Source: a virus
Length of the DNA stretch: 64,000 bases
Virus genome (UHGV): UHGV-0064883
Strand: one strand, 5' to 3'
Shown here: piece after piece, positions 1 to 64,000 of the stretch
Position numbering within the stretch: the first letter of the stretch is position 1
Layout of the letters: each line of letters opens with the position of its first letter
The notes under the pieces: generated by a model
Told to the model about the DNA's origin: nothing
Database searches by the model: none
The model's input: the letters and a program-made list of their open reading frames with translations, nothing else
Position numbers and translations under genes: made by a program

Positions 1-515
1 TCCCTGGCCCAAATCGGCGGGAAGACAGCCGTGGACGACCCTCACCACTACTCCCCCGGAACGATCGAATACGGAAAAGTAGTATTAAACCTCGCCTGCC
101 TGACAGCCGTCCTTCTGGAAACGTGGGAAGCCCAGCGTTCATTGAGCGGAGGGGAAAAATCCAAAGACCGGAAACCGGACGACGCGGAATCCGCAGCAGG
201 CCCATTCGGAGCTTGACCCGTACCCCCCCCGCATACAATACCGCATAGCCTACACCTCGACATGATATATGCTTTCGGCGCAGGACAACGAAAGCCTCCG
301 GTGGAGGCTGATTCAGATGAATGTAATCGTCGTCTGGTTTTACCTCCTGCGGCTCCGGGATTCCGGAATCTGGAACAAACACCTGCAGCAGAAGCTGGAC
401 GACACGGAACTCGTCTTTTTAATCATCAAATGGTACATGTGGTACATGCCCGTTCTGTTCCCCGCCTGATTGCGGGTGGCGAGATGAGATAAAATGATGG
501 GCCGCGCGGAAAAAA

Positions 516-551
516 CGTGTAAAACGTGTAAAACATGTAAAATATGTGCAG
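516..551. repeat. Four tandem 9-bp units (CGTGTAAAA x2, CATGTAAAA, TATGTGCAG) inside the duplicated unit; second copy at 2185-2220
   Basis: Read directly from the sequence. An adjacent GGTACATGT/GGTACATGC pair lies at 440-458. Confidence 0.8.
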
Positions 552-655
552 TGCATGTATGCAGGGGGGACATATCGCGCGCAGGCGCGGATGCGTAAAG
601 GCATGCGGCCCTACCCCCCCCTATGAAAGTAAATAAATAAAGAAAAAAATCGGAA

Positions 656-1411
656 ATGCACGCCTATTTGCTCTACACACCGGGGGAAATGCTGGAAGGC
701 GAAGACGAACTTACCGCACTGGGCTACCATGTCCATCCTTTTTTGGGCAATAATGATACGTCCGGCCTCCGGAACAAAGTCAAACACATTCCCAGCCTGG
801 GGCATTCCGCGTCCTATTTATCAGACGGACTGGGCTACAACTGGTGCGGCCACGTCCATGCGCTCCGCGCCAACTTTGCAACCATGCTGGAAACTTACAT
901 GGATGCGGACGACCTTACTATATATGGAGAGTCGGACTGCGTGCCCGCGCCTTATCCCCCTGTGTCCGCCGACGATATTTCCTGTGTTTGTCAAGAAGCG
1001 GTTTCCCGGCATCCTGAAATCGGCATCATCCGTCTGTACCGCCGCGCCACACTATTTAACGAGCCTACCTGGTGGAACCATGCGCCCCTTGAGATTGTCC
1101 CGCTGAAAAAGGCGGCCAGAATCTCCAACATTCCTTTTACGAAATATTACTGTCAAACCCACGCCCTGATTATCCGCAGGCACGTCCGCCAAACGGTCAT
1201 CGACGCCATGCGGGATTATTATTTGCCCATTGACGTGCTCCTATCTTATTTGTCCCAGATTGGGACCGTGCCCGTGTGGCACACCAGCATCAACCTAATG
1301 CTTCAACGCCCCCACAGCACGGGAAAGAGGCTGGCGGACTGGCAGCGCAAACATTCTGTTCCGGCAGCGGACTATTGGCGCGACAGGCCCGGACTGACTG
1401 GAAAAAGGTAG
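656..1411 (+). CDS. Hypothetical protein (251 aa), possibly a divergent GT25-like glycosyltransferase; repeat copy A
   Basis: ATG-initiated ORF. GYNWCGHVHALRANFA...DADDLTIYGESD loosely resembles the G-AWGC-SH-AL...(I/L)EDD core of the two GT25 paralogues at 37411 and 38486. The resemblance is weak. Confidence 0.55.
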   Translation: MHAYLLYTPGEMLEGEDELTALGYHVHPFLGNNDTSGLRNKVKHIPSLGHSASYLSDGLGYNWCGHVHALRANFATMLETYMDADDLTIYGESDCVPAPYPPVSADDISCVCQEAVSRHPEIGIIRLYRRATLFNEPTWWNHAPLEIVPLKKAARISNIPFTKYYCQTHALIIRRHVRQTVIDAMRDYYLPIDVLLSYLSQIGTVPVWHTSINLMLQRPHSTGKRLADWQRKHSVPAADYWRDRPGLTGKR

Positions 1412-1420
1412 GTGCACAAA

Positions 1421-1437
1421 TTTGCAATCATTGCAAA
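1421..1437. promoter_or_regulatory. 17-bp palindrome TTTGCAATCATTGCAAA (copy in repeat A)
   Basis: Perfect inverted repeat 10 nt after the stop at 1411. Confidence 0.8.
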
Positions 1438-2324
1438 TTTTCCTTTTCCCCTCTTTTTTACTCTTCCCGCCTGTCCCGATTGCCGGAATCCCCCAGTAGT
1501 GAGTTCCGCGCCTGCTGGGTTTTCAAAAATTCTTTCCAGTAGTGCTCATACGGCCTGTTCGGCTGCGACCGGATAATTTCTCTGCAAATCCGCGCATTTT
1601 TCAGCAGGCTTTCCATGCCGGAAATCATTGCGGTGTCTGGATGCTCTTCTGTCATATCTGCGGGAGATTTCCCTGGCCCAAATCGGCGGGAAGACAGCCG
1701 TGGACGACCCTCACCACTACTCCCCCGGAACGATCGAATACGGAAAAGTAGTATTAAACCTCGCCTGCCTGACAGCCGTCCTTCTGGAAACGTGGGAAGC
1801 CCAGCGTTCATTGAGCGGAGGGGAAAAATCCAAAGACCGGAAACCGGACGACGCGGAATCCGCAGCAGGCCCATTCGGAGCTTGACCCGTACCCCCCCCG
1901 CATACAATACCGCATAGCCTACACCTCGACATGATATATGCTTTCGGCGCAGGACAACGAAAGCCTCCGGTGGAGGCTGATTCAGATGAATGTAATCGTC
2001 GTCTGGTTTTACCTCCTGCGGCTCCGGGATTCCGGAATCTGGAACAAACACCTGCAGCAGAAGCTGGACGACACGGAACTCGTCTTTTTAATCATCAAAT
2101 GGTACATGTGGTACATGCCCGTTCTGTTCCCCGCCTGATTGCGGGTGGCGAGATGAGATAAAATGATGGGCCGCGCGGAAAAAACGTGTAAAACGTGTAA
2201 AACATGTAAAATATGTGCAGTGCATGTATGCAGGGGGGACATATCGCGCGCAGGCGCGGATGCGTAAAGGCATGCGGCCCTACCCCCCCCTATGAAAGTA
2301 AATAAATAAAGAAAAAAATCGGAA

Positions 2325-3080
2325 ATGCACGCCTATTTGCTCTACACACCGGGGGAAATGCTGGAAGGCGAAGACGAACTTACCGCACTGGGCTACCATG
2401 TCCATCCTTTTTTGGGCAATAATGATACGTCCGGCCTCCGGAACAAAGTCAAACACATTCCCAGCCTGGGGCATTCCGCGTCCTATTTATCAGACGGACT
2501 GGGCTACAACTGGTGCGGCCACGTCCATGCGCTCCGCGCCAACTTTGCAACCATGCTGGAAACTTACATGGATGCGGACGACCTTACTATATATGGAGAG
2601 TCGGACTGCGTGCCCGCGCCTTATCCCCCTGTGTCCGCCGACGATATTTCCTGTGTTTGTCAAGAAGCGGTTTCCCGGCATCCTGAAATCGGCATCATCC
2701 GTCTGTACCGCCGCGCCACACTATTTAACGAGCCTACCTGGTGGAACCATGCGCCCCTTGAGATTGTCCCGCTGAAAAAGGCGGCCAGAATCTCCAACAT
2801 TCCTTTTACGAAATATTACTGTCAAACCCACGCCCTGATTATCCGCAGGCACGTCCGCCAAACGGTCATCGACGCCATGCGGGATTATTATTTGCCCATT
2901 GACGTGCTCCTATCTTATTTGTCCCAGATTGGGACCGTGCCCGTGTGGCACACCAGCATCAACCTAATGCTTCAACGCCCCCACAGCACGGGAAAGAGGC
3001 TGGCGGACTGGCAGCGCAAACATTCTGTTCCGGCAGCGGACTATTGGCGCGACAGGCCCGGACTGACTGGAAAAAGGTAG
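2325..3080 (+). CDS. Identical second copy of the 251-aa protein; repeat copy B
   Basis: Identical translation to 656..1411. Confidence 0.55.
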   Translation: MHAYLLYTPGEMLEGEDELTALGYHVHPFLGNNDTSGLRNKVKHIPSLGHSASYLSDGLGYNWCGHVHALRANFATMLETYMDADDLTIYGESDCVPAPYPPVSADDISCVCQEAVSRHPEIGIIRLYRRATLFNEPTWWNHAPLEIVPLKKAARISNIPFTKYYCQTHALIIRRHVRQTVIDAMRDYYLPIDVLLSYLSQIGTVPVWHTSINLMLQRPHSTGKRLADWQRKHSVPAADYWRDRPGLTGKR

Positions 3081-3089
3081 GTGCACAAA

Positions 3090-3106
3090 TTTGCAATCAT
3101 TGCAAA
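3090..3106. promoter_or_regulatory. 17-bp palindrome TTTGCAATCATTGCAAA (copy in repeat B)
   Basis: Identical to 1421-1437. Confidence 0.8.
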
Positions 3107-3126
3107 TTTTCCTTTTCCCCTCTTTT

Positions 3127-3324
3127 TTACTCTTCCCGCCTGTCCCGATTGCCGGAATCCCCCAGTAGTGAGTTCCGCGCCTGCTGGGTTTTCAAAAATT
3201 CTTTCCAGTAGTGCTCATACGGCCTGTTCGGCTGCGACCGGATAATTTCTCTGCAAATCCGCGCATTTTTCAGCAGGCTTTCCATGCCGGAAATCATTGC
3301 GGTGTCTGGATGCTCTTCTGTCAT
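3127..3324 (-). CDS. Small hypothetical protein (65 aa) from an ATG at 3324; same sequence in copy A at 1458..1655
   Basis: Coding-like codon usage, MTEEHPDTAMISGMESLLKNARICREIIRSQPNRPYEHYWKEFLK... It is convergent with the 251-aa gene across the palindrome at 3090. Confidence 0.3.
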   Translation of the reverse strand: MTEEHPDTAMISGMESLLKNARICREIIRSQPNRPYEHYWKEFLKTQQARNSLLGDSGNRDRREE

Positions 3325-3380
3325 ATCTGCGGGAGATTTTAATAAAAAAAGTTCATTTAAGAAAGATTTTTTCTCACTTT

Positions 3381-3416
3381 TTTCTTGCAATTCTAATCAT
3401 TGAATGATAAATTGAC
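3381..3416 (+). promoter_or_regulatory. Promoter-like box TTCTTGCAAT-N20-TAAATTGA
   Basis: Matches the TTG/N19-20/TAnnTT consensus seen about 10 times in the window. Followed by the leader AAAACCGAATTAGAAAGACCAAAACAATG, which is identical to the leader at 53686-53715. Confidence 0.55.
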
Positions 3417-3485
3417 TTTGTTGACGGGAGGTAAGGGACCAACCGAAAGCACAAAACAAAAAACCGAATTAGAAAGACCAAAACA

Positions 3486-3743
3486 ATGAACGCTGATAAA
3501 ACCTACAATGTAAGAGAAATCTTCACCACGAATTACTACGAAATCGTTGTCGCCGGAGAAGCGGTGAAGAATTATGATGAAGAAGGAAGAACTTACAACT
3601 TTTATTGCCCGGTGTGGGAAGCCCACGGCACGAGACATGGATTTGTCAGCGGCAATGTCTCCGAAGAGGATAAAGATTTTGATGATGTAAGAATCATCCT
3701 CGAAAAAGCGGAAGAATACAACTTGGTTGTAGGTTGGGACTAA
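3486..3743 (+). CDS. Small hypothetical protein (85 aa)
   Basis: ATG ORF behind the conserved promoter/leader cassette. Confidence 0.6.
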   Translation: MNADKTYNVREIFTTNYYEIVVAGEAVKNYDEEGRTYNFYCPVWEAHGTRHGFVSGNVSEEDKDFDDVRIILEKAEEYNLVVGWD

Positions 3744-3797
3744 AACAGCAAACGCCATTACGCTGAATAAATCAAAAACTGGAAAGGACAAAAGACA

Positions 3798-4121
3798 ATG
3801 AGCGCAGACAAAATCATCATCACGGAAGACGGCGAAGAAATCAATCTGACTACTCTTGAACGCGAGTTCGGCAGCTATCAGTTTGAGGGCAAGACCTACT
3901 ATGCCACGCGTCAAATGGAGTTTACCAACCGCGAGTTCCTGGGATGTTTCGAGGAAGCGGAAGAAGGAGAAGAATACGTCTCCGAATATTCCGCCCCCGG
4001 ATATGACGAAAACGGAAACCCCGTGGAAATCTTCATGATGTTCACGGAAATAAAAGGCGAAGAGGTGGACCCGGAAAACCTTAACCGGTTCCAGGACGCC
4101 GACCGCGTTGAAGTCCGCTAA
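3798..4121 (+). CDS. Small acidic hypothetical protein (107 aa)
   Basis: ORF with a GGAAAGGA purine-rich stretch upstream. Confidence 0.55.
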   Translation: MSADKIIITEDGEEINLTTLEREFGSYQFEGKTYYATRQMEFTNREFLGCFEEAEEGEEYVSEYSAPGYDENGNPVEIFMMFTEIKGEEVDPENLNRFQDADRVEVR

Positions 4122-4150
4122 TTATTTTACACCACAAAAACTACTCCGAT

Positions 4151-4726
4151 ATGAACATTCTCATTTCCGTCGAAACCTTTGAATCCATCGCCGCTTCCGT
4201 TCTGGAAGCCATACGCCCCATTACGGAATGGAGCTACCAGGGAACGCCCCAGTATTACGCTGATGACATTTCCTTTTTCGCCTATGATTCCAGATTGGAC
4301 GATGCCGAGCTTTCCACCGAGGCGGATTCCCTCGCCATCTACTTTGACACGGCGGGCGTAAAGGAATCTGTTGTTGACCGGATTTACAGCGCCATTGTTG
4401 ATGAGTTTTCCCGCCGTGGAATCCGTCTGACCCGTTCCGGGGATATCGACGGCGGCAGTCAGGGACTGTTGTACGATGTCAGCCTCATGGCCGCCCGGAA
4501 AGTGCCGAAAACGGTCGGGGAGTTCGTCAGCTGGGTGCAGGCGGATTATCGCCTTCCCGATAAGCCCGCCGCCGTGAAAAAGGCGGCCGAACTGATGAAA
4601 GTAAAAGAAATAACCGTATGGGAATGGATGAAAGGAGCGCGGCAGGTATCTCCCTCCATGCTCCTGCTTATGGAATTTATCGCTTCGATATATGCCCCGG
4701 CGGAGCGTCCCGGTATTTCCGACTGA
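4151..4726 (+). CDS. Hypothetical protein (191 aa)
   Basis: ORF followed by the hairpin terminator at 4751. Confidence 0.55.
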   Translation: MNILISVETFESIAASVLEAIRPITEWSYQGTPQYYADDISFFAYDSRLDDAELSTEADSLAIYFDTAGVKESVVDRIYSAIVDEFSRRGIRLTRSGDIDGGSQGLLYDVSLMAARKVPKTVGEFVSWVQADYRLPDKPAAVKKAAELMKVKEITVWEWMKGARQVSPSMLLLMEFIASIYAPAERPGISD

Positions 4727-4750
4727 AACGGAAATAATTCAGCCGCCCCC

Positions 4751-4795
4751 GATATGAGGGCGGCTGATTAAAGCCTTTTTGCTTATCTGGATGCC
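4751..4795. terminator. Possible bidirectional intrinsic terminator between convergent genes
   Basis: Stem CAGCCGCCC/GGGCGGCTG with a 9-nt loop, then ..GCCTTTTTGC. Confidence 0.5.
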
Positions 4796-5007
4796 GCCGC
4801 CGCACCGATGCCCATCAGGACGACGGCAATAAAGTAGATAAGGGCAATGCCGATGTTGATGATAAATATTGCCATTATCATGTTGGATATTTTACTGCAC
4901 ACCCGTATCAGCTGGTCAAGTCTGCTGACAAGAAGATAGGTGTCCTGCGGTTGTAGTCTGATGTTAGGTTCCATGTTGTCTATGGGTGGGGGTTGTCTGT
5001 CCGGCAA
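4783..5007 (-). CDS. Possible small membrane protein (up to 74 aa; start uncertain)
   Basis: Minus-strand ORF with a hydrophobic segment IMAIFIINIGIALIYFIAVVLMGIGAAAA. Confidence 0.25.
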   Translation of the reverse strand: MPDRQPPPIDNMEPNIRLQPQDTYLLVSRLDQLIRVCSKISNMIMAIFIINIGIALIYFIAVVLMGIGAAAASR

Positions 5008-5132
5008 ACGGTTCGCCGGGGTAGCTCTATGTGCTGGCCGGCTGCGTTATTTGTCAACCATATTCCACATTTCTTCCCCCGTATCGGCATGTTTTTTCTT
5101 TCTTTTCCGCCCGGAAGCCCTATGTTGGCGGC

Positions 5133-5540
5133 ATGATTAGTCTTCTCGGCATTTTTGATGCTCCGCCGGATTGGAGCAAGGGCACTATTTACTGCATTGG
5201 GCAAAAATCCGATAGTTGGAGCAAGCCCGATTCCTACCGCCTTTCCGACATCCCGGAACAGCACCGGGAAGCGCTCGCGTCCATTGTCAAAGGATTCACC
5301 ATGTTGAGCGACGAGTGGTACTGCACGCAGTTCTGGGCTGCATTCTCCTACCGCATGGAGACAGTGGAATCGGAATCCGGGGAACAGGAATCAACGCGCG
5401 TTCCCGGCATTGCCATCCGCATGGAGTGCCGGCATAAGGACACAGGGGCCTTGAGATTGCTGACCCCTAAAGACAATCCGGCCCTGTGGCTCACCGACAG
5501 CGCGTCAATGGCGTTGTACTCGGCTCTGTGCGACGATTGA
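5133..5540 (+). CDS. Hypothetical protein (135 aa from first ATG; the ORF opens with GTG at 5031)
   Basis: ORF track entry 5031..5540; first in-frame ATG at 5133. Confidence 0.45.
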   Translation: MISLLGIFDAPPDWSKGTIYCIGQKSDSWSKPDSYRLSDIPEQHREALASIVKGFTMLSDEWYCTQFWAAFSYRMETVESESGEQESTRVPGIAIRMECRHKDTGALRLLTPKDNPALWLTDSASMALYSALCDD

Positions 5541-5557
5541 TTACGTCTTTCTGCGAA

Positions 5558-5574
5558 TTTGCAATCATTGCAAA
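5558..5574. promoter_or_regulatory. 17-bp palindrome TTTGCAATCATTGCAAA followed by a T7 run
   Basis: 18 nt after the stop at 5540 and upstream of the sulfation operon. Confidence 0.8.
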
Positions 5575-5624
5575 TTTTTTTCGCACTCTCATGAGTGCGT
5601 GGATTGAAACTGCAACACCAGCCT

Positions 5625-6290
5625 ATGAGCGTTTTTACCTATCCGGTCGAGGGCCTTCGCCGCGTGCTGATTCCGCAGAAATGCGGCTGGACGCTAGCCT
5701 GGGATTCCCTCCCCCGCTGGAACGGTCGGGTGGTGATTGACTCCAATGACTACCCCGCGAAAAATCTGGACTGCATGTTTGTCAGGGAGCCGGTGGCCCG
5801 GTTCATGTCCGCTTTCCGGAACAAGATAGAGTTCGGGCCGCAGTCCTACCCCAAAAACGCCAACGGTCAGTTCAACGTCTGGTCCGGCATCCAATGGGTT
5901 GCCTGTGTGTGCGGCATCCCCCCGGACCTGGTGCAGAAGCAGGTTACTGTGTCCCTGATGCTGGACGTGTTGGAGGACATCATCAAAAAAAAACCGAGGG
6001 CGGCGCAATACAACCACGCCGTACTTGACCTGCACTGGTCCCCGCAGGTCTATCATGTGGCCCCCGGCCATATTCCGGAACTGCTCATTGACCCCCGGAA
6101 CGATTTTTCCGTCCTGGACAGATTAAAAATTGACTACTCTACGCACAATCACAATAATACCAGCCGTTATGGAGGCTACCAGCCTACACCGGAAGAGGTC
6201 GCACGCATCAAGGCCCTGTATGCCGAGGATGTAGCACTTTACGCCAGATACCAGCATGATTACGCCCTTCGCCAGTTACCCGCCCAGTGA
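5625..6290 (+). CDS. Sulfotransferase, PF03567-like (Sulfotransfer_2 family)
   Basis: IPQKCGWT matches the 5'-PSB PAPS-binding motif (P-K-x-G-x-T). MFVREPVARFMSAFRNK matches the 3'-PB motif (V-R-d-P-x-x-R-x-x-S-a-Y/F-r-n-K). Start taken at the first ATG, 5625; the ORF opens at GTG 5595. Confidence 0.7.
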   Translation: MSVFTYPVEGLRRVLIPQKCGWTLAWDSLPRWNGRVVIDSNDYPAKNLDCMFVREPVARFMSAFRNKIEFGPQSYPKNANGQFNVWSGIQWVACVCGIPPDLVQKQVTVSLMLDVLEDIIKKKPRAAQYNHAVLDLHWSPQVYHVAPGHIPELLIDPRNDFSVLDRLKIDYSTHNHNNTSRYGGYQPTPEEVARIKALYAEDVALYARYQHDYALRQLPAQ

Positions 6291-7107
6291 CGCCCCGGAG
6301 TTCATCAAATACTCCCACCACCTGATTGACCTCGCCTTGAGAAAAGCCCGGCGTCCGGCCATCCTCTGTTCCTACGGCAAGGATTCCGGCGTTGTCCTGC
6401 ATTTGCTCTCCCAGCACGTCGATTTATCCCGCATCGACGTTATTTACATTGATTCCACTTTTGAATTCCCGGCGTTTTACAAGCACATTGCCGGGATGAA
6501 AGCCTTTTTCGGCATCCGGCACGGCGGCCCTCATGACGTGCACTGCCAGAATAACCAGGCCATCCGTTCCGGCATGTCCTACGACAACACCCCGGTGCTC
6601 AAGTTGACGCAGACCCTGAAAACCGACGTATTGGTGCAGGTGCTGAAAGAGCGAAATATTGACTTTCTGTTCACCGGCATCCGGCGCGACGAAGAGGGTT
6701 CCCGTGCCAAGGAACGCTATTTCTCCTACCGGGAAGCCGACGGCACGTTTGACCCGGTAAGCAACCGCCCCGGATTCTATCCGCTGGACGGGCTGGATGT
6801 GCAGTCCCCCGGTTCCGGGCATTACCGCGTCAATATCCTTCTGGGCTGGTCGGAGCGGGACGTGTGGGAATACACGGAAAAGCACCTGCTTCCCGTCTGC
6901 CCGCTGTACCTTGCCAAAGACGGAAAGCGCTACCGCTCCCTTGGAGACGAGCCGGTGACTACTCCGGTGGATTCCGACGCTGACAGCATCGACAAAATCA
7001 TCAAGGAGCTGTACCATACCAGCGTGCCGGAACGGGCATGCCGGAAATCACAGGACAATTCCGCGCCGTACGCAATGGAGATGCTGCGGCGCAAGGGATT
7101 CTGCTAA
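6256..7107 (+). CDS. cysD: Sulfate adenylyltransferase subunit 2 (CysD; PAPS-reductase/PP-loop family)
   Basis: LCSYGKDSGVVLHLL (PP-loop SxGxDS), FTGIRRDEEGSRAKERYFSYRE, LGWSERDVWEYTEKHLLPVCPLY and RSLGDEPVTTPV align closely with the bacterial CysD blocks [49 protein letters not shown]...VPLY and RTLGCWPLTGAV. Confidence 0.85.
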   Translation: MITPFASYPPSDAPEFIKYSHHLIDLALRKARRPAILCSYGKDSGVVLHLLSQHVDLSRIDVIYIDSTFEFPAFYKHIAGMKAFFGIRHGGPHDVHCQNNQAIRSGMSYDNTPVLKLTQTLKTDVLVQVLKERNIDFLFTGIRRDEEGSRAKERYFSYREADGTFDPVSNRPGFYPLDGLDVQSPGSGHYRVNILLGWSERDVWEYTEKHLLPVCPLYLAKDGKRYRSLGDEPVTTPVDSDADSIDKIIKELYHTSVPERACRKSQDNSAPYAMEMLRRKGFC

Positions 7108-7137
7108 CAGTTCCATTTTTTCCTTTCCGCTCTTGCC

Positions 7138-7860
7138 ATGATACCGGATGACCCGTTCACCCAGCCGGAAAAAAAACCTGAAAAGCCGGGAGGCATCACG
7201 CAAATCTGGATAGGCGGAGAAGATAATATACCGCAGGAAATGCGGGAATGGATGTCCGGGGTGCGGGCCTACTGCAACCAGTTCAACCTTCCGTACCGCT
7301 GTTTGAACGGGAGGCAATGCAAGGCTCTGCTGGATGAGTTCGGCATCCCGTTCAATCCTACCGGGGGCATCATGAGCCTGACCGACATGGCGCGGGTGTG
7401 TGCCCTGAAAAAATGGGGCGGCTGGTATCTGGACACAGACGTAAAAATCCAGCGTCCGGCAGCCTTCCATGATTACTCGGTTTCTGTCTGCGAACAGGAG
7501 CCTTCTACTGTTTTTTACAATGCCATCACCTACGGCTGGATGTACAATCACGGAGTGCTTTATGCCTCCGGGGACGATTCCTGCCTGTTCCTGGATGCCA
7601 TGCTGGACGCGTGCCGGGAGACGTACAAGACAGTCCATGCTTCCGATTCCGGGTGGGGGCTGGAAAGCACCGTTCAGAATATGGTGCATCATGACCGCCA
7701 ATGGGTAGGCTGGCATCAAGGACTGCCAAAGGGCGTTTGCGATTGCGGCAATCCGTCCAGCATGATTAACCATGTGCTTTATGGGACCTGGTACAATAGC
7801 GCACACATGACTCCCGGCATCAAGGACGCGGAAACTTATTCAAAGGTTTCCGATTTGTAG
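7138..7860 (+). CDS. Glycosyltransferase, GT32-like (Och1/TcdA-type DXD sugar transferase)
   Basis: WIGGE...LTDMARVCALKKWGGWYLDTDV matches the GT32 signature (sD..R...L.k.GG.Y.D.D). Confidence 0.7.
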   Translation: MIPDDPFTQPEKKPEKPGGITQIWIGGEDNIPQEMREWMSGVRAYCNQFNLPYRCLNGRQCKALLDEFGIPFNPTGGIMSLTDMARVCALKKWGGWYLDTDVKIQRPAAFHDYSVSVCEQEPSTVFYNAITYGWMYNHGVLYASGDDSCLFLDAMLDACRETYKTVHASDSGWGLESTVQNMVHHDRQWVGWHQGLPKGVCDCGNPSSMINHVLYGTWYNSAHMTPGIKDAETYSKVSDL

Positions 7861-7909
7861 TCCGGAATAATTTTTGCAAAAAAGAAAAAACAATGGTAAT
7901 ACGTAGCGC

Positions 7910-8761
7910 ATGCCACGTGAAAAAATCATCATTGCCGTGTGCGGAATCCCTGACACGGGAAAAAGCACTTTTATCGCCAACGCCGCGAAACACCTGAACG
8001 GAATGGAGGTCCAGCCGGATGCCCTGTGCGTAGAGCAGCAGACCGGGAAAACCATTGCAACCTCATTCATCACCACCTGGGGCGAAGAGTGGCAGCGGGA
8101 CGGAAAAACCTGCGATTTGGTCTTTGTGGACTGCCCCGGCCATGTGCAGTTCCTTCCGGAGATTGTCGCGGGCTTGTCTGCGGCCCATGCCTACATTGTC
8201 ATCCATGACGCTTCCCGCATTGAGGCGAGCCAGGCATATGCCCGGATGCTGGAAGATGTCGCAGGCGTGCTTGGCGTGCCTCGGCTCGCCACCCTCTACA
8301 GCCATTGCGACAGCACCGGGGAATACTGCTACAACGTGGGTGTTGACAACCGGCTTCCGGGAATTGCCGAAAGGGTTATCCGGCGTGCCCTGGCGGGCGG
8401 CAAAGATAAGCTGGTTCATCCCACGGCATCCTGGCTTGGCTACATCCGGCAGGAGCCGTTCGATACGCCTGATGCCCGGCACAGGGTGTCCGTCATCTGG
8501 CTTCCCTGCGCTTCCCGGCTCACTCCGGTTTCCCTTCTCCGGGCAGAGCTTCCCGACCGAACGGTCGAACTCGGAGAGGCTGGCTCCGTTCTAGACCCCA
8601 TCCCCAGGGAAAGCGACTTCCAGACCGCCCCATTGATACGGCACATTTACCTGCAATTCCCTGTCCGGTATCTGGACCCCGTGCGCTTCCTGATTTGCGA
8701 CTCGGAGCTGGGAACGGTCGGAGTCGGAACAGTAACCCCGTGGGAAACCCAAATGTTATGA
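7910..8761 (+). CDS. CysN/EF-Tu-like GTPase (283 aa; truncated, divergent putative sulfate adenylyltransferase subunit 1)
   Basis: G1 CGIPDTGKST and G3 DCPGHVQF (DxPGH) match translation-factor/CysN GTPases. No canonical NKxD motif. Adjacent to cysD. Its stop overlaps the next start (ATGA). Confidence 0.55.
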   Translation: MPREKIIIAVCGIPDTGKSTFIANAAKHLNGMEVQPDALCVEQQTGKTIATSFITTWGEEWQRDGKTCDLVFVDCPGHVQFLPEIVAGLSAAHAYIVIHDASRIEASQAYARMLEDVAGVLGVPRLATLYSHCDSTGEYCYNVGVDNRLPGIAERVIRRALAGGKDKLVHPTASWLGYIRQEPFDTPDARHRVSVIWLPCASRLTPVSLLRAELPDRTVELGEAGSVLDPIPRESDFQTAPLIRHIYLQFPVRYLDPVRFLICDSELGTVGVGTVTPWETQML

Positions 8762-8979
8762 GCAACGTAGCTATCCCATACCAGCCCCACGACTGCCCCG
8801 TCTGCGGAAAGAACCTCTGCTACAGCGCCGGAAAGGACGGCTGCTATTATTCCTGCCCGGAATGCAGGTATTCCGTCCAGTCCGGTGCGACCCTGCAAGA
8901 AGCACAAAGGCATCTTTTCATCTTTGCGGCGGCAGTCCTCAAAAACCAGAACACGCAACACGACACCATCACCCAATGA
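8758..8979 (+). CDS. Small zinc-ribbon protein (73 aa)
   Basis: CPVCGKNLCYSAGKDGCYYSCPECRY contains two CxxC pairs. ATGA overlap with the upstream gene and with cysC downstream. Confidence 0.5.
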   Translation: MSNVAIPYQPHDCPVCGKNLCYSAGKDGCYYSCPECRYSVQSGATLQEAQRHLFIFAAAVLKNQNTQHDTITQ

Positions 8980-9479
8980 TTATTCTTCTCACCGGCGAAA
9001 GCGGCGTCGGAAAAACGTCTGTGGCAAAAACCCTGATGAACCGGCATCCGGGCATCCTTCTCGACGGCGACGACATGCGGGACGGATTGAACAGCGACCT
9101 TGGGTTTTCCGACCAGGACATCATGGAGAACATGCGCCGGGCGGCGCACATAGCCGTACTGCTGCATGACCAGCTTCCGGAAGACCGGCGCACGGTTTAC
9201 ATCACCTGCATTGCCCCGCTGCTGGCCGGAAGGAATCTGGTGCATGAGCTGTGCGGTTCCCGGTTGTGGGAGATTCGCATCCAGTATGATTACCGGGCTT
9301 CCGACGACGTAAAAGGGTTGTACAAGGCGGGAACCCCCATGCGGGCCTACGAAGAGTACCCCAGCGAAACGTTGCTGCTCCCCCGCCGGATAAACCGCGT
9401 GTACCGGTACTACAACGATACCGTGTGCGCTCTGGCCGCCAAAATAGAAAAGCTGTGGCCTGCGGACAAAACCGCTTGA
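8976..9479 (+). CDS. cysC: Adenylylsulfate (APS) kinase CysC
   Basis: ILLTGESGVGKTSVAKTL (P-loop), LLDGDDMRDGLNSDLGFSDQDIMENMRRAAHIA and KGLYKAGTPMRAYEEYP match the APS-kinase motifs TGLSGSGKST, LDGDNvRhGLnkDLgFsdeDR.ENiRR and KGLYkkAr.g....FTGi. Confidence 0.9.
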   Translation: MIILLTGESGVGKTSVAKTLMNRHPGILLDGDDMRDGLNSDLGFSDQDIMENMRRAAHIAVLLHDQLPEDRRTVYITCIAPLLAGRNLVHELCGSRLWEIRIQYDYRASDDVKGLYKAGTPMRAYEEYPSETLLLPRRINRVYRYYNDTVCALAAKIEKLWPADKTA

Positions 9480-9547
9480 CAAAGGCGTATCCGTCCCTGT
9501 ACATTACCCCTGTTTTGGAGCATTCCTGACAGGATGTTTCTAGGTTT

Positions 9548-9588
9548 CTCCCTTCCCTTGGCGCTCTAAGGGGAGGGAGTTTTTTTTG
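9548..9588 (+). terminator. Rho-independent terminator closing the sulfation operon
   Basis: Stem CTCCCTTCCC...GGGGAGGGAG followed by T8. Confidence 0.85.
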
Positions 9589-9615
9589 CGCTGATGTCCG
9601 TATCTTCCGCCCCAA

Positions 9616-9632
9616 TTTGCAATGATTGCAAA
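9616..9632. promoter_or_regulatory. 17-bp palindrome, centre-G variant TTTGCAATGATTGCAAA, followed by T7
   Basis: Read directly from the sequence. Confidence 0.8.
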
Positions 9633-9654
9633 TTTTTTTCGGCAATCCTGAATT

Positions 9655-9724
9655 TTTATCTTGCAATTTTTAAAAAGAAAGGTATGATGAAGGCATCAAA
9701 GGGAGGAAAAAGCGAATCTCCCTT
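9655..9724 (+). promoter_or_regulatory. Promoter-like box ATCTTGCAAT-N19-TATGATGA plus leader hairpin CATCAAAGGGAG-GAAAAAGCGAAT-CTCCCT
   Basis: Same cassette architecture as at 51501, 53611, 62631 and 63491. Confidence 0.55.
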
Positions 9725-9757
9725 TTAAAGAAAAAACTGAAACATACCTGCACTACA

Positions 9758-9928
9758 ATGGAAAAAAGCAATAAAAAGTATCGAGTAAAAAACGTTGCGG
9801 ATTCTTACGCCATTATGGACGCGTCCCAAAAGGTACTGGTCGTATTTTCCTCTGCCGCTCTGGGCAAGGATAAAGCCAAGGTTCTGGCGAAATCATACTG
9901 CGACATGCTGAACACTCTCCTGGATTAG
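9758..9928 (+). CDS. Small hypothetical protein (56 aa; below the ORF-track size cutoff)
   Basis: ATG ORF MEKSNKKYRVKNVADSYAIMDASQKVLVVFSSAALGKDKAKVLAKSYCDMLNTLLD directly behind the conserved promoter/leader cassette. Confidence 0.45.
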   Translation: MEKSNKKYRVKNVADSYAIMDASQKVLVVFSSAALGKDKAKVLAKSYCDMLNTLLD

Positions 9929-9981
9929 TAACGTGATTGCCTGCGGGGGCGCAGTAATAGGCGCCTCCGCTCTTCTCCACT

Positions 9982-9990
9982 CCCCCCCCC
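9982..9990. repeat. C9 homopolymer 7 nt upstream of the ATG at 9997
   Basis: tccccccccctaaaaaatg. Confidence 0.9.
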
Positions 9991-9996
9991 TAAAAA

Positions 9997-10638
9997 ATGA
10001 AACGTAAGCTTGGTCCGGTAGCGTTCATACTGGAAACGACACGCGCCTATCAACGGATAAGAAATACCATTTCCAGCCTATGTCTTGAGGGTACGCCCGT
10101 TTACCATAAGCGCAGTAAAAAAGGCTATTGCGTCCTTGCGGGTATTCCGCGGATAGGAGGAACATTCGACTTGCACCTGTACCGGTATGACACCGAGAAA
10201 AAAGGGGAAGAAGTTAAAAGTCTCTACAATATAACCCCGGAGCAATTTGACCTCTACGGCTACCAGTACGTGGAATTGACCTCTGCAAAATCTCCAACAA
10301 TAAGTTTTTCCAAGCTGCCTGTCCCCGGAAGGGAAGTGGACCCGGAAGGAAGGAGTAGATTTGCCTGCACCCGGCTTAAAGAATGGTCCAACCCGTGGTC
10401 AGAGTTCAAATGCTACCCCCAGGAAATCTGCTGGATGTATCTGGACGAGAGCAAAGACCCGGACGATGATACGGAGGTAAGTGTAGGCTATCCGTGGAAC
10501 GCTACTTCCAGGCATCCTCGCTACCCGTTCCAGAGGATGAAATGGTCCACTTTTGTCATACAGTACCGTATATTTTATGAATTTCACGGCCTCATAGACG
10601 GCCCGCATCCAACCTGTGAATACCCTGTAAACGAATGA
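9997..10638 (+). CDS. Hypothetical protein (213 aa)
   Basis: ORF. ATGA overlap with the next gene. Confidence 0.55.
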   Translation: MKRKLGPVAFILETTRAYQRIRNTISSLCLEGTPVYHKRSKKGYCVLAGIPRIGGTFDLHLYRYDTEKKGEEVKSLYNITPEQFDLYGYQYVELTSAKSPTISFSKLPVPGREVDPEGRSRFACTRLKEWSNPWSEFKCYPQEICWMYLDESKDPDDDTEVSVGYPWNATSRHPRYPFQRMKWSTFVIQYRIFYEFHGLIDGPHPTCEYPVNE

Positions 10639-11780
10639 AGACAACCACTGCAACGAAAGACTGCCTGACAATGGCAGCCAATAAACTGACGCAATCCACC
10701 ACTCCGACACTATCAGCTAAAGAGGCGAAAGCGCTGGCTAAGGCGGGAGTCGTCCCGGAATTAAAATGGGGCGGCGATTCGTTCATGTATTTCCCCGGCA
10801 TCGATATTGACCCGGTAAACCTCCTGATGCCGCTGACCGCCGTGAACCCGGTGACGGCTCCCGGAGTGGAACCCAGGTACTGGCTGATGGGTGTGACAGT
10901 ACACGGAGGCTACGCTATGGCCACCGACGCTTCCTCTGCCGCCGCCATTTTCACCGGGACCGACATTGCGGAGGGGATATACTACAATTCCGAACGGTCG
11001 CGCTACCTTGACGCCTGCCCTCTGAGCACCCATTCCACTGGCGAAAGCGGCGTTCAAATCCATACCATGCTGAAAACGCACCTGGATAACTCCGCAAGAG
11101 CTAAAAAAATCGTACACCGGCTTTCCATGCGGCATCTGGCCCAAATGAAACAGCTGGCAACCTACAGCTACCGGGAGGAATCGGAACCGGAAAAAGTGAA
11201 GTTCCCCCTTGTGAGCATCCTCGACAGATATTACGATTCCCGGAGGCTGGCCACCATAGCCGACATTATTGCGTACAGCATTCCCGCCCACTGCCTTAAT
11301 TCCGGAAAGTACCGCATTTTCATGACCGCCGCCGATTCCACGGCCAACATTCCGCTGACATTCAAAGTGTGGGACGACACCCCGGAAGGAAAGCCCAAGC
11401 TCTTGTGTGTGGCGGCCGTCATGCCGCTGCTGGAATCCGGCAGGAAAAAAGGGGCGGCAGACCATATCGCATGGACGTTCCGGGAAAACCCGGAAGACAC
11501 GGCAAATGCCGTGGACCTGCCGGAACGGGGCATGGGAACGCCTGTTGCGTACCCGGTCCCGAATGGAAACGGCGCAATCTGCGTACAGATTCCGGAAGGG
11601 GCCTTCCTACATGCGGCTCCGGGCCAGTCCTGCACAATGGTGTACATGACCAGACCGCAGGCGCAGCTTGCCCTTGCTGCCCTGTCTGCCGCCTTGCAGG
11701 ATAAGCCCGCCATTGTCAACGGGAAGGAAAACGGGGACAATCCGGCCCCGCCAGCCCGCACACGGGTATCCCGCCGATAA
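10635..11780 (+). CDS. Hypothetical protein (381 aa)
   Basis: ORF. No recognisable motifs and no Walker box. Confidence 0.55.
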   Translation: MKTTTATKDCLTMAANKLTQSTTPTLSAKEAKALAKAGVVPELKWGGDSFMYFPGIDIDPVNLLMPLTAVNPVTAPGVEPRYWLMGVTVHGGYAMATDASSAAAIFTGTDIAEGIYYNSERSRYLDACPLSTHSTGESGVQIHTMLKTHLDNSARAKKIVHRLSMRHLAQMKQLATYSYREESEPEKVKFPLVSILDRYYDSRRLATIADIIAYSIPAHCLNSGKYRIFMTAADSTANIPLTFKVWDDTPEGKPKLLCVAAVMPLLESGRKKGAADHIAWTFRENPEDTANAVDLPERGMGTPVAYPVPNGNGAICVQIPEGAFLHAAPGQSCTMVYMTRPQAQLALAALSAALQDKPAIVNGKENGDNPAPPARTRVSRR

Positions 11781-11814
11781 TTGACTGTACCCGGATAAAA
11801 AAACCTTTTTGAAA

Positions 11815-11831
11815 TTTGCAATCATTGCAAA
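11815..11831. promoter_or_regulatory. 17-bp palindrome TTTGCAATCATTGCAAA
   Basis: 35 nt after the stop at 11780. Confidence 0.8.
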
Positions 11832-11873
11832 TTTCGGAACCAACAACACCAACCATAGCAACTCAATATTAAC

Positions 11874-12269
11874 ATGATTACAAAAGACACCTGCCGAACG
11901 CTGGAAAGCCTGCTGGAAGCATTGCCTTCCTCCAAGGACCGCCGCCGGGCCAATGTGTGGTATCAATCCGCCCTGTCCGCCGCAGCCACCATCCACCGGG
12001 AATGCCCCTATCTGGCTGTGCAGATAGCCATCGAGGATAAAAGGCCCGTGTGCCACATCAATGTGCTTAGCCTGAAACCCATGAACGAAGGATTGGCCAG
12101 AGACACCAAAACCGTAACGGAAACGGTCGGCTATCTGCAGATTGACCTGACTTGCCGCTTCCAGGTGACGGACCGGGGGCTGGATGATGACGAAGACCCG
12201 GAAGACCAGTACAACCAGGCCGAAGAACTGCTTGATTTTACCACCGACATCATTAACACGTATGCCTAA
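11874..12269 (+). CDS. Hypothetical protein (131 aa)
   Basis: ORF. Confidence 0.5.
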   Translation: MITKDTCRTLESLLEALPSSKDRRRANVWYQSALSAAATIHRECPYLAVQIAIEDKRPVCHINVLSLKPMNEGLARDTKTVTETVGYLQIDLTCRFQVTDRGLDDDEDPEDQYNQAEELLDFTTDIINTYA

Positions 12270-12828
12270 AAATCACTATAAACCGGGTACAGCGGTACTA
12301 GTCCGGGGAATTGTCGTAGGAGAATATAACCCTGATGATGGTAATGCTTCCGTTTCCGTAAGGCTTAATACCCATATGGATTATGGGCGTAATATACTGT
12401 TTTCCCCGGATAAGCTGGAAAAGGTTAAACCTGCTTCCACCAGGAGATTCCGGAAAGGGGACAAGGTACGCCTTATTTACAGAGGCCGAAAGGCCCCGGA
12501 AGGGTTGCGGTATGATAAAATCTACACTGTGACGGAGAATGAAACCGCATATGGCCTGTGCCGCCTTACTGATGGCGTTGCAAATTATTCCTGCCTGGAA
12601 TTAGTTGAAGCAGCTGAAGAATCCTACGACATTCCTTTCCATGAGGCGGTGCGCCTGATGGGCGAAGGAAAAATACTGGAACGGATACGCAATGGTAGTA
12701 CTCTTCAATACCGGCTGGTTGACGGGAATCCCCAATTTTCAAATGCCGACGTAGATGGAACCCCAGAATGGAGGTCCATAATATTTTGGGGAGACGACAT
12801 CAACGCCAAATGGAAAATTGTCGAATAA
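12262..12828 (+). CDS. Hypothetical protein (188 aa from the ATG at 12262)
   Basis: ORF. Its start overlaps the previous stop. Confidence 0.5.
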   Translation: MPKNHYKPGTAVLVRGIVVGEYNPDDGNASVSVRLNTHMDYGRNILFSPDKLEKVKPASTRRFRKGDKVRLIYRGRKAPEGLRYDKIYTVTENETAYGLCRLTDGVANYSCLELVEAAEESYDIPFHEAVRLMGEGKILERIRNGSTLQYRLVDGNPQFSNADVDGTPEWRSIIFWGDDINAKWKIVE

Positions 12829-12839
12829 CCCTGAATACA

Positions 12840-13190
12840 ATGGATAAAGAAAATTGCAAACTGGAAACAAAGATGCCTGCCGCTAATTCAGCCCCGGAAC
12901 GCCCCACACGGTATTTGCGCCCTATCGGGGACAAAGTGCTTGTCCGGCTGAAAGAGCGTGAATCCCGCATAGGCTCTATCATTATCCCCGATTCCGCCCA
13001 AAAGGAAAATTGCTGGGGGGAAATCGTGGCTCTGGGGACTGCCGTTGACGCGGATATCTGCCACCTGGACCTGCACGACGTTGTCTATATCAGCCCCGCG
13101 CAGGGCACTTATCTTGTTTCCGGACAAAAGGACTTGATTCTTATCGAAGCCGGGCGCATTATGGCCAAGCTGCTTCCTGACGAGGATTAA
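12840..13190 (+). CDS. groES: Co-chaperonin GroES/Hsp10 homologue (phage-encoded)
   Basis: LRPIGDKVLVRLKERESRIGSIIIPDSAQKENCWGEIVALGTAV...DVVYISPAQGTYLVSGQKDLILIEAGRIMAKL follows the GroES pattern LrPLgDRVLVk..e.e.ktaGGI.lPdsAkEKp..GeVvAvG... Confidence 0.8.
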   Translation: MDKENCKLETKMPAANSAPERPTRYLRPIGDKVLVRLKERESRIGSIIIPDSAQKENCWGEIVALGTAVDADICHLDLHDVVYISPAQGTYLVSGQKDLILIEAGRIMAKLLPDED

Positions 13191-13218
13191 AAAGCGGGTC
13201 TTAAGAAGAACAACAATA

Positions 13219-13266
13219 GGCCGTCCGTGGTTAAGTCTGTTTGACTAGTCACGGGCGGTCTTTTAT
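13219..13266 (+). terminator. Possible terminator hairpin after groES
   Basis: CCGTCCGTG..20-nt loop..CACGGGCGG (one mismatch), then TCTTTT. Confidence 0.35.
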
Positions 13267-13294
13267 ATTGGAGGCCGCATATAACCTCCGCAAC

Positions 13295-14311
13295 ATGACC
13301 AATACCGCCAGCGCCCCCAAGATTGCCGCCCTGATGTCGTCCTACAAGCGCCCGAACGACCTTGTGAAACAGATTCTGGCCCTGCTCCACCAGACCTACG
13401 ACTGCCATATTTTCGTTGCCGTGAAGGGCCTGTCCGAACGGGACATAGACACCTGCATCCGCCCGCTTTTCGCCAAAGAGATTGAGGCCGGAAAGCTCCA
13501 TCTGGCGTACTACTCTAATAAAAGCCAGTTCAACAACATTCTTGACTGCTACCGGGGCTTTGACATCGAGCAGTTTGACTTGTACTGCAAAATTGACGAC
13601 GACGACATCTATTTTCCGACTTACCTTGAGGACGTAGCCAAGGCCGCCGTCAGCACCAGAAAGACGAACGGGGACTACTGCGGTTCCTGGTTTTCCGGGG
13701 GCCAGTGCCTGATTGCCCAAAAGTCGAACCAGAACGGAGTATTCTTTGACCGGGTTCCGGCAAACAATTTCAACATGTTTGGAAATACCCTCTGCATGTC
13801 GCGGGAGGATATGCGGCAACTTTACGCTATTGAGGCTGACCCGTCCCTGCTCACCCCGGAACGCTACCCGTTCATGAATTCGTGGCATGTGGTGCTGGCC
13901 GGATTTGTCGAAGATGCGCTGATTTACCGCATCATCCAGGCTAACGGGGGCGTCAACCGCTATGACGTGCTGGCGGCAGGCAATCCGGATTCCTCCGTGC
14001 GTCCGCAGCTCATCACTACCGGCTACGGTTCGAGCGTCACCAGAGGCGGCCTGTACCAAAACGAGTTCTATCAGAAAAACGCCCGCCTCGGACAATTGGA
14101 ACAGGAATGGACCGTGTGCCTGTATCATCCGGACTGGGGCGGCAGGAACTACAGGACATTCCGCCTGTTCAACGGCAGGGCCACCGATTTGCACAACATT
14201 GACCATGCCGGTTATAAGGAATTTGACGGCAATACGCTGGTGCTCAAATGGGACAAATGGGGCACGGAAACTTTCGTCAAAAACTCCGAAGGCGTTTACT
14301 GTTTGAAATAG
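13295..14311 (+). CDS. Putative GT-A fold (GT2-like) glycosyltransferase (338 aa)
   Basis: N-terminal SSYKRPNDL...QTYD resembles the GT2 (P)TYNR...Q(T/S) motif. A DDDD (DXD-like) run follows about 90 aa later. Weak assignment. Confidence 0.45.
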   Translation: MTNTASAPKIAALMSSYKRPNDLVKQILALLHQTYDCHIFVAVKGLSERDIDTCIRPLFAKEIEAGKLHLAYYSNKSQFNNILDCYRGFDIEQFDLYCKIDDDDIYFPTYLEDVAKAAVSTRKTNGDYCGSWFSGGQCLIAQKSNQNGVFFDRVPANNFNMFGNTLCMSREDMRQLYAIEADPSLLTPERYPFMNSWHVVLAGFVEDALIYRIIQANGGVNRYDVLAAGNPDSSVRPQLITTGYGSSVTRGGLYQNEFYQKNARLGQLEQEWTVCLYHPDWGGRNYRTFRLFNGRATDLHNIDHAGYKEFDGNTLVLKWDKWGTETFVKNSEGVYCLK

Positions 14312-14392
14312 AATGGAGACGCAAACCATTGTTTTTCTTGTCCGGCCTGTCTCCGGCAGTATAGTCAAGCGTAAGAACAGCTTTATTTTTTC

Positions 14393-15781
14393 ATGAGATT
14401 TCTTCCCTCTCTTTTTAGGCGGAAAGGCCACGAACAGCGATTGTCCGTAGCATGGAACAGTCTGGATTCCCGCCAACGGTCGGTCCTCATGGAACTCGCG
14501 TCCTATCTCGGCAACGGCATTGACGGGGACCGGACAAACCTCCGGTATATTGACCTGGTGAACCATGTCCGGGTTGACCCTCTGGACAGCTATGAAAAGT
14601 ACATCAAAACAGGGACCGGCCAGGTATGGGCGACGTTTGTAGCCTGCAATCTGGTGGCTAATGTTTTGGTGTCAACTACGTTCCAGGTTGTCAAATCCGG
14701 CTCCGATACGCCCCTTGACAGCACACGCCACCCGCTGGCAAAGCTAATCGCGCAGCCGAATGAGTGGGACTCGTGGGAGGACTTAATCTATCAGTGGGTG
14801 TTCCACATCAAACTGACCGGCAACGCGTACTGGTTAAAAAACCAGGTCAACGGATACGGGCAGCCCCTGGAACTGATTCCCCTGCTTCCGCAGTACGTCA
14901 AAATCATTCCTGACCAGACTTCCAGAATCAAGGAATACCAATACCAGGTCAATGGCCTGTGCATTACATACGCCCCGGAAGAAATTATCCATTTCCGGAG
15001 GCCCCACCCCAATTCCTTCATCCTTGGTCTGGGAGATATTGAGCCGTCAAAGTCATTGTATGAATCCTTTATTACCGGGGACGAGCTTCAAAAGCGGGTG
15101 TACTCCAATGGGGCCGTCATCAGCGGCGTATTGAGCAATGATTCCGATTTGCTCTCACAGGAGGAATTTGACCATGCCGTGGAGAGCTTCCGCTCCAAAT
15201 ACGAGGGGAAGAAAAACGCGGGAAAAACGGCGTTCCTTTCCGGCAAATGGAACTATACCCGGCTCGGAATGACCAACAGCGAGCTTCAAAGCCTTGAGCG
15301 GGACAAAACCAGCGTTGAGCAGATATTCATCAATCACGGGGTTCCCCTTTCCGTTGCGGGCATCAAGGACGCGGCCAACTACGCCACATCCAAGCAGGAC
15401 GCTATCGCGTTCCGGAAACAGGCATGCCTTCCGCTGGCCGATATTCTTGTAGGCAAATTGAACTCGGAAAAAGGGCTGACACCCGCCTACCGGGATAAAA
15501 CCCTGAAAATCGACTATAACATGTCTGGCCTCGTGGACATTGAGCAGATGGTGAAGGAAAACCAGCCGTTGCTGGAATCCGGGGCGCTTACTCCGAACGA
15601 ACTCCGGGAAAAGTGCGGCCTGTCCAGAGTTGACGACCCTTATCTTGACCAGTATTTCATCAAGTCGAATCTGGTTCCTATGGAGCTGTCCGGGATGGGC
15701 ATGGGAGAGTCGCTGGAAGAAAGCGCCCGAACGGTCGTGACCGGATTCGCCAAATCCCGTTGCGGCGGCCACCCGCATTGA
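14393..15781 (+). CDS. Portal protein (HK97/SPP1-like; assigned by position and overall composition)
   Basis: 462-aa ORF immediately upstream of the head-morphogenesis gene. Size and position are typical of portal proteins. No motif was computed. Confidence 0.55.
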   Translation: MRFLPSLFRRKGHEQRLSVAWNSLDSRQRSVLMELASYLGNGIDGDRTNLRYIDLVNHVRVDPLDSYEKYIKTGTGQVWATFVACNLVANVLVSTTFQVVKSGSDTPLDSTRHPLAKLIAQPNEWDSWEDLIYQWVFHIKLTGNAYWLKNQVNGYGQPLELIPLLPQYVKIIPDQTSRIKEYQYQVNGLCITYAPEEIIHFRRPHPNSFILGLGDIEPSKSLYESFITGDELQKRVYSNGAVISGVLSNDSDLLSQEEFDHAVESFRSKYEGKKNAGKTAFLSGKWNYTRLGMTNSELQSLERDKTSVEQIFINHGVPLSVAGIKDAANYATSKQDAIAFRKQACLPLADILVGKLNSEKGLTPAYRDKTLKIDYNMSGLVDIEQMVKENQPLLESGALTPNELREKCGLSRVDDPYLDQYFIKSNLVPMELSGMGMGESLEESARTVVTGFAKSRCGGHPH

Positions 15782-15798
15782 ACGCGCGTCGTGAACTT

Positions 15799-16443
15799 AT
15801 GGATTGGGAAACGACAATAAAAACCCTGCGGATGGCCGTGGACTGCATTGGCCCCACCATCACCGCCCTTGGGGCCATTGCCCTTTTTTTCAAACGGGTG
15901 CGGAAATACCTTTATCTGGTATTCGTCCACAAGCCGGAAACGGATAAAAAACTTTACGCTAAAGTGGATGAAATCCTGAACCGGATAGGAAAGATTGAAT
16001 CCGAACTCCGCCTCAATGACGACTCTACCGTCAAAGATGCCGTTGCCCGGCTAGAAGCCTACAGGCGTTATTCCGCGACCAACTCCATGTCCCTAATTTT
16101 CGAGCTGGATAAAACCGGAAATATTGTGCTGGTCACGGACGCTTTATGCCAGCTGGTGGAAACGGTCAGGGCCGAAGACCTGAAAGGGCAGAACTGGCGG
16201 CAATTTGTTTACATTGAAGATGAACCCAGAGTGACGGCCAACCTGTGCACCGCCGTGAAAACAGGCTCGTCCACCCGGACGAAAGTCCGTATCATCAACA
16301 GCAACAACATATCCAGAGGCGACTGGTATGTCCGGCTTAATGCCGTTACCCGGCCTGACAATTCCGTCATCATGTATATCGGGCTTTTGTACCCGGCTGA
16401 CGAACTGGCCACCAGCATCTACACGGAAAACAACTGGAAATAG
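15799..16443 (+). CDS. Hypothetical protein with an N-terminal TM segment (214 aa)
   Basis: IGPTITALGAIALFF is hydrophobic. ORF. Confidence 0.45.
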   Translation: MDWETTIKTLRMAVDCIGPTITALGAIALFFKRVRKYLYLVFVHKPETDKKLYAKVDEILNRIGKIESELRLNDDSTVKDAVARLEAYRRYSATNSMSLIFELDKTGNIVLVTDALCQLVETVRAEDLKGQNWRQFVYIEDEPRVTANLCTAVKTGSSTRTKVRIINSNNISRGDWYVRLNAVTRPDNSVIMYIGLLYPADELATSIYTENNWK

Positions 16444-16466
16444 CGTTTTTTCCGTGGTATTGAAAA

Positions 16467-16483
16467 TTTGCAATCATTGCAAA
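16467..16483. promoter_or_regulatory. 17-bp palindrome TTTGCAATCATTGCAAA
   Basis: Between the stop at 16443 and the start at 16494. Confidence 0.8.
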
Positions 16484-16493
16484 AATACCCGCC

Positions 16494-18734
16494 ATGCCGC
16501 CCATACGCACCGCAACGTTCAGAAAAGCTTCCCCGGCCCTGCTTTTTAAATCCTACCGGCAATCCAAGGTTCCGGAAGGCGGCTGGACGCAGGAAAGCTT
16601 TTACACGGAAAACGGCGTTCGGCTGGTGCAGGACTGGGTGAAAATGAACCGCTCTGCGACGACAAAAAACGCGAGAATGCTTGCCCGGACGCTGAAAGCC
16701 CTGATTGAAAAAATACTCTACGAGATTGCCGACCGCATGGAAGGCATTGCGGAGTTGTCCGAAAAGAAGCGCCCGCACACGTACCAGCGAAAAACTACCG
16801 TGTTGTCCGGAGTATGGAGCAATATCATCAATGAGGTCCTGCACGATTTTTCCGGTGACGTGCAAGAGGCCGTTCAGCCCTACATGCAAAGCACGGCTGA
16901 TGACGTTGTGGACAAGGGGCGGCAACTGCTTGGGTCAACTGTGAACAGGACGGACACCACAACAATCAACAATTCCGTGCGTCAGGCCGCCAGGGAGATA
17001 ACCAGCGTGCCGAACACCATCCGGGACCGGATTAACCGCATCATCCAGCGTGAGTATGACAAGGGGTCCTCGGTGTTCGACACGATTGCCGCCGTGCGCC
17101 GACAAACCCCCTCATTGGCCGCTGGCCGCATTGCCACAATCGTCCGTACCGAACTTGGACGGGCTGCGGACATTGCCAACATCCAGGCGGCTATGGAAGG
17201 GACCTGCACGCACATGTCGGTTATCGGGTGCGAAACCATTGAACGCACCTACACCTACCGTGGCTTGCCGACATGCAACATTCAAAACGTTCCCATCAAC
17301 GAATGCATGAACGTCCGGTTCCATCCGAACCATACCGGGTGCTGGGTTCCTTCGGCATTCAGACAGTCGGACGGTTCAATCCCGGAACTGGACCCCCGCA
17401 GCAATTCCGGCCACGGGACTTTTGAGGAACAGCGGGAAAACCCGGAAGGGAACAGCGCCCCGTTCCTGAATCCAAGACCGGCCCCCGGCCCGGAAATGGA
17501 AAACCCGGTAACATTGGCCCCCACGCCGGAACCGCCTCCGGCCCCTATAGACATTCTTCCCCAGGGGTCATTGTCGCCAGTGCTGCCGACCACTCCGGAA
17601 AACTGCGGGGCGCCGGTTATCGGAAGACCGCTTCCGTCTGGGAAGCCGCCTAAAAATGTGCTTGATTTTGACATGCTTCCGGCGACCTACCAGGACACGG
17701 AAGAAGTGCGCAATGCCGTCAAGGTGATTCGCAATCACGCCAGTTCCGCGACAAGGTTTAACGCGAATGATGAGGACATTTACAACTTTTTCCGAACGGT
17801 CGGAGTTCTCCCGGATGCTATGGAATCCCTCTTGTTGCAGGACATCCCCATCAATCTGGCGGACACCACCGAACTGGTCATCCGCGCAGGGCGAACCTTT
17901 GACTGCATTGGAAGCGTAGGCGGAAAGCAGTCATTTTTGTACCGGCGCACCATATGCGTGGATGAACAGGGCAAATTGTACATCCACCACAACAGCTTTG
18001 AATTGTGGGCGCAATATCAGGGGAACGGGTACGCGAGAAAATTGCTGCAAAACCAGATTAACTTTTACGACGCTATCGGGGCCGAATATATCACACTGGC
18101 GGCCAACATTGACGTTGGAGCCTACGCGTGGGCCAGATACGGATTTTACCTGACTGACAGCGGCGCGGAAATGCTGACAAGGCAGCTGAAACGGAACTGG
18201 AACAGGATAATCACCAAAGACCTTGCCCCGGCCAACCCGTCAGACCGGGAAGCGTTCGATGCGTCGGTAGTCCGGCTGGAACGGATTGTAAACAAAGACC
18301 CGATGGACTCCAAGGACCTTTGGGCCATTGCGTCCGAACAGGTCAAAGTGCGTACCCCCGGAGGCCAGGAACGGAAACTGGGCTATCATGTGCTGACCGG
18401 AACCTTCTACGATGCCCAGCTGGATTTGAACAATCCGGAACAGTACGCGCGGCTGGTGTCGTACATCAGCCACAATCCTACGATTACCAAGGGGCGGGAG
18501 CTGTACTCCCTTGTTGACGGGCATCAGCAGGATGCCATGCTTCATGCGGAGTTCCTTTCCAGCGTATGGGGGAATTTCCGTGCCGACTTTGCCGGAGTGG
18601 AACAGGCCATACGTTCCGGATGCCCGGAAGATGAGGCGTTGTGGCTTTATGCGTCCCCGGAATCCGTGGCGCTCATGGCCCCGCAACTGCCGCAGGAATT
18701 GTACACCCGCTATCTGGCCCTTCTAAACCGATGA
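16494..18734 (+). CDS. Head morphogenesis protein (Mu F / SPP1 gp7 family) with a roughly 400-aa C-terminal extension
   Basis: RIATIVRTELGRAADIANIQAAMEGTCTHMSVIGCETIERTYTYRGLPTCNIQNVPINECMNVRFHPNHTGCWVP is the classic Phage_Mu_F signature. The C-terminal part contains QYQGNGYARKLL...AEYITLAA, which resembles GNAT motif A. Confidence 0.75.
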   Translation: MPPIRTATFRKASPALLFKSYRQSKVPEGGWTQESFYTENGVRLVQDWVKMNRSATTKNARMLARTLKALIEKILYEIADRMEGIAELSEKKRPHTYQRKTTVLSGVWSNIINEVLHDFSGDVQEAVQPYMQSTADDVVDKGRQLLGSTVNRTDTTTINNSVRQAAREITSVPNTIRDRINRIIQREYDKGSSVFDTIAAVRRQTPSLAAGRIATIVRTELGRAADIANIQAAMEGTCTHMSVIGCETIERTYTYRGLPTCNIQNVPINECMNVRFHPNHTGCWVPSAFRQSDGSIPELDPRSNSGHGTFEEQRENPEGNSAPFLNPRPAPGPEMENPVTLAPTPEPPPAPIDILPQGSLSPVLPTTPENCGAPVIGRPLPSGKPPKNVLDFDMLPATYQDTEEVRNAVKVIRNHASSATRFNANDEDIYNFFRTVGVLPDAMESLLLQDIPINLADTTELVIRAGRTFDCIGSVGGKQSFLYRRTICVDEQGKLYIHHNSFELWAQYQGNGYARKLLQNQINFYDAIGAEYITLAANIDVGAYAWARYGFYLTDSGAEMLTRQLKRNWNRIITKDLAPANPSDREAFDASVVRLERIVNKDPMDSKDLWAIASEQVKVRTPGGQERKLGYHVLTGTFYDAQLDLNNPEQYARLVSYISHNPTITKGRELYSLVDGHQQDAMLHAEFLSSVWGNFRADFAGVEQAIRSGCPEDEALWLYASPESVALMAPQLPQELYTRYLALLNR

Positions 18735-19448
18735 ACTTTGTCTGGCTCAACAACCAATTCGGCAACCAGATATGGCAGATTGCCGTGGCAACGTTTTTTT
18801 TTTGGAAGAGGGAACTTTGCCGCGATAACCTCCTATGCCGTGCCGCTGAAAGGAATTGGCTTCCATGCATTTCTGCATGTGCCTTGTTTTCCGTTCAACC
18901 GGGAGACAAGCGCCTTAGCGCCGCAAACGGTTTACGTCAAAAGAGGAACGCCCCTGCCTCCCGGCACGAACTCTATCATTGACGGGCAGTTGCAGGACGT
19001 AGCCTGGCTGCGCGGATTGAATATCCAGCAACTATTGACGTTTGATGGCATCGATAACGATTTTCGCATTGTCCATGTCCGGGGCGGCGATTTTTTTACC
19101 AGCAAGCCGCACAGGCCCTACGTCAAGAACCGGGACTGGTATCTTAAAGCCATTGACGCTGTGCCCGATATGCGGAAGCACCTGGATAAAACAATATTGC
19201 TTACGAACGACAAAAAATACGCGGGGAAAATCCTTCCCGAATTTCCCATACTGGACGTGCCGCCTTTGACTGCGTTCCGGTTGATGATGGGCTGCCGCTC
19301 TTTGGTCATATCCGCATCAACCTTTAGCTGGTGGGCAGGGTATCTTAACCCTTCGGCACAGATTGCCTGCCCTTCCCGGTGGTGCGGCGCCGGGGAAGAT
19401 TCGGAAAAATACTACGGGCACAATCGCCTGATGTTCATACCCGATTAG
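18731..19448 (+). pseudogene. GT11 alpha-1,2-fucosyltransferase-like gene interrupted by a +1 frameshift inside a T10 tract (18794-18803); possibly phase-variable
   Basis: N-terminal frame gives MNFVWLNNQFGNQIWQIAVATFFF (GT11 motif I, GGLGNQMFQYAfA). C-terminal frame 18738..19448 gives IVHVRGGDFF (HxRRGDY) and ISASTFSWWAGYL (motif III, STFSWWAAYL). Deleting one T would restore a roughly 239-aa ORF. The start overlaps the upstream stop (ATGA). Confidence 0.7.
18794..18803. repeat. T10 homopolymer that splits the GT11 reading frame
   Basis: acg tttttttttt gg. Frame 2 runs upstream and frame 0 downstream. Confidence 0.9.
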
Positions 19449-19464
19449 CCGAAAGCCCGGCAAA

Positions 19465-19481
19465 TTTGCAATGATTGCAAA
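19465..19481. promoter_or_regulatory. 17-bp palindrome, centre-G variant TTTGCAATGATTGCAAA
   Basis: 17 nt after the stop at 19448. Confidence 0.8.
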
Positions 19482-19660
19482 TTCGTTTGTATGGACTGAA
19501 AATGATTATATAGACTTGTTCCTTGCTTCCGTCTTTTGGCGTTTGCCCTATGGTCAGATAGTTCCCTCCCGCGAGGGCCGGGAACCCTGAAAACTTCCTG
19601 TGGTTTTCAGGAGCATCACCATCAAGCAGGACAAAAACCAAATAGAAAGACAGCACAAAA

Positions 19661-20578
19661 ATGTACGGCACTAGCCCTATGTTTACCATGCCCGTGTCCT
19701 CCGTTGACTCCGGGCGCAGCAATGATAACTACGGAAACTGGAACAATCCGTTTGTGTACCTCGTCTGGATGTGGGCGTTCTCCATGTTCGGCGGCAATGG
19801 CCTGTGGGGCAACAGGAACGGAGTGGGAACCGTAGAAACCCAAGCGATTACCGCGTCTCAGGTCGATGACATCAGGGCGCAGGTAGCCGCTATCCGTCAA
19901 GGGATTGAATGCGGCGACGCAAACATCATGCGGGCCGTTGACCAGCTCGCCGATACCGCACGCGCCAACCAGATTAAAATTGACGGGGGCTTCACTGCCG
20001 TCAACCAAAACCTGTGTTCCGGCTTCGGCTCCGTCAACTCCAACATCTGCGACGCTAAGACGGCTGTTCTTGGCGCCCTTTGCAACATCGAGCACAACCT
20101 CGCCATGCAGGGATGCCAGTTCGCTAACCAAATGCAGCAGTGCTGCTGCGAACTCAAGACCGCTATCGGCGATGTCGAATGCAGCATAGAAAAAGGCCTC
20201 CTGAATCAGACGATTCAGCTCAACCAGGGGCTGTACGGCGTCAACCAGAACATTCAGCAGACTGGCACGCAAATTGCCAATGGCATTTCCAACCTCGGAT
20301 TTACCATTCAGCAGCAGTTCTGCAACACGAACAGCCTGATTGAAGCGAACACGAGAGCCGTGCAGGCGGAAGGCGCCATGACCCGTCAGCTGCTGGTTGA
20401 CCAGGTGAAGGATGCCGAAATCTCCCGGCTTCGCGGCATCGTCGCAGAAAACAGCCAGCAAAGGCAGACTACGGAACTGTTTGCCGCCCAGCAGGCCCAG
20501 ACGGCTACTCTGCTGCCCCTGTTGCAGCAGATTATCAACAACACGACGAAGACCACCAGCTCCACGGCGACTGCCTAA
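19661..20578 (+). CDS. Hypothetical Q/N-rich, Cys-containing protein (305 aa), possibly structural
   Basis: ORF preceded by the A-rich leader CAAAAACCAAATAGAAAGACAGCACAAAAATG, which resembles the conserved leader. Confidence 0.55.
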   Translation: MYGTSPMFTMPVSSVDSGRSNDNYGNWNNPFVYLVWMWAFSMFGGNGLWGNRNGVGTVETQAITASQVDDIRAQVAAIRQGIECGDANIMRAVDQLADTARANQIKIDGGFTAVNQNLCSGFGSVNSNICDAKTAVLGALCNIEHNLAMQGCQFANQMQQCCCELKTAIGDVECSIEKGLLNQTIQLNQGLYGVNQNIQQTGTQIANGISNLGFTIQQQFCNTNSLIEANTRAVQAEGAMTRQLLVDQVKDAEISRLRGIVAENSQQRQTTELFAAQQAQTATLLPLLQQIINNTTKTTSSTATA

Positions 20579-20591
20579 TCGTCAATTCAGG

Positions 20592-20624
20592 CTTCCCGCC
20601 TTTTACCGGGCGGGGGCCTTTTTG
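20592..20624 (+). terminator. Intrinsic terminator-like hairpin
   Basis: CCCGCC-TTTTACC-GGCGGG then CCTTTTTG. Confidence 0.5.
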
Positions 20625-20679
20625 AATCCTGGGGCGTTACCGCCCCTAAACATCAAGCCAGAAAGGAGAATTGACGATA

Positions 20680-21321
20680 ATGTTCGGAAATATGATGCCC
20701 GGAATGCCGGGCGCAAATCCCGCCGCAGGAGGTATGGGAATGCCTCCCATGTTTCCAGGCATGCCGGGCATGGGTTCCGCCATGCCTACTCAGGCGGAGG
20801 TGCAGGCTCATATTGAGCGGCATATCCAAGAAACGATGGTCCGAATGCTCGAAGAACCGACTCCGGAAGTGGAAACCGCCATACTAAAGGCGTGCAAGAA
20901 ACTTCTCCGCAAGCACGGCTTCCTGGAATCGGACGCGATACGCAGCAAGCACCACCGAGAGGAAGCAGATAAGGAGGAACACATCCATGACCCGTTTTCT
21001 GCGGACAACGAAGAGGCGGAAGACGAACACCGCTGCCATGCCTGGGATAAAAACCCTATGGGGCGGCTGTTCCTGCTCGTCGATGAACTACAGGAGCTGG
21101 CCTACAAGGGCCACGGTCCGCAGGTCATCGAAAAACGCTTCCGGGAAGCATGCTCGGACGACGTGTGCGACGAAGAACTTAAAGTGATGGGCCGTCTGGT
21201 CATGGCTGACGGGTTCAGAAAGCATGCGTCGGCGCTCGGAATGACCAAGGAAGCCTTCAAAAAGCATCTTGCGTCCATTGCCGACAAAATCAAACGCGAA
21301 AGCATGGACGACGAAGACTGA
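20680..21321 (+). CDS. Hypothetical G/M/P-rich acidic protein (213 aa), possibly a scaffolding protein
   Basis: AAGGAG upstream. Position between the head-morphogenesis and protease genes. Confidence 0.5.
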   Translation: MFGNMMPGMPGANPAAGGMGMPPMFPGMPGMGSAMPTQAEVQAHIERHIQETMVRMLEEPTPEVETAILKACKKLLRKHGFLESDAIRSKHHREEADKEEHIHDPFSADNEEAEDEHRCHAWDKNPMGRLFLLVDELQELAYKGHGPQVIEKRFREACSDDVCDEELKVMGRLVMADGFRKHASALGMTKEAFKKHLASIADKIKRESMDDED

Positions 21322-21425
21322 CGGCTTTTTATATTGGTTATTGCGAGGTTGCGGGCTTGATTGGCTGGATGCCGTCAGGCCCGCAATTTTATTGACTTAA
21401 CCCCGCGTTGTGCTATCCCGAAACC

Positions 21426-21869
21426 ATGTCTGTTACTACTATTTGCAGTACGACGGCAGCCGCCGTAATTGGCGCTCTGGCCATTTCATCCTGTTCCCAG
21501 GTGTGGGATGTGACAGCCCAGCGGCAGGCGAAAGAGGCCGTCATTTCTATCACCGTATCGTCCAGGGTGCGGAATGACCCGAATCCCCCGCAGCGGGAAG
21601 TTGCGTACAAGACCGTGGCGGCGGTGTTGAGTGAATGCATTGATTCCGGGAACACCGATTCCGCTACGCTGAAATCCGGCATTTACTCTGCTCTGGATAA
21701 AGTGTTTTCCGCTAAACTGGCCGATAAAATCACCGGGGAAATCATGGATATGATTATCGACCTGGCAGGTTCCGCTAAGGACCCGGACAAGCTGCTTGCT
21801 GCAGAAAAGCTGGTGCTGGACAGCATCAAAGCCGGGCTTGACATGTCGGAAACGGTCGTAGTACAGTAA
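21426..21869 (+). CDS. Predicted lipoprotein (147 aa)
   Basis: MSVTTICSTTAAAVIGALAISSC has a signal peptide and a lipobox-like ISSC. Confidence 0.45.
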   Translation: MSVTTICSTTAAAVIGALAISSCSQVWDVTAQRQAKEAVISITVSSRVRNDPNPPQREVAYKTVAAVLSECIDSGNTDSATLKSGIYSALDKVFSAKLADKITGEIMDMIIDLAGSAKDPDKLLAAEKLVLDSIKAGLDMSETVVVQ

Positions 21870-21925
21870 GGGCCGTCCTGACAGACGCACAGGATAAAGC
21901 CCAGTTGAAATCATGAGAGAGATGG

Positions 21926-21976
21926 CAGCCTGTCGGGGGAGTGGCGTGTAAAATCCTCCGACAGGTTGCTTTTTTC
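21926..21976 (+). terminator. Intrinsic terminator
   Basis: CAGCCTGTCGG...CCGACAGGTTG stem, one mismatch, followed by T6. Confidence 0.6.
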
Positions 21977-22014
21977 TTGTTGACCTTCATATCACCGCCT
22001 CGCAATATTCCGGT

Positions 22015-22830
22015 ATGCCGTTTGTTCGTGTTGTGAAAAAAGTTCCGGCCCGCCTGGCGCCCATAGTAAAAAAAACGGTTGACCCGCTAACCGGAAAAGT
22101 CGTCTTCTGGAAAACCCCGGAAGGCAAAACGTTGGCGGGAAAAGTAGCCTCGGTTCACGGCGGCACGGCTTCGGTGCAACTGGCCGCCCCCTGCGGGAAA
22201 AAAGAGCTTATGCTCTCGGATGCTACCGTCACCCTTCCTGCGGACCTTCTGGGAACGGTTGACCTTCCCGTGCATTCCGGTACTGCCAAGGCATGGGAGC
22301 AGTCATCGTTTTTCAAAAAGTTCGTCGCCATCACGGAAAAGGACGAGGGCACGGAACGGGTTAAAGACTACCTTAACGTCACCATTGAGGGCTACGGCTC
22401 CACGTTTGAAAACTTTACCAAAGCCGACCGCGCCGGGGATAAGATTCTTCCTTCCGCGTTCGATGAGACGCTGGACGATTTCCGGCGCAATCCGGTGATG
22501 CTCCGGGACCACTGGATGGACACCGACCACACGATAGGCAAGTGGACCTCTGTGGAGACAGATGCCAAGGGCCTCCGTATGGTAGGGCAGCTTTCCAACG
22601 CTGACGACGTGCGGGATGTCCGGTTTAAGATTGCCGAGGGCATATTGACTACCCTGTCCATTGGCGGCCTCTTTCTTTATCAGGACGACAGTTCCACCAT
22701 CGAAAAGATTTACCTGTATGAAACATCCGTGGTTGTCGTGCCATGCAATCCGGACGCGACCTTTGCCGTGCGCTCGCTGGACATTGACACAGTTACCAAG
22801 GCATTTGATTTCAGGAGATTTTTTTCATAA
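22015..22830 (+). CDS. Prohead serine protease (HK97 gp4 / S78 family)
   Basis: GYGSTFENFTKADRAGDKILPSAFDETL...LRDHWMDTDHTIGKW...KIAEGILTTLSIGG fits the HK97 prohead protease pattern G.AsvF...D..gD.i.pGAF..tL...H......iG. Confidence 0.75.
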   Translation: MPFVRVVKKVPARLAPIVKKTVDPLTGKVVFWKTPEGKTLAGKVASVHGGTASVQLAAPCGKKELMLSDATVTLPADLLGTVDLPVHSGTAKAWEQSSFFKKFVAITEKDEGTERVKDYLNVTIEGYGSTFENFTKADRAGDKILPSAFDETLDDFRRNPVMLRDHWMDTDHTIGKWTSVETDAKGLRMVGQLSNADDVRDVRFKIAEGILTTLSIGGLFLYQDDSSTIEKIYLYETSVVVVPCNPDATFAVRSLDIDTVTKAFDFRRFFS

Positions 22831-23048
22831 TCAGCTTTCTTGCTCCGGATTGTCAGCCGGAATGTGAGGATAAACAAGGGAAACGCAAAGGACCGGAACG
22901 CCGGGAGGCGCCCCGCAATCCTTTGAGCATTTTCCGCTTCGTACATAGGAATATTGACGGGATGTACCCGCTTCCTGCTCCGCTCTGCCGGTCCGGGAGG
23001 CGGGTTTTCCTTTACTGGGATTGCCCGCGCCGATACTATGGCGGGGCA

Positions 23049-23498
23049 ATGATTGATAGAACTCAAGCTAGAAAAGACCCACAGGCATTCATACGTGCCA
23101 TTGATTCCATGCATGATGCCCTGGAAACCGCCACCAGAAGTTTGCGCCGTGGGGCGCAGGTGTTCCGGTTTTCCGACTCCAAGGGAAACTACCCCCGCAT
23201 TGATGACCTCTCCGCCGCCGAACGGTCGGAGTTCCAGAAGAAACTTGCTGCCGTGTCGGATGCCTTGCAGGATTTATACGCCTTTTTCGGATTTCCGGAA
23301 GACGTGCCTCCGGTGAAAACCGTCCTGCACCATATTCTGGATAGCACGCCGGATGCTGTTGCCGTCCCAAAAGTAATGGAGCCTGCACCCTGTGCCAAAC
23401 CGCCAACGCAAGCGCAGAAATCATGCCCGCTGGCAATCGCTACGCAGGCCGAGCAGGACAAACAGCGTATGGAAATTATCAAAGTAGAGGTGGACTAA
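23049..23498 (+). CDS. Hypothetical protein (149 aa)
   Basis: ORF from the first ATG; the upstream extension starts at 22923. Confidence 0.45.
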   Translation: MIDRTQARKDPQAFIRAIDSMHDALETATRSLRRGAQVFRFSDSKGNYPRIDDLSAAERSEFQKKLAAVSDALQDLYAFFGFPEDVPPVKTVLHHILDSTPDAVAVPKVMEPAPCAKPPTQAQKSCPLAIATQAEQDKQRMEIIKVEVD

Positions 23499-23501
23499 AA
23501 A

Positions 23502-23518
23502 TTTGCAATCATTGCAAA
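23502..23518. promoter_or_regulatory. 17-bp palindrome TTTGCAATCATTGCAAA upstream of the capsid gene
   Basis: 4 nt after the stop at 23498. Confidence 0.8.
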
Positions 23519-23676
23519 TTTTATTGACGGCCTACTGCCCCTTTGTTAGTCAAACGTTAAGCACATGCGTATTTTTTACATGCAGCGCGTCCAGAAATCC
23601 GCGAAAGTACGGCGGCTGTCTGTGAGGAATGATTGCAGCATTTTCGCTTAACAGTCTAACCGCTACAAAAAAAACA

Positions 23677-25335
23677 ATGTTGACCGAAGAACAGAAAAAG
23701 CGCCTTGCCGCTCTCCATATTAAGGATGCCGCAGCCCTCACCGAACAGGAACAGAAGGAACTTGCCGCGCTGACCACTATGGCCGAAGTGGACGGGTTGT
23801 CCATTGACGACGCCTTTATGGCACAGTATGGCCCTACCGAAGACCGCCCCCTGACCGGCGACGAGCTGAAAAAGCACATTTCCGACGCCGTAACCGAGGG
23901 CCTGAAACACTACTCCGGGAATATGGACGTGTCCAAGCTGGCCGAGGAAATCACGAAAAGCCTGAACATTCCGGACACCGGGAAGGGGATTGCCCCCGAA
24001 GACCTGAAATCCGCGGTGGCTTCCGCCCTCAGCGCAGAAGCTATCATTGAGAGCTTGCAAAGCAAGCTGCCCACCGTACCGGGCGAGGACCAAATCAAGA
24101 AACTAGTGGAAGAAGTTGTGAACGCTAACCTGCGCAACCAGTCCAAGAACTTTTACCCCGTTGATGAAGACATCAACGTGCCGCTTTCCGGCCACAAGGG
24201 CAACCTGTCCGTGGCAGAATACCAGCTTCTGAACATCTGCAAGATGACCGGCAAGGTTATCGACGCGAAAAACGTTCCCACGGACATCAATGACGGCATC
24301 CCCGAATCCGTCCGGAAGTCCGCTGAACAGGCCGGGGCCAAGTTCGTTCAGTCGCTGAGGATGGGCCGGAAGGATGTGTTCACCACCGGCGACGGGCACA
24401 TCTTCCCGTCTGACCTGTCCAGCACTCTGCTTTACAGGCTGTATCTTGAGTCCCAGTTGGCCGCCGCACTGATTTCCCAGGAAATCCCGATGCCGACCGA
24501 CCCGTACACGCTGCCTATTGCCACTACCCGCATCAAGTACCGCAAAGGTTCCGAAGCCCCGGCTACTACGACTGCGGATAAAATCGGTCTGTCCGACGTT
24601 ACGCTGAAAACGGCGAAACTTATCGGCATCACCGATTTCTCCTATGAAGCGGCCGAAGATTCCATCATTCCGGTGCTTCCCATGCTCATGGATGACCTGG
24701 CCAAAGGTGCGGTGGAATCCCTGGAAAACGCCATCATCAATGGCGACACGGCGACAACCCACCAGGACAAGGACACCACGGCAGCCGACGATGCCGCCAA
24801 GCTGTTTGACGGCCTCCGCAAGTTCGCCTTGGCGCAAGCTTCCTGCAAGGTTGACATGGCAACCGGCGGCATCTCCGCCGCGTCCATTCTCAAAATGAAA
24901 GCCTCTATGGGCAAATACGGCCTGCGCCCCTCCGACCTGCTTCTGGTCGTGTCCGCCTCCGGCTACAACACCATGCTTGGGCTGGATGAGACGCTGACCG
25001 TGGACAAGGCGGGGCCGGGGGTCGCAAGAATCCTTACTGGCGTTGTGCCGTCCATCTACAACATCCCGATTATTGTGTCGGAAGCCATCAAGGCCACCAA
25101 CACCTCCGGCGTTGTGGATGCCACGGACACCAACAACATCAAGGATTCCCTGCTTCTGCTCTACAAGCCGTCGCTGATTCTCGGTTCCCGACGAGGTTTC
25201 ACCGTGGAATCCGAAGTGGACAAGAAGCGCCAGGTCAACAGCCTGATTGCTTCCTTCCGCAGGGACTTCAAGCTTAAGGAGCCGCTTTCCAGTGCGCCTA
25301 CGGTCATTCTCGGCTACGGTGCGCCCATCCTGTAA
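23677..25335 (+). CDS. Major capsid protein, HK97 fold, with an N-terminal coiled-coil (delta-like) region
   Basis: 552-aa ORF with an N-terminal MLTEEQKKRLAALHIKDAAALTEQEQKELAAL coiled coil. The C-terminal region has the alternating hydrophobic/G-rich blocks typical of Phage_capsid proteins (LKMKASMGKYGLRPSDLLLVVSASGYNTML...IVSEAI...LLLLYKPSLILGSRRGFTVE). A strong terminator follows. Confidence 0.8.
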   Translation: MLTEEQKKRLAALHIKDAAALTEQEQKELAALTTMAEVDGLSIDDAFMAQYGPTEDRPLTGDELKKHISDAVTEGLKHYSGNMDVSKLAEEITKSLNIPDTGKGIAPEDLKSAVASALSAEAIIESLQSKLPTVPGEDQIKKLVEEVVNANLRNQSKNFYPVDEDINVPLSGHKGNLSVAEYQLLNICKMTGKVIDAKNVPTDINDGIPESVRKSAEQAGAKFVQSLRMGRKDVFTTGDGHIFPSDLSSTLLYRLYLESQLAAALISQEIPMPTDPYTLPIATTRIKYRKGSEAPATTTADKIGLSDVTLKTAKLIGITDFSYEAAEDSIIPVLPMLMDDLAKGAVESLENAIINGDTATTHQDKDTTAADDAAKLFDGLRKFALAQASCKVDMATGGISAASILKMKASMGKYGLRPSDLLLVVSASGYNTMLGLDETLTVDKAGPGVARILTGVVPSIYNIPIIVSEAIKATNTSGVVDATDTNNIKDSLLLLYKPSLILGSRRGFTVESEVDKKRQVNSLIASFRRDFKLKEPLSSAPTVILGYGAPIL

Positions 25336-25384
25336 ATCTGTGTGACCCCATAGATTACTTGTAATTTGTATTTTAGCCGGGAGG

Positions 25385-25425
25385 CATACATTGTATGCTT
25401 TCCGGCTTTTTCTTTGATTTTCAAT
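25385..25425 (+). terminator. Nested-hairpin intrinsic terminator after the capsid gene
   Basis: AGCCGGGA-(GCATAC-ATT-GTATGC)-TTTCCGGCT followed by TTTTTCTTT. Confidence 0.7.
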
Positions 25426-25446
25426 TTTTTCCATCTCACCCACCGC

Positions 25447-25782
25447 ATGAATTCACAGCAAATCAAGTTTTGGGCGCAACAGCACCCGGCGCTGGTCTGC
25501 GCCAATTTCATTGCCGACGCTTACGGCCTCGGCGCGGAAGAACTCAACCTGCTGACGGAAAAGCTTGACCGGAAAAGCCAGCTCGGAAAGCCGAAAAAAG
25601 TGCTAATCCGGACATTGCAGCTTTTGAAATACCCGTCAATGGACGTAGCCCAGGCTTTTGACACCACGCCTAAGTACATCACTTTGATATGGGGCAAGGT
25701 GCGGAAAGACCCGGAACTGGAACTGGTGGCGAACCGCATTTACCAGAAAACGATGCAAACGATTAACCGTGTGAAACCGTAA
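25447..25782 (+). CDS. Hypothetical protein (111 aa)
   Basis: ORF from an internal ATG. Confidence 0.45.
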   Translation: MNSQQIKFWAQQHPALVCANFIADAYGLGAEELNLLTEKLDRKSQLGKPKKVLIRTLQLLKYPSMDVAQAFDTTPKYITLIWGKVRKDPELELVANRIYQKTMQTINRVKP

Positions 25783-25837
25783 TTGCCGGAAAAAGGTTTA
25801 TCTTGTATTTTGGCTATTTTTTTTTACCGTTGCAGTC

Positions 25838-26419
25838 ATGAGAAATGCTACCTACCTAGGCCCCACAAAAAATATCGGCCGGTTTGGAATCTTACGAAAA
25901 AAGGACGTCGTATCCTTGTACGAGTACGAAATCGAATCCATTGCCGGAACTAAGATTTTCCAGGTATCTGAATTGAGTTTTGGCGATTCCGTCCCTGAAA
26001 ACGTCCAGCCGCTGGGAACCCCCGCTTACGACCTCCGCACCGTCCCCTGGAACCACCCCCATTTGTTTAAGTGGCTGAAACGCCGTGGACACCAGACGTT
26101 GAAAAACATTGCCTGCGCCATAGAAAGCCTGGGCATCCAGTTGACTTTGGATAGCCGGAAATCGGCCCTGTCCATAGCTGATGCTGTTTATGCGGCTGCC
26201 AAATATTTCAACTGGACGGCATTGACTGTTTCCGCCGTGAAAAGCCTGCCGTCCACCGTGGACCGGGCAACGCCTGAAACTCCGCAAACGGTCGAACCGG
26301 AAACAGAGCCGGAACCGGAAATGCAGGAAGAAGAGGAAAATGAAGAAAGCGGCGAAGCGGAAAAATCCTCCGCAATGTTCGGAGGGCAGGACGCGCAAAC
26401 AAGACACAGAAGCCGGTGA
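25838..26419 (+). CDS. Hypothetical protein with an acidic C-terminus (193 aa)
   Basis: ORF. T9 run at 25817-25825 just upstream. Confidence 0.5.
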   Translation: MRNATYLGPTKNIGRFGILRKKDVVSLYEYEIESIAGTKIFQVSELSFGDSVPENVQPLGTPAYDLRTVPWNHPHLFKWLKRRGHQTLKNIACAIESLGIQLTLDSRKSALSIADAVYAAAKYFNWTALTVSAVKSLPSTVDRATPETPQTVEPETEPEPEMQEEEENEESGEAEKSSAMFGGQDAQTRHRSR

Positions 26420-26423
26420 AGCA

Positions 26424-26615
26424 ATGACAGGAAATACCCATGATTTGAATGTCGCCAGTTTCCGCAGGCTTGCTTTGGACAGCGGCCATTCCGGTTCGGC
26501 TCTGGATACGATGGTAAAATCTTACGCCGCCGCGTCGTCTTCCGCCAAGCGTTGCATGGTGCAGGCGCTGATTCATATCCGCTCGCAGAAAAACAAGGCC
26601 CCGCAAACCAAATAA
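26424..26615 (+). CDS. Small hypothetical protein (63 aa)
   Basis: ATG 4 nt after the upstream stop. Confidence 0.4.
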   Translation: MTGNTHDLNVASFRRLALDSGHSGSALDTMVKSYAAASSSAKRCMVQALIHIRSQKNKAPQTK

Positions 26616-26627
26616 TCTGTTTCAGTC

Positions 26628-27209
26628 ATGATCACTCCATTGCCTTATTGCACGCTCAGCGAAGTGCAGGCGGAAATTCGTAACTACGATGCCAACATCA
26701 ACGATAAGCTGATTTCAGCCATTGAGCGGGCTACGGCATACATCGACGAGTACTGCCGGAAAACCTATCAGCCTGTTGACCGGGTGTCGGTCCCTTTCCG
26801 CGTGCCGTCCCCCTGTGTTGCCGGAAAATCCATACTGCTTCCGTTCCCGGTCCGGGAACTGTTGAGCATTGAGGACGGGGACCAGCACGGAGAAGCCCTC
26901 ACCCCGCAAACGGTCGAATGGTACTCCGGTTCCACCCGCATTATTGCCCCAAGAAACCTTGTCAACCCGGTCAACATCTATGGCACGTTCGGCGGGGAAT
27001 CCTCCAACAACGCGCAGGAGCCTCCCTTGGATTTGCCCGCCGGAATACGGCGTGCCGCCGTGTTGATTGCCGCCGCCTTTTCCGGAGAGTACAACCGCGA
27101 GCGCATTGACATCAATGGCGAGCGGCAAAACGTCCTCGAAACCTGGATTCCTAAAGAGGCCAAGGAGCTTCTGAACCGCTACGCCAGGACCCCCGCATCA
27201 TATATTTGA
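26628..27209 (+). CDS. Head-tail connector (gp6/gp15-like DNA-packaging/head-completion protein)
   Basis: N-terminal CTLSEVQAEIRNYDANINDKLISAIERATAYIDEYCRKTY resembles the Phage_connect_1 consensus (L.evK.hLRid.ddeD.li..li.aA...ie.yt.r). Confidence 0.55.
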   Translation: MITPLPYCTLSEVQAEIRNYDANINDKLISAIERATAYIDEYCRKTYQPVDRVSVPFRVPSPCVAGKSILLPFPVRELLSIEDGDQHGEALTPQTVEWYSGSTRIIAPRNLVNPVNIYGTFGGESSNNAQEPPLDLPAGIRRAAVLIAAAFSGEYNRERIDINGERQNVLETWIPKEAKELLNRYARTPASYI

Positions 27210-27214
27210 CGTTC

Positions 27215-27841
27215 ATGGGCTGGATGCGCTGTAGATATGCTTCGGGCAATTTCAGCCGGGCGCTTTCCCGCATGGAAAAAGCCCTGTCGCCCCAGCGGCT
27301 GGACAAGGAGGTTGCCAAGAAGTGCGCGGATATTGTCAAGGCAAGGCTGGTGCGTCGCACCCCGAAACGCTGGACGGGCCAGCTTCGCCGCAACTGGCGC
27401 ACGGTGCAGTGGTCCACCGGAATATGGGTGGTGGAAAACCCGTCCCCGGTTATGTCGTATCTGGAACATGGCACCAGGCCGCATGGCGCTCGCGGATTCC
27501 GGCACACCAGCACCGGGAAGCGCGTCAGAAAAAAATTGTTCATACCCCTGAACCGTCAAACCGCTATGGCCTATTCAGCCCAGGGCGGCACATTGGAATC
27601 AAAGCGCGAACTGTTCCGGAACGGTCGATTTATCACGACAACCAGAAGAAACCGCCGGGGAATCAGACAACAGCGCACCACGCAAAAGAAACTCATATAC
27701 GGAAAAGACTATATACTGGCAAAACGGGTGAAGGGCATCCGGGCAAAGCATATTGTGGAAGGCATGCGGCCATTTGCCCGGAAGCTTCTCCGGATTGAAA
27801 TGCGCCGGTATCTCCGGAAGGCGGTTTTGGGCCGCATGTAA
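27215..27841 (+). CDS. HK97 gp10-like head-tail joining protein
   Basis: RTPKRWTGQLRRNWRTVQ....YLEHGTRPHGARGF resembles the gp10-family motif (r.tP..tG.Lr.s.........Ya..vE.G). Confidence 0.45.
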   Translation: MGWMRCRYASGNFSRALSRMEKALSPQRLDKEVAKKCADIVKARLVRRTPKRWTGQLRRNWRTVQWSTGIWVVENPSPVMSYLEHGTRPHGARGFRHTSTGKRVRKKLFIPLNRQTAMAYSAQGGTLESKRELFRNGRFITTTRRNRRGIRQQRTTQKKLIYGKDYILAKRVKGIRAKHIVEGMRPFARKLLRIEMRRYLRKAVLGRM

Positions 27842-27892
27842 ACCCGTCTTTTTTTTGTTTTGCCACGAACCGTTGCAGGCTATTTTAACCTT

Positions 27893-28492
27893 ATGAGCAC
27901 TCAACCCATTGATACGTCAAAACTGCCTATGGCCCTGGCGCCGCTTTACGTTTTGCTGAACCGTCTGACCGGGCACACGGATAAGGGGCGCATGCTTTAC
28001 GGCCTGCGCCTGGAACTCTTCCCGGCAATGGCCAGGGTGCAGGGAAGAAAAGATTACCCGGTGCTTCGGATGCTGGTTCCAGCCCTTGGTTGCAGGCCCT
28101 CCGACGCGGGTTCCGGGTACCGGGCGGCAAAAAACCGGGACACGGAAGAATCTTCCTGCCTTACCCCGATGGACAGCCTGCTCACCGTGACATTCCAGTT
28201 GGAGACCTCCGCTGATTCCGGCTGGTTCGGCCCGGAAGTCCCCAGGGGCCGCGACCGTTGCGCGCTGGGGCATCTCGACTGGCAATGCTTGATTATGGAC
28301 GCAATGGAGACGGACTGGACCCGTGGAGACAATTTCATCGACATGCGTCTTTGCAAGACATTGCAATCACCGTTTTCCATTGAGCTGACCGACGACCCAA
28401 GCCCCAACGAATCCAGTATTGCGTCATTGATTGTCGTCAACATGTCCCAGTCGTTCCTTCCGCGCGGTTCCCGGTATAGTACGCTTGTATAG
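27893..28492 (+). CDS. Hypothetical protein (199 aa), possible tail component
   Basis: ORF in the head-tail region. Confidence 0.4.
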   Translation: MSTQPIDTSKLPMALAPLYVLLNRLTGHTDKGRMLYGLRLELFPAMARVQGRKDYPVLRMLVPALGCRPSDAGSGYRAAKNRDTEESSCLTPMDSLLTVTFQLETSADSGWFGPEVPRGRDRCALGHLDWQCLIMDAMETDWTRGDNFIDMRLCKTLQSPFSIELTDDPSPNESSIASLIVVNMSQSFLPRGSRYSTLV

Positions 28493-28567
28493 CTTTATTT
28501 TTATTGACCCGCTATACAGCACCTAGCAAACTCTCACACAAACGGAGGAACCTTTTTTCACATTGCT

Positions 28568-28939
28568 ATGGCCGAAAGCAAATACAAACAATTTGGAGAC
28601 GAGCTTACTTGGGGCGTACCCAAAGACGAAATGAGCTTGGTAACGCAGACTGTTACGTTTACGCAAAAATCCGACAAAAAGGAAGTGCGGGACCATGAAG
28701 GGGAAATCCGCACTGTTACTTATTACAACCAATCCGCGGATGTCACCATCGAAGGCTATGGCGACGCTTCCGCAAGCGTTGCTACCCGCATGACGATGCA
28801 AAACACGTTCCAGTCCGCCATGTCCGGGGCCTTGCTTATTGACCAGTGCCAGGTGTCCCTGTCAAATGAGGACCACATCAAGTCATCCATCACGGCAGTG
28901 CTCTATCCGAACATTGCCGCATCGGGTTCAGAATTGTAA
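28568..28939 (+). CDS. Hypothetical protein (123 aa), possible tail tube protein
   Basis: ORF followed by a GCGCCCTT...AAGGGCGC hairpin. Position upstream of the chaperone-like genes and the tape measure protein. Confidence 0.35.
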   Translation: MAESKYKQFGDELTWGVPKDEMSLVTQTVTFTQKSDKKEVRDHEGEIRTVTYYNQSADVTIEGYGDASASVATRMTMQNTFQSAMSGALLIDQCQVSLSNEDHIKSSITAVLYPNIAASGSEL

Positions 28940-29007
28940 GCGAATTTTCACGCTTTGAAAATTGACGCGCCCTTGCTGTTTTTTTACAGTAAGGGCGCAT
29001 TGCCGTT

Positions 29008-29514
29008 ATGACCGATACCCCGAACTCGTCCCCTCCCGCCGCGTTTGCTTTTGAGCAGGCGCAATTAGATGCCATGCGCCTTAATGGCCAGCACTTCGTC
29101 TACACAAAAGATACGGAAATCGCCGCCATGCTGGCGATATGCGGATATCGGCTGAAAAGCCCGAAAAACGATTATGTCATGGAGACCAAGGCGGGTAAAA
29201 AAGTGTATGCCTGGACATTTTATGATGACGTTATCGACATCAATCTTCCCCCCCCGTATAAAACGGCGTCGCTGAAAGCCGTTATGCAGCTTATTGCCAA
29301 GCACGGGGAAGCAGGGTTTGCTTCCGAATTTCCCGACTGCATGCTTTCCCCGCTGCTCCTGCTGCGGACCACCCGGAACAAGTTCCAGCAAAAGCTTGAT
29401 GCCTGTGACCACACTTACGTTGTCTTCCTTGCCGGGGCTACGGGCAGATACTGCTACCCCAAAAATTCCCCCAGGGCAAAGCTCTTCCGGGAAAAAGGCA
29501 TCCCGCAATTATAA
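29008..29514 (+). CDS. Hypothetical protein (168 aa), possible tail assembly chaperone; carries an in-frame C8 tract at 29248-29255 encoding PPP
   Basis: ORF. Position upstream of the tape measure protein. Confidence 0.45.
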   Translation: MTDTPNSSPPAAFAFEQAQLDAMRLNGQHFVYTKDTEIAAMLAICGYRLKSPKNDYVMETKAGKKVYAWTFYDDVIDINLPPPYKTASLKAVMQLIAKHGEAGFASEFPDCMLSPLLLLRTTRNKFQQKLDACDHTYVVFLAGATGRYCYPKNSPRAKLFREKGIPQL

Positions 29515-29533
29515 CTTTGATTCTTCCCGCGAA

Positions 29534-29550
29534 TTTGCAATCATTGCAAA
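29534..29550. promoter_or_regulatory. 17-bp palindrome TTTGCAATCATTGCAAA
   Basis: 20 nt after the stop at 29514. Confidence 0.8.
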
Positions 29551-29576
29551 TCGTCCATCCAACCGCACAATCTACT

Positions 29577-30152
29577 ATGGCCGCACAATCATCATCTGAT
29601 ATTGCTTCACTTGCCGCGCAGCTGGCGGCAGCCCCGCTTCCGGGAGACGGAGGAAAAGCCTCCGCCATTTCCGAACCTTCCCGCATGCTTCCGCAGGAAA
29701 AATATGACCATGACCTGTCGGAATTGTTTCTCACGGAGGGCACGACGGATATCGCCGGATATAAAGTCGCTTCTCCTACCCTGGCTTCATTTATGCTGCT
29801 GGAATTGCTCGGAAACAGTTTCGTCATGGTTGAAAATCTTGGCCAGATTCCGGCAAACCTGTTCACGTTCACTACCGTTCAGGCATTGGCCGTCCTGCGT
29901 TTCAAGGACACCTACAAACTGGTGAAAATGATTGCCGAAGACCGGGACGCTTTTGACCGTCTGGTGCTGCGCATGGCCGAAGAGCTTCCGGCATCAACCC
30001 CCGTACTGGACATAGCCGTTGCTATCGTTGAATTGATGAACAACGGAAAACGGTCGAGCGCCAAGGAATCCCCCAACCCGAAAAAGCGTCAGGCCCCGGC
30101 AAAAGGAAAAAAAGCGTCAAGCCGCCGTGGTGGTTTATCACAGCCAGCATAG
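29577..30152 (+). CDS. Hypothetical acidic protein (191 aa), possible tail assembly chaperone
   Basis: Start at the first ATG of ORF 29517..30152. Lies immediately upstream of the tape measure protein. Confidence 0.45.
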   Translation: MAAQSSSDIASLAAQLAAAPLPGDGGKASAISEPSRMLPQEKYDHDLSELFLTEGTTDIAGYKVASPTLASFMLLELLGNSFVMVENLGQIPANLFTFTTVQALAVLRFKDTYKLVKMIAEDRDAFDRLVLRMAEELPASTPVLDIAVAIVELMNNGKRSSAKESPNPKKRQAPAKGKKASSRRGGLSQPA

Positions 30153-30345
30153 CGGCGAAACAGAGCGGAACAACGTTCCACTATTGCCTTTACCGGATGC
30201 CCGCTATGGAGGCGTTTGCCCATGAGCATGTATGGATGCTGATGCAGGGCATTGAGTGTTATCTTCCATTTTACGAGTCTTCATAAATCCATACACACAC
30301 ATTCTGGGTTGATTTACATCAACCCTTTTTTATCCTTTATCGTAT

Positions 30346-33300
30346 ATGGCCCAGGCGAATCAACAGGCGGAGCGTATTATTTTTGACGCGGAAATTTCTT
30401 CCGCGCAGTCAAACCTGGCAAAACTGCGCACGGAATTAAATCTGATAGTGGCGGCGGCGGCAAAGACCAATGCCGCCCTTTCACGGATTAACCTGTCTGG
30501 GATGTTTGGCGGGGCCGGGGCGTCAGGAAAAGGGCTTTCCGGAATGGCGGGCGGCGTAAACGCGTCAAAGACATTTGCCGCAGCGCAGAATGCCGCCACC
30601 ATGTCAACAAACAGGCTGACCACAGCTATGCGGGCCGGGGTAGGCACGGCTGGAGCCTACAGCAGGGCATTGGCCGGGGCCGCCGCATCAGCCGGGCTAT
30701 TGTCCGGAAGCCGTATCGGCCAGACAATCAATACGGCGAGAGCGCCTATGCGCGGGGCCAAAGCGGAATCTGACGGGCTGCGTTCCAGCTTTTCCGGCGT
30801 AGGGCTTGCGGCTACAGGGGCCGCCGTGGCGGTGCTGGGCTTTGCTACCAAGCTCACGGGCATCATCCGGGAATCTTCGGAAGCCGCATCCAACATGCAG
30901 CAGCTGAATACTGTTTTTGGTGTATTGCTGCAAAGCCAGTCCAAAGGCTCTGCACTTCTCGAAGAGGTCACGCAGTTTGCCGCTGCCACGCCTATGAAGG
31001 TTCCGGAATTGGCCAATGCTACGCGAGTTTTGCTGGCCTACGGCGAAAGCTCCACGACTGTCATGAGCACTCTCCGGAGGCTGGGCGATATTGCGGCCGG
31101 TACGGGACAGCGCATTGATGAAATCGCCACCCTTATCGGTAAGGCGCGGCAGGCTGGCCGCCTGTACGGTGACGACCTGAACCGCCTGAATGACCGCGGC
31201 ATTCCTCTTACTGCTACATTGGCGAAAAATTTCGGCATCACCAGCATGGAAGTCCGAAAGCTGGTGGAGCAGGGGCGGGTAGGGTTTTCCGCGCTGGAAG
31301 ACGCTATTAACGAAGTAACCAACGAGGGCGGCCTTTTTTACGGCATGCTGGAAAAGCAGTCCAAAAACTATGGCGGCGTGATGTCCACGTTGGAAGATAA
31401 TATTACTCTGGCGAAAAAAGCATTTGGCGCACCTATCAATAACGCCCTGACGCCTATCCTGCAGGATGCCATTGAAATGCTCAAGGAAATGAAGCCCCAG
31501 TTTACCGAGCTGGGTGAGGCAATGGCCCCAGTAGTCGCCAGTTTGGTCACGGCGTTCAAAGACCTTGTCGTCTGGATTGGCGAAAACGGGAAGCAGGTTT
31601 TGGACCTTGTGCAGACCTACGGCCCCCTTGTGGCTAAGGCTCTGGCATTGGCGGCAGCAGTCAAAGCCGCCCAAATGGTGTTTGGCGCTCTTGGCGCCAT
31701 TATCCGGGGGATTACCGGAACCTTAAGCGGGTTTACGTCAATAATCACCACAGCCGCTTCGGCGGTGATAAACCTGGGTTCCACCCTTGACCGTCTTGCG
31801 GCTAAATATGCAACTGCCGGAGTGGCGGCCAGGACCGCAGGGGCACAAATAGCCGCCTCTTCCGCAATGATGGGGGCTGCTTCCGCAGGTGCTGCCGCCG
31901 CAGGGGCTGGCAGAGCTGGTGGAGTTGTCGGGGCCGGAATTGCCGCCGCAGGAGCCGCTGCACCAGCCATAGGGTCGGCGATACGCGGTCTTTCCACCGG
32001 CTCAAAAGTGTGGTCAGTGGTAAAGGGTGTAGGAGGCAAGCTGGGAGGAATACTTGGCCCTCTTACCGCACTGCATGTTTTAGGTAAAGTTTCTGATGGC
32101 CTGTTTTCCGGCGACGCTCCATTGTCCTGGGGAGCCAAGCTTAATTATGGGATAGCCGGCGCTCTTGGCCTGGCAAGCTTCATCCCCAAAATCGGATGGA
32201 TTACCGGCCCCCTGGGCGAGTGGTTTGCGTCAATGGGCGACGACATCAAGGAGGCGGACACGGCGAAATACATGCAGGGCCAGTATTCACAGGCGCTTAA
32301 ATCCGCCCCCGGCAAGGGCCTTAAAAACGTTTACCGGAAACAGCTGCTCAATTTGTTCCAGTCGGAAGAATCCGGGACGCGGGGCGACCGGACGGTTTCC
32401 TCCGTGCAGGAAGAACTGCGGCAGGAAATCTCAAGGCAGACTGCAATACTTGATAAACAACTCCGCGATAACACGGCTATTTCCGACGGGCAAAAAGCTT
32501 TGCTCAAGCGCCGCCTTGAATACCTCCGGAGCATTGACGACGCCACCATATCGCGGTGGACGGAACAGCTGCTTGACGAGACGAAGAACGCGGCTGGACG
32601 GGCCAAGTATGATGCGGTCATCGCCGCCGAGCAGGAAGCCGCCAGACGGGCGAATGAGGAACGGAGAGCCGCCGAACGTTATGGTCAGGTCAAGGACAAC
32701 CGCGTTAAATTACAGGAAGCGGAAATCAGGTACGCGTCCGGAATAGACCAGCAGATGTTCTGGTGGCGCAGGCGGCGGACGGCATTGCAGGAAGCGCAGC
32801 CTGACGTTCAAGCGCTGCTGACCGGCCCGGACACCGGAGCTTACATGACGGAAAAGCTTGGAGCCGATTTCCGCATCCGGGGGACCGAAGACATTAAAAA
32901 AGTGCTGGATGCGGCAGGGGAATCCGAAGACACGGTAATTTTTGCCAGCGAAAATGTGCTGAACCTCCAAAAAGCCTACGAGAAAATTCTCGACTACGAA
33001 AAAGAAGAGAAAAAACTCCGGGATTCCAAGCAGGAATACGACAGGCAGGAGGAAGAGCGGACGCGAAGCCTCAACGTGCTTAAACAGAAACTCTATCTTG
33101 ACCAGGCTTACGCCGCAGGGCTTATCAACGCGGAACAGCGAACACAGTATGAAGACCAGCTCAAGGCTATTGACGCGGCAAAATCTTTCATGGATGCCGG
33201 CATGGACCGGGAGGAAGCCATGCAGATGGGCGTGGCTTCGGTGGAAGCCGAACGGAGGGCGGCGGGGCAGGCCGCCATTGACAACGCGGCGGAAACCTAT

Positions 33301-33534
33301 AAATCCGCCGCTACGGGAACCCTTGCACGACAGGGCTGGGTGGATGTTATTTCACTGGGCTGGCGCAAGGATTCCGCCGGGGCGTATCTGGACCCGAACC
33401 GTTATGACGAACAGACCACCGGCCCCTATCAGGACGAGGACACGGATTTGTTGAAAAAAATCAACGATACGCTGGAAGCCATTCAGGCGAATACCAACCC
33501 CGACCTGAAAAAGTCCTCGGTTGTGTGGGGATAA
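30346..33534 (+). CDS. Tail tape measure protein (1062 aa)
   Basis: Length, an Ala/Gly-rich coiled-coil/TM-like central region, and the conserved TMP block GITSMEVRKLVEQGRVGFSALEDAINEVTNEGGLFYGMLEKQSKNYGGVMSTLED. Confidence 0.85.
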   Translation: MAQANQQAERIIFDAEISSAQSNLAKLRTELNLIVAAAAKTNAALSRINLSGMFGGAGASGKGLSGMAGGVNASKTFAAAQNAATMSTNRLTTAMRAGVGTAGAYSRALAGAAASAGLLSGSRIGQTINTARAPMRGAKAESDGLRSSFSGVGLAATGAAVAVLGFATKLTGIIRESSEAASNMQQLNTVFGVLLQSQSKGSALLEEVTQFAAATPMKVPELANATRVLLAYGESSTTVMSTLRRLGDIAAGTGQRIDEIATLIGKARQAGRLYGDDLNRLNDRGIPLTATLAKNFGITSMEVRKLVEQGRVGFSALEDAINEVTNEGGLFYGMLEKQSKNYGGVMSTLEDNITLAKKAFGAPINNALTPILQDAIEMLKEMKPQFTELGEAMAPVVASLVTAFKDLVVWIGENGKQVLDLVQTYGPLVAKALALAAAVKAAQMVFGALGAIIRGITGTLSGFTSIITTAASAVINLGSTLDRLAAKYATAGVAARTAGAQIAASSAMMGAASAGAAAAGAGRAGGVVGAGIAAAGAAAPAIGSAIRGLSTGSKVWSVVKGVGGKLGGILGPLTALHVLGKVSDGLFSGDAPLSWGAKLNYGIAGALGLASFIPKIGWITGPLGEWFASMGDDIKEADTAKYMQGQYSQALKSAPGKGLKNVYRKQLLNLFQSEESGTRGDRTVSSVQEELRQEISRQTAILDKQLRDNTAISDGQKALLKRRLEYLRSIDDATISRWTEQLLDETKNAAGRAKYDAVIAAEQEAARRANEERRAAERYGQVKDNRVKLQEAEIRYASGIDQQMFWWRRRRTALQEAQPDVQALLTGPDTGAYMTEKLGADFRIRGTEDIKKVLDAAGESEDTVIFASENVLNLQKAYEKILDYEKEEKKLRDSKQEYDRQEEERTRSLNVLKQKLYLDQAYAAGLINAEQRTQYEDQLKAIDAAKSFMDAGMDREEAMQMGVASVEAERRAAGQAAIDNAAETYKSAATGTLARQGWVDVISLGWRKDSAGAYLDPNRYDEQTTGPYQDEDTDLLKKINDTLEAIQANTNPDLKKSSVVWG

Positions 33535-33548
33535 TGTGATATTAGAAA

Positions 33549-33565
33549 TTTGCAATCATTGCAAA
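33549..33565. promoter_or_regulatory. 17-bp palindrome TTTGCAATCATTGCAAA
   Basis: 15 nt after the TMP stop. Confidence 0.8.
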
Positions 33566-33574
33566 TCAGGAATT

Positions 33575-34375
33575 ATGGCTATTTCACACAACGGACCGCG
33601 GGAACCCATTGAACAGCCCGGAACGATGACCGTCGAACGAGTGTCGGAAGACGGCGTAGTCCGGTTTGAAAAATCAGCAACCAGAGTGTTTGAGGTTCCG
33701 AAGGATATGGCGGCGGCCTTCATGCTGACCCCCCCGGCAACCCCCATGCCGGGAACAATCTTTTTGGAATCAAGGTGTGAAGAAGAAAATGCGGAGTGGT
33801 CCAAGGTGACATTCACCTACGGCGAAGACCCGGACGATTCATCCGGAAGCGGCGGAGACGATTCCGTGCGCCGAACGGTCAACGTCACTACCTCTTTAGT
33901 AGATATCCCTATCCAATGTTCGCCAAAGTACATTGACATTTCCGGGGATTCCCCAAAATCGAAAATTCCTGATGACGATTTAAAACTTCTAGCCTATGCC
34001 ATGTCCGGGCAGTTCAAAGACCCCCGGAACAACACCTATATTAAGGACAGCCTTACGTCGGACATGGCTCGTGAGATTTTCGACTACCTGACGCTCGGAA
34101 TCACCCACTTTGCCTATCCGCAGACCGTGATACGCATCTCTTACCCAAAGTCCAAAGTAGGTTCCGGCCAGCAATTCGGCGTTCCCACTAAAACACCCGG
34201 AAAAAAGGGAGATGCCATTCCAGTAAAACTTCCGGAAGACAGCAAAATTGATTTCACATTGATTTCCCGGTCTATCAACTACGACGGGAAATACCACACG
34301 ACAGACGAGGAATACCAGTCATCGTCCCCGTTGGGCTGGAAAAATGACCGGAAATTCTGGGGGGAAGGAGAATAA
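33575..34375 (+). CDS. Tail protein (266 aa; hypothetical, distal-tail position)
   Basis: ORF between the tape measure protein and the tail fibre. Confidence 0.5.
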   Translation: MAISHNGPREPIEQPGTMTVERVSEDGVVRFEKSATRVFEVPKDMAAAFMLTPPATPMPGTIFLESRCEEENAEWSKVTFTYGEDPDDSSGSGGDDSVRRTVNVTTSLVDIPIQCSPKYIDISGDSPKSKIPDDDLKLLAYAMSGQFKDPRNNTYIKDSLTSDMAREIFDYLTLGITHFAYPQTVIRISYPKSKVGSGQQFGVPTKTPGKKGDAIPVKLPEDSKIDFTLISRSINYDGKYHTTDEEYQSSSPLGWKNDRKFWGEGE

Positions 34376-34389
34376 ACCTGTAAAATATT

Positions 34390-36870
34390 ATGGCATTACG
34401 GCGAGTACGAAGAGGGGAACCCCTGCGTATTGGACAGATTAACCAGTACGCCGAACTTCTTGGGCAGATGGCCGGGGGCGGAAAACTTTTCCGGGCTAAC
34501 AGGACCGGCTACCAGATGGACCGGGACCTGAACCCCCTGTTCCCGTTTGAGTTGATGGCCCTGGATGCCCAGTCAAGCACCGGGGAAGCTACAAAAGGCG
34601 TGCCGCTGGCGAAATCCAAGGATTTAATTGCGTTTCTCCACCCCGGTTCCGTCACGTTTATCGGACTGGACGGCGCAGCCTCACAGGTGTTCCCGGTCAT
34701 CAAAGACCCGAAATACGCCCCTACGGATTCCCCCGGCGGAGGAAACGAGGATGGAGCCGCCGTCAATACCTGGCCCCGCCCCGGTATTCAAATTGAGCTT
34801 GATACGGTATATGGCATTCATCTGTTCGCTAAATTGGAGCGAGTGACGATGCAGATAGGCCGTGACCGGATAATTCAGGTGTCGGTCAAGAAATGGTGTC
34901 GTGACCGCACCCCGTTCATCGGCACGGAGGACGAAATGGACAGCTCCGCTTCGGACGATGAAGATATTATCCGGACGTTCATTCCATTGTTCCGGCCCAT
35001 TGAAGACAGCGCAATCGAAGGAAATGTTTATGTGGAAAACCTGCATGAAAGCGATTTAATTCTTCCGGACATTCCGCTTGAAGGCGGGTCATCATCTTCC
35101 TCAGCGTCCTCTTCATCCAGCAGCTCCAGTAGTTCGAGCGGCGGAGTATCATTCAGCAGTTCAAGCAGCTCATCATCATCAAAATCAGAGGGTTCGGAAT
35201 CCGCATCTTTTTCCTCGTCTTCGTCGTCGGCAGGCCCCTACATTGACCCTACATTGATTTCCGTGCCGGCGCGGGAACCCAATTCGGAATTCGGCGGCAT
35301 CTACCGCACCCTGAAAGGCTTTAATTTTCCGCCCAGCGATGACAAGCCGGGCATGGCCTACATCATCATTTTCAGCCCTGTCGAATCTTGCGATTGGGTA
35401 AACTTTTCCACAGCCGGATTGGTGGTAACCAAGACGGACAAACAATGGGAAGGCTATGTTGCCATTGACGACAACGGGAACTGGGATTGCAACGTCATCA
35501 TTGACGAATTCACCGACCCGGAACATACCGGTGTCCACCGCTACAAAGATTTCAAAGTCGGCTACCGGGCTAAAAAGCAGAACATAGCCGTAGATATTCT
35601 CATTGTTGACCAGGCGCCCCCGGAAGCGTCCTCTTCCTCGTCTTCGTCGTCTGTGAGTTCATCTTCGGAAGAAAAGTATTATTTCCGGTTTGTCCCTAAT
35701 AAAATTACGGTGGACAGCCAATTTCAGAAAGTACAGGGCTATATCCGCACCGACTCCCCCTACGGGTGGAAAATCCCGGAGGACTTTCCGGCGCAGTTCC
35801 CTTCCGGGAAATGGGTATCTATTTCCCCGCTGACCGGGAAAGACCACGATAATTTTGAGGTTACGTTCCAGAAAAACGAGGAAGGGACCACCCGCGACAA
35901 TCTGGTAACAGGGTACGCATTGACCTCGCACGGCACATTGATGCTGGAAGCAACCGACACCCTGAATGTCACCCAGACCCCGGAAGCCTCTTTATCCAGC
36001 AGTTCCAGTAGTTCGAGCAGTTCCTCTTCATCTTCCTCGTCTTCCTCATCTTCCTCTTCCGGCTCGTCAAGCTCGTCCCAGGCGGACTGGTTTGAAGTGT
36101 TCCCCACTTCTATGGCTTTTAGCGCGGACGGCAAGCCAAAAGATTCTAACAAGGTAAGGCTTCGCGGAACGGTCGGATGGCGGGCTGATACGCAAAAAGA
36201 CTGGTGTTCCATGTCCCCGTCATCAGGCCCAGCGCCAGGGGACGCGGGAACGGAAGCCGTGATAACCTGCCAGCCGAACAAGGAGGTAAACGGAAGAAGC
36301 ACACTGGTTGAAATTAGCGTCACCCTGAATGGGTCCCCGCAATATTACTACGTCAATGTTATCCAGGAAGGCAATCCTCCTGTTCCTTCGTCGGAAAGCG
36401 AATCTTCCTCATCCTCGGAAGCCTCTTCGGGGGCCAGTTCGGCTTCATCAAGCAAAACCGCCATTTTGCCGGTGCGCGGAAAGTTCCTCGGCATGATGTG
36501 CATGGAGTCCCCGGAAACCTGGTTTATCGACTTTGCCACTATCCACCTCCCGCTTGGGCTGATGTTGGTTGACCAGACGTTCATTGATGTTACCGAGCCG
36601 GGTTCCATAGCGGTTGTGTCCGCCATAGATGACCGGGGCCGCCCCGCAAGAGCATGGCTGCGGCTGGAAGGCGGGGAAAAGAAATATCTGACCCTGTATG
36701 CCCGTCCGCAGGGGTTGGGCCGGATATTCAGGCCGGACCGCATTACCGTCCAACTGATAGGGAGGCGCCTCGGACACCGGAGCAGGTTCCCGGAATTTTC
36801 AGAAGCGCAGTTCCGGGCGAACGAAGCGTTCTACGCCCAGGCGCACAGGGAGAAAACCCCGAAAGATTAA
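34390..36870 (+). CDS. Tail fibre / receptor-binding protein with BACON-like domains and four poly-serine linkers
   Basis: Ser tracts are encoded at about 35097-35235, 35626-35665, 35992-36085 and 36395-36455. KDWCSMSPSSGPAPGDAGTEAVITCQPNKEVNGRSTLVEISVTLNGSPQYYYVNVIQEG and GKWVSISPLTGKDHDNFEVTF resemble BACON (DWlsvsp.sG.g....vtv.a..N.....R.a.itv......vtvtQ.g). Confidence 0.6.
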   Translation: MALRRVRRGEPLRIGQINQYAELLGQMAGGGKLFRANRTGYQMDRDLNPLFPFELMALDAQSSTGEATKGVPLAKSKDLIAFLHPGSVTFIGLDGAASQVFPVIKDPKYAPTDSPGGGNEDGAAVNTWPRPGIQIELDTVYGIHLFAKLERVTMQIGRDRIIQVSVKKWCRDRTPFIGTEDEMDSSASDDEDIIRTFIPLFRPIEDSAIEGNVYVENLHESDLILPDIPLEGGSSSSSASSSSSSSSSSSGGVSFSSSSSSSSSKSEGSESASFSSSSSSAGPYIDPTLISVPAREPNSEFGGIYRTLKGFNFPPSDDKPGMAYIIIFSPVESCDWVNFSTAGLVVTKTDKQWEGYVAIDDNGNWDCNVIIDEFTDPEHTGVHRYKDFKVGYRAKKQNIAVDILIVDQAPPEASSSSSSSSVSSSSEEKYYFRFVPNKITVDSQFQKVQGYIRTDSPYGWKIPEDFPAQFPSGKWVSISPLTGKDHDNFEVTFQKNEEGTTRDNLVTGYALTSHGTLMLEATDTLNVTQTPEASLSSSSSSSSSSSSSSSSSSSSSSGSSSSSQADWFEVFPTSMAFSADGKPKDSNKVRLRGTVGWRADTQKDWCSMSPSSGPAPGDAGTEAVITCQPNKEVNGRSTLVEISVTLNGSPQYYYVNVIQEGNPPVPSSESESSSSSEASSGASSASSSKTAILPVRGKFLGMMCMESPETWFIDFATIHLPLGLMLVDQTFIDVTEPGSIAVVSAIDDRGRPARAWLRLEGGEKKYLTLYARPQGLGRIFRPDRITVQLIGRRLGHRSRFPEFSEAQFRANEAFYAQAHREKTPKD

Positions 36871-36898
36871 CCTTCCCTGCCTTCCGGGGGCCTCCGGC

Positions 36899-37267
36899 CT
36901 ATGCCCATATAACATTCCCCAGCCGGGAAATATCCACCGCCTTTTTCCCGGCGCGCATAGCCGCCCTCAGTTCCCCGTAGTTCCTGCGGATTTCGTGCGT
37001 TACTGGGTAATCCCGGAACACGTTGATATAATTCAGCCACCGTTCCTTTTGCGTGTACACCGCCGAATCTTTTATTATGTAGATTGTTGCGCTTTCATCA
37101 ATTTTCCTGTCCGGGAGGCACGTGCAGCAATACCACTGATACCACTCATGAATGAGGTACACTGTATTAAAGCCGCGCAGGGTCATGACAGCCGTATCAG
37201 CGATATATTTGGGGGCCAGATTAAAAAGCTGCTCTTTGGTCAGTTCAATTTTCTTTGGTGCTTTCAT
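36899..37267 (-). CDS. Hypothetical protein (122 aa), one of only two credible minus-strand genes
   Basis: ATG ORF. The minus strand carries a TTTTTATCTTGCAAT promoter-like box (plus coordinates 37306-37320), and it shares the palindrome at 37341. Confidence 0.5.
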   Translation of the reverse strand: MKAPKKIELTKEQLFNLAPKYIADTAVMTLRGFNTVYLIHEWYQWYCCTCLPDRKIDESATIYIIKDSAVYTQKERWLNYINVFRDYPVTHEIRRNYGELRAAMRAGKKAVDISRLGNVIWA

Positions 37268-37305
37268 TGTATCTTGATGCCTTCATCATAGCTATCTTTT
37301 TAAAA

Positions 37306-37320
37306 ATTGCAAGATAAAAA
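37306..37320 (-). promoter_or_regulatory. Minus-strand copy of the TTTTTATCTTGCAAT promoter-like box
   Basis: Plus strand reads ATTGCAAGATAAAAA. Confidence 0.5.
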
Positions 37321-37340
37321 TACACATTCCGCGAGAAAAA

Positions 37341-37357
37341 TTTGCAATCATTGCAAA
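37341..37357. promoter_or_regulatory. 17-bp palindrome TTTGCAATCATTGCAAA between divergent genes
   Basis: Read directly from the sequence. Confidence 0.8.
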
Positions 37358-37410
37358 TTTCAGAAATCAATGTTGCCCATGAAAATTCAGGCGGCTATAG
37401 TGTCAAAGAC

Positions 37411-38463
37411 ATGATAACCTTAAACCATCTCGGAATATCCCACGCGGTCATCATTGCCCTGCCGGAACGTGCCGAACATGTTTCCCGGCTGAAAAACTCC
37501 ATGATTGACGGAGGCATCGACCCGGAAAGCGGCGTTACCATACTCCCCGCCTGGAACGGTCGTGAGCTGCACCCCCCGAAAAGCTGGAAGGGGACCCGTG
37601 GCGCATGGGGCTGCGTACAGTCCCACATCCGGGCCTTGCGGCTCGCAGTCAAAAACAATTGGGAATCAGTGCTCATTTTGGAGGACGACGCCATATTTTG
37701 CCGCAATGCCGCCGTCAGACTGCAAACGTTGTTTGCCGCTCTGCCGAAAGACTGGCGGTTGCTCTACCTCGGAGGCTACCACCAGAACTGGCCGAAAGAA
37801 GTCCACGCGGATTACATTCTGGCTTCCGGCATGACGGCCACCCATGCCTACATCGTCAAACGGGAATCCGTGCCCTGGCTTATCAAGCACATCGCCTATT
37901 ATCCCGACTATGAACAACAGCAATGGGGTGTTGACCAGCAAATCCGGAACGCCGTCTATCGGGGCGACATCCTCCAATACGCCCCGCGCTGGAATATTGT
38001 GGGGCAACAGCGTCAGGAGTACAGCACCATTGCCCATTCTAGAGCCGGAAACCGGGAACGCTGGTGGGAACATTCGCAAAACGACCAGTTCCGCCTGCTT
38101 CCGCTTGTACTTCTCCAAGAGCCGTTAACCGTGGAAGACGTTGACGGGCTTGAGGAACTGGTGGACATCGCCCCGGAAAAAAGCGTTGAATCCCTCCTGG
38201 AAAAAACGGAAGACATGGCCGGCGCCATCATTGAAGCACTTTCCTACAGCGCACGGGGGGCGTTCAGCCACCGGCGCGTTCCCGCCCTGTATTACAGCGA
38301 CCGGAAAGCTGCGGACAGATGCGCCCGCCTGTGGTCTGCGGAATGCCTGTTTGCCGAAGCCGGTGATTCCGACCAAACCAGGGAACTACTCGTTACCACC
38401 CTGCGCCGCATTGTCGATTATGCGGAAAACCCGGATATGAACCCGGACATGGGCGAAAACTAA
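37411..38463 (+). CDS. Glycosyltransferase family 25 (LPS-type) paralogue 1
   Basis: HAVIIALPERAEHVSRL...GAWGCVQSHIRALRLAV...VLILEDDAIFCRNA...LLYLGGYHQN. Start at the ATG at 37411; the ORF track opens with TTG at 37342, inside the palindrome. Confidence 0.7.
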   Translation: MITLNHLGISHAVIIALPERAEHVSRLKNSMIDGGIDPESGVTILPAWNGRELHPPKSWKGTRGAWGCVQSHIRALRLAVKNNWESVLILEDDAIFCRNAAVRLQTLFAALPKDWRLLYLGGYHQNWPKEVHADYILASGMTATHAYIVKRESVPWLIKHIAYYPDYEQQQWGVDQQIRNAVYRGDILQYAPRWNIVGQQRQEYSTIAHSRAGNRERWWEHSQNDQFRLLPLVLLQEPLTVEDVDGLEELVDIAPEKSVESLLEKTEDMAGAIIEALSYSARGAFSHRRVPALYYSDRKAADRCARLWSAECLFAEAGDSDQTRELLVTTLRRIVDYAENPDMNPDMGEN

Positions 38464-38485
38464 TTCTTTTTCCACGCACATTACT

Positions 38486-39526
38486 ATGGATTATTTATTT
38501 CCGCATTATTTTGACCGTATTGTCGTCATCAATCTCGCCAAAAACCCCGAACGGTTCACCCGCATTGCCGACGAGCTGAAACATAAGTGCCTGGCCGGGC
38601 CGGATGATATTGTCAGGCATGAAGCCGTGCATGGGGATTCCATGCCGCACCCGGCATGGTACAGGGCCGGAAACGGAGCATGGGGGTGCTTATCCAGCCA
38701 CATTGAGGTGCTGGAAGATGCCTGGAATACCGGAAGCGAGCATACTCTGATTATTGAGGATGACACCGTATTCGCCGACGACCTTTTGACGCGGTTCCCG
38801 GAAATCATGAAAGAAGTTCCGAAGGAATACGGGCAGCTGTATCTTGGAGGCCAGCACCAGCAGGCCCCGGAAGCCCTGTCTGACACGTTGTGGCGCGGCA
38901 CGTCCATCAACCGGACGCACTGCTACGCCGTCACCCGGAAATTCATTCCGGAAATCCTCGCCCACATCATGGACTGGGACACCCACATCAAGGCTGCGGG
39001 AAACCCGCTCCATATCGACCACACGCTGGAAATCGGACACCAGCGCCGGTACTGGCCCGTGTTCTGCCCCCGGTTCTGGTTCGCCGGGCAGGGAGAAAAC
39101 CAATCCGACATCAACGGCAGGCCGCAGCGGGAAATGTGGTGGGAATATTCCGTGAAACAACAACACCTGGAACTTCCCCTGCTTGTGTTGCGGACCGTTG
39201 ACATGCCAAAACATATTAAAGACCTTGTGTTTGCCGGTTGGCCGACAGATTTGGACGCCCGTGGCGTGAACAAAAAAATTGAGGATGCCAAAAAAGACAA
39301 GGCCACCCTGCTTCGGGAAATAAGCTGGCTGGCTTATGTGGGATTCCAACACCACAGCCTTCCGGCGGTGTATCTTCCGGAGCCGGAACCTACCAGCGAG
39401 CTGCAACGCCTGTGGTCCGGGGAAGTCGTTGACACGGCCCGCATGGATGACGCGGACATTCACCGGATGCACCGCATTCTGGAATTCGCCAGCAACCCGG
39501 AGATGCTAAAGTATAGGTTCCGATAG
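38486..39526 (+). CDS. Glycosyltransferase family 25 paralogue 2
   Basis: RIVVINLAKNPERF...GAWGCLSSHIEVLEDA...TLIIEDDTVFADD...LYLGGQHQQ. The C-terminal 130 aa are paralogous to gene 37411. Confidence 0.7.
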   Translation: MDYLFPHYFDRIVVINLAKNPERFTRIADELKHKCLAGPDDIVRHEAVHGDSMPHPAWYRAGNGAWGCLSSHIEVLEDAWNTGSEHTLIIEDDTVFADDLLTRFPEIMKEVPKEYGQLYLGGQHQQAPEALSDTLWRGTSINRTHCYAVTRKFIPEILAHIMDWDTHIKAAGNPLHIDHTLEIGHQRRYWPVFCPRFWFAGQGENQSDINGRPQREMWWEYSVKQQHLELPLLVLRTVDMPKHIKDLVFAGWPTDLDARGVNKKIEDAKKDKATLLREISWLAYVGFQHHSLPAVYLPEPEPTSELQRLWSGEVVDTARMDDADIHRMHRILEFASNPEMLKYRFR

Positions 39527-39563
39527 GTTGACGGCTTTTCCGGGCGCAAGTATCATGGCAGGC

Positions 39564-40172
39564 ATGAAACGGTTACGTTTGATGCCTGTCTTTTTTGTGA
39601 TTGCCGGGTGCGCCCAGCAAAACCCGCAGCCGTCCATTACTACGCCCGTACCGGAGCCGGTTGTGGAAAAAACAGTCGTCCGGCCTGTAGCGTCGTCAAC
39701 GGTCGAATGCGCGGCTACTGTCCAGGAAGCGGCCAACGCCGTGCAGAACAGTATTGCGGCTATTGTCTCCACTCTGCAGCAGGCGGAGGCCGCCACACAG
39801 GAACCGCAAACCCCCGGATGGGCTGACATGTTGTCCGAGCTGGCAAAGCAGGCCGGAAACGCGGATAAGCAAACCGCCGTGCTGATAGACCGTTCCGACC
39901 GCCTGACCAAACAGGTGACCGCTTTATCCGGAACGTGCGAACAACTGGCGGAAGAACGGGACGCGGCAATCAAAACCGCGCAGGAATCCAGAGACGCAGC
40001 CTCGGCAATCAAGGCGGAAGCCGCAGAGGTAAAAGCTGATGCACAGGCCCGCCTGTCCTCCATGTCGGACGAGCGTTCCTGGTGGCGGAAATGCGCCCTT
40101 TACACCTGGGCAGGCATTGCGGTTTTTTGTTTGGCGTGGCTCGGAATCCGGCTGGCAAGGGCCGCCAGATAG
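39564..40172 (+). CDS. Spanin-like lipoprotein with coiled-coil and a C-terminal TM segment (unimolecular-spanin architecture)
   Basis: MKRLRLMPVFFVIAGC (signal plus lipobox IAGC), an A/E/Q-rich coiled-coil middle, and a C-terminal ALYTWAGIAVFCLAWLGIRLA. Confidence 0.45.
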   Translation: MKRLRLMPVFFVIAGCAQQNPQPSITTPVPEPVVEKTVVRPVASSTVECAATVQEAANAVQNSIAAIVSTLQQAEAATQEPQTPGWADMLSELAKQAGNADKQTAVLIDRSDRLTKQVTALSGTCEQLAEERDAAIKTAQESRDAASAIKAEAAEVKADAQARLSSMSDERSWWRKCALYTWAGIAVFCLAWLGIRLARAAR

Positions 40173-40189
40173 CGGGAAAATATTCTCAA

Positions 40190-40206
40190 TTTGCAATCAT
40201 TGCAAA
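40190..40206. promoter_or_regulatory. 17-bp palindrome TTTGCAATCATTGCAAA at the edge of the AT-rich region
   Basis: Read directly from the sequence. Confidence 0.8.
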
Positions 40207-40720
40207 CCGGAAAAACCGGTGATTCAAGGCCGTAATTCTACGGTCTTTTTTATTTGTCAATATTGTTTTTTACGTTTTTATAACTTATTGAGCATCATTT
40301 GGTTGCAAATAGTATGCACCAAGAAATTTCTAGTTTAGTTATTTGTCATTGAGTATTAGATACTTACAAATAATTTGCACTTTTATAAGTTCAGGGCATT
40401 TGCAGGCGTTTGAGTATCAATAAGTTATAAATGCACTAAATCCGGAAAAACGCGCTGAATCCGCAATGGGTGCAAATATAACCAGCTGATTATCATATCA
40501 TTGTGCATAACTTGCACTTGCGCGGAAGTGCATTTATTTTACAAACTACTGAAAATGAACAGGTTATAAAGACAACCAGAAGGGAAAAACGTCAATTTTT
40601 GTTTTTATAAGTCATTGAACTATATGAAATTATAAAAAATTTGCACTTTGGGAGTGCATTAATATATATATATATATAATGTTCGTTCCTCACATTAATA
40701 TATATCTATATTCTCCGTCC
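40207..40720. repeat. ORF-free AT-rich region with repeated TTATAA, (A)ATTTGCAC and TTGCAAAT elements and a (TA)8 run at about 40662-40680
   Basis: GC content is visibly far below the flanks. No ORF of 60 aa or more. Repeats counted by eye. Confidence 0.7.
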
Positions 40721-40721
40721 T

Positions 40722-40805
40722 TACCCTAAAGGGTAAGTACGGGGCCTGGGCTGTTCCGCCCAGGCACTCTGGGACAGGGTTGGAAGAGTAGCCCAGAGTG
40801 TGAAA
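40722..40805 (+). other. Three consecutive GC-rich hairpins (CTTACCCT-AAA-GGGTAAG; GCCTGGGC-TGTTCC-GCCCAGGC; CACTCTGGG-18 nt-CCCAGAGTG)
   Basis: Inverted repeats read directly. No tRNA cloverleaf or T-loop motif. Confidence 0.6.
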
Positions 40806-40848
40806 TTTCCACTACTGTTCCGGCCAGTTTCATGATACGGTTCCGGGG

Positions 40849-41199
40849 ATGAAAAACCTTCCGCAAATCGTCAAGGACAGTTGGCGCGATATTATCGCTT
40901 TTTTGCTCATTGGCATTTTTCTCTCCATTGGCGTGGAATACCTGATTCGCCTCTCGGTCATCATGGACGTTACCGGGGCAGCTTCCTTCATCGCCTTGCT
41001 GCAGGGCTTCACCAAGTTTGCCGGGGCCAATCTCTGCGCATGGCTGCTGGGAGCCAATGTGGCCTTCCCGTACATTTCCCGTTGGGCCAGATTCGACTTC
41101 AATGCGACCTGGCGCACGATGGAGGGGTTCCGGAAAGTCCAATGCTTCCTCGCGGTTGCCATCGGGGAATTGCTCATGGCCGCCATCTGCTTTGCCTGA
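40849..41199 (+). CDS. Holin-like membrane protein (116 aa, about 3 TM segments)
   Basis: Hydrophobic segments IIAFLLIGIFLSIGV, AASFIALLQGF and LAVAIGELLMAAICFA. Immediately upstream of the endolysin. Confidence 0.45.
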   Translation: MKNLPQIVKDSWRDIIAFLLIGIFLSIGVEYLIRLSVIMDVTGAASFIALLQGFTKFAGANLCAWLLGANVAFPYISRWARFDFNATWRTMEGFRKVQCFLAVAIGELLMAAICFA

Positions 41200-41207
41200 T
41201 ACGCCCC

Positions 41208-41900
41208 ATGAACGGTCGGAGTTTAATCGGTTTGGCCCTTGCGGCCCTGTCCGCGTTTTTCGCCTGCGGGGATATGCCGGCTTCCGGTCTGGTCCTAAGT
41301 GACCGGGCCGTAGATATGATTATCCGGTACGAGACCGGAGGGAAGGCGTACTACGTGAAAAAGCTCGTGCGGCCCACATGGCCCGGAGGGGACAGCGGGG
41401 TAACAATCGGCATCGGCTACGACCTGGGCTACTATTCGGTGGCGCAGATTCGTGCCGACTGGGCATCGCTTCCGGAAAAAGACCTCCGGTTGCTTTGCAC
41501 CGTGGCCGGGTTGAAGCGTCAGACGGCCCGCGCATCTGTGAGCCGGGTGCGGTCTGTCACCGTTCCGTGGGAGCTGGCGTTGGACGTGTACCGGAAAAAG
41601 ACGATTCCCGCCTATGCGTCCACGACTAAAACCGCGTTTCAGGGGCTGGCCTTAACTCATCCCCATGTGCAGGGTGCTATGGTGTCTTTGGTGTATAACC
41701 GGGGTGCTTCCATGTCGGGGGCCAGCCGGAAGGAGATGCGGGACTGCCGGGATGACATCAAGTCCGGGCAGGTGCGGCGGGTTCCTGCCCATATCCGGAG
41801 CATGAAACGGCTGTGGATTGGGAAGGGCCTGAACGGGCTGTTAATCCGGCGAGAAGAGGAAGCCTGTCTGGTTGAACTGGGGCTGAAAGAAAAAAATTGA
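41208..41900 (+). CDS. Endolysin, phage lysozyme (GH24-like) with an N-terminal signal/SAR-like segment
   Basis: MNGRSLIGLALAALSAFFACG, then IIRYETGGKAYY...GDSGVTIGIGYDLG (lysozyme E...D...TIGxG(H/Y)) and VSLVYNRGAS. Confidence 0.65.
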   Translation: MNGRSLIGLALAALSAFFACGDMPASGLVLSDRAVDMIIRYETGGKAYYVKKLVRPTWPGGDSGVTIGIGYDLGYYSVAQIRADWASLPEKDLRLLCTVAGLKRQTARASVSRVRSVTVPWELALDVYRKKTIPAYASTTKTAFQGLALTHPHVQGAMVSLVYNRGASMSGASRKEMRDCRDDIKSGQVRRVPAHIRSMKRLWIGKGLNGLLIRREEEACLVELGLKEKN

Positions 41901-41904
41901 TAAA

Positions 41905-41940
41905 ATGTCTTGCAATTTTTTTGTGTTGTGGGTATAGTTC
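41905..41940 (+). promoter_or_regulatory. Promoter-like box TGTCTTGCAAT-N20-TATAGTTC
   Basis: Consensus match. Overlaps the endolysin stop. Confidence 0.45.
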
Positions 41941-41944
41941 TCTC

Positions 41945-42154
41945 ATGCCTTACGATAAACATACGTTAGAACTTACTCTGGAAGAGCTTACGACGTTTGC
42001 CTCGAAGAATCCGAACTCTGATGCCGGATTCGTTGAAGCGTTGAATGTGGTTCGTGATTTTCAGCGTCAGGGAAAACCTGTGGTTATTCTCTGGCCCAGC
42101 CGGAAGCCGGTAGAGGTCCATGAGAGGGTCGAAAGGCGCCAAGAAGCGGAATAA
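41945..42154 (+). CDS. Small hypothetical protein (69 aa)
   Basis: ATG ORF downstream of the promoter-like box. Confidence 0.4.
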   Translation: MPYDKHTLELTLEELTTFASKNPNSDAGFVEALNVVRDFQRQGKPVVILWPSRKPVEVHERVERRQEAE

Positions 42155-42161
42155 TCGAAAA

Positions 42162-42178
42162 TTTGCAATCATTGCAAA
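42162..42178. promoter_or_regulatory. 17-bp palindrome TTTGCAATCATTGCAAA
   Basis: 8 nt after the stop at 42154. Confidence 0.8.
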
Positions 42179-42212
42179 TTTTCATAATCCATAGCTATCG
42201 AGGGATAACATC

Positions 42213-43886
42213 ATGACATCACAAGAAAAATACATTCAAAAATTGGACGACATGTTCGCCAGCGCGGTGAGTGTCGTATTTACGCCAAGCCGTGAACCGC
42301 GCAGAACTGTAGAGGCTGTCAAGGCAATGGGGGCGCGGGACAATGTGCCGGTGTTCGTCTGGAACGATGTGTACGGCTGGAAAGTCTTTACCGGACAGGA
42401 CCGCACCGTAGGAGTCCCGGTTGACGCGGATTCCCCGGTAGGCAATTTTTATCAGGCGTTGCGCCGCATCCTGGGATTTAAAATCGGGGAAAACACCAGT
42501 AACGCGTCTTCCCGATTTGATTATGAAAAAGGCGCGGCGTATATCGTCATGGAGGGCACTAGCCCGCATCTTGGTTTGCTTCCAATGACGACAACTCTTC
42601 TCAAGGATTACGCCTATTCCTTCCCGGAAACGCTCATGAGCCTTGTGTTGATTACGTCGGAATCCTACACCATTCCGGAAGAGCTGGCCCACGACATTCT
42701 GGTTGTGGATTTTGACCTGCCGACAAAAACCGACTTGCGCCACGCATGGGAAAGCACTGTAGCCAATCAGTACGAGTCCAAGAACCTTCCGATTCCCGAA
42801 ACCTATATTCCGGGGGACAGCGTGGATGCGCTGGTCAACGCGGCATCCGGCATGACGATTCTGGAAGCGGAAACTGCGTATTCGAGGGCTTTCACCCTTA
42901 ATGACCGCCTGTTCCCGGACATTCCCGTTGAAAATCTTCTCGCGCAGGTTCACCGCTCGAAGGAAGACATTGTGAAAAAGTCGCAGACGCTGGAAATGGT
43001 TAACCCCATTCCGGTTGATTCCATCGGCGGCCTGGAACTGCTGAAAGACTGGTTTATCACGCGGTCGGTATGTTTCAGCGAAGAGGCCCGCAAGGCGAAA
43101 GTTGATGCGCCTAAAGGCGTAGCCCTTATCGGGCCGCCAGGAACGGGTAAGTCGGTATGCTCCAAGGCGGTGGCATCCATTCTCAATCTTCCCCTCGTGC
43201 GGGTGGATTTGGGGCGGCTGTTCGGGTCTCTCGTCGGCCAGACGGAAGCCCGCACCCGGACCATGTTGAAGGAATTGGAAGCTATGGCCCCCTGCATTGT
43301 CTGGGTGGACGAAGTTGACAAGGCGGGCTTGTCTTCCGGGGCTAATGGAGATTCCGGCGTATCTTCCCGCCTGCTGGGTTCTCTGCTGACCCACATGTCG
43401 GAAAATGAGTCTGGCTTGTTCTGGATTTTCACCGCCAACCGGACGGAAAACCTTCCGTCGGAATTCTTGCGGAAGGGGCGGCTGGATGAAGTATTTTCCG
43501 TTCTGCCTCCGACTTGGGCCGAACGCCGCCAGATTTTCGACATCCACTTGAGCAAGCGCGGAATCAATATTGATGATATTGTTGACTTTGACCAGGTGCT
43601 GACGGAAAGCCGGGGATTCGTGTCTGCGGAAATTGAAGCCGCGTGCAAGGAGGCGAAAGTACTTTCTTTTTATCGCAATGTTCCGGTTACGAGCAGCCTT
43701 TTGCGGTCCACCCTTAAAGGCATCATTCCAATTTCGGAAGCGTACAAAGACCAGTTTGACGCTATGACCGAGTGGGCGCAGAATAACGCGAGGCCGTCTT
43801 CCGAGCAAGAGGTTGACGTTGATGCTTCCAGCCCGCTTCCGTCCAGCATTCCGGAATCGTTGCGTGCCCGCCGCCGCAGGCATTGA
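42213..43886 (+). CDS. AAA+ ATPase (557 aa)
   Basis: Walker A GPPGTGKS, Walker B VWVDEVDKA, sensor/arginine-finger region FTANRTENLPSEFLRKGRLDE. Confidence 0.7.
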   Translation: MTSQEKYIQKLDDMFASAVSVVFTPSREPRRTVEAVKAMGARDNVPVFVWNDVYGWKVFTGQDRTVGVPVDADSPVGNFYQALRRILGFKIGENTSNASSRFDYEKGAAYIVMEGTSPHLGLLPMTTTLLKDYAYSFPETLMSLVLITSESYTIPEELAHDILVVDFDLPTKTDLRHAWESTVANQYESKNLPIPETYIPGDSVDALVNAASGMTILEAETAYSRAFTLNDRLFPDIPVENLLAQVHRSKEDIVKKSQTLEMVNPIPVDSIGGLELLKDWFITRSVCFSEEARKAKVDAPKGVALIGPPGTGKSVCSKAVASILNLPLVRVDLGRLFGSLVGQTEARTRTMLKELEAMAPCIVWVDEVDKAGLSSGANGDSGVSSRLLGSLLTHMSENESGLFWIFTANRTENLPSEFLRKGRLDEVFSVLPPTWAERRQIFDIHLSKRGINIDDIVDFDQVLTESRGFVSAEIEAACKEAKVLSFYRNVPVTSSLLRSTLKGIIPISEAYKDQFDAMTEWAQNNARPSSEQEVDVDASSPLPSSIPESLRARRRRH

Positions 43887-43925
43887 TTAGCGTGGTGATT
43901 TTTTATCTCGCATTTTTTCAATATT

Positions 43926-43960
43926 TGTCTTGCAATTCTTAAATTAAAAGGGTATATTAT
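43926..43960 (+). promoter_or_regulatory. Promoter-like box TGTCTTGCAAT-N20-TATATTAT ending 5 nt before the ATG at 43965
   Basis: Consensus match. Implies a leaderless or near-leaderless transcript. Confidence 0.45.
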
Positions 43961-43964
43961 TGAC

Positions 43965-44606
43965 ATGAGCAATGATTTAAGCACTCTTGATACCGTCACC
44001 GGGGAAATGCAGACGCTGGTGAATGGGTATGTTAAAGTGATTTTATTCAAGGTTCAGCTTCCGGGGCCGGGAACTCTGTATAAGGAAGATGGCATTTTCC
44101 GCAACAACGTTCCGGGCGTGAACCGCATCGGGTTCCCTGGGTCTATCGCCTCCCTGCAAAATGGGAGGCCGGAAGTGTGCGGAACGGTTTTTTCCGGGAA
44201 GTACAGCCTGACCCCAGGTTCCTTCCTTAAAATTTTTGTCAAGGCGCATCGGCGCAGGTCATTCCCGGAATCGGCCAGCCTGTTCATCAGGATGCGCCCT
44301 TCGGCCGCCTTGCGGCGTATCACTGTTTCCTGCCCGGAAGACCCTAAAGCCACCATTTCCGAGTTCAGCATTACCGGACGCTTCGACCTGGTAAAACCCA
44401 TTGAGGCCATTGCCGCCGGGTGTAGAATCCCTGAGCAGTTCAAGCTTGGGTACGCTCCCACAGTGGTAAACCGTTTGATGCGGTTTAGCGTCCTGTCTCC
44501 GGAAACAGCCACCCGGACCGTAGTCCGCACGGCTTCCGGGGAAGAAAAAGAAGTCATTGTCGCCAAGAGGCGGCGGCGTTTGGGCGGGGTACGTTCCCAC
44601 TCCTGA
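43965..44606 (+). CDS. Hypothetical protein (213 aa)
   Basis: ORF. Confidence 0.5.
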   Translation: MSNDLSTLDTVTGEMQTLVNGYVKVILFKVQLPGPGTLYKEDGIFRNNVPGVNRIGFPGSIASLQNGRPEVCGTVFSGKYSLTPGSFLKIFVKAHRRRSFPESASLFIRMRPSAALRRITVSCPEDPKATISEFSITGRFDLVKPIEAIAAGCRIPEQFKLGYAPTVVNRLMRFSVLSPETATRTVVRTASGEEKEVIVAKRRRRLGGVRSHS

Positions 44607-44641
44607 AAAATCTCTCATTATTAACAACAAAAAAATAAACC

Positions 44642-45127
44642 ATGAGCCATACAACTAAAGTCAAATCCGTAGTCATCCGGGATGTCCGGGCTATCCGTGC
44701 CGCTGTGCAGGAACTCCAACGTGCGGGGCGAAAAATCGCCTTGAAGGAAAATGCCGTTCCCCGTATGTATTACAAAGACCAGTTCCAAAATAGCACTAAG
44801 CGTCAGACGGCGGAATACGTCATTGAGTGTCAGGGGATGTCCAACATTACCGGAAAACCGTGTGATGTGGGCCTTGTCAAGCAGGATGATGGAACGTTTG
44901 TGCCGTATCTTGATACGTGGGGAAACTACGTCAAAGAGCATTGCGGAAACCCGAAACTTACTGCCAAAGATGGCCTTACGGAGTCGGATATTGCCATTGC
45001 GGCTTTCTCCCAGGCGTATTCCAAGCACGCGGCCATTTTCGCGGCAACTGACCAGGGCTACACCGTGCAGGACTGCTACCTTGATTCCGCGGGCAATGTG
45101 CAGTTGACCGTAGCCACCGGATTCTAA
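44642..45127 (+). CDS. Hypothetical protein (161 aa), DUF1257-like
   Basis: ORF. Paired with a DUF2997-like small gene downstream; the two families commonly co-occur. Confidence 0.4.
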   Translation: MSHTTKVKSVVIRDVRAIRAAVQELQRAGRKIALKENAVPRMYYKDQFQNSTKRQTAEYVIECQGMSNITGKPCDVGLVKQDDGTFVPYLDTWGNYVKEHCGNPKLTAKDGLTESDIAIAAFSQAYSKHAAIFAATDQGYTVQDCYLDSAGNVQLTVATGF

Positions 45128-45135
45128 GCCTGAAA

Positions 45136-45152
45136 TTTGCAACGATTACAAA
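45136..45152. promoter_or_regulatory. Degenerate palindrome copy TTTGCAACGATTACAAA
   Basis: Two mismatches from the consensus. Confidence 0.5.
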
Positions 45153-45162
45153 AATCAACAAC

Positions 45163-45366
45163 ATGGAAACAATTCACATTACGATTGACCCGGCAGGCCG
45201 CCCGACTCTGAAAGGGGAAGGATTCACCGGCACAAAATGCAACGACCGCATGAAAGCTATCGAGGATAAGCTTGGAGCCGGAAAAGGAGCCACGCGGACC
45301 GACCACCCGGAAATGTACGCGCCGGAAGACACGACCAGCACGGAGCAGTCTATCCACATGTGGTAA
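45163..45366 (+). CDS. Small protein (67 aa), DUF2997-like
   Basis: METIHITIDPAGRPTLKGEGFTGTKCNDRMKAIEDKLG resembles M..I.I..DG.v.i.v.G..G..C...t..le..LG. Confidence 0.45.
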   Translation: METIHITIDPAGRPTLKGEGFTGTKCNDRMKAIEDKLGAGKGATRTDHPEMYAPEDTTSTEQSIHMW

Positions 45367-45388
45367 AAAATCAGCCCCTCTTATTATT

Positions 45389-45709
45389 ATGAGCCAGCAA
45401 ATTACTATCTATCCGGACGGCGGCATGGAATCGCTCAGGGTATCTTCCGGGAACGGGCTTGACCTGCGGATGTTCGGAACCGTGGAAGCCCGGCGTGTGT
45501 CTGACATTGTTTTTGACGATGCGGCGCAGAAGTGGAAAATTGACATACTTGGGCAGGGCCTGCTGACCTTTTCCGAGTGGGCCAACGTGGCGAAGAAGCC
45601 TTTACCATGCTTTGCGCGTCTGGCGGCGGACGGCGTGATTTTACTGGCGGAATATGAACAGGCGGTTGATGTCGAAGTGCAGTACTTTAACGCCCGGAGA
45701 ATCAAATGA
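45389..45709 (+). CDS. Hypothetical protein (106 aa)
   Basis: ORF from an internal ATG. Confidence 0.45.
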   Translation: MSQQITIYPDGGMESLRVSSGNGLDLRMFGTVEARRVSDIVFDDAAQKWKIDILGQGLLTFSEWANVAKKPLPCFARLAADGVILLAEYEQAVDVEVQYFNARRIK

Positions 45710-45716
45710 CCGAAAA

Positions 45717-45749
45717 AATCCCCCTGCCAGCAATAATCGCCGGCAGGGG
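45717..45749 (+). other. Strong 13-bp-stem hairpin TCCCCCTGCCAGC-AATAATC-GCCGGCAGGGGGA, not followed by a T-run
   Basis: Inverted repeat with one mismatch. Confidence 0.6.
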
Positions 45750-45793
45750 GATTGCAAGTTACTCTGAAAACACTATATCGTGCGCCGTGAATT

Positions 45794-46702
45794 GTGCCAA
45801 AATCTCATGTACAGTCAAGCGAAAATCAGGATTTTCACAAAATCTGGTGCTGGTTGTACCGAACGGTCCGCCCCGCAGTGGAAGCCGAATCCGCTACATT
45901 GTTTCCCGTGCTGGAATTCGTGTTCGACCGGACGCTAGCCTGCGGAAAAACCTGGGAAGTCATCAGGCTTTTTCAATTTTCGGAAAATCTGACGTTGCAC
46001 CGGAACACCATTTCCCGGAATATCAAGCGGCTGGTTGCTCTGGGGGTTATTTTTACCCGGAACCCGAAACATGGCCGAGCAATATATGCTATCAATCTAA
46101 ACTGGACTGACACCGATATGATGAAAATTCCAAAGCGGGGCCGGACGGAAGCCCCTGTCATTCCTCTTTCCGAAATAGGCCGCATGGCGGCGGAAAAAGC
46201 GGCGGAAGCCAAAAAGAAAAAGCAGCGCAAACTGTCGTTTGATGCGGTTTCCAGCTTATGGGCTTCCACCGTTGTGGACCTGCTGGGAAGGGAGGCGTTT
46301 ATTGCGCCGACGAAAACAAATTACATGGCGCTGTTTTCTTACGCCAAACGGTTTACCTCCGAGGGTAAAACCTTCTCCGATTTTAAGGATTTTTTAACTT
46401 GGGCGATTGGACGCTGGCAACTCATCATGCGAGATACCTTCCGCTGGACAAAAAACACCGCTCCGAAAGTGCCGTCCATTGGCTGGCTGGTAAAATTTTC
46501 TGCTCAATTTGAAGAAGCCTATCTGCTTTATCTTAACCCGGTCGCAGGAAAAAACCTTTCCGGCAATCCAGCCGTTAAACCGAAGAGCGCCCGACCCCGA
46601 ACGGTCGAACCGAAAATGCCAAAACCTAAACCCCAGCCCCCGAAGCTTTTGAGGCCGTCAGGCGGTGGCGCCGGAATTGAAGAGCTTCCCGAATGGCGAT
46701 AA
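45794..46702 (+). CDS. Putative replication initiation protein (winged-helix); start uncertain (GTG at 45794)
   Basis: TWEVIRLFQFSENLTLHRNTISRNIKRLVALGVIF looks like a wHTH. Basic P/K-rich C-terminus. Lies upstream of dnaB. Confidence 0.35.
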   Translation: MPKSHVQSSENQDFHKIWCWLYRTVRPAVEAESATLFPVLEFVFDRTLACGKTWEVIRLFQFSENLTLHRNTISRNIKRLVALGVIFTRNPKHGRAIYAINLNWTDTDMMKIPKRGRTEAPVIPLSEIGRMAAEKAAEAKKKKQRKLSFDAVSSLWASTVVDLLGREAFIAPTKTNYMALFSYAKRFTSEGKTFSDFKDFLTWAIGRWQLIMRDTFRWTKNTAPKVPSIGWLVKFSAQFEEAYLLYLNPVAGKNLSGNPAVKPKSARPRTVEPKMPKPKPQPPKLLRPSGGGAGIEELPEWR

Positions 46703-46744
46703 CCGTAACCCTAACCCTTTATCTCTCTTTTACTTTTTTCCGAC

Positions 46745-47308
46745 ATGAACAATGCGATTTCCTGTGATGAAGTGGCTGCCGCGTTGCAGCGCAACGGCAT
46801 TCCGAGAATGTTCACCCGCCCCGGATATTCCGGGCTTTCCGACATTAAAGGCCGGCAGGCCGTTAATACGCGGATGCTGCTGGTTGACCGGGTGGCGGAT
46901 TGTTCCCCCGCCGCCCCGTTGGTGCTAGAATTGTCCGGAGACGGAAAAACCTCAATAGAGGTATTTTATGGGGCAATCCGGGTGTTGGTCCTCCGATATA
47001 GGTTTTCGGTGCTGGTGACTCACCTGGCAGACCTGTTGCCCCGGATTGATTCCTGTTTCGATTTTTTGAAGACTACCCAGCACCATGTGCTTGCTCTGTC
47101 CTCAATGGTGGAGGATGACCGGACGGCGGGCTACCTTTCCCGGCAGGAGCTGTACCGGTGTGAGCGTTTTGTCCAGGAGTGGCTAATGGCCGGAAAGCAT
47201 CTTGTTTTTACCGGGGCAAGGCCGCTGAAAGATTCGGAGATGTTCAGCCGGGGCTTTATCAATTTTTTGACCAGCCAGGATAATTACATTTTTGTTCCGG
47301 AGGATTGA
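46745..47308 (+). CDS. Hypothetical protein (187 aa), possible helicase-loading factor by position
   Basis: ORF between the initiator-like gene and dnaB. Confidence 0.4.
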   Translation: MNNAISCDEVAAALQRNGIPRMFTRPGYSGLSDIKGRQAVNTRMLLVDRVADCSPAAPLVLELSGDGKTSIEVFYGAIRVLVLRYRFSVLVTHLADLLPRIDSCFDFLKTTQHHVLALSSMVEDDRTAGYLSRQELYRCERFVQEWLMAGKHLVFTGARPLKDSEMFSRGFINFLTSQDNYIFVPED

Positions 47309-47311
47309 CGT

Positions 47312-48583
47312 ATGGCCGTAGGCATTGATTTTTTGCGCGCCGTCTGCGCCGAACAGAACGTGTCCCTGCTCCACCAGGTGGATGCTACCTACTTTCTCGA
47401 TGACGAGCGCCCTTTTTACCAGTTTGTCCGCAACCACTACGACAACTACCACTCATTGCCGGATGCGAGGGCGCAGGCCATAGGGAGGTTTACCTTTAGC
47501 ACGCCGTTGGTTAATAATGGGCAATACTGGTTTGCCACCCTCGTCAACCGGACGAGGTATAACGCTGTGCGGCGGTATTACTCTCAATTTCAGACGGCGA
47601 TAAAGACTTACGATTGGGAGCAGCTTTTAGGCATCACTTCGGCCATACAATCGTCGGTGATGGCCGTTGGAGCAAGTCAGGGATATACCAACATGCACCA
47701 GCAGGCCCAGGCGGTGTGGGAGGATTACCAGATTGCCAGACGGTCGTCCGACATGCGGGGAATACCTACTCCGTGGGCGACGCTGAATCAGGCAACCGGA
47801 GGCTGGGCAGGCGGCGATTTGGTGGTAATTGCCGGAAGGCCCGGTATGGGTAAATCCTGGTCGCTTCTCAAATGCATGGAGGCGGCTTTCACTGCCGGGA
47901 AAAAATGCGGGTTTGTCTCAATGGAAATGTCTCCGATTCAAATCGCCCGTCGCTGGATAGGGCTTCGCGCCGGCATCAATCCTAACTTGATTCGGCAGGG
48001 GACCATGACCACATATTCCGAGCGCAGGATGCGGGATTTAATCGCCCGGATGGCGGACGAGGAAGCCCTTCATATTTTGTCCGGGGACATGTCAAAAACA
48101 ACCGATAAAGTTGTGGGGATGATAGACCAGCTTCACCCGGACCTCATGTTTGTTGATGCGGTGTACTTGCTTTCCCCTTCCGGAATGCGGCTTGGGTATG
48201 TAAAAAGGTGGGAGGCATTGACGGAAGTTATCCGGGAATTGAAACAGTGCGCTATTAAAAACGGGATTCCGATTGTGATTACCGTCCAGCTCAACCGCAA
48301 CGTGAAAACAAACTCACGCCGGGAACTGGATTCCGGGGATATTTCCGGCTCTGATTCTATCCCTCAAGATGCGTCCATTTTGCTTGGCCAACGACATGGG
48401 CCGGGGCCTTTCGGCTACCGCTACCGCTACTACGATTTTATGAAAAACCGTGACGGCGAAACCCCTGATTTCATGACGAATTTTGTTTTCGACCCGCCTA
48501 ATTTTGATGAGGTTCCCATACCGGATGATGACGCTTCCGGGGAACCGGTAGAACCTGATGCTTCCACCGGATATACTTATTGA
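47312..48583 (+). CDS. dnaB: Replicative DNA helicase, DnaB family
   Basis: GDLVVIAGRPGMGKS (Walker A), SMEMS (H2 SxEMS), and a VITVQLNR-type arginine-finger region. Confidence 0.85.
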   Translation: MAVGIDFLRAVCAEQNVSLLHQVDATYFLDDERPFYQFVRNHYDNYHSLPDARAQAIGRFTFSTPLVNNGQYWFATLVNRTRYNAVRRYYSQFQTAIKTYDWEQLLGITSAIQSSVMAVGASQGYTNMHQQAQAVWEDYQIARRSSDMRGIPTPWATLNQATGGWAGGDLVVIAGRPGMGKSWSLLKCMEAAFTAGKKCGFVSMEMSPIQIARRWIGLRAGINPNLIRQGTMTTYSERRMRDLIARMADEEALHILSGDMSKTTDKVVGMIDQLHPDLMFVDAVYLLSPSGMRLGYVKRWEALTEVIRELKQCAIKNGIPIVITVQLNRNVKTNSRRELDSGDISGSDSIPQDASILLGQRHGPGPFGYRYRYYDFMKNRDGETPDFMTNFVFDPPNFDEVPIPDDDASGEPVEPDASTGYTY

Positions 48584-48611
48584 TTTCAACCCTCCATTTT
48601 ACGTTCCCACG

Positions 48612-51440
48612 ATGAAAAAAACCAATACCGCTAATTTAAACCTGCTGCTTCAAAATGACCGTAAAACGGTCAAGCCCCCGATTCTGGTAGTGTGCGAGCC
48701 TCCCGGAGAGCAGACTTTTTCGCAGGGCGGCGTTATGTCCCAATTTCACTTGAGCCGGTTTAATCGGATGTGCAATAATTGCGGCATTCCGCTTTCCATG
48801 CTGGAATTCATCACCCCATGCCCCCCGGTCCCGGAAGCCATTACCAAGCGGGAAAAAAAGGTGCTTGAATATTTGAGTCAGTATCGGAATGAATTCATTA
48901 CGGCTTTAAACCGGCTGCTTCCCGGAAAGCGTCTTGTGGTGTTTTTGGGCAAAAACGCGCTGAGGCAGTTCGCCGGGAAAAACGTTTCAATTAAGGAACT
49001 GCGCGGCTCGTTTGAGCGCATTGACCCTAAGCTGATGGCCGTTCCGGCATCCCTGCGTACCATAGCTATTTACGGCCCCGGACATTTTACCCGGTCACCG
49101 GAGGTGCTTCCGGTAGTGGAGGCGGACATGCGGCAGATTGGCAACCTTATTAAAAATAACTGGGATTATTCCTGCTTTCGCTCGTCTATCGAGAGCGGGG
49201 AGTACACCTGGTGTCGGGATTTATCGCCCCTGCTGGAAAACCCTCCGAAGTTTATCGGGCTTGACACGGAAACGCGGGGCCTGGATTACGCTATGGGGCG
49301 CAAAGCCATTTTGACTGTGCAGATAACTGTCAAGGATGGAAAAAGCCTTGTCATTCCATTGGACCCGGATTTTTACAATGACCGGGCGTTGCGTGATGAA
49401 ACGGTCGATTATGGGGAGGATTTAACCGCTGATGAGGTGTCCGGAATTATTGAACAACTGAAACAGCTACTATCCAATCCGGGCATCAAGGTTTTCGGAC
49501 ACAATCTCAAGTTCGACTTGCACCACCTGAAAAACTACGGGATAGAGGTCGCAAACTGGTTCGCAGATACAATGCAACTTTCTTACGTTGTCGATGACAA
49601 CATGCAGGAGCGAAACCTTGATGAATGTACCCGCCGCTGGGTTAAGCCGATGGCCGGATATGCTGATGAGTTTAACAAAAAGGTGGATAAAAGCCACATG
49701 GAGACCGTGCACCACCGGGAGTTTCTACGCTACGCCGGCGGCGATACTGATGCCGTGTTCCGACTTTACCGGGAGCTGGTTATCTTGGCGAAGCAGGACC
49801 GGCGAAACTGGAATTGCTTTTTGCGGGTGCAAATGCCCGCTTTGCGGGCGTTTTTGAAGATGGAGCACGTCGGCATGAATGTGGACCAGCAGTCATTGCG
49901 GTCTCTGGGTGATGAGCTGGACGTGATGGACGCCGAATTGGAGCAGGAACTTTCCGAAACGGTCAAGCGCGACATACCGGAGGCGGTGAAAGAATTGTTC
50001 GCGGAGGGGAAGCCGCTTGACTTTAATTCGTCTAAGTGCGTATCGCACTTGCTGTTCAGCCGTTCCGGGTATGGTCTCGCCCCAAAAGTGTTTACCCAGG
50101 GCAGTACCAAAGATGCGCCGGTTCCGTCCGTGTCTATAAAAACGCATCTTCCTTTCTTTTCCGATTCCTGCCCGTTTGTGGCCCGATATATCAAGTACAA
50201 GCAGCTTCAAATGCTTCGGAACACTTACGTCGGCAAACCGCGCCAGAGCAAAGAAACGCCTATCCTCCGTCTGAAAAATGGGAGCTATCCTGCGGTGTAC
50301 AAAAAAGCCCTTGAAGAGATGGACGCTCAAATCATGGCTAAAGTCCCCGCATTTACCAGGACAAGGGACGCAGGCGGGGAATGTCCCCCGAACGGTCGAA
50401 CCGTACTGGCCCAGGCAACAATACCCAAAGGAGTTGTGACGCTATACCGGGGCGGGCAGGCCACAATCACCACCGAGCAGCCCCCGTCCGGATTCTGGCA
50501 AAACATTTGCGCTGACGGGTCAATCCACGCCACCTTCCGGCTGGACAAGACCGTCACCGGACGCTCGTCCTGCCAAAACCCGAATTTGCAGAACATTCCC
50601 AAGCGGGGCCGGTTGGCGAAAATGTTCCGCCGGGTATTCACCGCCAGGCCGGGGAAAGTTATCATTGAATGCGACCTTTCCCAGGCTGAGCTGCGTATCG
50701 CGGCCTGGATGGCCAATGAGCGGCATATGATTGAGCTTTATCGGAATGGTGTGGACATCCACGCGGCTACAGCCGCCAAGGCGGCACAAATGACGTTGGA
50801 GCAGTTTCAGGCCCTTCCGCATGACCAGTACAAAAAACTCCGGCAAAACGGGAAGCCCGTCAATTTTGGATTTTTGTACGGAATGGGGTGGGATAAATTC
50901 ATGCGGTTCGCCCGGACGGACTACGGCGTGACGTTCACGCCGGAAGAGGCGCAGAATATGCGGAAACACTTTTTTGAGGCGTATCCGGCGTTGCAGGTGT
51001 GGCATAAAAACATGCGGGCATTCGTCCGCAAACATGGGTATGTGCGTGCCCTCCACGGAAGCTTGCGGCGTCTTCCGGGGATTTACTCAACCGATGAGGC
51101 GGTCGTCGCTGAATGTGAGCGGCAGGCCATTAACTCCCCGGTTCAAAAATTCGCGTCGGACATAGGGCTGATGGCCTTAGCTGAATTTTCCAAGCACGAT
51201 ACCCCGGATTATTACGGGATTTCTTTTATTCACGACGCAAACTACATTGAGGTCAACGCCGAGGCGGCGTATGAGGTCACTGGGTGGCTGAAATGGCAAA
51301 TGCAAAATATTCCGTTTTATGACTGGTTTGGCTTAGAACCTCCGCTTCCTATTATCGCCGATGCCGCAGTCGGTCCAAGTTTAGACAAGACGGAAGAGCA
51401 GGAAAATCAGGAAGTTATTGTGCCGCCGTGGGCAAAATAG
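48612..51440 (+). CDS. Family A DNA polymerase with 3'-5' exonuclease and an N-terminal UDG-family-4-like domain
   Basis: ILVVCEPPGEQT (UDG motif GEAPG..E-like). Exo I IGLDTETRGL, Exo II FGHNLKFDLHHL, Exo III YAGGDTDAVFRLY. Pol motif A IIECDLSQAELRIAAW, motif B KLRQNGKPVNFGFLYGMG, motif C FIHDANYIEV. Confidence 0.9.
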   Translation: MKKTNTANLNLLLQNDRKTVKPPILVVCEPPGEQTFSQGGVMSQFHLSRFNRMCNNCGIPLSMLEFITPCPPVPEAITKREKKVLEYLSQYRNEFITALNRLLPGKRLVVFLGKNALRQFAGKNVSIKELRGSFERIDPKLMAVPASLRTIAIYGPGHFTRSPEVLPVVEADMRQIGNLIKNNWDYSCFRSSIESGEYTWCRDLSPLLENPPKFIGLDTETRGLDYAMGRKAILTVQITVKDGKSLVIPLDPDFYNDRALRDETVDYGEDLTADEVSGIIEQLKQLLSNPGIKVFGHNLKFDLHHLKNYGIEVANWFADTMQLSYVVDDNMQERNLDECTRRWVKPMAGYADEFNKKVDKSHMETVHHREFLRYAGGDTDAVFRLYRELVILAKQDRRNWNCFLRVQMPALRAFLKMEHVGMNVDQQSLRSLGDELDVMDAELEQELSETVKRDIPEAVKELFAEGKPLDFNSSKCVSHLLFSRSGYGLAPKVFTQGSTKDAPVPSVSIKTHLPFFSDSCPFVARYIKYKQLQMLRNTYVGKPRQSKETPILRLKNGSYPAVYKKALEEMDAQIMAKVPAFTRTRDAGGECPPNGRTVLAQATIPKGVVTLYRGGQATITTEQPPSGFWQNICADGSIHATFRLDKTVTGRSSCQNPNLQNIPKRGRLAKMFRRVFTARPGKVIIECDLSQAELRIAAWMANERHMIELYRNGVDIHAATAAKAAQMTLEQFQALPHDQYKKLRQNGKPVNFGFLYGMGWDKFMRFARTDYGVTFTPEEAQNMRKHFFEAYPALQVWHKNMRAFVRKHGYVRALHGSLRRLPGIYSTDEAVVAECERQAINSPVQKFASDIGLMALAEFSKHDTPDYYGISFIHDANYIEVNAEAAYEVTGWLKWQMQNIPFYDWFGLEPPLPIIADAAVGPSLDKTEEQENQEVIVPPWAK

Positions 51441-51461
51441 CTGGTATTCTCTTCCTGTGAA

Positions 51462-51478
51462 TTTGCAATGATTGCAAA
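51462..51478. promoter_or_regulatory. 17-bp palindrome, centre-G variant, followed by T7
   Basis: 22 nt after the polymerase stop. Confidence 0.8.
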
Positions 51479-51500
51479 TTTTTTTCGTGAATTGAATACT

Positions 51501-51560
51501 TTTATCTTGCAATTTTCATTTTTTAGTGTTATAACAAACCCATCAAAGGGCGAAAGCCCT
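51501..51560 (+). promoter_or_regulatory. Promoter-like box TTTATCTTGCAAT-N20-TATAACAA plus leader hairpin CATCAAAGGGC-GAAA-GCCCT
   Basis: Cassette consensus. Confidence 0.55.
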
Positions 51561-51583
51561 GAATCAATAAAAACATCACCAAT

Positions 51584-52852
51584 ATGAGCAAGACCGAAAT
51601 TGATATTACCAAGCCGCTTAATCTGGCTGACCGCCAAGAACTCCGTTTTATCGGATATGCCACGCAGAATAACGACCCGAAGCTGTCTCCGGGGGATGTC
51701 ATCTATTTTCTGAAACAGGCGCGGGACGATAAAAACATCCCTGTTTATGACGTTGCCACTACCAAAAAGGGCAAGGTAGCCGTGGAAAGTCTTTACGCTG
51801 ACGAATTTGAAGTTGTGGATGCGGATTCCGCGCCGGAAGTCGCCCCGGTTGCGGCCCCTGCCAAAAAGAAAAAGACGGAACTCAAGAAGGTGGAGGAACC
51901 CGGCGAAGAGCAGCCCGCCCCCAAGGCTAAGAAGGCCAAAGCCGTCAAAGCGGAAGCTGCCCCTGCCAAGAAGACCAAGAAGGAAAAAGTGAAGGCCGAA
52001 GCCCCCGTGGAAGTGCAGGAGCCGCAGGAAGTCCAGGAACCTGCAGCTGAGGTTGAATCCGTTCCCGCCGTCCAGCCCGAAGCCGTCAAGGAGGTTGAAG
52101 ACATCAAGCCCGCCTCCACTCCGGAATTGGGAATGGATGCCGTAACCCTTAACTTGATTCAGGAACACGGCGGGAATGCCTGTGCCGCCGCCCTTGCCAT
52201 TGCCAAGGATTCTGAGGCTAAGCGATTCCTTCTTGGCGGCGTGCTGCTGTACATTCAAAAAACAAAAGTTTATGAAGAAGAAAAGGATTCTGCCGGAGTT
52301 CCACGCTTCACCGGGCAAAAGGGCTTTGCCATGTTTTGCGAGCAATACATCGGGCTTTCCTACTCTTCCGCAAAATTGTACCAGCGCATCTATGCTAATT
52401 TTACCAGCATGGGCCTCGGTGTTGAGGATTTTCGGAGAGTGGGTACGGCTAAGGCCCGTGAAATTGTGCAAATGATTGAGCTGGATTTTTCCAAGGCTGA
52501 TGTCGAAGAGGCTATTCATATCGGCGAAACGAAAACGCACGAAGAACTGCACTCCCATGTGAGCTCGAAAATGCAGGATGCTGAAATTGAGGGGCATGGA
52601 CTGCGTGATAAAGTCAAATGCACGCTCTACAAATTCGAGGTGTTTGCCGACCAGGAAGACATCATCAACGCCGCCATCCGGCTGGCAATGGACAACGGGG
52701 ACATCAAGGACACCGATCAGAACGCCCTTGGACGCGCGTTTGTTTCCATTTGCTCCGACTATTTGCAGGCATATAGCAAAGTGGCGCAGCCGACGGTGGA
52801 CGAAACTGAAGAATTTCAGGAATCTGTAGCCCAGGAATCCGTCAATGCCTGA
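51584..52852 (+). CDS. Hypothetical protein with a histone-H1-like K/A/P/E-rich central linker (422 aa)
   Basis: PAKKKKTELKKVEEPGEEQPAPKAKKAKAVKAEAAPAKKTKKEKVKAEAP low-complexity region. Confidence 0.5.
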   Translation: MSKTEIDITKPLNLADRQELRFIGYATQNNDPKLSPGDVIYFLKQARDDKNIPVYDVATTKKGKVAVESLYADEFEVVDADSAPEVAPVAAPAKKKKTELKKVEEPGEEQPAPKAKKAKAVKAEAAPAKKTKKEKVKAEAPVEVQEPQEVQEPAAEVESVPAVQPEAVKEVEDIKPASTPELGMDAVTLNLIQEHGGNACAAALAIAKDSEAKRFLLGGVLLYIQKTKVYEEEKDSAGVPRFTGQKGFAMFCEQYIGLSYSSAKLYQRIYANFTSMGLGVEDFRRVGTAKAREIVQMIELDFSKADVEEAIHIGETKTHEELHSHVSSKMQDAEIEGHGLRDKVKCTLYKFEVFADQEDIINAAIRLAMDNGDIKDTDQNALGRAFVSICSDYLQAYSKVAQPTVDETEEFQESVAQESVNA

Positions 52853-53561
52853 CATTTCCAGATTTCGGTCTGAACTGGCTCGTTTCTTTTCGGAGGACGG
52901 GCCAGGCTCCCAGCCTACCTTCCCTGATGCCTGCGAGGGCGACTTGTGCCTATGGACGGACGGGTCAGCTCTTGGAGACGCAAGGCAACTGGGAACTGGC
53001 GGAGGTTCCGCTTTTGCAGTGACAATAGTAGCCGGAGGCGTGGAGCATTATGTAGCCTCCTACGCGGAGCGCCTGGAGCCACAATCGGATTCCGATTGCG
53101 GGGTGACGGTAAACTACGCGGAAATCAAGGCTATCCATAACGGGCTTTCCTACCTCCAAAAATTGGACGGGGCCGAGGACAAGACCATCCATGTGTTTTC
53201 CGATTCCGCTTACGCCGTTTCCGTCCTGTCCAAATGGGTCCATCGCTGGGAACGGTCGGAGCGTACTTTGGAATCCGTAGCAAAATCCGGCTGGTTGTGC
53301 GCCGACGGGTGGCCTGTGGCTAACGCCCGGCTGATAAAAGATACGCACCGGCTGAGAGTGGAATTTTTCCGGGTTGTGTATCATAAGATCGCCGGGCATT
53401 CTGGGTACTTTTTTAACGAGCATGCCGACCATCTGGCATCCATCGCCAGAAACGGTCAGCTTTCTGACGCGCTGGTTGCGGATTATAATTGGCAGGGCCA
53501 GCGAATAAAATCGGTGCGCTTTGATTACGCAACCGGAAAAGTGGTGCTGGAAGAGTATTAG
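52845..53561 (+). CDS. rnhA: Ribonuclease HI
   Basis: LWTDGSALGD...GGGSAFAV, VNYAEIKAIHNGL, HVFSDSAYAVSVLSKWVHRW, HKIAGHSGYFFNEHADHLA (RNase H D-E-D-D signature GH.G...NE.AD.LA). Confidence 0.8.
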   Translation: MPDISRFRSELARFFSEDGPGSQPTFPDACEGDLCLWTDGSALGDARQLGTGGGSAFAVTIVAGGVEHYVASYAERLEPQSDSDCGVTVNYAEIKAIHNGLSYLQKLDGAEDKTIHVFSDSAYAVSVLSKWVHRWERSERTLESVAKSGWLCADGWPVANARLIKDTHRLRVEFFRVVYHKIAGHSGYFFNEHADHLASIARNGQLSDALVADYNWQGQRIKSVRFDYATGKVVLEEY

Positions 53562-53570
53562 CGTTTTCAA

Positions 53571-53587
53571 TTTGCAACGATTGCAAA
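53571..53587. promoter_or_regulatory. 17-bp palindrome, centre-CG variant TTTGCAACGATTGCAAA, followed by T7
   Basis: Read directly from the sequence. Confidence 0.75.
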
Positions 53588-53610
53588 TTTTTTTCTCAAA
53601 AAGATTCTTT

Positions 53611-53671
53611 TTTCTCTTGCAATTCATCAAAAATAATGCTAACTTATATTCATCAAAGGGAGGGAATCCCT
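53611..53671 (+). promoter_or_regulatory. Promoter-like box TTTCTCTTGCAAT-N20-TAACTTAT plus leader hairpin CATCAAAGGGAGGGAATCCCT
   Basis: Cassette consensus. The leader 53686-53715 is identical to 3459-3488. Confidence 0.55.
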
Positions 53672-53712
53672 AAGAGAAAAAACCTAAAAACCGAATTAGA
53701 AAGACCAAAACA

Positions 53713-54042
53713 ATGATTATCTCCATGAACCCTTACGATAACTGGAAGATTGAAGTTAGCGAATTTTCCCATCTCAATCTGGGCATCGAAGGTGATTCCA
53801 CAACGCTTGAAGATGAATCCGATGTTGCCTGGCTTCAAAATAAAATAGAATCCCGGCTGGAAACGTTGGGAGACCAGATTGACGCGAACCCCGGAGATAA
53901 AACTCTGGAAGGCGACATGGAAGAGTTGGAAGAAGCGCTGGAAGACCTTGCTGCCGCCCGCGAAGAGCAGGAAGCCTACGAAATTAGGGAAGCCGAAGAA
54001 TTTCTTCAGGAACGATATGAAGAATGCTGCTACGCTTATTGA
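53713..54042 (+). CDS. Small acidic hypothetical protein (109 aa)
   Basis: ATG ORF behind the cassette. Confidence 0.55.
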   Translation: MIISMNPYDNWKIEVSEFSHLNLGIEGDSTTLEDESDVAWLQNKIESRLETLGDQIDANPGDKTLEGDMEELEEALEDLAAAREEQEAYEIREAEEFLQERYEECCYAY

Positions 54043-54080
54043 TTAAATCTTATTTAACTCATTAAAAAACCTACTAAAAA

Positions 54081-54530
54081 ATGAAAAAGAACACATACGT
54101 AAGAACACGCCGTCAGGAGCCGCTGAATTCCGAAGTGAAGCAGCCGACCTCCAAGGAACTGGAAGACATCGCTACGCTGGCCCGACAGTTTTATCAGCAG
54201 AACAAGATTAAAAATGCTGCTTCGACCAAGGAGCGTTCCATACGGTCCCGGCTGCTTTCCCTGTGCGTGGAAGCCGGGGTGAAGTCCCAGGAAGTGGACT
54301 GCATCACCGAAGATGGAACCAAGCTCGTGCTGTCTGTCACTGTGGCCCCAGGGCAGAAAAGCGTTATTGACCTGGACACGCTGAAACGGCTCATTCCTGC
54401 AGAACTGTACGAAAAATGCCTGTCCGCCACCCAGTCGAAAGTGGAGGAAGTGGCCGGAAAGAGCATTGCACTGGCCGCGAGGCGCGTAGTGTCCACGGAA
54501 ATGAACGTGTCCGTGTCCACGAAAAAGTAA
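54081..54530 (+). CDS. Hypothetical protein (149 aa)
   Basis: ORF. Confidence 0.5.
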   Translation: MKKNTYVRTRRQEPLNSEVKQPTSKELEDIATLARQFYQQNKIKNAASTKERSIRSRLLSLCVEAGVKSQEVDCITEDGTKLVLSVTVAPGQKSVIDLDTLKRLIPAELYEKCLSATQSKVEEVAGKSIALAARRVVSTEMNVSVSTKK

Positions 54531-54550
54531 CTTTGGTTGGGCAAAAGGGC

Positions 54551-55570
54551 ATGAAGGAATCAAGCATTCGGGAAATCCTGGCCGAACTGGGCATAGATGC
54601 GGCCCATCTGTCTCCCACCGGCTGGCTAATCTGTTCATGCCCTTTTGCCCAGGCCACGCATCAATACGGGACTGACCGCAGGCCGTCTTTCGGCGTCAAG
54701 GTGGATTTGGAATCCCCCTCAGCGTATAAATGTTTCACATGCCACGAGCACGGACTGTTCACCGGGCTTCCCATCCGGCTGGGCACGCTGCTGGGCGACC
54801 CCGGCATGTATAAGCAGGTCCGCAATCGGGCCGTGTTTCTGGAATCCGCCACCCTCCCTGACTTTGATGAGGGAGTGGCCGCCCAAACGGTCGAATCTTT
54901 GAGAGTGCTTGACGTGGCAATGCTTGATATTTATCCGTCGCCAATGGATTCGGAGGCCCCACGGAAATACCTGCTTGAGCGCGGCGTTTCAGAGCATGCC
55001 GCCCTCGTCATGGATTTACGGTTTGACTCAAAAGAAAACCGAATTCTTTTCCCGCTGTTTTCCAGAGACCGGGAACTGCTTGGATTTTCGGGCCGGTCTA
55101 TCCTGTCCCCGCTTCCGGACGACACGCCAAAGATAAAGACCTACGCCGGAGTGAAAACCGACCGCTGCCTGCTGGGTATTCATCTGATTCCGCATCAGCC
55201 GGACGGCAAACCCATATTTGTTGTTGAGGGCCTGTTTGCGTACGCGCATTTAATCTCCATTGGCGCCCGCAGATTCTGCCACCCGGTGGCCACCCTCGGA
55301 TGCCACCTTTCATTTCCGCAGCGGGATATGCTGGCAATGCTGGGGCGGCCTGTGTTTCTTTGCTACGACGGTGACGTTGCGGGCACAATAGGATTGTTCG
55401 GAAAATGGAACCGGCAGGCTAAAAAGTTTATGGGTGACGGGGCGGTGGACAGATTGAAAGACCATGTGCCCACGTTTGTCTGCAAGTACCCGGTGGGGCG
55501 TTCCGACCCTGATGATTTGAGGTTGTCGGACGTAACGCAGATGCTCGACAAGTGGAACACGGGCTATTGA
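54551..55570 (+). CDS. DNA primase (zinc-binding region plus TOPRIM domain)
   Basis: CSCPFAQATH...CFTCHEH is a Cys/His cluster. IFVVEGLFAYAHLIS is the TOPRIM E-G motif. FLCYDGDVAGT is the DxD motif. Start at the ATG at 54551; the ORF track extends upstream to 54416. Confidence 0.7.
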   Translation: MKESSIREILAELGIDAAHLSPTGWLICSCPFAQATHQYGTDRRPSFGVKVDLESPSAYKCFTCHEHGLFTGLPIRLGTLLGDPGMYKQVRNRAVFLESATLPDFDEGVAAQTVESLRVLDVAMLDIYPSPMDSEAPRKYLLERGVSEHAALVMDLRFDSKENRILFPLFSRDRELLGFSGRSILSPLPDDTPKIKTYAGVKTDRCLLGIHLIPHQPDGKPIFVVEGLFAYAHLISIGARRFCHPVATLGCHLSFPQRDMLAMLGRPVFLCYDGDVAGTIGLFGKWNRQAKKFMGDGAVDRLKDHVPTFVCKYPVGRSDPDDLRLSDVTQMLDKWNTGY

Positions 55571-55630
55571 TAGCCACTTCTAGCCTTTTTCTTTTATAGG
55601 ACGTTATAACTTTTAATTTTTTTACTCTTT

Positions 55631-55665
55631 TTTCTTGCAATAAAAAAATATCATGCTTAATATTT
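55631..55665 (+). promoter_or_regulatory. Promoter-like box TTTCTTGCAAT-N20-TAATATTT
   Basis: Consensus match. Confidence 0.45.
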
Positions 55666-55731
55666 CATTGTTCCCATCATGGAACATCAGTAAAAAAACA
55701 ATACTCCCATTGGAGACATTAAAAAAATAAT

Positions 55732-56757
55732 ATGAATACAAACCAACCATCACAGAGCGCAAGGCGCGGTAAATCCGCATTGGAGCAGGCCGCAAAAAGT
55801 CAGCAGCAGCAATTCAGCCGGCAGCGCATGCCGTTCAGGTTTTTCCTCCCCAAAGGCGGCGAGGCTAAAATCGTCATTCTTGATTATGCTTTTGCCACCG
55901 ACGACGGAACCGGAAACGGGCTTGTCATCAAGGAGCATAATTTGAAAAAGCCTGACGGGACGTTCGGGGATTTTCAGCCCTGCACTTCGGAGCGCGGGCA
56001 TTGTGATATTTGCGAAACCTATAAGAAAGAATTCGCCCCGTATTACGCCGTAGTCATGTCCATTATTGACTGGCGGCCGTACACCAACAAAAACGGGGAG
56101 ACCGTCCAAGGCTCCAAAAAGTTGCTGGTCATTAAAATGTGGCAGCGCGACAAGTGGTACGAGCTTCAAGAAGTCGCGTTCGCGCAGAACGGCAAGCGCG
56201 GCATGCGGGGCATGACCCTCCGGATGAAACGGAGTATGGACGCGAAGAGCAGCAGCATTGGCGAGCCTGTGGCGTTTACTTCCCCCGCATCAATGGCCGG
56301 GCGCATGTGCGGATTCATGTCGGAGGAAGCTATGTTGATACGATTTGGCGGGCAGGATATTGTTGGACGCGACGGCAAGGTCTATCAGAAGGCCGGAGAC
56401 GGCATCAAGCCGTTCAACTACGACGAGCTTTTCCCGGAACCGGAACCCATCAATGAATTTTCCAACTCCAATTCCCGGTCTTCCGGTGATGCGGATTTTG
56501 GTGACGATGAAGACTTCGGTCAGGATTTGCAGGACGGTAACAGCGCGTCCGGAGATTTCGACCCGGAAGATTTCCGCCCCTCGGCAGACCAGGACGGCGG
56601 GGAAGATTACCTTAACGCCGACGCGGATTTTGCCGGTGATGAAGATTTTGAGCAGGAGCCTCCCGCCCGCACCAGAGGACGCCGCGTGCCTGACCCGGAA
56701 GAACCGGGGCAGCCGGGCCAAAGCCAGGATGATTTTGATGATGACATTCCCATGTAG
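55732..56757 (+). CDS. Putative single-stranded DNA-binding protein with an acidic C-terminal tail ending DDDIPM
   Basis: The C-terminus DFDDDIPM mimics the bacterial SSB tail DDDIPF. A long D/E/G-rich acidic region precedes it. Position inside the replication module. Confidence 0.5.
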   Translation: MNTNQPSQSARRGKSALEQAAKSQQQQFSRQRMPFRFFLPKGGEAKIVILDYAFATDDGTGNGLVIKEHNLKKPDGTFGDFQPCTSERGHCDICETYKKEFAPYYAVVMSIIDWRPYTNKNGETVQGSKKLLVIKMWQRDKWYELQEVAFAQNGKRGMRGMTLRMKRSMDAKSSSIGEPVAFTSPASMAGRMCGFMSEEAMLIRFGGQDIVGRDGKVYQKAGDGIKPFNYDELFPEPEPINEFSNSNSRSSGDADFGDDEDFGQDLQDGNSASGDFDPEDFRPSADQDGGEDYLNADADFAGDEDFEQEPPARTRGRRVPDPEEPGQPGQSQDDFDDDIPM

Positions 56758-56784
56758 TTGCAACCATTAACTTACCTGCCGGAA

Positions 56785-58209
56785 ATGGACGCTATTTTAT
56801 CTCAACTTTGCTGGATTCCAAAAATGCGGTTAACGCCGACACAGGAAGCGGAATTGATTTCCGACCTGACTATTTACCCACGGCTTTCCGGGTTTTCGGA
56901 TGATGCAGCTCTGAAAAAGATTCAAACGTTCATTTCCGGCAAAACTTATATCGGCGTGCCGTGCTTTTACGGGCGGCAGTGGTGCGAGAAGCACCGCATT
57001 GCCATTAAGGATGACACGTCTTCCGGGTTTAACATTTCCCGGTACATCCGCAAGTTGCCCGACCCGCATCATCCGTCCGCTTCCCAGGGGCAGGAAGAAT
57101 TCTTTTCTTCCCTTCTGGAAACGGTCAAATCCAACAATACCGTTTTGGCCGAAGCCCCCACTGGAAGCGGAAAAACCGTGACGGCATTGAATGCCATTGG
57201 TCGCCTGGGGCGTTCCGCGCTGATAGTCGTCCCGAACGGTCCATTGATGGAACAATGGAAAAAAGAGGCTATCCGGCATCTTGGATTGACCGAGGATGAA
57301 GTCGGCGTGATTGGCGGGGGTAAATCCGTTTGGAAGGACAAGCCGGTGGTGGTGGCTATCATTCACAATATTTGCATGGCCTCCATGCCGGATGCGTTTT
57401 ACCGGGCGTTTGGTATTACGGTATGGGATGAGGCCCATGTTGTGGGTGCGGAGTGGTTTAGTTTGTCCACGCAGCACCTGCGCTCAAAATACCGGATTGC
57501 CATTACCGCCACCCCAAACCGTTCCGATGGGTGCATGCGAATTGTTACGGACGCATTCGGCCCCGTTGCCGTAAGGCATAGCGGGAACGCGGTTCCGCTG
57601 ATTTATGCCCCGTTGAGTTACAATCTCCCGGCTAAACTGCGGGCCTGGGCTGACCGTGCCCAGGGTAAAGAGATGTCCAGAGTGCTAAAGGCCTTGACCG
57701 CTGACTTGCCGCGTAATATTAAAATCGGGAGGCTGGCGGTTGCCGGATATAAAAAAAACCGTAACATACTGCTGATTTCCGACCGCATTTCCCACTTGGA
57801 GGCCATGCAGGATATTTTAGTTCATCTCGGCATTCCGTCCGAACACATAGGCATGTTTTCCGGGGCGGTAAAGGGCGACAAGGACGCATCCGGGAAAAAA
57901 AAGTTGACCAAAAAACAAAAACTGGATGATGTGGTCAAAAATCCTAAATACCGGGTGATTCTGGCGACCTACGCAATGATGAAACTCGGAATTGATATCC
58001 CCCGGCTCGACATGGGAATTGACATCAGTCCGAAGAGTGAGGCCGTGCAGACTGTGGGGCGCATCAGGAGGCCGTTCCCGAACAAGCCGACCCCAGTCTG
58101 GTTTACGGTTGTCGATTCCAGCCGGAAATTCCAGGCCCTGTACCGCAGCCGGGAACGGGAACTGCTGTCGAAGGGCAGCGTAGAAATAAGACCGATTAAA
58201 ACTTTATGA
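56785..58209 (+). CDS. Superfamily-2 (DEAD/DEAH-box) DNA helicase
   Basis: Motif I AEAPTGSGKTV, II VWDEAHVV, III ITATPNRSDG, V LATYAMMKLGIDIP, VI VQTVGRIRR. Confidence 0.8.
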   Translation: MDAILSQLCWIPKMRLTPTQEAELISDLTIYPRLSGFSDDAALKKIQTFISGKTYIGVPCFYGRQWCEKHRIAIKDDTSSGFNISRYIRKLPDPHHPSASQGQEEFFSSLLETVKSNNTVLAEAPTGSGKTVTALNAIGRLGRSALIVVPNGPLMEQWKKEAIRHLGLTEDEVGVIGGGKSVWKDKPVVVAIIHNICMASMPDAFYRAFGITVWDEAHVVGAEWFSLSTQHLRSKYRIAITATPNRSDGCMRIVTDAFGPVAVRHSGNAVPLIYAPLSYNLPAKLRAWADRAQGKEMSRVLKALTADLPRNIKIGRLAVAGYKKNRNILLISDRISHLEAMQDILVHLGIPSEHIGMFSGAVKGDKDASGKKKLTKKQKLDDVVKNPKYRVILATYAMMKLGIDIPRLDMGIDISPKSEAVQTVGRIRRPFPNKPTPVWFTVVDSSRKFQALYRSRERELLSKGSVEIRPIKTL

Positions 58210-58751
58210 CATTAAGTGACACTAACAAAACTGCTGTTGAGGCCGGAGCCGGGAATGATTCTGCCCGGATTCCTGGCCGCAAAAAAAAATACGAGACAAA
58301 GCGTGAAATGCAGATAGCGAAAAACCGCTACCACAAAACGCTGACCTACAAAGTCAAAAACCGGGCGCGGTATCATGTGGATTCCGACTACCGGGAATCG
58401 GTACGATTGCAAAACCGGAAAGCAAATGAGCGGAAGAAACGCATCATGCTGGCGCAGGCAGTCGTCCGGGGAGGGAAGTACCTGCGTGCGGTGATGAACG
58501 AACCGCCCATTGTCGTTGCTGGGGAAGAGCTGATAACAAGAAAAAGATTTTTGGAGTTAATCAGCCGGTCATATCCAACCCTGGTACGGTGGAGGGCACA
58601 CAGAAAATTTACCGTGGAGGAAGTGCACATTTCCGTGGTCCGGAACGGTCGAGTTGTCCCCCGTCTGGAACAGATAGCCTACCGGAAAAAAGATTTAATC
58701 CAATTCATCGATGCCAACCGCGAGTATGTCGGACTGACGAAAACGAGCTAA
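58206..58751 (+). CDS. Hypothetical basic protein (181 aa)
   Basis: ORF. ATGA overlap with the helicase. Confidence 0.5.
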   Translation: MTLSDTNKTAVEAGAGNDSARIPGRKKKYETKREMQIAKNRYHKTLTYKVKNRARYHVDSDYRESVRLQNRKANERKKRIMLAQAVVRGGKYLRAVMNEPPIVVAGEELITRKRFLELISRSYPTLVRWRAHRKFTVEEVHISVVRNGRVVPRLEQIAYRKKDLIQFIDANREYVGLTKTS

Positions 58752-58762
58752 CTCTTTTCCAA

Positions 58763-58779
58763 TTTGCAACGATTGCAAA
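58763..58779. promoter_or_regulatory. 17-bp palindrome, centre-CG variant, followed by T7
   Basis: 12 nt after the stop at 58751. Confidence 0.75.
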
Positions 58780-58813
58780 TTTTTTTCGCAAAAACCAGAA
58801 ACAGAAATAAACC

Positions 58814-59191
58814 ATGAGTCAAGAAACATCCAATCGTTCCAGAGCGTTGCCCCCGCAGGGAGGTTCCGCTATCGTAGAAACCGCCGTCACGCAGAACCGC
58901 GTTCCGGTAACGGGCGGTGCGCATTCCATGCCGCTGAATCCGTTGTACAATGATAACCGCCCGTCAAATAATCCGGCGTATGTGGCCGTTGGCGCGTCCC
59001 TGACGCTTCCGGGGCGGCAAATGTATTCATCCGTGAAAATTATGGCCACAGTCACCCTTCCGGCTTTTCCGGACGATGAATCCATTCAGGCTGCGGCGCA
59101 GGCCGCCGGAAATATGGCGGAAACGTTTTTATACGAAGAAGCCGACCGTTTTAAAGACTTTCTTCCGGAAGAAGGGAGGGGGCGTTGCTGA
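58814..59191 (+). CDS. Hypothetical protein (125 aa)
   Basis: ORF. Confidence 0.5.
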   Translation: MSQETSNRSRALPPQGGSAIVETAVTQNRVPVTGGAHSMPLNPLYNDNRPSNNPAYVAVGASLTLPGRQMYSSVKIMATVTLPAFPDDESIQAAAQAAGNMAETFLYEEADRFKDFLPEEGRGRC

Positions 59192-60417
59192 TGGCCGGGG
59201 AATCGCCAAAACGGTCGAGGTCGCAAAAAGCATCCGCCCCGGCGGGGCTGGCCGAACTGCGTGCCGACCTCGTGAAAGGCGGGCGCGGGCGGGCTATGGA
59301 CGGCAGCCGCATCGGCGTAGATGACTGGATGATTCCCACGGGAATCTTCCACTTGGATTACGCTTTTTTGGGCGGCATCCAGGAAGGCCAGGTGACGATG
59401 TTCCTGGGGCTTCCGTCCGCGCATAAAACGACTATCGCCCTGAAAACCATTGCCGGGCTGCACCGGAAATACCCGGATAAATGGGCGGTGCTTGTGGATG
59501 CGGAAGACAACTACGACCAGAAATATTCACAGGATTTGGGCATTGATACCGACCGCCTGGAAGTCATCAAACCCTTTGACGGGCCTACCGCCGTTGATGC
59601 GCTGGAAGCCGCATTGCGCGTCCCGGAAGTAGGGCTTGTCGTGCTGGATTCCATCCCTGCCTGTTCCGGAATGCAGGTGCTTACCAAATCGGCGGAGGAT
59701 GCCAGCGTGTCGGAATTGGCGACAATCATGAGCCGGATGGCGAGTAAAATCACTTCGACGCTTGTGACGGAAAAAGAAAAAGGGCATCTGGTGTCCGTTA
59801 TTCTTTTAAATCAGTTCCGGTCTAAAATCGGCGTCATGTTCGGGAATCCGCTGACCAGCCCCGGAGGTTATTTTATCAACCACCTGGCGACGAGAAAAAT
59901 CGTGTTCCGGTCAAAGCCCATCCTCCAAAGCACCAGCCTGGATGAAAAAGCGGAAGGAGTGGCCCAGATTTCTTTCACGGTGGAAAAATCAAAGTTCGGC
60001 GGCCCTGTCCGGGCTGGGGAATTTTTCATGTCGCATCTTCCGCAGGGCTACCCGGTGATGAACCCGTCGGCAACCAAGGAAAGCACCCGCATCTGCGTCA
60101 ACCGCCCCTATTTACAGGGGGAGGTGATTGAAGAGCCGCAGGTAGTCCAGCTGGCCGTGAAATACGGGCTGCTTTCCGGCGCGGGGGCCAACATGTCTTG
60201 TCCGCTTGTCTCCCAGGAAAAGATGTCCAAGACGCAATGGATGCTGTGGCTTAGGGACCACCCGGAAGAATCGGCTGTGCTCAAGGCAAACCTTGTCGCT
60301 CTGTACCGGGCGTACTCCAACCGCCAAACGGTTCCGGTTGACGGGTATCTGCTCGGAGTCGGAAAAGATAAGATTCTGCCGGAGGAAAGCCTCCGGAAGA
60401 TTATCGCCAACATGTGA
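59191..60417 (+). CDS. RecA-family recombinase
   Basis: MIPTGIFHLDYAFLGGIQEG, LVVLDSIPAC, ILLNQFRSKIGVMFGNPLTSPGGYFINHLATRKIVFR match the RecA core (iPTG...LD.alGGG, vvvDSvaaL, fiNQiR.kiGvmfGnPeTTtGGnAlkFYasvRl). The Walker A is a degenerate GLPSAHKTT. Confidence 0.8.
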   Translation: MAGESPKRSRSQKASAPAGLAELRADLVKGGRGRAMDGSRIGVDDWMIPTGIFHLDYAFLGGIQEGQVTMFLGLPSAHKTTIALKTIAGLHRKYPDKWAVLVDAEDNYDQKYSQDLGIDTDRLEVIKPFDGPTAVDALEAALRVPEVGLVVLDSIPACSGMQVLTKSAEDASVSELATIMSRMASKITSTLVTEKEKGHLVSVILLNQFRSKIGVMFGNPLTSPGGYFINHLATRKIVFRSKPILQSTSLDEKAEGVAQISFTVEKSKFGGPVRAGEFFMSHLPQGYPVMNPSATKESTRICVNRPYLQGEVIEEPQVVQLAVKYGLLSGAGANMSCPLVSQEKMSKTQWMLWLRDHPEESAVLKANLVALYRAYSNRQTVPVDGYLLGVGKDKILPEESLRKIIANM

Positions 60418-60420
60418 GGT

Positions 60421-60428
60421 GGGGGGGG
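60421..60428. repeat. G8 homopolymer ending 2 nt before the ATG at 60430
   Basis: gaggtggggggggtatg. Confidence 0.9.
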
Positions 60429-60429
60429 T

Positions 60430-60789
60430 ATGAAACAACCAAAACGTTTAGGGGTTTTGACACAGAGCCGGGCCTATAACCACGCCCCGGTACAGGAGCG
60501 GGAAGCCGCGAAAAGGCTTGGCGGGCGTACCACCCCGGCATCTGGCTCCCTCCTGGAAAAAGGTGATGTGCGCGTTTCCGGCATTCTTCGTTTGGAGTGC
60601 AAGGCCACTTCAAAAAAATCGTTTTCCGTCACCAGGGACATGGTGCGGAAAATCACGGAAGCCGGGGAACTTTCCGGGGAACTGCCCGCCATTGAAATTG
60701 AGTTTCTTCCCCTGGCCGGGCAATTTCACGGGAGGGTTGCCGTTGTCCCGGCATACGTCCTGAATCAACTTGTTACCGGAGAAAAATAA
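60430..60789 (+). CDS. Hjc-like (archaeal-type PD-(D/E)xK) Holliday-junction resolvase
   Basis: QEREAAKRLGGRTTPASGS...GDV...LECKAT fits the Hjc motifs (ERe.....G....r...SG....Di.......iEvKs). Confidence 0.5.
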   Translation: MKQPKRLGVLTQSRAYNHAPVQEREAAKRLGGRTTPASGSLLEKGDVRVSGILRLECKATSKKSFSVTRDMVRKITEAGELSGELPAIEIEFLPLAGQFHGRVAVVPAYVLNQLVTGEK

Positions 60790-60790
60790 C

Positions 60791-61747
60791 ATGGATAAGC
60801 AACAATTACTCCGCCGCCTTGGCTGGGAGCGTTCCCAGCCCCGGATAACTATATCGGAAGCGGCGCATCCGACACAGGGGCCGTCATCATCATTGGGGAG
60901 GGTTGACCTCCTCTCGGCGATTTCCGGAACGGTCGAACTTGAATCGCTGTCCGATATTTTAAACCGGGCCAGCAGGCAGCTTCACGAATCTGAAAGGGTG
61001 CATGCGGACTGCCTGCACGTATCAAGTCTGATAGGCGATTATTTATGCCCCCGCCGGATTTGGCTCGCAAGGCATCACCATCTCACGGCTGTCAGCCGAG
61101 TCAGCCCCGCGATGAAAATTGTGTGGGACATGGGCCGGGCATGCGAAAAAACCGTCCGCGATTTGCTGATTGCCGGAATGGGCCGGTCAAGAGTCCTCGG
61201 AAAGTGGTCATGTGCGTGCGGAAAGACGTCGCACGTCGGGCAGGGTCAGGAAATTCATTGCAACATCTGTGATACCGACTGCGCTATTTATGGCGAAGCC
61301 GATCTGTACTATTCGCCGCTAAAGATTTTCGGGCATTCCGATTTTATTTATCTGGACGAAAACCGGAACGTCAATGTCGTGGAGATTAAATCCATCAATA
61401 AATCCGACTGGCTTGCATTATCAGAGCCGAAGCGTGACCACGTTGCCCAGGTCTCCATGTATTACTTTATGCTACGGGAGTCGATGGGGCAGGAGCGCAT
61501 GTATCCGGGTGCGCAGATTATTTATGTGTGCAAGGATTACATTACGCGGCAAATGCCGTGGAAGTGCTACACCGTCCCGCAGGGAACCTGTGAAGCCGCA
61601 TCCGAAGAGGTTTTACGCACGGCAACCGCAGTCCAGAGCGGATACGCCCCCGCCTGCCCGCCCCGGCTGTTGTGCTGCACGTCGCCGGATTGCCTCACGT
61701 CCCGAAATTGTATTGCATGCGCCGTCTGTTTTATGCACAATGATTAA
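60791..61747 (+). CDS. PD-(D/E)xK nuclease of the Cas4/RecB-like type with a C-terminal Cys cluster
   Basis: HSDFIYLDENRNVNVVEIKS (D...D...EIK) and ACPPRLLCCTSPDCLTSRNCIACAVC. Confidence 0.5.
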   Translation: MDKQQLLRRLGWERSQPRITISEAAHPTQGPSSSLGRVDLLSAISGTVELESLSDILNRASRQLHESERVHADCLHVSSLIGDYLCPRRIWLARHHHLTAVSRVSPAMKIVWDMGRACEKTVRDLLIAGMGRSRVLGKWSCACGKTSHVGQGQEIHCNICDTDCAIYGEADLYYSPLKIFGHSDFIYLDENRNVNVVEIKSINKSDWLALSEPKRDHVAQVSMYYFMLRESMGQERMYPGAQIIYVCKDYITRQMPWKCYTVPQGTCEAASEEVLRTATAVQSGYAPACPPRLLCCTSPDCLTSRNCIACAVCFMHND

Positions 61748-61771
61748 ACATCAAAGATAGATAGACGATTT

Positions 61772-61999
61772 ATGTTTTTGCAACCAATATCCCCCGCCGT
61801 AGTCCGGACTTGCCGGATGTACGGAGTTCCTGAGGCCCTTGCCCCGATATGCCGAAATTTGACGAAGACGGGAATCAAAAAATTAGGAAGAGCGTATAAG
61901 GATTATACCGTCAAATGCGGGGCTGACCCGGCCCACGCTGATGCCAGCAACTGGGGCGGAACCGTCATGCGAATCTTACGTGATTATCGGAAAAAATGA
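61772..61999 (+). CDS. Small hypothetical protein (75 aa)
   Basis: ORF. ATGA overlap with ruvC. Confidence 0.4.
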   Translation: MFLQPISPAVVRTCRMYGVPEALAPICRNLTKTGIKKLGRAYKDYTVKCGADPAHADASNWGGTVMRILRDYRKK

Positions 62000-62565
62000 A
62001 CATCCTCGGCATTGACCCGTCCCTGACTGCCACCGGGCTTTATTTGCGGGAAACCGGGCTTATGGCCGCCCCGGAATCCACGCTGATTGCCCCAAAAAAT
62101 TTGAGGGACATGGAGCGGCTGTGTTTTATCCGCGACTTCCTTCTCGGATTCATCAACAGAGACCGGGCGTTTTTTCCCGAATTGGCGGTCATTGAAGGGT
62201 ACGCAATGGGGGCGAAAACCCATACGCACGACCTCGGAGAAGCCGGAGCCATGCTGAAAACTGCGGTTTACGAGGCGGGAATTGACCTGCTGATAGTCCC
62301 GCCCGCCACGCTGAAAAAGTTCATCACGGGAAGCGGGAACAGCAAAAAACAAGTGATGATGGTGGAAGCGCTTTCTCGGTATCATGTTAAAATCACCGAT
62401 GATAATATTTGTGATGCGTTCTGCCTGACACACTTTGGGGAAGCCTGGTACGCGGCTAATGCTTTTGGCCGTACAGCGGGAGGAATCGGCATCACAAAAA
62501 GCCAGTATGCCTGCCTGTCCGCTGCCCGGCTGGTTCCTGGCCGCAAACGGTCGTCTCGGAGATAA
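61996..62565 (+). CDS. ruvC: RuvC-family Holliday-junction resolvase
   Basis: MNILGIDPSLTATGLYL, LAVIEGYAMG, KKFITGSGNSKKQVMMVEAL, DDNICDAFCLTHFG fit RuvC catalytic motifs (ILGIDPG...TG; E..f; K..vtG.G.A.K.QV; DaaDAlAvA). Confidence 0.85.
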   Translation: MNILGIDPSLTATGLYLRETGLMAAPESTLIAPKNLRDMERLCFIRDFLLGFINRDRAFFPELAVIEGYAMGAKTHTHDLGEAGAMLKTAVYEAGIDLLIVPPATLKKFITGSGNSKKQVMMVEALSRYHVKITDDNICDAFCLTHFGEAWYAANAFGRTAGGIGITKSQYACLSAARLVPGRKRSSRR

Positions 62566-62592
62566 CCGGCTGCCGGTTTTTCCTTTTTTCAA

Positions 62593-62609
62593 TTTGCAAT
62601 CATTGCAAA
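62593..62609. promoter_or_regulatory. 17-bp palindrome TTTGCAATCATTGCAAA followed by T7
   Basis: Read directly from the sequence. Confidence 0.8.
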
Positions 62610-62630
62610 TTTTTTTCGCTGACTGTGTAA

Positions 62631-62694
62631 TTTTATCTTGCAATTTCTAAAAAATAATGCTAAATTGCATTCATCAAAGGGAGGGAAACCTCCC
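62631..62694 (+). promoter_or_regulatory. Promoter-like box TTTTATCTTGCAAT-N20-TAAATTGC plus leader hairpin CATCAAAGGGAGGGAAACCTCCC
   Basis: Cassette consensus. Confidence 0.55.
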
Positions 62695-62730
62695 AAGAAT
62701 AAAAAACCTAAAAACCTGAAAGACAAGATT

Positions 62731-62943
62731 ATGAATAACAAAGAAACATTCTATCTGGTTGAAGTTTACCACCTCGGAACCGCTGTTGGCAGCCTTATTT
62801 CCCTTGACCATGTGCACCGCTGCAAGTCCCTGGAATCTGCGAAAGATTTCGGTTCCATCATGAAAGAAAAAAATGGGTGGTTTGAAGTAACGGAAATCAC
62901 TTCCGAAGGCCGTTCCATTGTGTTTGATTCCCGCAACAACTAA
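62731..62943 (+). CDS. Small hypothetical protein (70 aa)
   Basis: ATG ORF behind the cassette. Confidence 0.5.
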   Translation: MNNKETFYLVEVYHLGTAVGSLISLDHVHRCKSLESAKDFGSIMKEKNGWFEVTEITSEGRSIVFDSRNN

Positions 62944-63187
62944 CCCGTCAAGACAATGAAAGTACAAGCTAAAATTATCACCGAACAGGAGTACAAATGG
63001 TACGGGGGTTGCCCCTCAAGATGCGGAACACGGAATGGGAAAATCGGTATAAAGAAAACGGCATTAAGTTTGAAACCCGCGTGAATATCTAAAATCCTCA
63101 AGCCCCTCTTTGGAGGGGCAAGACCCCTCCACCGCAACCAGAAAAACTTTTCAGCAGTAAAAATTTTCGGTGGTACTAATTAGGTTC

Positions 63188-63233
63188 TGCCCCTTTTCCG
63201 GCCTTTCGTTGCTGGGAAGGGGGCAGTTTTTTT
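63188..63233 (+). terminator. Rho-independent terminator
   Basis: CTGCCCCTTT...AAGGGGGCAG stem plus T7. Confidence 0.7.
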
Positions 63234-63399
63234 GCGTCAATTTGTAGTGGTATTTTTAATTTTAGCGCACAAATAACTATATATTGCGGCTATTTTCGTA
63301 AACGGTTGACTTTAAGAAAAATAAACTCTTGAACCGGTTTGACGGCAAGTTAAGATGCCGGAGGTTAAACACTAGTTTGGCTGTCTTCTATCTTTTCGA

Positions 63400-63440
63400 C
63401 CCCTAATTCGGAGTGATGCCCGGATTAGGGGCCTTTTTTT
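63400..63440 (+). terminator. Rho-independent terminator
   Basis: CCCCTAAT-16 nt-ATTAGGGG plus T7. Confidence 0.75.
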
Positions 63441-63445
63441 CTCCA

Positions 63446-63462
63446 TTTGCAATGATTGCAAA
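63446..63462. promoter_or_regulatory. 17-bp palindrome, centre-G variant, followed by T7
   Basis: Read directly from the sequence. Confidence 0.8.
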
Positions 63463-63490
63463 TTTTTTTCTCAAAAAAGATTCTTTTTTC

Positions 63491-63547
63491 TCTTGCAATT
63501 TCTAAAAAAGAATGATAAATTACATTCATCAAAGGGAGGGAATCCCT
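63491..63547 (+). promoter_or_regulatory. Promoter-like box TCTTGCAAT-N20-TAAATTAC plus leader hairpin CATCAAAGGGAGGGAATCCCT
   Basis: Cassette consensus. Confidence 0.55.
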
Positions 63548-63589
63548 GAGAGAGAAAAACAAAAAACCTAAAAAACCTGTTAGACTAAA

Positions 63590-63859
63590 ATGAATACCGT
63601 AACCGAAACTGAAATCAAGTTAGGCTCCAAGATTAAACCGACCTGGAAGCTTTCCAAAGTGCGTGCAATTGTTGGAAAGGAAACCGAAAAGGCAATCCGC
63701 ATTGACCTCGACTACAGCAGCAGGTCTGAATATCATTGGCTTCCGAAAAGCCTCATTGCGGCTATCGAAGAAAAAGAGGACGGAACATGGGCCGGGGATT
63801 CTTACATTACTCTTCCCACCTGGTTCTGCATCGAAAATGGCTTTGTAACCGAACAATAA
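63590..63859 (+). CDS. Small hypothetical protein (89 aa)
   Basis: ATG ORF behind the cassette. Confidence 0.55.
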   Translation: MNTVTETEIKLGSKIKPTWKLSKVRAIVGKETEKAIRIDLDYSSRSEYHWLPKSLIAAIEEKEDGTWAGDSYITLPTWFCIENGFVTEQ

Positions 63860-63866
63860 AACGCGT

Positions 63867-64000
63867 ATGAAATTCTTTCTGTCTTTCGTTTCCGAAGCAA
63901 TGGGCGTTGCCGTGATTGGGTACATGGCCGTGTGCGCCTACTGGCTTTTGTTCTGTTACCTGGCAACCGACCAGGAATTTAATTCAACCCTTTATCCTCC
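63867..64000 (+). CDS. Membrane protein, 5' partial (runs off the window end)
   Basis: MKFFLSFVSEAMGVAVIGYMAVCAYWLLFCYLA is hydrophobic. No stop before the window end. Confidence 0.4.
   Translation, partial: MKFFLSFVSEAMGVAVIGYMAVCAYWLLFCYLATDQEFNSTLYP

Follow-up and report, generated by a model that had tools for sequence, protein, structure and literature searches.

Spontaneous tandem duplications in phage genomes are well established, with the classical cases being those of lambda, T4 rII, and P22. Repeated sequence in assembled contigs may also come from the assembly itself, given that circular genomes processed by de Bruijn graph assemblers yield k-mer-long direct repeats at the contig ends, which are used as a flag for a "circular" or "complete" genome (PMC8008677). 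The "Flandersviridae" gut phages described in the same work have genomes of ~85 kb, a TerL that groups with Ackermannviridae, a contractile sheath, and the PolA, DnaB, DnaG, and BACON genes (PMC8008677). The locus described here is read, with a probability of roughly 0.6, as a recent, strain-specific tandem duplication of a 1669-bp unit (at least two copies) by illegitimate recombination, to which a loop walk by the SPAdes assembler has been added.

The window, i.e., the whole stretch of 64,000 nucleotides analysed, covers the opening 64 kb of a metaSPAdes-type contig 92,307 bp in length (ENA ERZ1689905, NODE_30_length_92307), and its positions 1-13080 are identical to the locus catalogued as L004 (contig 1-13080). 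The source is a tailed gut phage whose genome assembles as a circle of ~87.3 kb. Genes for portal, capsid, tape measure, PolA, DnaB, and RecA lie in the window and TerL was found in relatives; the phage further carries genes for RecA-like and RuvC-like proteins and for several glycosyltransferases, as well as a sulfate-activation/sulfotransferase module. A megablast search of window 1-5000 against GenBank phages and PLSDB plasmids returned no match, and the exact pattern of the unit's end had none in GTDB genomes, hence no prophage or host clue. A search of the literature on the ERZ accessions likewise found nothing relevant. TerL matches phrog_38, which PHROGs labels only "terminase large subunit"; its sole PDB match was insignificant (E = 0.65), and its best GenBank matches were ~30% identical proteins from diverse phages, not Ackermannviridae.

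The repeated unit and its boundaries

Direct comparison of window positions 1-1669 with 1670-3338 revealed 0 mismatches, bearing out the exact 1669-bp tandem duplication from position 1 that had been noted in the preliminary description. An exact repeat of this length cannot arise by chance. The unit is termed A hereafter, with X and B denoting the sequences to its left and right. The same description had placed the unit boundary at the start of the window, and window position 1 is indeed position 1 of the source contig. Copy 1 (1-1669) thus opens the contig, at the first base common to the X-to-A and A-to-A paths, and copy 2 (1670-3338) is followed by the unique sequence B. The period runs one base beyond 3338 (T at 3339) before the match is totally lost, and no third copy of A was found in 3339-64000 of the window. 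As the window opens with the contig itself, nothing precedes it; closing the circle puts the 5' part of a phosphatase-like gene in front of it.

The novel head-to-tail A-to-A junction (1660-1680) reads GAGATT followed by TCCCTGG, with a microhomology of 1 nt (T). The base before A is C in relatives (ATAATC followed by TCCCTGG), as against T at this junction, and the A-to-B junction, GAGATT followed by TTAATAAAAAAAG, is the same in all single-copy relatives. Directly to the right of the duplication lies an AT-rich intergenic region (3339-3485, 30% GC) between a minus-strand ORF and a long run of plus-strand genes. The left breakpoint falls within the phosphatase-like gene and the right one 14 nt upstream of the small minus-strand ORF; such positions, one intragenic and the other separating an ORF from its upstream region, look accidental, as an accidental duplication predicts. 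The possibility that A is a mobile element or small replicon was rejected, as it occupies the same place in all relatives, its left boundary is intragenic, and it encodes nothing Rep-like or integrase-like. Since the boundary sequences share just one base, a site-specific recombination acting on similar core sites at the two ends was dismissed as well.

Genes and elements within the unit

The plus-strand start of A (1-216) comprises the last 72 codons of an LMWPc-like phosphatase gene of 189 aa, the first 118 codons of which sit at the far end of the contig in region X, and it is this split that makes the left duplication breakpoint intragenic. In the locus L005 the gene is called at 8992-9561 and A begins at 9346; the assignment stems from a weak Pfam LMWPc match and phrog_12429. 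In the second copy of A, a promoterless duplicate fragment of the gene remains (1670-1885). Next on the plus strand of A comes a 66-aa ORF of unassigned function (269-469; second copy 1938-2138), which is called in every related contig and whose identical protein occurs in 156 collection blocks.

The intergenic region 5' of the 251-aa gene (470-655; second copy 2139-2324) contains simple repeats, with 9-bp repeats of the AAAACGTGT type at 512-547, a G6 run at 564-569, and a C8 tract at 614-621. Between strains, the poly-C varies from 6 to 9 nt, the poly-G from <6 to 9 nt, and the 9-bp repeat from 1 to 4 copies, and one contig (L006) is broken at this C8 tract. A hairpin between the G-run and the C-run was rejected, the DNA fold being no better than shuffled (z = -0.89). 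Just past the stop codon of the 251-aa gene, each unit carries one copy of a genome-wide 17-bp palindrome, TTTGCAAT[C/G]ATTGCAAA (1421-1437; second copy 3090-3106), which reads TTTGCAATCATTGCAAA in A and lies in a perfect inverted repeat spanning 1418-1440; the window has 19 such sites, where chance would give 0.01.

The minus-strand ORF of 65 aa (3127-3324) has its start codon 14 nt inside the right breakpoint, so that the original AT-rich sequence upstream of it is retained in copy 2. The ORF of copy 1 (1458-1655) is instead preceded by the start of A, and gene callers give just 56 aa there (1458-1628). The inventory of each copy given in the preliminary description was recovered in full, i.e., a 251-aa ORF (656-1411 and 2325-3080), a small minus-strand ORF in its 65-aa and 56-aa versions, two C8 tracts (223-230 and 614-621 of each unit), a 9-bp tandem-repeat cluster (512-547 and 2181-2216), and one palindrome. 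Its claim of ORFs that stay open across 1669/1670 on both strands also holds for mechanical ORFs (plus strand, 1628-1885, 85 aa; minus strand, 1458-2051, 197 aa), neither of which was called by any gene caller on the source contigs.

The 251-aa ORF on the plus strand had been described as GT25-like. It matched no Pfam family at E <= 0.01 and no PHROG, and none of the 27 aligned homologues (0/27) matched PF01755. Remote homologues of ~30% identity were found with E-values down to 7e-15; many of them are N-terminal domains of longer proteins, and a few of these have other glycosyltransferase domains. The alignment displays a conserved F-G-E-S-D motif in which E92 and D94 are invariant and S93 is nearly so. 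An AlphaFold2 model (pLDDT 81.7, pTM 0.81) gave as its best Foldseek matches Mimivirus R655, human COLGALT1 (GT25), vaccinia H3, and a bacterial beta-1,4-galactosyltransferase at a TM-score of ~0.5, with a probability of 1.00 for COLGALT1, R655, and the beta-1,4-galactosyltransferase. The modelled structure points to a putative glycosyltransferase of GT-A fold with a predicted acidic metal/nucleotide-sugar binding motif. What survives of the GT25 label is therefore the GT-A fold and the presence of GT25 enzymes among the best structural matches, and not a PF01755, other Pfam, or PHROG match. Two bona fide PF01755 proteins are encoded by the same phage at 37342-39526, against which the 251-aa protein scored E = 0.17-0.54 by BLASTP.

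Junction, assembly graph, and competing explanations

The A-to-A junction was found in ERZ1689905, in ERZ1689583 (internal, with X and B flanking), and in ERZ1690112 (mid-contig). With a microhomology of just 1 nt there is no k-mer overlap by which a false join could be made, and an assembler writes out only paths contained in its graph, so the junction should exist in the reads. By comparison, ~22 assemblies of related strains (93-98% identical) produced by SPAdes, MEGAHIT, Logan, and other pipelines are single-copy, X-A-B, with identical boundary sequences, and so is P0001, a homologue at 96% identity. Across A, identity to the nearest strain is 98.2%, as against 100% between the two copies here. 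The junction pattern was absent from IMG/VR contigs as well as from the ~22 related assemblies, and the A-end pattern retrieved from IMG/VR just three contigs that were already known. The truncated 56-aa product, employed as a tracer of the junction, recovered just the known contigs and one contig-end truncation.

The number of copies is a different matter. The ERZ1689905 contig carries A-A(+T), 3,339 bp, at both of its ends (1-3339 and 88,969-92,307), beginning with TCCCTGG and finishing with GAGATTT, which are the first and last bases common to the alternative paths. Since the contig ends exactly where X-to-A diverges from A-to-A and A-to-A from A-to-B, it shows the pattern typical of a circular genome whose de Bruijn graph contains a loop. 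NODE_38 of ERZ1689597, which is of the same strain (0 mismatches over 8,837 bp), holds one copy in 87,353 bp and starts at window position 3285, 55 nt ahead of the branch; its length equals 54 + 85,630 + 1,669, i.e., a one-copy circle broken at the branch vertex. NODE_40 of ERZ1689583, again the same strain, reads X-A-A-B mid-contig at 88,975 bp, against 88,968 expected for two copies. Given that these sibling assemblies disagree (one copy at 87,353 bp, two internal copies at 88,975 bp, and two plus two at 92,307 bp), the assembled copy number is untrustworthy. The graph would be a circle with a self-loop, in which SPAdes, seeded on the unique edge of 85.6 kb, would have passed through the loop once per end and halted at the two branch vertices. 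Such a walk accounts for a contig of the form A-A-[B..X]-A-A, for a window that starts at a unit boundary, and for the writing of exactly two copies. Of the three possibilities offered in the preliminary description, an assembly artefact of a terminal or concatemeric repeat is thus right as to the SPAdes loop traversal, which gives the boundary at the window start, the two-copy count, and the doublet at the far end, and unsupported as to the terminal or concatemeric repeat. A real recent duplication is favoured by the junction with its 1-nt microhomology, its recurrence in several assemblies, and the single-copy relatives, while the count of two copies belongs to the assembler's traversal. The contig speaks neither for nor against the third, more copies upstream in an amplified array.

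Under the preferred reading, the duplication would have originated by an illegitimate unequal exchange or template switch at 1 nt of microhomology between sister genomes in replication, giving X-A-A-B, after which homologous recombination between the identical copies could grow or shrink the array; such expansion or collapse is possible because the copies are identical. We infer both this mechanism of origin and a true copy number of at least two, possibly heterogeneous.

One rival explanation takes the virion genome to be linear, A-B...X-A, and A to be its direct terminal repeat, with the A-to-A junction derived from end-joined molecules and A doubled by SPAdes on the basis of coverage. The exact identity of the two copies would suit such a repeat, and so would a coverage-based resolution of the loop, which would yield two copies, and the assembly of A without its flanks in a low-coverage sample. 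Contig ends also speak for it, for the ERZ1689905 contig starts at the A start and the contigs L001 (HMP 7000000736_000368) and L015 (OMET01001834.1) terminate exactly at GAGATTT, the end base of the ERZ1689905 contig, and both come from strains other than its closest relatives. Set against this, a genome with direct terminal repeats is an unbranched de Bruijn cycle devoid of A-to-A k-mers unless its ends are ligated, yet the junction has no less coverage than A itself (2.3 in L006); the left boundary of A lies inside a coding gene; the ~22 assemblies, including three Logan contigs, cross both boundaries unbroken; no contig of another strain among those compared starts at the A start; and TerL (PDB E = 0.65; ~30% identity to diverse phages in GenBank) could not be assigned to a packaging class of the direct-terminal-repeat type. 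A terminal repeat is regarded as very unlikely. The end base shared by L001 and L015 is not predicted by a one-off duplication, and may point to a physical DNA end or to a process that is recurrent or site-specific. Variation in the length of a T-run or A-run was rejected as the cause of these foreign contig ends, as all ~25 sequences read GAGATTTTAATAAAAAAAG, and a companion contig starting at B was not found in IMG/VR for HMP sample 7000000736. That the boundaries of A are programmed sites rather than accidents, either a fixed DNA end with a 1.67-kb terminal repeat or the recurrent amplification, at fixed endpoints, of a glycosyltransferase cassette together with its hypervariable control region of homopolymers and 9-bp repeats, is held to be highly doubtful; the recurrent amplification, if true, would mean that a phage undergoes phase variation by copy number.

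The junction might alternatively be a chimera of amplification or library preparation (e.g., a whole-genome amplification jackpot) that was spread through replicate runs and looped by the assembler, with no duplication in the population. The sibling assemblies, all of the junction-bearing ones included, belong to one accession block, with coverage of 8.8-9.9x and similar contig ranks (NODE_30, 38, and 40), which suggests one sample; a single sample or library may have been run repeatedly, in which case the assemblies would not be independent. The junction is moreover absent from IMG/VR and from every other study, and the same strain was also assembled with one copy. Chimeras formed during amplification are mostly inverted and random, unlike the clean direct head-to-tail join observed here. 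The junction also outlived the removal of low-coverage edges in at least three assemblies at ~9x, and its mid-contig position in NODE_30 of ERZ1690112 (1,658 bp) at a coverage of 2.3 argues that it is not a rare variant, while a chimera in this library leaves unexplained why contigs of two unrelated studies (L001 and L015) break at one and the same base; such an origin is deemed distinctly unlikely. The same small contig is a reason for entertaining an amplification of A beyond two copies, as an array A(n), or also a free 1669-bp circle released by homologous recombination, in which case two copies would be an underestimate. It is the one piece of this phage that was assembled in ERZ1690112 and represents a full, rotated A closed via the A-to-A junction and cut only at the C8 tract, devoid of X and B, so A may be over-represented in that sample beyond the two-copy state, although the flanks may simply have failed to assemble at a coverage of 2.3. 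Tandem copies that are identical offer a substrate to the phage's RecA-like and RuvC-like recombination genes, and the assembler is unable to count copies. On the other hand, of the three large assemblies, two settle on exactly two copies, which would imply a depth of ~2x if SPAdes used coverage, and neither a replication-initiator-like feature in A nor an X-to-B deletion junction in any contig was found; this extension of the duplication is considered unlikely.

Significance and comparison with known systems

The locus serves foremost as a caution, in that a short-read assembler turned the graph loop of a circular phage into a "terminal repeat" of 3.3 kb that consists of two tandem units. Genome-size estimates, completeness calls from terminal repeats, and gene-dosage claims drawn from such contigs would be wrong or unsupported. 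Should reads confirm the two-copy state, a very young tandem duplication will have been caught in an abundant gut phage, doubling a putative glycosyltransferase gene; only then does a doubled glycosyltransferase dose follow, and any dosage effect would be an inferred one. As tandem duplications are known in phages, the case is not surprising and fairly ordinary.

The phage fits the "Flandersviridae" in its size and in PolA, DnaB, and BACON; its best GenBank TerL matches are not Ackermannviridae, and it is not placed in that family here. The 251-aa protein resembles GT25 enzymes (bacterial LgtB/Lic2B and human COLGALT1) in its predicted GT-A fold, whose best structural matches include COLGALT1 and a bacterial beta-1,4-galactosyltransferase, and in an acidic E-x-D motif following a beta strand. 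It departs from them in having no significant PF01755 sequence match, TM-scores of just ~0.5, and the motif E-S-D rather than D-x-D or E-D-D.

Compared with direct terminal repeats of the T7/T5 type, there are likewise two identical copies with sharp boundaries, at one of which some contigs end. The copies are, however, adjacent (A-A-B) and covalently joined through the A-to-A junction instead of lying at opposite ends, one boundary is intragenic, and most assemblies cross both boundaries unbroken. The circular-closure overlap of assemblers is another parallel, as one sequence recurs at the two ends of the contig where the path closes on itself, and the sibling NODE_38 shows the usual form of 54-55 nt; in the present contig the overlap spans 3,339 bp rather than k and contains two copies of an internal loop, including a tandem junction that is not terminal. 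Finally, the duplications of lambda, T4 rII, and P22 share with this locus exact head-to-tail copies on the kilobase scale, a junction with little or no homology, breakpoints that disregard gene boundaries, an instability expected via homologous recombination, and the occurrence of the duplication in one lineage with single-copy relatives, and they differ from the present case in that the latter is known from short-read metagenome assemblies alone.

The duplicated segment and its breakpoints

The preliminary description reported an exact tandem duplication of 1669 bp, and positions 1-1669 (copy 1 of the unit, hereafter A) were indeed found to match positions 1670-3338 (copy 2) base for base, with the periodicity continuing for one further base (T at 3339) before collapsing. 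A third copy of A was sought across the remainder of the window and none was found, a short genome-wide palindrome alone recurring. The contents ascribed to each unit were likewise present, namely a 251-aa ORF (656-1411 and 2325-3080), a small minus-strand ORF, two C8 tracts, a 9-bp tandem repeat (512-547) and one copy of the 17-bp palindrome TTTGCAATCATTGCAAA, and mechanically called ORFs do stay open through 1669/1670 on both strands. The intact genes doubled with A are the 251-aa ORF and a 66-aa ORF.

On the left, the duplication interrupts a 189-aa LMWPc-like phosphatase gene after codon 118; the final 72 codons of this gene occupy window 1-216, and a dead second fragment of it is left at 1670-1885. 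The right breakpoint lies upstream of a 65-aa minus-strand ORF, 14 nt from its ATG, so that copy 1 of this ORF is deprived of its native AT-rich upstream region; gene callers shorten this copy to 56 aa. Being heedless of gene structure, such breakpoints fit an accidental illegitimate event. The region upstream of A is a module that varies among strains; a related strain (L013, human gut NODE_1092, 23,567 bp) is missing the first 199 bp of A together with the phosphatase-like gene and an 801-aa receptor-binding-like gene.

The simple-sequence tracts in A, most of them intergenic and upstream of the 251-aa gene, vary among strains: poly-C at ~223 (223-230) from 7 to 9 nt, poly-C at ~614 (614-621) from 6 to 9 nt, poly-G at ~561 (564-569) from <6 to 9 nt, and the 9-bp repeat at 512-547 from 1 to 4 copies, each recurring at +1669. 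A low-coverage contig (L006) breaks precisely at the C8 tract (613-623). The tract region preceding the 251-aa gene has the look of a hypervariable control region of the contingency type, in which no significant hairpin was found.

The 251-aa protein and its phage context

No match to the 251-aa protein was detected in Pfam or PHROG, and a word-indexed search returned close relatives only, while a full HMMER scan recovered 37 remote homologues at ~30% identity. Many of these correspond to the N-terminal domain of a longer protein, and in a few such proteins other glycosyltransferase domains are also present; F-G-E-S-D is conserved in the family. An AlphaFold2 model built on the homologue alignment (pLDDT 81.7, pTM 0.81) gave as its best Foldseek matches Mimivirus R655, human COLGALT1 (GT25), vaccinia H3, and a bacterial beta-1,4-galactosyltransferase, all of them GT-A folds at TM ~0.5. 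Given such structural matches and the lack of a Pfam or PHROG hit, the label “GT25-like” originally given to this ORF is acceptable for the fold only and not for family membership. Two adjoining genes (37342-38463 and 38486-39526) do match Pfam Glyco_transf_25, and with further glycosyltransferase-like genes at 7138-7860 and 18738-19448, the phage's putative glycosyltransferases number at least five, the 251-aa ORF included.

By its gene content the window is that of a tailed phage, encoding a portal (14393-15781), a major capsid protein (23629-25335), a tape measure protein (30346-33534), and a BACON-domain protein (34390-36870), in addition to DnaB, PolA, a helicase, and a RecA/UvsX-like protein, with nearly all genes from 3486 on lying on the plus strand. 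The gene block at 5595-9479, comprising Sulfotransfer_2, PAPS_reduct (CysD-like), a DXD glycosyltransferase-like gene, a GTP_EFTU (CysN-like) GTPase, and APS kinase, suggests phage-encoded PAPS synthesis together with a sulfotransferase. The large terminase (TerL, 496 aa, phrog_38) lies outside the window and far from A, at ~72-75 kb of the contig and ~10 kb beyond a RuvC-like gene; in a relative it is found at L043 10001-11491. It is not adjacent to the portal and sits ~30 kb upstream of it on the circular map, the intervening stretch holding ParB-like and TAGT-family genes, the 801-aa gene, A, and the sulfation module. In size, in PolA/DnaB/BACON content, and in its large block of unknown genes, the phage is similar to the “Flandersviridae” (PMC8008677), but it was not assigned to them because Ackermannviridae are not among its best GenBank TerL matches.

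The palindrome, of the form TTTGCAAT[C/G]ATTGCAAA, occurs 19 times in the window as against 0.01 expected by chance (1421-1437, 3090-3106, 5558-5574, 9616-9632, 11815-11831, 16467-16483, 19465-19481, 23502-23518, 29534-29550, 33549-33565, 37341-37357, 40190-40206, 42162-42178, 45136-45152, 51462-51478, 53571-53587, 58763-58779, 62593-62609, and 63446-63462). Several copies lengthen to a perfect 23-nt palindrome, and many are placed at ORF boundaries or close by; a regulatory or terminator-type role throughout the phage is likely. A dispersed repeat of ~100 bp surrounds the palindrome between a TAGT-family gene and an 83-aa gene (~2300-2410 of L005, the 3' end of the contig; contig ~81.9 kb), with related copies near 37274-37359, 51460-51516, 62590-62688, and 63445-63542. 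The TAGT/83-aa copy is a recurrent assembly break point, since four independent contigs (ERZ19289441 NODE_149, ERZ1311071 NODE_116, and two from Logan) begin or finish within ~100 nt of it.

Contig ends and the assembly graph

An exact-protein look-up traced the window to ENA ERZ1689905 NODE_30_length_92307_cov_9.89, whose bases 1-13080 are identical to window 1-13080; window base 1 is therefore contig base 1. The far contig end likewise consists of A-A plus the shared T, from which the contig order follows as A-A-(B..X)-A-A, where X (which holds the 5' part of the phosphatase-like gene) and B are the sequences left and right of A and B..X spans 85,630 bp. The junctions read CCAAGATAATC/TCCCTGG for X/A, GGGAGATT/TCCCTGG for A/A, and GGGAGATT/TTAATAAAAAAAG for A/B, the continuation into B being GAGATTT to TAATAAAA. 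The contig thus begins with the first base that the X-to-A and A-to-A paths share and ends with the last one shared by the A-to-A and A-to-B paths; in a de Bruijn graph, these are the two branch vertices where a self-loop joins a circular path. During path extension, SPAdes seeds a path on a long unique edge, extends it through a loop once per side, and halts on meeting a used edge again. Such a walk would account fully for the coincidence of the unit boundary with the window start, which the preliminary description had pointed out.

Sibling assemblies of the same strain give differing copy numbers. ERZ1689597 NODE_38_length_87353, the same as the window over 8,837 bp, begins at window 3285, 55 nt ahead of the branch base, and its length equals 54 + 85,630 + 1,669; it is a one-copy circle with k-mer overlap, opened at the branch vertex. 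That an 87-kb circle should break precisely there implies that this graph, too, held the loop. In ERZ1689583 NODE_40_length_88975, the order X-A-A-B is internal and the length is at most 7 nt off a two-copy circle, while ERZ1690112 NODE_30_length_1658 (coverage 2.3) is one rotated A unit that crosses A/A, its only cut being at the C8 tract. The count of two is therefore the assembler's choice. The large contigs NODE_40, NODE_38, and NODE_30 share similar rank, coverage (9.15, 8.82, and 9.89), and one accession block, and ERZ1689583, ERZ1689597, and ERZ1689905 may be replicate runs of one sample, hence weaker as independent evidence.

Origin of the A/A junction

Between an assembly artefact and a real duplication, two of the possibilities originally put forward, the answer is divided: copy number and coincidence with the window start stem from the assembly, whereas the A/A junction is very probably real and strain-specific. 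Its microhomology amounts to 1 nt, so no shared k-mer could have created it, and it is covered even at ~2x; by this evidence the junction would be present in the reads themselves. A library or amplification chimera, conceivable if one library underlies all junction-bearing assemblies, is rendered unlikely by the same coverage. A direct terminal repeat would explain the exact identity and sharp boundaries of A. Against it stand several points: such a repeat predicts no covalent A/A junction and an unbranched graph, it would put one boundary within a gene, and most assemblies cross both boundaries of A unbroken. Typing of TerL pointed to no packaging class, its only PDB match being insignificant (E = 0.65) and its best GenBank hits ~30% identical. 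The A-only contig of ERZ1690112 hints that A may be amplified further or exist as free circles.

Related strains were represented by ~27 assemblies, 93-98% identical in A, from IMG/VR, JGI/ENA metagenome contigs, MEGAHIT, SPAdes, Logan, and other pipelines. Single-copy X-A-B with identical boundary sequences was observed in ~22 of them, and the A/A junction was absent from all IMG/VR contigs. Identity to the nearest strain within A is 98.2%, as against 100% between the two copies here, so the duplication is either younger than any sampled strain split or continually homogenised. Two contigs from unrelated studies, however, terminate at the same base as the source contig end: L001 (HMP 7000000736_000368 / IMGVR_UViG_7000000736_000368; 7,617 bp), whose base 1 is window 3339, and L015 (OMET01001834.1, 6,738 bp), whose base 6738 is window 3339, both ending in GAGATTT. 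They stem from other strains, sisters neither of the window strain nor of one another, and no T-run or A-run length variation able to make such a branch was seen among ~25 sequences. These ends may mark an A/A junction or a DNA end recurring in other strains, the simplest reading being that the same alternative continuation, A/A, exists in both samples; if so, the event would be recurrent or polymorphic across strains.

In its behaviour, the feature is akin to the classical spontaneous tandem duplications of phage genomes, upon which a familiar effect is superimposed here, the circular-closure redundancy of de Bruijn assemblers, which serves Benler et al. as a marker of circularity (PMC8008677).

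Follow-up and report, generated by a model that had tools for sequence, protein, structure and literature searches.

A dispersed 17-bp palindrome in a human gut phage as a predicted operator network for a phage-encoded dimeric protein

Why should a phage carry almost the same 17-bp palindrome behind one gene after another, scattered over its whole genome? The question is raised by a stretch of 64,000 nucleotides (hereafter the window) from a very common, uncultured phage of the human gut with a genome of ~84-90 kb. Searches with TTTGCAAT-N(0-3)-ATTGCAAA retrieved 16 exact matches in the window and none in 100 dinucleotide-preserving shuffles; when up to 3 mismatches were tolerated, the number rose to 19, versus a shuffle mean of 0.38 (Table 1). 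The coordinates listed in the initial annotation hold (16 exact and three near copies, with none expected by chance), and the comparison with a shuffled background that it had proposed speaks clearly for enrichment. At least three further copies are present in the same genome beyond the window. All 19 sites fall outside credible coding sequence, as had been claimed, with three apparent "cds" overlaps discounted as over-extended TTG starts; the recurrent peptide ICNHCKF, in which the motif had been recognized, is indeed present in a spurious ORF start. The reported distance of 3-35 nt from the preceding stop codon applies to 16 of the 19 sites (plus-strand stops) but not to 9616, 37341 and 63446, which lie 136, 49 and 502 nt past a plus-strand stop, respectively; the 37341 site is actually upstream of a minus-strand gene.

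Table 1. Palindrome copies, promoter cassettes and associated features of the window
Feature	Position	Strand	Remarks
Palindrome TTTGCAATCATTGCAAA	1421..1437		within first unit of 1669-bp tandem duplication
Palindrome	3090..3106		within second unit of 1669-bp tandem duplication
Palindrome	5558..5574		followed by T7; no TCTTGCAAT box
Palindrome, centre G	9616..9632		followed by T7; head of promoter cassette
Palindrome	11815..11831		stand-alone; next ATG 42 nt on
Palindrome	16467..16483		stand-alone; head-morphogenesis gene ATG 10 nt on; no T run
Palindrome, centre G	19465..19481		stand-alone
Palindrome	23502..23518		major capsid gene 110 nt downstream
Palindrome	29534..29550		stand-alone; no T run
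Palindrome	33549..33565		after tape-measure gene; next gene's ATG 9 nt on; no T run
Palindrome	37341..37357		head of sole minus-strand promoter cassette; A5 to left on plus strand
Palindrome	40190..40206		left border of AT-rich non-coding region
Palindrome	42162..42178		AAA+ ATPase gene 34 nt on
Degenerate copy TTTGCAACGATTACAAA	45136..45152		2 mismatches; sequence identical in 6 close relatives
Palindrome, centre G	51462..51478		followed by T7; head of cassette driving candidate binder gene
Variant TTTGCAACGATTGCAAA	53571..53587		1 mismatch; followed by T7; head of promoter cassette
Variant TTTGCAACGATTGCAAA	58763..58779		1 mismatch; followed by T7; no promoter box
Palindrome	62593..62609		followed by T7; head of promoter cassette; small GC hairpin and T run at 62564-62578 just upstream
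Palindrome, centre G	63446..63462		followed by T7; head of promoter cassette; canonical terminator 63400-63431 just upstream
Promoter cassette	9616..9722	+	palindrome, T7, ~28 bp, TTGCAA (9661-9666), 16 bp, TATGAT, leader CATCAAAGGG... hairpin
Promoter cassette	51462..51560	+	-35 at 51507-51512; leader start 51541
Promoter cassette	53571..53671	+	-35 at 53617-53622
Promoter cassette	62593..62694	+	-35 at 62638-62643; leader start 62672
Promoter cassette	63446..63547	+	-35 at 63493-63498; leader start 63527
Inverted promoter cassette	37274..37357	-	-35 at 37312-37307; drives minus-strand ORF 36899-37267
AT-rich non-coding region	40207..40720		scattered half-site-like words TTGCAAAT, TTTGCAC, GTGCAAAT; (AT)n tract
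Candidate binder gene	51584..52852	+	422 aa; SH3-like N-domain, linker, helical C-domain

All close relatives retain the sites at the orthologous places. In 113 orthologous alignments from genomes 95-99% identical, changes in the palindrome arms amounted to 6/1582 (0.4%) and those in the flanks to 301/4972 (6%), while the centre base flipped between C and G in 27 alignments (24%) and was never A or T. The same restriction is visible within the window, with C at the centre of 12 copies and G at that of seven, and neither A nor T at any. The conserved footprint is symmetric and comprises AA-17mer-TT plus one T. The initial annotation had argued that the sequence and not just the structure is conserved and that this favours a dimeric sequence-specific protein; these population data and the cross-lineage comparison given below both back that view. 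Judging from such comparisons, which drew on dozens of relatives, we favour with moderate confidence the interpretation that the palindrome is a site on double-stranded DNA at which a sequence-specific protein encoded by the phage binds as a dimer, forming a dispersed operator network that would comprise at least 22 sites across the genome. A half-site (AA-TTTGCAAT) would accommodate one helix-turn-helix, and the centre base pair would have to be G:C, in either orientation.

Similar elements occur throughout a wide family of uncultured phages, which we sampled as relatives with a portal protein 40-52% identical, 44-66% GC and an origin in many biomes. Nearly every lineage has a dispersed dyad peculiar to it that conforms to TGMAAN-(0-3 bp)-NTTKCA. 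The dyads face either way, usually lack a T run and reach a density of 0.14-0.54 per kb versus about 0 in shuffles; examples include TGCAAC-N-GTTGCA, TTGAAA-N3/4-TTTCAA, TTGACC-N3-GGTCAA, TTGCAC-N3-GTGCAA, TGAAAT-CG-ATTTCA and TGCAAC-SS-GTTGCA. From lineage to lineage the outer TTG...CAA or TG.AA does not vary. Asymmetric versions are found in both orientations, even though almost all called genes are on one strand: lineage L188 has one site together with the exact reverse complement of it, in L331 the sites in opposite orientations number 2+2, and in L249 the centre is CC four times and GG twice.

These observations bear on the possibility that the element acts in RNA, as a transcribed short hairpin recognized by a phage or host protein (a processing site, 3'-end stabilizer, boxB-like antitermination signal or protein-dependent terminator). 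The sites do lie in transcribed intergenic spacers, mostly shortly after stop codons, their dyad symmetry survives changes on both arms across lineages, and the hairpins of the window are more stable than those of shuffled sequence (z -1.8 to -3.2). However, the stems are AU-rich and, as initially described, weak (-2.4 to -7.4 kcal/mol in 10/11 tests from several lineages, the stability of one L025 copy at -11.2 kcal/mol being supplied by complementary flanks), and the innermost T:A pair is conserved yet unable to form around a 1-nt loop. The invariance of the outer bases would be unexpected for pure structure; moreover, asymmetric sites face both ways while transcription runs nearly all one way, so that the RNA sequence differs, and the 37341 copy belongs to a minus-strand cassette. 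A search of Rfam gave no match. We consider an RNA-level element unlikely; the roles suggested initially (protein-dependent terminator, antiterminator, processing site) found no positive evidence, and sites in both orientations with weak predicted hairpins fit them poorly.

Promoter geometry agrees with a DNA site. Six sites head promoter cassettes in which the palindrome starts 45-47 bp ahead of the -35 box, the sequence between them having diverged; the site is centred at about -72 with respect to promoters that all belong to a single host-type class, that of the candidate binder gene included. Paralogy among the six cassettes is possible, in which case part of the fixed spacing could have been inherited instead of selected. 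A TCTTGCAAT box had been reported downstream of at least six sites: it is found there on the plus strand at five, whereas at 37341 the box is on the minus strand and flanks the palindrome from the opposite side. Four more boxes, at 3385, 41910, 43930 and 55635, have no palindrome. The noted overlap between the -35 box and a half-site was confirmed, TTGCAAT being common to both. On the other hand, the palindrome does not mark every transcription-unit boundary, as had been proposed, because four promoters and most gene boundaries lack it. No recognizable promoter was detected near 13 of the 19 sites in the window, hence "operator" alone is insufficient to explain what those sites do. We suggest that at the six promoter-linked sites the bound protein would regulate initiation, with a sign that is conjectural, as well as its own synthesis, while at the 13 stand-alone gene-boundary sites it might serve as a roadblock, an insulator or a DNA-organizing anchor.

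The cassettes also provide the context for the T runs, at which the initial annotation had proposed to look for transcript ends. It is true that the palindromes, like Rho-independent terminators and REP elements, are inverted repeats found after stop codons, that seven copies show an AAA-stem-T7 arrangement, and that with the AAA/TTT flanks included the stem extends to 10 bp and -7.4 kcal/mol, as would be expected if plain intrinsic terminators had been copied around the genome. Nonetheless, this terminator reading fails and we regard it as very improbable: 12 of the 19 copies have no T7, three are intra-operonic with the following ATG just 9-10 nt away, and the T run is part of the promoter cassette, oriented with the promoter and carried along in the inverted minus-strand cassette, and not a terminator tail. 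The phage has separate canonical GC-rich terminators (63187-63226, 63400-63431 and 62564-62578), two of them directly upstream of a palindrome; in the relatives, terminators precede the dyads as well, and what follows a dyad is mostly A instead of T. The stems are weak and AT-rich, and plain terminators would not account for the strict conservation of sequence instead of pairing.

Another potential role is in replication or recombination, with the palindromes as secondary origins, initiator boxes, primosome/helicase loading hairpins in single-stranded DNA, or preferred crossover points in the exchange of gene modules. The C/G flip of the centre is what hairpin template switching or inter-copy exchange would produce, the sites show a slight excess of divergence jumps (p = 0.027, in a weak test with gene boundaries uncontrolled), the candidate binder gene resides within the replication and recombination module, and the AT-rich region, near the GC-skew minimum, contains a cluster of half-site-like words. 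That cluster, noted initially, is borne out in part: 3/7 of the TTTGCAC/GTGCAAA words of the window, plus TTGCAAAT, are inside it. The region may act as a replication origin or in regulation. For the palindromes themselves such a function appears highly improbable, as a RepO-like initiator exists separately (45794-46702), the stability of the sites at orthologous positions implies that they are not mobile on the time scale of the close relatives, and the fixed spacing to promoters would be left without an account.

If the palindromes are bound by a phage protein, this is most likely the one encoded at 51584-52852, the best candidate found and one of the three proteins initially named for EMSA. 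It consists of an SH3-like domain (residues 18-77), a disordered Lys/Ala/Glu/Pro-rich linker (residues 82-180) and a helical C-terminal domain (residues 181-400, model pLDDT 87) with a helix-turn-helix that resembles the DNA-binding domains of ParB/KorB. The SH3-like domain is predicted to be the dimerization module, by analogy to KorB, tied by the Lys/Ala-rich, histone-H1-like linker to the putative ParB/KorB-type DNA-binding domain. The protein is kept in all replication-module loci examined, and in 10/10 of those with called genes its gene comes next after RuvC or a positional equivalent, with a gap of 35-180 bp; the lineage's own dyad is usually found upstream. Where the helix "YRKA-x-YLI" has Arg, Lys or Thr as x, only TGCAA half-sites occur (7/7 helix contexts), and where x is Met, Gln or Phe, 10/14 contexts have TGAAA. 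This covariation (Fisher p = 0.004, uncorrected for phylogeny) is to be read with a column-by-column control in which position x ranks just 10th of 193 and many columns beyond the helix-turn-helix show as good a correlation. In L332 the helix is divergent and the dyad different (TTCTCCG-S-CGGAGAA); in the protein-carrying lineages L329, L334, L335 and L381-L387 we found no clear dispersed dyad. Another conserved small protein, encoded at 54081-54530, may be the binder instead.

Alternatively, the phage could exploit sites of a host protein, candidates being regulators of the LacI/GalR type, nucleoid proteins and, in the host polymerase, sigma region 4. Many lineages have 14-bp forms TGnAAn-CG-nTTnCA (TGAAAT-CG-ATTTCA, TGCAAT-CG-ATTGCA, TGAAAC-CG-GTTTCA) that match TGnAAnCGnTTnCA, the pattern generic to LacI/GalR operators; the arms resemble -35 hexamers, those of the window being TTGCAA, and none of the 50 window proteins scanned with Pfam has a classical repressor domain. 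LacI-type hinge helices use a central CpG step, but the window (8-1-8) and several other lineages have odd centres of 1 or 3 bp without it. The architecture is constant over biomes and GC contents while the inner bases and the centre (0, 1, 2 or 3 bp) vary, which would fit a co-evolving phage protein better, and a phage protein is available that is conserved and has a plausible DNA-binding domain. The phage itself yielded no LacI-type protein, and we judge control by a host protein distinctly unlikely.

Dispersed sites served by one phage-encoded regulator have precedents. The conserved inverted repeats of phiC31 and the C1 operators of P1 are 17-bp sites distributed genome-wide, in each case for one repressor, and many of them lie at operon ends or promoters; both control lysogeny, however, the P1 operators are asymmetric, and the proteins have no evident homology to those of the window phage, which yielded neither an integrase nor a classical repressor. 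The stoperators of Cluster A mycobacteriophages (L5, Bxb1) are likewise many short conserved sites in small intergenic spacers near stop codons, used by one phage regulator. They differ from the window sites, which are symmetric and orientation-free, in being asymmetric, in pointing along the direction of transcription and in serving as targets of a temperate phage's immunity repressor. Stoperators are mentioned in the report on Cluster O mycobacteriophages (PMC4351075), the repeats of which are, together with the OB sites of KorB, the closest known counterparts by analogy. Corndog, a siphovirus of ~70 kb that is not obviously temperate, carries more than 30 copies of the 17-bp dyad TGTTCGG-NNN-CCGAACA (read 7-3-7), with invariant arms, a centre variable in either orientation and most sites away from promoters; its authors predicted binding of a dimeric protein and left the function unknown, giving neither a candidate binder nor cross-lineage covariation (PMC4351075). 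The window sites share the 17-bp length, the invariant arms, the variable centre and the position mostly off promoters, but differ in sequence, and all are intergenic while 11/34 Corndog sites are clearly inside genes; the comparison of the two phage groups for homology covered distant portal and ATPase matches. KorB of IncP plasmids (RK2/RP4) serves a plasmid and not a lytic-looking phage; compared with it, the candidate binder is devoid of the ParB N-terminal CTPase domain and has a permuted domain order (SH3, linker, helix-turn-helix), and no sequence-level homology between the two was detectable. Separate proteins consisting only of ParB_N are encoded elsewhere in the genome or, in relatives, adjoining the binder gene.

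The dispersed palindrome described in the initial annotation is borne out: the pattern TTTGCAAT-N(0-3)-ATTGCAAA (21-mer form of the site: AATTTGCAATSATTGCAAATT) has 16 matches in the window and none in 100 dinucleotide-preserving shuffles, and tolerating up to three mismatches yields 19 sites between 1421 and 63446 (shuffle mean 0.38), the near copies being those at 45136, 53571 and 58763. Three further copies in L003, a part of the same genome outside the window, mean that at least three lie beyond it. All 19 sites are intergenic, a result taken from the window only, as ORF-based classification is unreliable in GC-rich relatives. A stop codon on the + strand precedes 16 of them by 3-35 nt (exceptions: 9616, 37341 and 63446), seven are followed by T7, and the centre base is C in 12 and G in seven, never A or T. 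Six sites lie at promoters and 13 stand alone. We take the sites to be putative double-stranded DNA operators read by a phage protein acting as a dimer, the best candidate for which is the product of the gene so marked in the table.

Conservation at the DNA level supports a dimeric protein site, one of the possibilities raised at the outset. In 113 orthologous alignments from genomes 95-99% identical, the 14 arm positions changed in 6 of 1582 cells (0.4%) and the flanks in 301 of 4972 (6.1%), and the footprint under conservation takes in AA to the left of the palindrome and TTT to its right. In 27 of the 113 alignments (24%) the centre base is not the same, and the motif variants tabulated in relatives have C or G there, never A or T; a two-fold symmetric DNA-protein complex predicts just such a base pair, of fixed identity and free orientation. 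These C/G flips, which are transversions, occur at four times the flank divergence and could result from spacer inversion by template switching on the hairpin, or from exchange between copies. Orthologous sites are all occupied in the 95-99% identical relatives, with no insertion polymorphism of the REP/MITE kind, and no RAYT or transposase was seen among the proteins scanned. Sites of replication or recombination were weighed as a rival explanation, and a test for recombination breakpoints at the palindromes gave a weak signal (p = 0.027). A scan of viral contigs for CTGCAACAGTTGCA drowned in chance single matches.

The T7 runs and the dyad itself would also fit an RNA hairpin element or a plain terminator, but the palindrome is not a Rho-independent terminator. 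Each arm contains a single G and a single C, where a stable GC-rich stem would be expected, and 12 of the 19 copies have no T7 to supply a U tract after the stem. Folding predictions give only weak RNA hairpins, of -4.7 to -7.4 kcal/mol for the window copies and -2.4 to -7.1 for those of relatives (in the related locus L025, one copy reaches -11.2 through complementary flanks), and Rfam 15 gave no match at the gathering score over the whole window. Three copies lie only 9-10 nt ahead of the next start codon, and at 37341 the T run is on the opposite strand, together with the inverted promoter. Separate, canonical GC-rich terminators stand directly upstream of two palindromes (see table), and relatives keep the same order, terminator and then dyad. 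Neither the terminator proposal of the initial annotation nor its suggestion of a processing site is supported. The segment 62943-63590, which contains two strong canonical terminators, may encode small RNAs.

The element belongs to a whole phage family. About 100 related loci were gathered by portal alignment, helicase alignment and candidate-protein scans; the helicase-alignment scan yielded L246-L252 but, relying on generic Walker motifs, passed over most relatives already known. Given enough sequence, nearly all lineages turn out to carry a dispersed dyad of their own, with densities of 0.14-0.54 per kb versus about zero in shuffles. Sites read by a host factor were considered as a further rival explanation. 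A relative with 63% GC uses TGCAAC-N-GTTGCA, with neither a T run nor complementary flanks, and most relatives' dyads likewise have no T run. Other relatives carry TTGCAA-N3-TTGCAA, TTGAAA-N3/4-TTTCAA, TTGACC-N3-GGTCAA or TTGCAC-N3-GTGCAA, and others again TGAAACC/GGTTTCA (arms directly abutting), TGCAAC-SS-GTTGCA, TGCAAT-CG-ATTGCA or TGAAAT-CG-ATTTCA; one has TTCTCCG-S-CGGAGAA. Its density is extreme in L367 (IMGVR_UViG_3300025572_000001), where TGCAAT-NN-ATTGCA recurs 27 times within 20.5 kb. In general form the half-site reads TGMAAN, and the 14-bp core is widened at the centre by 0 to 3 bp. Where the dyad is asymmetric, it is found in both orientations despite essentially unidirectional transcription (a site and its exact reverse complement in L188, 2+2 in L331, 3+1 in L248). 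Several lineages place the dyad 6-30 bp ahead of a TTGACA-like -35 box; others place it in the gap that separates a stop codon from the following start.

Dispersed dyads are already known in a few phages, such as the Cluster O mycobacteriophages, and have been unexplained for a decade. The Cluster O repeats are 17-bp dyads (7-3-7 in Corndog) present in tens of copies, of unknown function (PMC4351075), and are the closest descriptive analogue, in the sense of a descriptive class and not of a homology family: both share the 17-bp length, the tens of copies, invariant arms, a free centre and a phage that is not obviously temperate. Mycobacteriophage stoperators, in contrast, are asymmetric, oriented with transcription and found in temperate phages with an immunity repressor and an integrase, whereas the window site is a perfect dyad and no integrase or repressor family was found among the 60 proteins scanned (50 from the window, with part of the structural genes, and 10 from L003). 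The LacI/GalR operator is an even dyad of 14 bp or longer with a central CpG and differs from the 8-1-8 site with its single central S, although many relatives do have the LacI/GalR-like 14-bp CG form; none of 50 window proteins matched the LacI family. The closest functional analogue is the KorB/OB system of IncP plasmids, in which, as here, one short palindrome recurs in many copies over the replicon, at promoters and away from them.

Pfam detected no classical repressor in the 50 window proteins. When the non-enzymatic proteins of the replication module were compared by tblastn, the products of 54081-54530 and 51584-52852 were matched in several lineages. The latter, a PHROG of unknown function, is encoded next after RuvC or its positional equivalent, with a gap of 35-180 bp, in 10 of 10 replication-module loci with called genes, and the lineage's own dyad is usually upstream of it; in the window the gene sits behind the cassette at 51462. 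In AlphaFold models an SH3-like N-domain is joined by a disordered Lys/Ala/Glu/Pro-rich linker to a confidently modelled helical C-domain (pLDDT 87) with what may be a ParB/KorB-like helix-turn-helix, an assignment that we hold with moderate confidence because Foldseek, Pfam and PDB sequence searches with the protein returned nothing. KorB dimerises through an SH3-like domain, which makes the architecture suggestive. The candidate is not a strict member of the ParB family, because its N-terminus is this SH3-like beta domain and the CTP-binding ParB N-terminal domain is absent. ParB_N domains are encoded on separate proteins, one or two of which follow the candidate gene at a distance of no more than a few genes in several relatives (with no gene between in L328 and L333); one such protein is fused to or beside methyltransferases. 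Such neighbours bring to mind a split ParB-like system, or else a link to DNA modification. As direct readers of the palindrome, the L003 ParB_N proteins (330 and 179 aa) were set aside, their match covering the N-terminal domain only, with no helix-turn-helix detected. The product of 58206-58751, basic and with an excisionase-like C-terminus by eye, had no tblastn match in relatives, although the helicase is followed there by a protein of comparable length. The conserved product of 54081-54530 is an alternative candidate binder, yet has no recognisable DNA-binding motif.

Half-sites and the predicted recognition helix also vary together. At position x of the helix (YRKA-x-YLI; YSSA-K-LYQ in the window), which was picked on the first ten lineages, exclusively TGCAA half-sites accompany Arg, Lys or Thr in seven of seven distinct helix contexts, and of the 14 contexts with Met, Gln or Phe 10 employ TGAAA (Fisher p = 0.004). 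Loci added later agree (L336 with Lys, L366 with Arg, L377 and L382 with Thr). In a column-by-column permutation control position x ranked 10th of 193 columns and many columns correlated, four of the top ten being in or beside the helix-turn-helix; in a raw mutual-information ranking, columns of high variability prevailed. Given the strong phylogenetic confounding in the permutation version, the covariation is presented only as consistent with the protein-site model and as confounded by shared descent.

The six promoter sites belong to a conserved cassette: palindrome, T run (T7, shortened to T5 where the cassette is inverted), a stretch of about 28 bp, a T-rich tract, TCTTGCAAT (-35), 16-17 bp and TAnnnT (-10), joined in the five + strand copies by a leader with CATCAAAGGG and a hairpin. 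The sixth cassette, complete on the minus strand, drives the ORF 36899-37267, and its run reads A5 on the + strand, on the promoter side; the product of this ORF had no family match. The palindrome is 45-47 bp from the -35 box in six of six cassettes although the sequence between them differs, which places the dyad centre near -72. Four more promoters of the same type have no palindrome. The leader forms a short hairpin, with a GNRA-type loop in some copies, and has no Rfam match. At the six cassettes the protein would control initiation from about -72, by activating or repressing, and at 51462 it would thereby regulate its own synthesis. The 13 stand-alone sites could act as a roadblock, an insulator or, via the H1-like linker, a DNA-organising anchor.

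Carrying the last notion further, the sites would be centromere- or chromatin-like anchors and not primarily operators: a CTPase-less, permuted ParB/KorB relative with a histone-H1-like tail and about 25 sites per genome, perhaps forming a "split ParB" with the ParB_N proteins, would condense, bridge or partition the phage DNA. We regard this as unlikely; if true, it would imply, for example, a plasmid-like carrier state in gut bacteria or DNA organised for replication and packaging, by a system common to a large, globally distributed, uncultured phage family. The present analysis meets the same kind of element throughout a large uncultured family, among whose members is one of the human-gut phages assembled most often, with half-sites that diverge between lineages while the architecture stays, and it names a specific candidate protein. 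If confirmed, the operators would offer a regulatory code by which transcription units can be read in these uncultured genomes, natural protein-operator pairs that are orthogonal to one another and a new CTPase-less branch of ParB/KorB-like DNA-binding proteins.

Features of the phage genome and of related loci
Sequence	Coordinates	Feature
Window	1-3339	1669-bp unit twice in tandem (656-1411 = 2325-3080); a palindrome copy ends each unit
Window	5595-9479	Sulfotransferase, PAPS-reductase-like protein, DXD glycosyltransferase, CysN-like GTPase, APS kinase
Window	9694-9722, 51541-51560, 53651-53671, 62672-62694, 63527-63547	Transcript leader CATCAAAGGG-nn-GAAA/GGAA-nn-CCC; predicted 5' end of five transcripts
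Window	11874, 14393, 44642, 54081, 58814	Examples of start codons, A-rich upstream, no Shine-Dalgarno motif
Window	12768-13190	Cpn10/GroES-like gene
Window	36899-37267 (minus)	Plausible 122-aa gene inside tail module, own full cassette
Window	40207-40720	AT-rich non-coding region (500 bp), candidate replication origin
Window	45794-46702	RepO-like winged-helix protein
Window	51584-52852 (+)	Candidate binder, 422 aa
Window	54081-54530	Alternative candidate binder
Window	62564-62578	Canonical terminator directly upstream of palindrome
Window	62943-63590	650 bp without convincing ORF
Window	63187-63226	Strong canonical terminator
Window	63400-63431	Strong canonical terminator directly upstream of palindrome
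L003 (same genome)	5532-6467	TET-associated glycosyltransferase
L003 (same genome)	2814-3353, 6464-7456 (minus)	Two ParB_N-only proteins
L328 (relative)	11239-11955	ParB_N-only
L331 (relative)	4214-5659	ParB_N-only
L333 (relative)	2704-4922	ParB_N-only
L329 (relative)	15535-15655	20-bp tandem repeat (CCCCGGCTGGCCCCGGGTGG-like) at end of 99-kb contig

The phage is uncultured and siphovirus-like, with genes nearly all on the + strand, and the window encodes portal, major capsid protein, tape measure, DnaB, PolA, primase, helicase, RecA and RuvC. An IMG/VR contig of 83.6 kb shares about 97% identity with it, contigs of human-gut relatives are up to 92 kb long, and one of its proteins is sequence-identical on 407 contigs. 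A near-identity search of a phage collection found nothing, and the closest cultured portal is only 27% identical; with no cultured phage close, there was no annotated relative to use. Querying with the AAA+ ATPase brought back nothing beyond near-identical variants of this phage, informative for prevalence alone. Membership in Flandersviridae, of similar genome size and likewise from the gut, was considered but not adopted: contractile-tail genes are present in that group.

The 97% identical contig has a single copy of the 1669-bp unit (its locus L016 maps to both copies), and the tandem may be genuine or may have arisen in assembly. The sulfotransferase cluster together with the L003 genes resembles a pathway for hypermodification of DNA (or glycan), perhaps with sulfation. 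The candidate origin contains iteron-like words (TTTGCAC, GTGCAAAT), longer direct and inverted repeats and an (AT)n tract, and lies near a broad cumulative GC-skew minimum (30-40 kb). A-rich starts without a Shine-Dalgarno motif, found at many credible gene starts of the window, are typical of Bacteroidota hosts; against this pattern, the genome has 53% GC and its promoters are of the -35/-10 type with TTGCAA. The Cpn10/GroES-like gene just upstream of the portal region is kept in 15 related loci across the family.

Follow-up and report, generated by a model that had tools for sequence, protein, structure and literature searches.

Putative host-read promoters in recombining intergenic cassettes, and a 19-bp dyad that is probably a protein-binding site, in a gut Bacteroidales phage

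Background

KorB/ParB-type sites on a mobile element, e.g. the RK2 OB site of KorB (TTTAGC-S-GCTAAA), are palindromes with a central C/G that are found in about 12 or more copies, both at and away from promoters. The promoter-early stem-loops (PeSLs) of T4-type phages are small composites of a stem-loop/terminator followed by an early promoter (Arbiol 2010, PMC2839356; Comeau 2014, PMC4122927). Cluster O mycobacteriophages carry a 17-bp dyad, TGTTCGG-NNN-CCGAACA, that is found more than 30 times in a genome (PMC4351075), and the stoperators of L5-type (Cluster A) phages are 13-bp sites without symmetry that follow the direction of transcription and to which a monomeric temperate-phage immunity repressor binds (PMC9283540). 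Bacteroidota primary-sigma promoters have a -33 TTTG / -7 TAnnTTTG architecture, the known -33 element consisting of TTTG only, and in F. johnsoniae T-8, T-7, T-6 and G-5 are nearly invariant (PMC6847099).

The DNA analysed here, referred to as the window, is a stretch of 64,000 nucleotides from an uncultured, virulent-looking siphovirus of about 85 kb, a gut Bacteroidales phage whose sequence originates from the human gut. Without recourse to the promoters, a Bacteroidales host is supported by this source, by an IS21 element in one strain whose proteins are exact matches to Bacteroides proteins, by the phage-encoded BACON and BACON_2 domains (Pfam), and by the lack of Shine-Dalgarno enrichment at gene starts (6/44 genes against a 10% background), the regions upstream of start codons being A-rich and G-poor. 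An earlier sequence-only reading had noted BACON domains and proposed a Bacteroidota host; the domains are found and the host assignment is supported. Neither a phage RNA polymerase nor a sigma factor is present among the Pfam or PHROG matches.

The repeated cassettes of this phage resemble the T4 PeSLs in their composite build, in being near-identical repeats before small ORFans in variable regions, and in that indels between close relatives end within them (PMC2839356, PMC4122927). However, there is no sequence homology, and a Bacteroidales siphovirus is compared with a T4-like myovirus. In the present phage the part of the stem-loop is taken by an AT-rich 19-bp dyad of invariant sequence, which is also found by itself at 13 other boundaries and sometimes lies behind a separate canonical terminator, and the predicted transcripts here bear a conserved 5' hairpin. 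With the Cluster O dyad it shares many dispersed copies, invariant arms, a variable centre, the absence of an orientation rule, a gene-boundary bias and confinement to one phage lineage; it differs in sequence and host phylum, in being intergenic in 19/19 copies as compared with ~14-24 of 34 in Corndog (PMC4351075), in having six copies at a fixed promoter distance, and in a centre that is a single C/G flipping by strain. Stoperators offer a further likeness as dozens of identical protein-binding sites, mostly in short intergenic gaps, that act on transcription (PMC9283540); unlike them the phage site is a symmetric dyad, and no repressor or integrase was found in the phage.

Promoter units

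The 9-mer TCTTGCAAT has 10 exact matches in the window against 0.69 expected and a shuffle maximum of 4, in keeping with the approximately ten units first described. Plus-strand copies start at 3383, 9659, 41908, 43928, 51505, 53615, 55633, 62636 and 63491, and the minus-strand match is at 37306-37314; the coordinates given earlier mark real sites but lie 0-5 nt to the left, with a T-rich prefix included. Rather than being equally frequent in coding DNA, all ten copies are intergenic (intergenic DNA makes up ~10% of the window), each is directed at a downstream ORF, and 216 site-by-strain comparisons yield 0 mismatches. TA begins 15-16 nt past the end of the 9-mer, the previously proposed spacing of 19-20 nt holding only if the count begins at the G of TTG. 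With the T-12/A-11 numbering of Bacteroidota promoters (PMC6847099) used to predict +1, TA falls at -12/-11 and TTG at -35..-33, or one base closer in the two units whose gap is 15 nt; transcription is predicted to begin on the A of cATCAA in 7 units and on the A of ATG in 2 (41908, 43928), for which leaderless mRNAs would result. Five units continue with CATCAAAGGG, as had been reported, with exact matches at 9694, 51541, 53651, 62672 and 63527. On the strength of their strictly intergenic location, correct orientation, constancy across strains and consistent +1, the TCTTGCAAT units are likely promoters.

Unit 1 (3383-3485, plus strand; box 3383-3391) has the -7 box TAAATTGA at 3408-3415 and a predicted +1 at 3420, with a hairpin at ~3420-3450 and an A-rich stretch before ATG 3486 of an 85-aa ORFan; it has no upstream dyad. 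Unit 2 (9659-9757, plus; box 9659-9667) has TATGATGA at 9683-9690, +1 at 9695 (cATCAAAGGG), a hairpin at 9698-9725 and ATG 9758 (56 aa). TATGATGA recurs at 37290-37283 in unit 3 (37268-37314), the sole minus-strand unit, with its box at 37314-37306 and +1 at 37278 (cATCAAG), from which a 10-nt leader leads to ATG 37267 (122-aa ORFan). In the leaderless units 4 (41908-41944, plus; TATAGTTC at 41933-41940) and 5 (43928-43964, plus; TATATTAT at 43953-43960) the predicted +1 coincides with the A of ATG 41945 (69 aa) and of ATG 43965 (213 aa), respectively. Unit 6 (51505-51583, plus) has TATAACAA at 51530-51537, +1 at 51542 and the hairpin GGGC-GAAA-GCCC at 51547-51560 before ATG 51584 (422 aa), and unit 7 (53615-53712, plus) has TAACTTAT at 53640-53647, +1 at 53652 and the hairpin AGGGA-GGGAA-TCCCT before ATG 53713 (109 aa). 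Unit 8 (55633-55731, plus; TAATATTT at 55658-55665) has no upstream dyad and a distinct hairpin, GUUCC-CAUCAU-GGAAC, before ATG 55732 (341 aa). Unit 9 (62636-62730, plus) combines TAAATTGC at 62661-62668 and +1 at 62673 with the hairpin GGGAGG-GAAA-CCUCCC at 62679-62694 (-12.8 kcal/mol) and ATG 62731 (70 aa), and unit 10 (63491-63589, plus) combines TAAATTAC at 63516-63523 and +1 at 63528 with a hairpin and ATG 63590 (89 aa). The downstream genes had been called mostly small and of no known function; three of the ten are larger (213, 341 and 422 aa). Most late operons yielded no cassette-type promoter.

Leader hairpins

All ten leader variants fold into a hairpin that starts at +4 to +7, and 10/10 fold better than shuffled sequences in which the fixed 5' arm is retained, each at p <= 0.036; Fisher combination gives p 5e-14, for ten variants that are mutually non-independent. 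The 5' arm, AAAGGGAG, is fixed, and the 3' arm and loop vary by copy; classical compensatory covariation is absent from the leader hairpins because the 5' arm never varies. GNRA-like loops had been proposed; a true GNRA tetraloop (GAAA) is present in two variants only, the other loops being of 5-12 nt. The last 27 nt of the unit 7 leader are the same as in unit 1, and with the ATG this accounts for the 30-nt identity between 3459-3488 and 53686-53715 noticed at the outset, before genes whose encoded proteins do indeed differ. An A-rich stretch that lacks a Shine-Dalgarno site follows the hairpin. The hairpin may serve to stabilise the 5' end, and the A-rich stretch may be a Bacteroidota-style translation start region.

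The 19-bp dyad

The palindrome ATTTGCAAT-S-ATTGCAAAT is present in ~19 copies, all intergenic and at gene boundaries, and at <=1 mismatch 18 matches are found against 0.00 expected. It is the largest feature of the window and had been overlooked in the sequence-only reading. Strain differences in the dyads number 15, all at the central base, which switches between C and G, or at the base preceding it, with 0 at the other 17 positions; for comparison, divergence is 3.4% at other intergenic sites and 6.0% at third codon positions. TTGCAAT is common to the TCTTGCAAT box and the dyad half-site, so that the box may owe some of its conservation to the dyad protein in place of sigma contact. The dyad is not a host motif; among bacterial genomes of 185,579 species none has a repeated dyad and 30 have single matches. 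The exact dyad/cassette sequence is confined to one species.

In six copies the centre lies 71-74 bp ahead of a predicted +1. These are 9615-9633 (ATTTGCAATGATTGCAAAT then T7; centre 71 bp before +1 of unit 2), 37340-37358 (centre 71 bp upstream of the unit 3 +1 on the minus strand; its end is 14 nt before a plus-strand ATG at 37373), 51461-51479 (then T7; it starts 20 nt past the DNA polymerase stop, centre -72 of unit 6), 53570-53588 (CGA centre, then T7; -73 of unit 7), 62592-62610 (then T7; -72 of unit 9) and 63445-63463 (then T7; -74 of unit 10).

The 13 others are without a cassette, and a dyad usually begins 2-33 nt past a stop codon. The copy at 1420-1438 starts 8 nt past the stop of a 251-aa gene and is repeated at 3089-3107 through an exact 1669-bp duplication, so that the two are one site in two copies. 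Two copies followed by T7CGC have no promoter box behind them: 5557-5575, which heads a sulfation operon (5595-9479), and 58762-58780, whose centre is CGA, TGA or TCA by strain. The copy at 11814-11832 lies between a gene end (11780) and a gene start (11874) and has extended arms, giving a hairpin of -14 kcal/mol. The copy at 16466-16484 (last base A) starts 22 nt past a stop, with 9 nt left between its end and the ATG of a 746-aa head gene, and 23501-23519 starts 2 nt past a stop, the major capsid gene following 109 nt after its end; 19464-19482 starts 15 nt past the stop at 19448, 29533-29551 starts 18 nt past the stop at 29514, and 33548-33566 starts 13 nt past the tape-measure stop and ends 11 nt before the next ATG. 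The copy at 40189-40207 (last base C) is at an operon end, followed by two hairpins with T6 and then a 650-bp non-coding region, and 42161-42179 starts 6 nt past a stop and ends 33 nt before the ATG of an AAA+ ATPase. A degenerate copy at 45135-45153 (ATTTGCAACGATTACAAAA, 3 mismatches) stops 9 nt short of an ATG and reads the same in 10 strain sequences.

Three dyads sit between a terminator and the next +1, and those copies are therefore probably not transcribed. On the plus strand, a canonical GC-rich intrinsic terminator at 9548-9579 (14-bp stem and T8) is 36 nt upstream of the dyad at 9615, another at 63400-63431 (12-bp stem and T-run) is directly upstream of that at 63445, and a short terminator-like hairpin, AACCGG-CTG-CCGGTT with a T-rich tail, at 62564-62578 just precedes that at 62592. 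The canonical terminators of the late region (20593, 25375, 30306) form a set separate from the dyads. A role of the dyad as terminator is unlikely on the grounds of its weak hairpin core (-4.7 to -6.5 kcal/mol), the lack of a T-run in 11/19 copies and the use of separate GC-rich terminators.

The dyad probably acts as DNA, as a site to which a protein binds. No HTH protein was found in the window (Pfam). By analogy, KorB/ParB sites share with the dyad a perfect, repeated palindrome with a central C/G, and the phage encodes two ParB_N-domain proteins; however, both are encoded outside the window, they have no assignable DNA-binding domain, and their genes were not seen near the portal/terminase genes of dyad-carrying relatives. 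A Rep_O-like protein (a Pfam match, also annotated in relatives' loci) is a mere lead to a dyad binder.

Cassette spread and relatives

The composite cassette of six units has the order gene end, sometimes a GC-rich terminator, dyad, T5-T7, T-rich spacer and promoter, and across the sampled strains the genes behind it belong to at least 15 ORFan families that are unrelated to one another. Strains L024, L030 and L039 have the 584-bp body of gene F11, which is absent from the window and whose endpoints lie inside two cassettes. Relatives at 50-55% portal identity carry their own dyads, mostly in intergenic gaps, as does L135, which is related by helicase and RecA matches. The dyad of L073 is AATTGCAAT-CA-ATTGCAATT, and that of L077, L078, L135 and L162 is TTGAAAA-S-TTTTCAA.

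Proposed mechanism and alternatives

There is a good probability that the units are host-RNAP promoters inside composite recombining cassettes and that the dyad is a protein-binding DNA site. The TCTTGCAAT promoters would then be read, in a gut Bacteroidales host, by the RNA polymerase of that host carrying the primary sigma factor; transcripts of leadered units would open with a short hairpin followed by the A-rich start region, and two units would yield leaderless mRNAs. The repeated cassette would be a substrate for homologous recombination by which whole genes are gained or lost, as by T4 PeSLs, and the dyad would be bound by a dimeric protein of the phage, with a part in global regulation or as a boundary element, not as a terminator.

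The promoter assignment has to be weighed against the motif itself, which matches the sigma-70 consensus about as well as that of Bacteroidota primary-sigma promoters. The latter are matched in TTG at -35..-33, TA at -12/-11, an AT-rich spacer, A-rich leaders without Shine-Dalgarno sites and a Bacteroidales host; unlike them the phage -33 reads CTTGCAAT, and T-8, T-7, T-6 and G-5 are present in 5/10, 9/10, 2/10 and 0/10 units, TATAACAA of unit 51505 being a poor match (PMC6847099). The earlier assignment to Bacteroidota -33/-7 rather than E. coli -35/-10 architecture was thus overstated, since the TTG and TA positions are common to both, TTGCAA-16/17-TAnnnT also fits and the T-6/G-5 hallmark is missing. 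That the phage has a host outside Bacteroidota and that its units are ordinary promoters of this sigma-70-type form is nevertheless scarcely credible: the boxes do fit (-35 4/6, -10 mean 4.4/6, spacer 16-17 nt), a sigma-70 scan flags unit 2 (9661) and the minus-strand unit (37312) at 9/12 matches, and the AAA+ ATPase has its nearest cultured-phage homologues in Proteobacteria phages, but sigma-70-type sites show no overall enrichment (21 vs 16.2, 16 vs 15.0, 14 vs 10.9), three canonical TTG-N19-TAATTTG-type sites lie at 40.3-40.65 kb, and the IS21 proteins, BACON domains and gene starts without Shine-Dalgarno sites speak for Bacteroidales. Distinctly unlikely is a reading in which TCTTGCAAT owes its conservation mainly to a role as half-site of the dyad protein, or as -35 element for a sigma factor that is alternative or phage-directed, making the promoters factor-dependent and not constitutive primary-sigma ones. 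The box shares 7/9 bases with the dyad arm ATTTGCAAT, and upstream activators typically sit where the dyad has its centre, at -71 to -74. Class I CRP promoters have their activator at a comparable position. The -7 elements are weak, and CAAT is invariant in the box although only TTTG is known of the Bacteroidota -33 (PMC6847099). Against this, in L078 the -33-like box TTTGCAAAA and the dyad TTGAAAA-N-TTTTCAA are unlike, four units have no dyad at all, and the Pfam and PHROG matches include no sigma factor.

As to the dyad, action as RNA, i.e. as a PeSL-style terminator/attenuator stem-loop or as an intercistronic hairpin for mRNA stabilisation, processing or translation coupling, is unlikely but retains a real chance. 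Its usual start shortly past a stop codon, the T5-T7 on the transcribed strand after eight copies, the extension of copy 11814 to 15 pairs including G-U, the filling of whole stop-to-start gaps by the dyad in L077, and the central C/G flips, which show DNA able to form hairpins, would all suit it. However, the core hairpin is weak and mostly without a T-run, three copies are probably untranscribed, ordinary GC-rich terminators are used elsewhere in the phage, and structure alone would not demand identical sequence in all copies; moreover the degenerate copies (45135 and two in L073) give C-A, A-G and C-U mismatches and not wobble pairs, an argument against a required hairpin that is drawn from only three or four copies. 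Selfish or neutral repeats (MITE/REP-like, or recombination scars) with no regulatory role would explain the near-identity of copies, strain indels bounded by cassettes and an exact sequence limited to one species, yet this account is highly improbable: no transposase is associated, the cassettes and dyads are strictly intergenic and strictly co-directional with genes, with exact start-codon register in the leaderless units, the dyad arms are invariant against 3-6% neutral divergence, and phages whose portals are only 50-55% identical have analogous dyads at homologous gene boundaries.

Dyad and probable promoter in a composite cassette

The strongest repeat in the window, overlooked by the sequence-only reading, is a 19-bp palindrome, ATTTGCAAT-S-ATTGCAAAT, of which there are 18 copies at one mismatch or fewer where 0.00 are expected, together with one degenerate copy at 45135. 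All 19 of these dyads are intergenic, and most begin 2-33 nt past a stop codon. Six form the upstream half of promoter cassettes, with the dyad center 71-74 bp before the predicted +1; downstream of the dyad these six carry a T5-T7 run and then a T-rich spacer, so placed that dyad and T-run lie 37-39 bp upstream of the promoter TTG in 6 of the 10 units. The other 13 dyads are solitary and stand between co-directional genes, some of them just 9-14 nt from the next ATG. Strain differences in the dyad (n=15) fall on the central base in 13 cases and on the preceding base in two, leaving the remaining 17 positions unchanged. Only C<->G exchanges occur at the center; therefore one and the same locus reads TCA, TGA or CGA depending on the strain. 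This variation is apparently the signature of a palindrome whose center is inverted by template switching, with arms that would be strongly constrained or homogenized.

The promoter half of each unit starts with the 9-mer box TCTTGCAAT, found ten times in the window (nine plus strand, one minus strand) against 0.69 expected from dinucleotide-preserving shuffles, in which the maximum is 4. All ten boxes are intergenic, although only ~10% of the window is, and each faces a downstream ORF. Across IMG/VR strains of ~97% identity no box mismatch is seen in 216 site-by-strain comparisons, against a background divergence of 3.4% at other intergenic sites and 6.0% at third codon positions. The box positions of the sequence-only reading agree with the exact matches to within 0-5 nt. 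Its spacing of 19-20 nt is also borne out when counted from the G of TTG to the TA, the gap from the 9-mer to the TA being 15-16 nt. TTG occupies -35 to -33 in 10/10 units, shifted one base closer where the gap is 15 nt (two units), and is preceded by C (CTTG), the full TTTG being found in none of the ten.

In Flavobacterium johnsoniae the -7 element TAnnTTTG spans T-12, A-11 ... G-5, and T-12, A-11, T-8, T-7, T-6 and G-5 are nearly invariant in the Bacteroidota sigma-A -7 element (PMC6847099). The units do not fit this consensus: TA is present in all ten, T-8 in five, T-7 in nine, T-6 in two and G-5 in none, and the part of the element that is kept is TAnnTT or TAnnnT only. When the F. johnsoniae T-12/A-11 numbering (PMC6847099) is applied, seven units (9695, 51542, 53652, 62673, 63528, 37278 on the minus strand, and strain variants) have their predicted +1 on the A of cATCAA(A)G, and units 41908 and 43928 have it exactly on the start-codon A. 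The CA shared at -1/+1 and the two independent units that hit ATG would be good internal evidence for promoters, and the predicted placement is consistent with a start ~5 nt past the -7 element.

Measured against the sigma-70 consensus, TTGCAA matches TTGACA at 4/6 positions, the -10 hexamers match TATAAT at 3-5/6 (mean 4.4) and the spacer is 16-17 nt; TTGCAA-16/17-TAnnnT as a whole fits at about 8-9/12 positions. A sigma-70 scan with a threshold of 9/12 picks out two units, 9661 and 37312, and sigma-70-type sites are not enriched genome-wide. The motif does not, as the earlier reading had it, discriminate a Bacteroidota from an E. coli-type architecture, since TTG at -35 to -33 and TA at -12/-11 are common to both. 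Judged from sequence, the units are probably promoters for the host RNA polymerase within a composite, recombining cassette. Closer matches to TTG-N19-TAATTTG sit in non-coding DNA at 40.3-40.65 kb. The surrounding 650-bp non-coding region (40208-40850) is rich in TGCAC/GTGCA repeats and has a (TA)n run around 40664-40682. A 45-nt repeat occurs there three times (40278, 40339, 40605), and one copy comes close to a perfect Bacteroidota promoter, TTG-N19-TAATTTGCAC; possible roles for the region are replication origin and regulatory hub.

A Bacteroidales host is well supported, by evidence that is all indirect. The strain contig L019 bears an IS21-family element at 254-2603, at the contig edge, whose IstA and IstB have exact counterparts in Bacteroides intestinalis DSM 17393 and B. 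uniformis. The phage encodes BACON domains, and one relative's record carries a human gut label. A Shine-Dalgarno core is found upstream of only 6/44 genes, as compared with 10% in random sequence, and the upstream regions are A-rich and G-poor.

Predicted transcript leaders

In the leadered units the predicted transcript opens with a hairpin that begins at +4 to +7. Two earlier observations hold exactly: CATCAAAGGG is present in five units, and 3459-3488 is identical to 53686-53715 although the proteins downstream differ. Ten distinct hairpin variants occur in the window and strain contigs taken together, in which the 5' arm (AAAGGGAG) is constant and the 3' arm and loop vary; examples are GGGC-GAAA-GCCC, GGGAGG-GAAA-CCUCCC, AGGGA-GGGAA-UCCCU and GGGAGGG-AAUAA-CCCUCCU, and others have loops of 8-12 nt. 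In units 3383 and 55633 that position is taken by unrelated hairpins. RNAalifold, run with 12 leader variants, gave neither a consensus structure, because the 3' arm shifts register among variants, nor compensatory double changes, because one hairpin arm never varies. Per-sequence folding against shuffles was therefore used in its place: every variant out-folds shuffles in which the fixed arm is retained (each p <= 0.036; combined p 5e-14, from variants that are not independent). An A-rich stretch (AAAAACCUAAAAACC...) without a Shine-Dalgarno site lies 3' of the hairpin. The hairpin would stabilize the 5' end, and the A-rich tract would be a translation start region of the Bacteroidota kind.

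The leader is unlike a lambda nut-type (boxA + boxB) site, in that its linear part CATCAAAG is conserved but its loops differ widely, comprising GAAA, GGGAA, GAAAG, AAUAA and loops of 8, 9 and 12 nt; an N-like protein for nut-type antitermination was not found. The GNRA-like loop of the earlier reading fits two hairpin variants only, those with GAAA. Rfam gave zero matches at gathering thresholds over the whole window and only sub-threshold chance matches at E <= 1 over 62500-63650, and no tRNAs were found.

What the dyad might be

Eight of the 19 dyads are followed by a T-run, as an intrinsic terminator would be, and 11 are without one. The hairpin itself would be weak, with 2 G-C pairs per arm and a core of -4.7 to -6.5 kcal/mol. 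Terminator scans do not call the dyad and call separate GC-rich terminators; ordinary ones of this kind lie elsewhere, at 20593, at 30306 and, past the capsid gene, at 25375. Dyads 9615, 62592 and 63445 are placed after an ordinary GC-rich terminator and before the next +1, so that these copies are probably not transcribed, and degenerate dyads lose pairing through C-A, A-G or C-U mismatches and not through wobble pairs. The dyad is thus probably not a terminator. The weak hairpin, missing T-runs, separate terminators, probably untranscribed copies and non-wobble mismatches together favor a DNA site for a symmetric protein. Nor does the dyad half (TTTGCAAT) appear to be the -33 element of a hidden promoter, there being no TA-type -7 element at the required distance in any copy. 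A scan of 185,579 bacterial genomes with the dyad gave 30 isolated matches in unrelated taxa, which rules it out as the motif of a host regulon and as a sign of prophages.

As to the protein that would read a symmetric site, the Pfam matches in the window include no HTH protein, sigma factor, RNA polymerase or integrase. Beyond the window, the genome as seen in an 83.6-kb IMG/VR contig (L006) codes for TerL, for a TET-associated glycosyltransferase and for two ParB_N proteins, of 330 aa (L006 6464-7456) and 179 aa (L006 2814-3353), both of which keep the GxxRxxA motif. A Rep_O-like protein is encoded too, its candidate ORF at 45794-46702 being placed by position and length; the ParB_N and Rep_O-like proteins are candidate dyad readers, as leads only. 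The minus-strand gene 36899-37267 was considered as a regulator and set aside, its homologues being confined to this species and its single-sequence AlphaFold model unusable (pLDDT 36).

Related phages and their own dyads

In IMG/VR, scans for the cassette pattern and for the dyad return only contigs of the same species; L027, L028, L037, L038, L041 and L042 are single chance matches. Megablast of 24 kb against cultured phages gives no match, and by tblastn the portal reaches only 26-27% identity and the AAA+ ATPase 35-40%; annotation can therefore be taken over from no relative. The homologues found for the 422-aa cassette-driven protein come from strains ~97% identical in DNA, with none of intermediate divergence among the relatives obtained.

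Portal homologues of 50-55% identity lead to syntenic phages with different dyads, mostly in gene gaps. The dyad of L073 (42% GC) is AATTGCAAT-CA/TG-ATTGCAATT, with sites ahead of both a 747-aa head gene and the capsid gene, and others around a CTTGCAA promoter; that of L077 and L078 is TTGAAAA-S-TTTTCAA(A), which in places occupies the entire stop-to-start gap. The 87.7-kb IMG/VR contig of L135 (IMGVR_UViG_3300010399_000004; helicase 45% identical) has at least 8 TTGAAAA-type dyads in 14.5 kb, and L162 has 6. The dyads of L074 (TTGCAAA-S-TTTGCAA) are not counted as evidence, being mostly inside called genes and with mismatches. It follows from the distinct dyads of the relatives that the dyad is a feature of the lineage, both arms having changed in step between phages. 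Tentatively, and with more doubt than confidence, these dyads may belong to an undescribed genome-wide regulatory system across a lineage of ~85-kb Bacteroidales siphoviruses, in which each phage would have at least 20 of its own 15-23-bp dyads at gene and operon boundaries, with co-varying arms (TTGCAAT/ATTGCAA, AATTGCAAT/ATTGCAATT, TTGAAAA/TTTTCAA), read by a cognate dimeric DNA-binding protein of the phage, perhaps similar to ParB/KorB or to Rep_O, that would activate or insulate early promoters from about -72 and partition long late operons.

Cassettes, gene shuffling and comparison with known systems

Across strains the same cassette heads 15 unrelated ORF families, and PHROGs assigns no function to 8 of the 9 cassette-driven proteins scanned. 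The 195-aa gene F11 is present in L024, L030 and L039 between 62565 and 62636 and missing from the window, and the endpoints of its presence/absence fall within two cassettes. Strain L080 lacks 52788-54032, which holds an RNase H gene, one cassette and a 109-aa ORFan; the ends of this difference are near gene ends and not obviously in cassettes.

Indels bounded by cassettes have been described for the promoter-early stem-loops (PeSLs) of T4-type phages (PMC4122927). The likeness extends to a stem-loop directly upstream of the promoter in near-identical repeated copies (6/10 units) and to a close-relative indel (F11) bounded by cassettes. However, the structural genes of the present phage, among them those for a tape-measure protein and an HK97-type portal, are of siphovirus and not of T4-like myovirus kind, and no sequence similarity to any phage record, PeSLs included, was found. 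By this comparison the cassettes are apparently an analogue of PeSLs and not a family member. The lineage-wide dyad appears nearer to a 17-bp dyad repeat, likewise unexplained, in Cluster O mycobacteriophages (PMC4351075) than to a terminator.

PeSL-like cassette-mediated gene shuffling, known in T4-like phages, would thus extend to phages of an unrelated lineage that infect another phylum. Hardly any promoters or transcript leaders have been mapped in gut Bacteroidales phages, and the cassettes would supply at least 10 natural promoter/5'-UTR units that differ in the presence of a leader, the presence of the dyad and the hairpin, and that could serve as genetic parts. The pattern of the dyad, with species-invariant arms, C/G center flips and lineage-specific versions in relatives, points to a specific recognition system.

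Other features of the genome

A search of the long late-region intergenic gaps for a shared late-promoter motif yielded TTTATTGAC as the sole candidate, a marginal one with 3 copies against 0.52 expected (2/100 shuffles reach 3). The copies are on the plus strand at 21388, 23520 and 28500, one of them directly after the dyad upstream of the capsid gene, and the motif might be part of a late promoter.

The IS21 element of L019 adjoins a seemingly truncated TET-associated glycosyltransferase gene. The ~20 kb of the genome outside the window holds an N6 methyltransferase gene besides those for TerL, the TET-associated glycosyltransferase and the ParB_N pair (L006 2814-7456), and the relative L078 has a Tet_JBP gene at 1-135; the DNA is therefore probably hypermodified at cytosines.

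Window positions 1-1669 are an exact copy (0 mismatches) of 1670-3338, starting at base 1, and the unit is single copy in related strains; possible explanations are a genuine tandem duplication, an artefact of assembly and the mark of a genome terminus. The duplicated unit holds a 9-bp tandem repeat, AAAACGTGT AAAACGTGT AAAACATGT AAAATATGT, at 512-547 and 2181-2216. Between 62944 and 63444 are 500 bp without a convincing ORF, with strong canonical terminators at 63187-63226 and 63400-63431 and ~180 additional bases in some strains; this stretch may code for a small RNA or for a very short protein. L073 has a 1.17-kb non-coding gap (11309-12476) with a tRNA-like sequence and other structured-looking RNA.

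The AAA+ ATPase gene (42213-43886) has an 825-bp insert at 43142/43143 in L026, L080, L081 and L083 that is missing in the window and L082. With the insert the ATPase is called as one 832-aa protein, as against 557 aa in the window, and the insert looks like an intein or homing element. The operon at 5595-9479, flanked by two dyads, encodes a sulfotransferase, a CysD-like PAPS_reduct protein, a glycosyltransferase, a CysN-like GTPase and an APS kinase, and looks like an auxiliary sulfation pathway.
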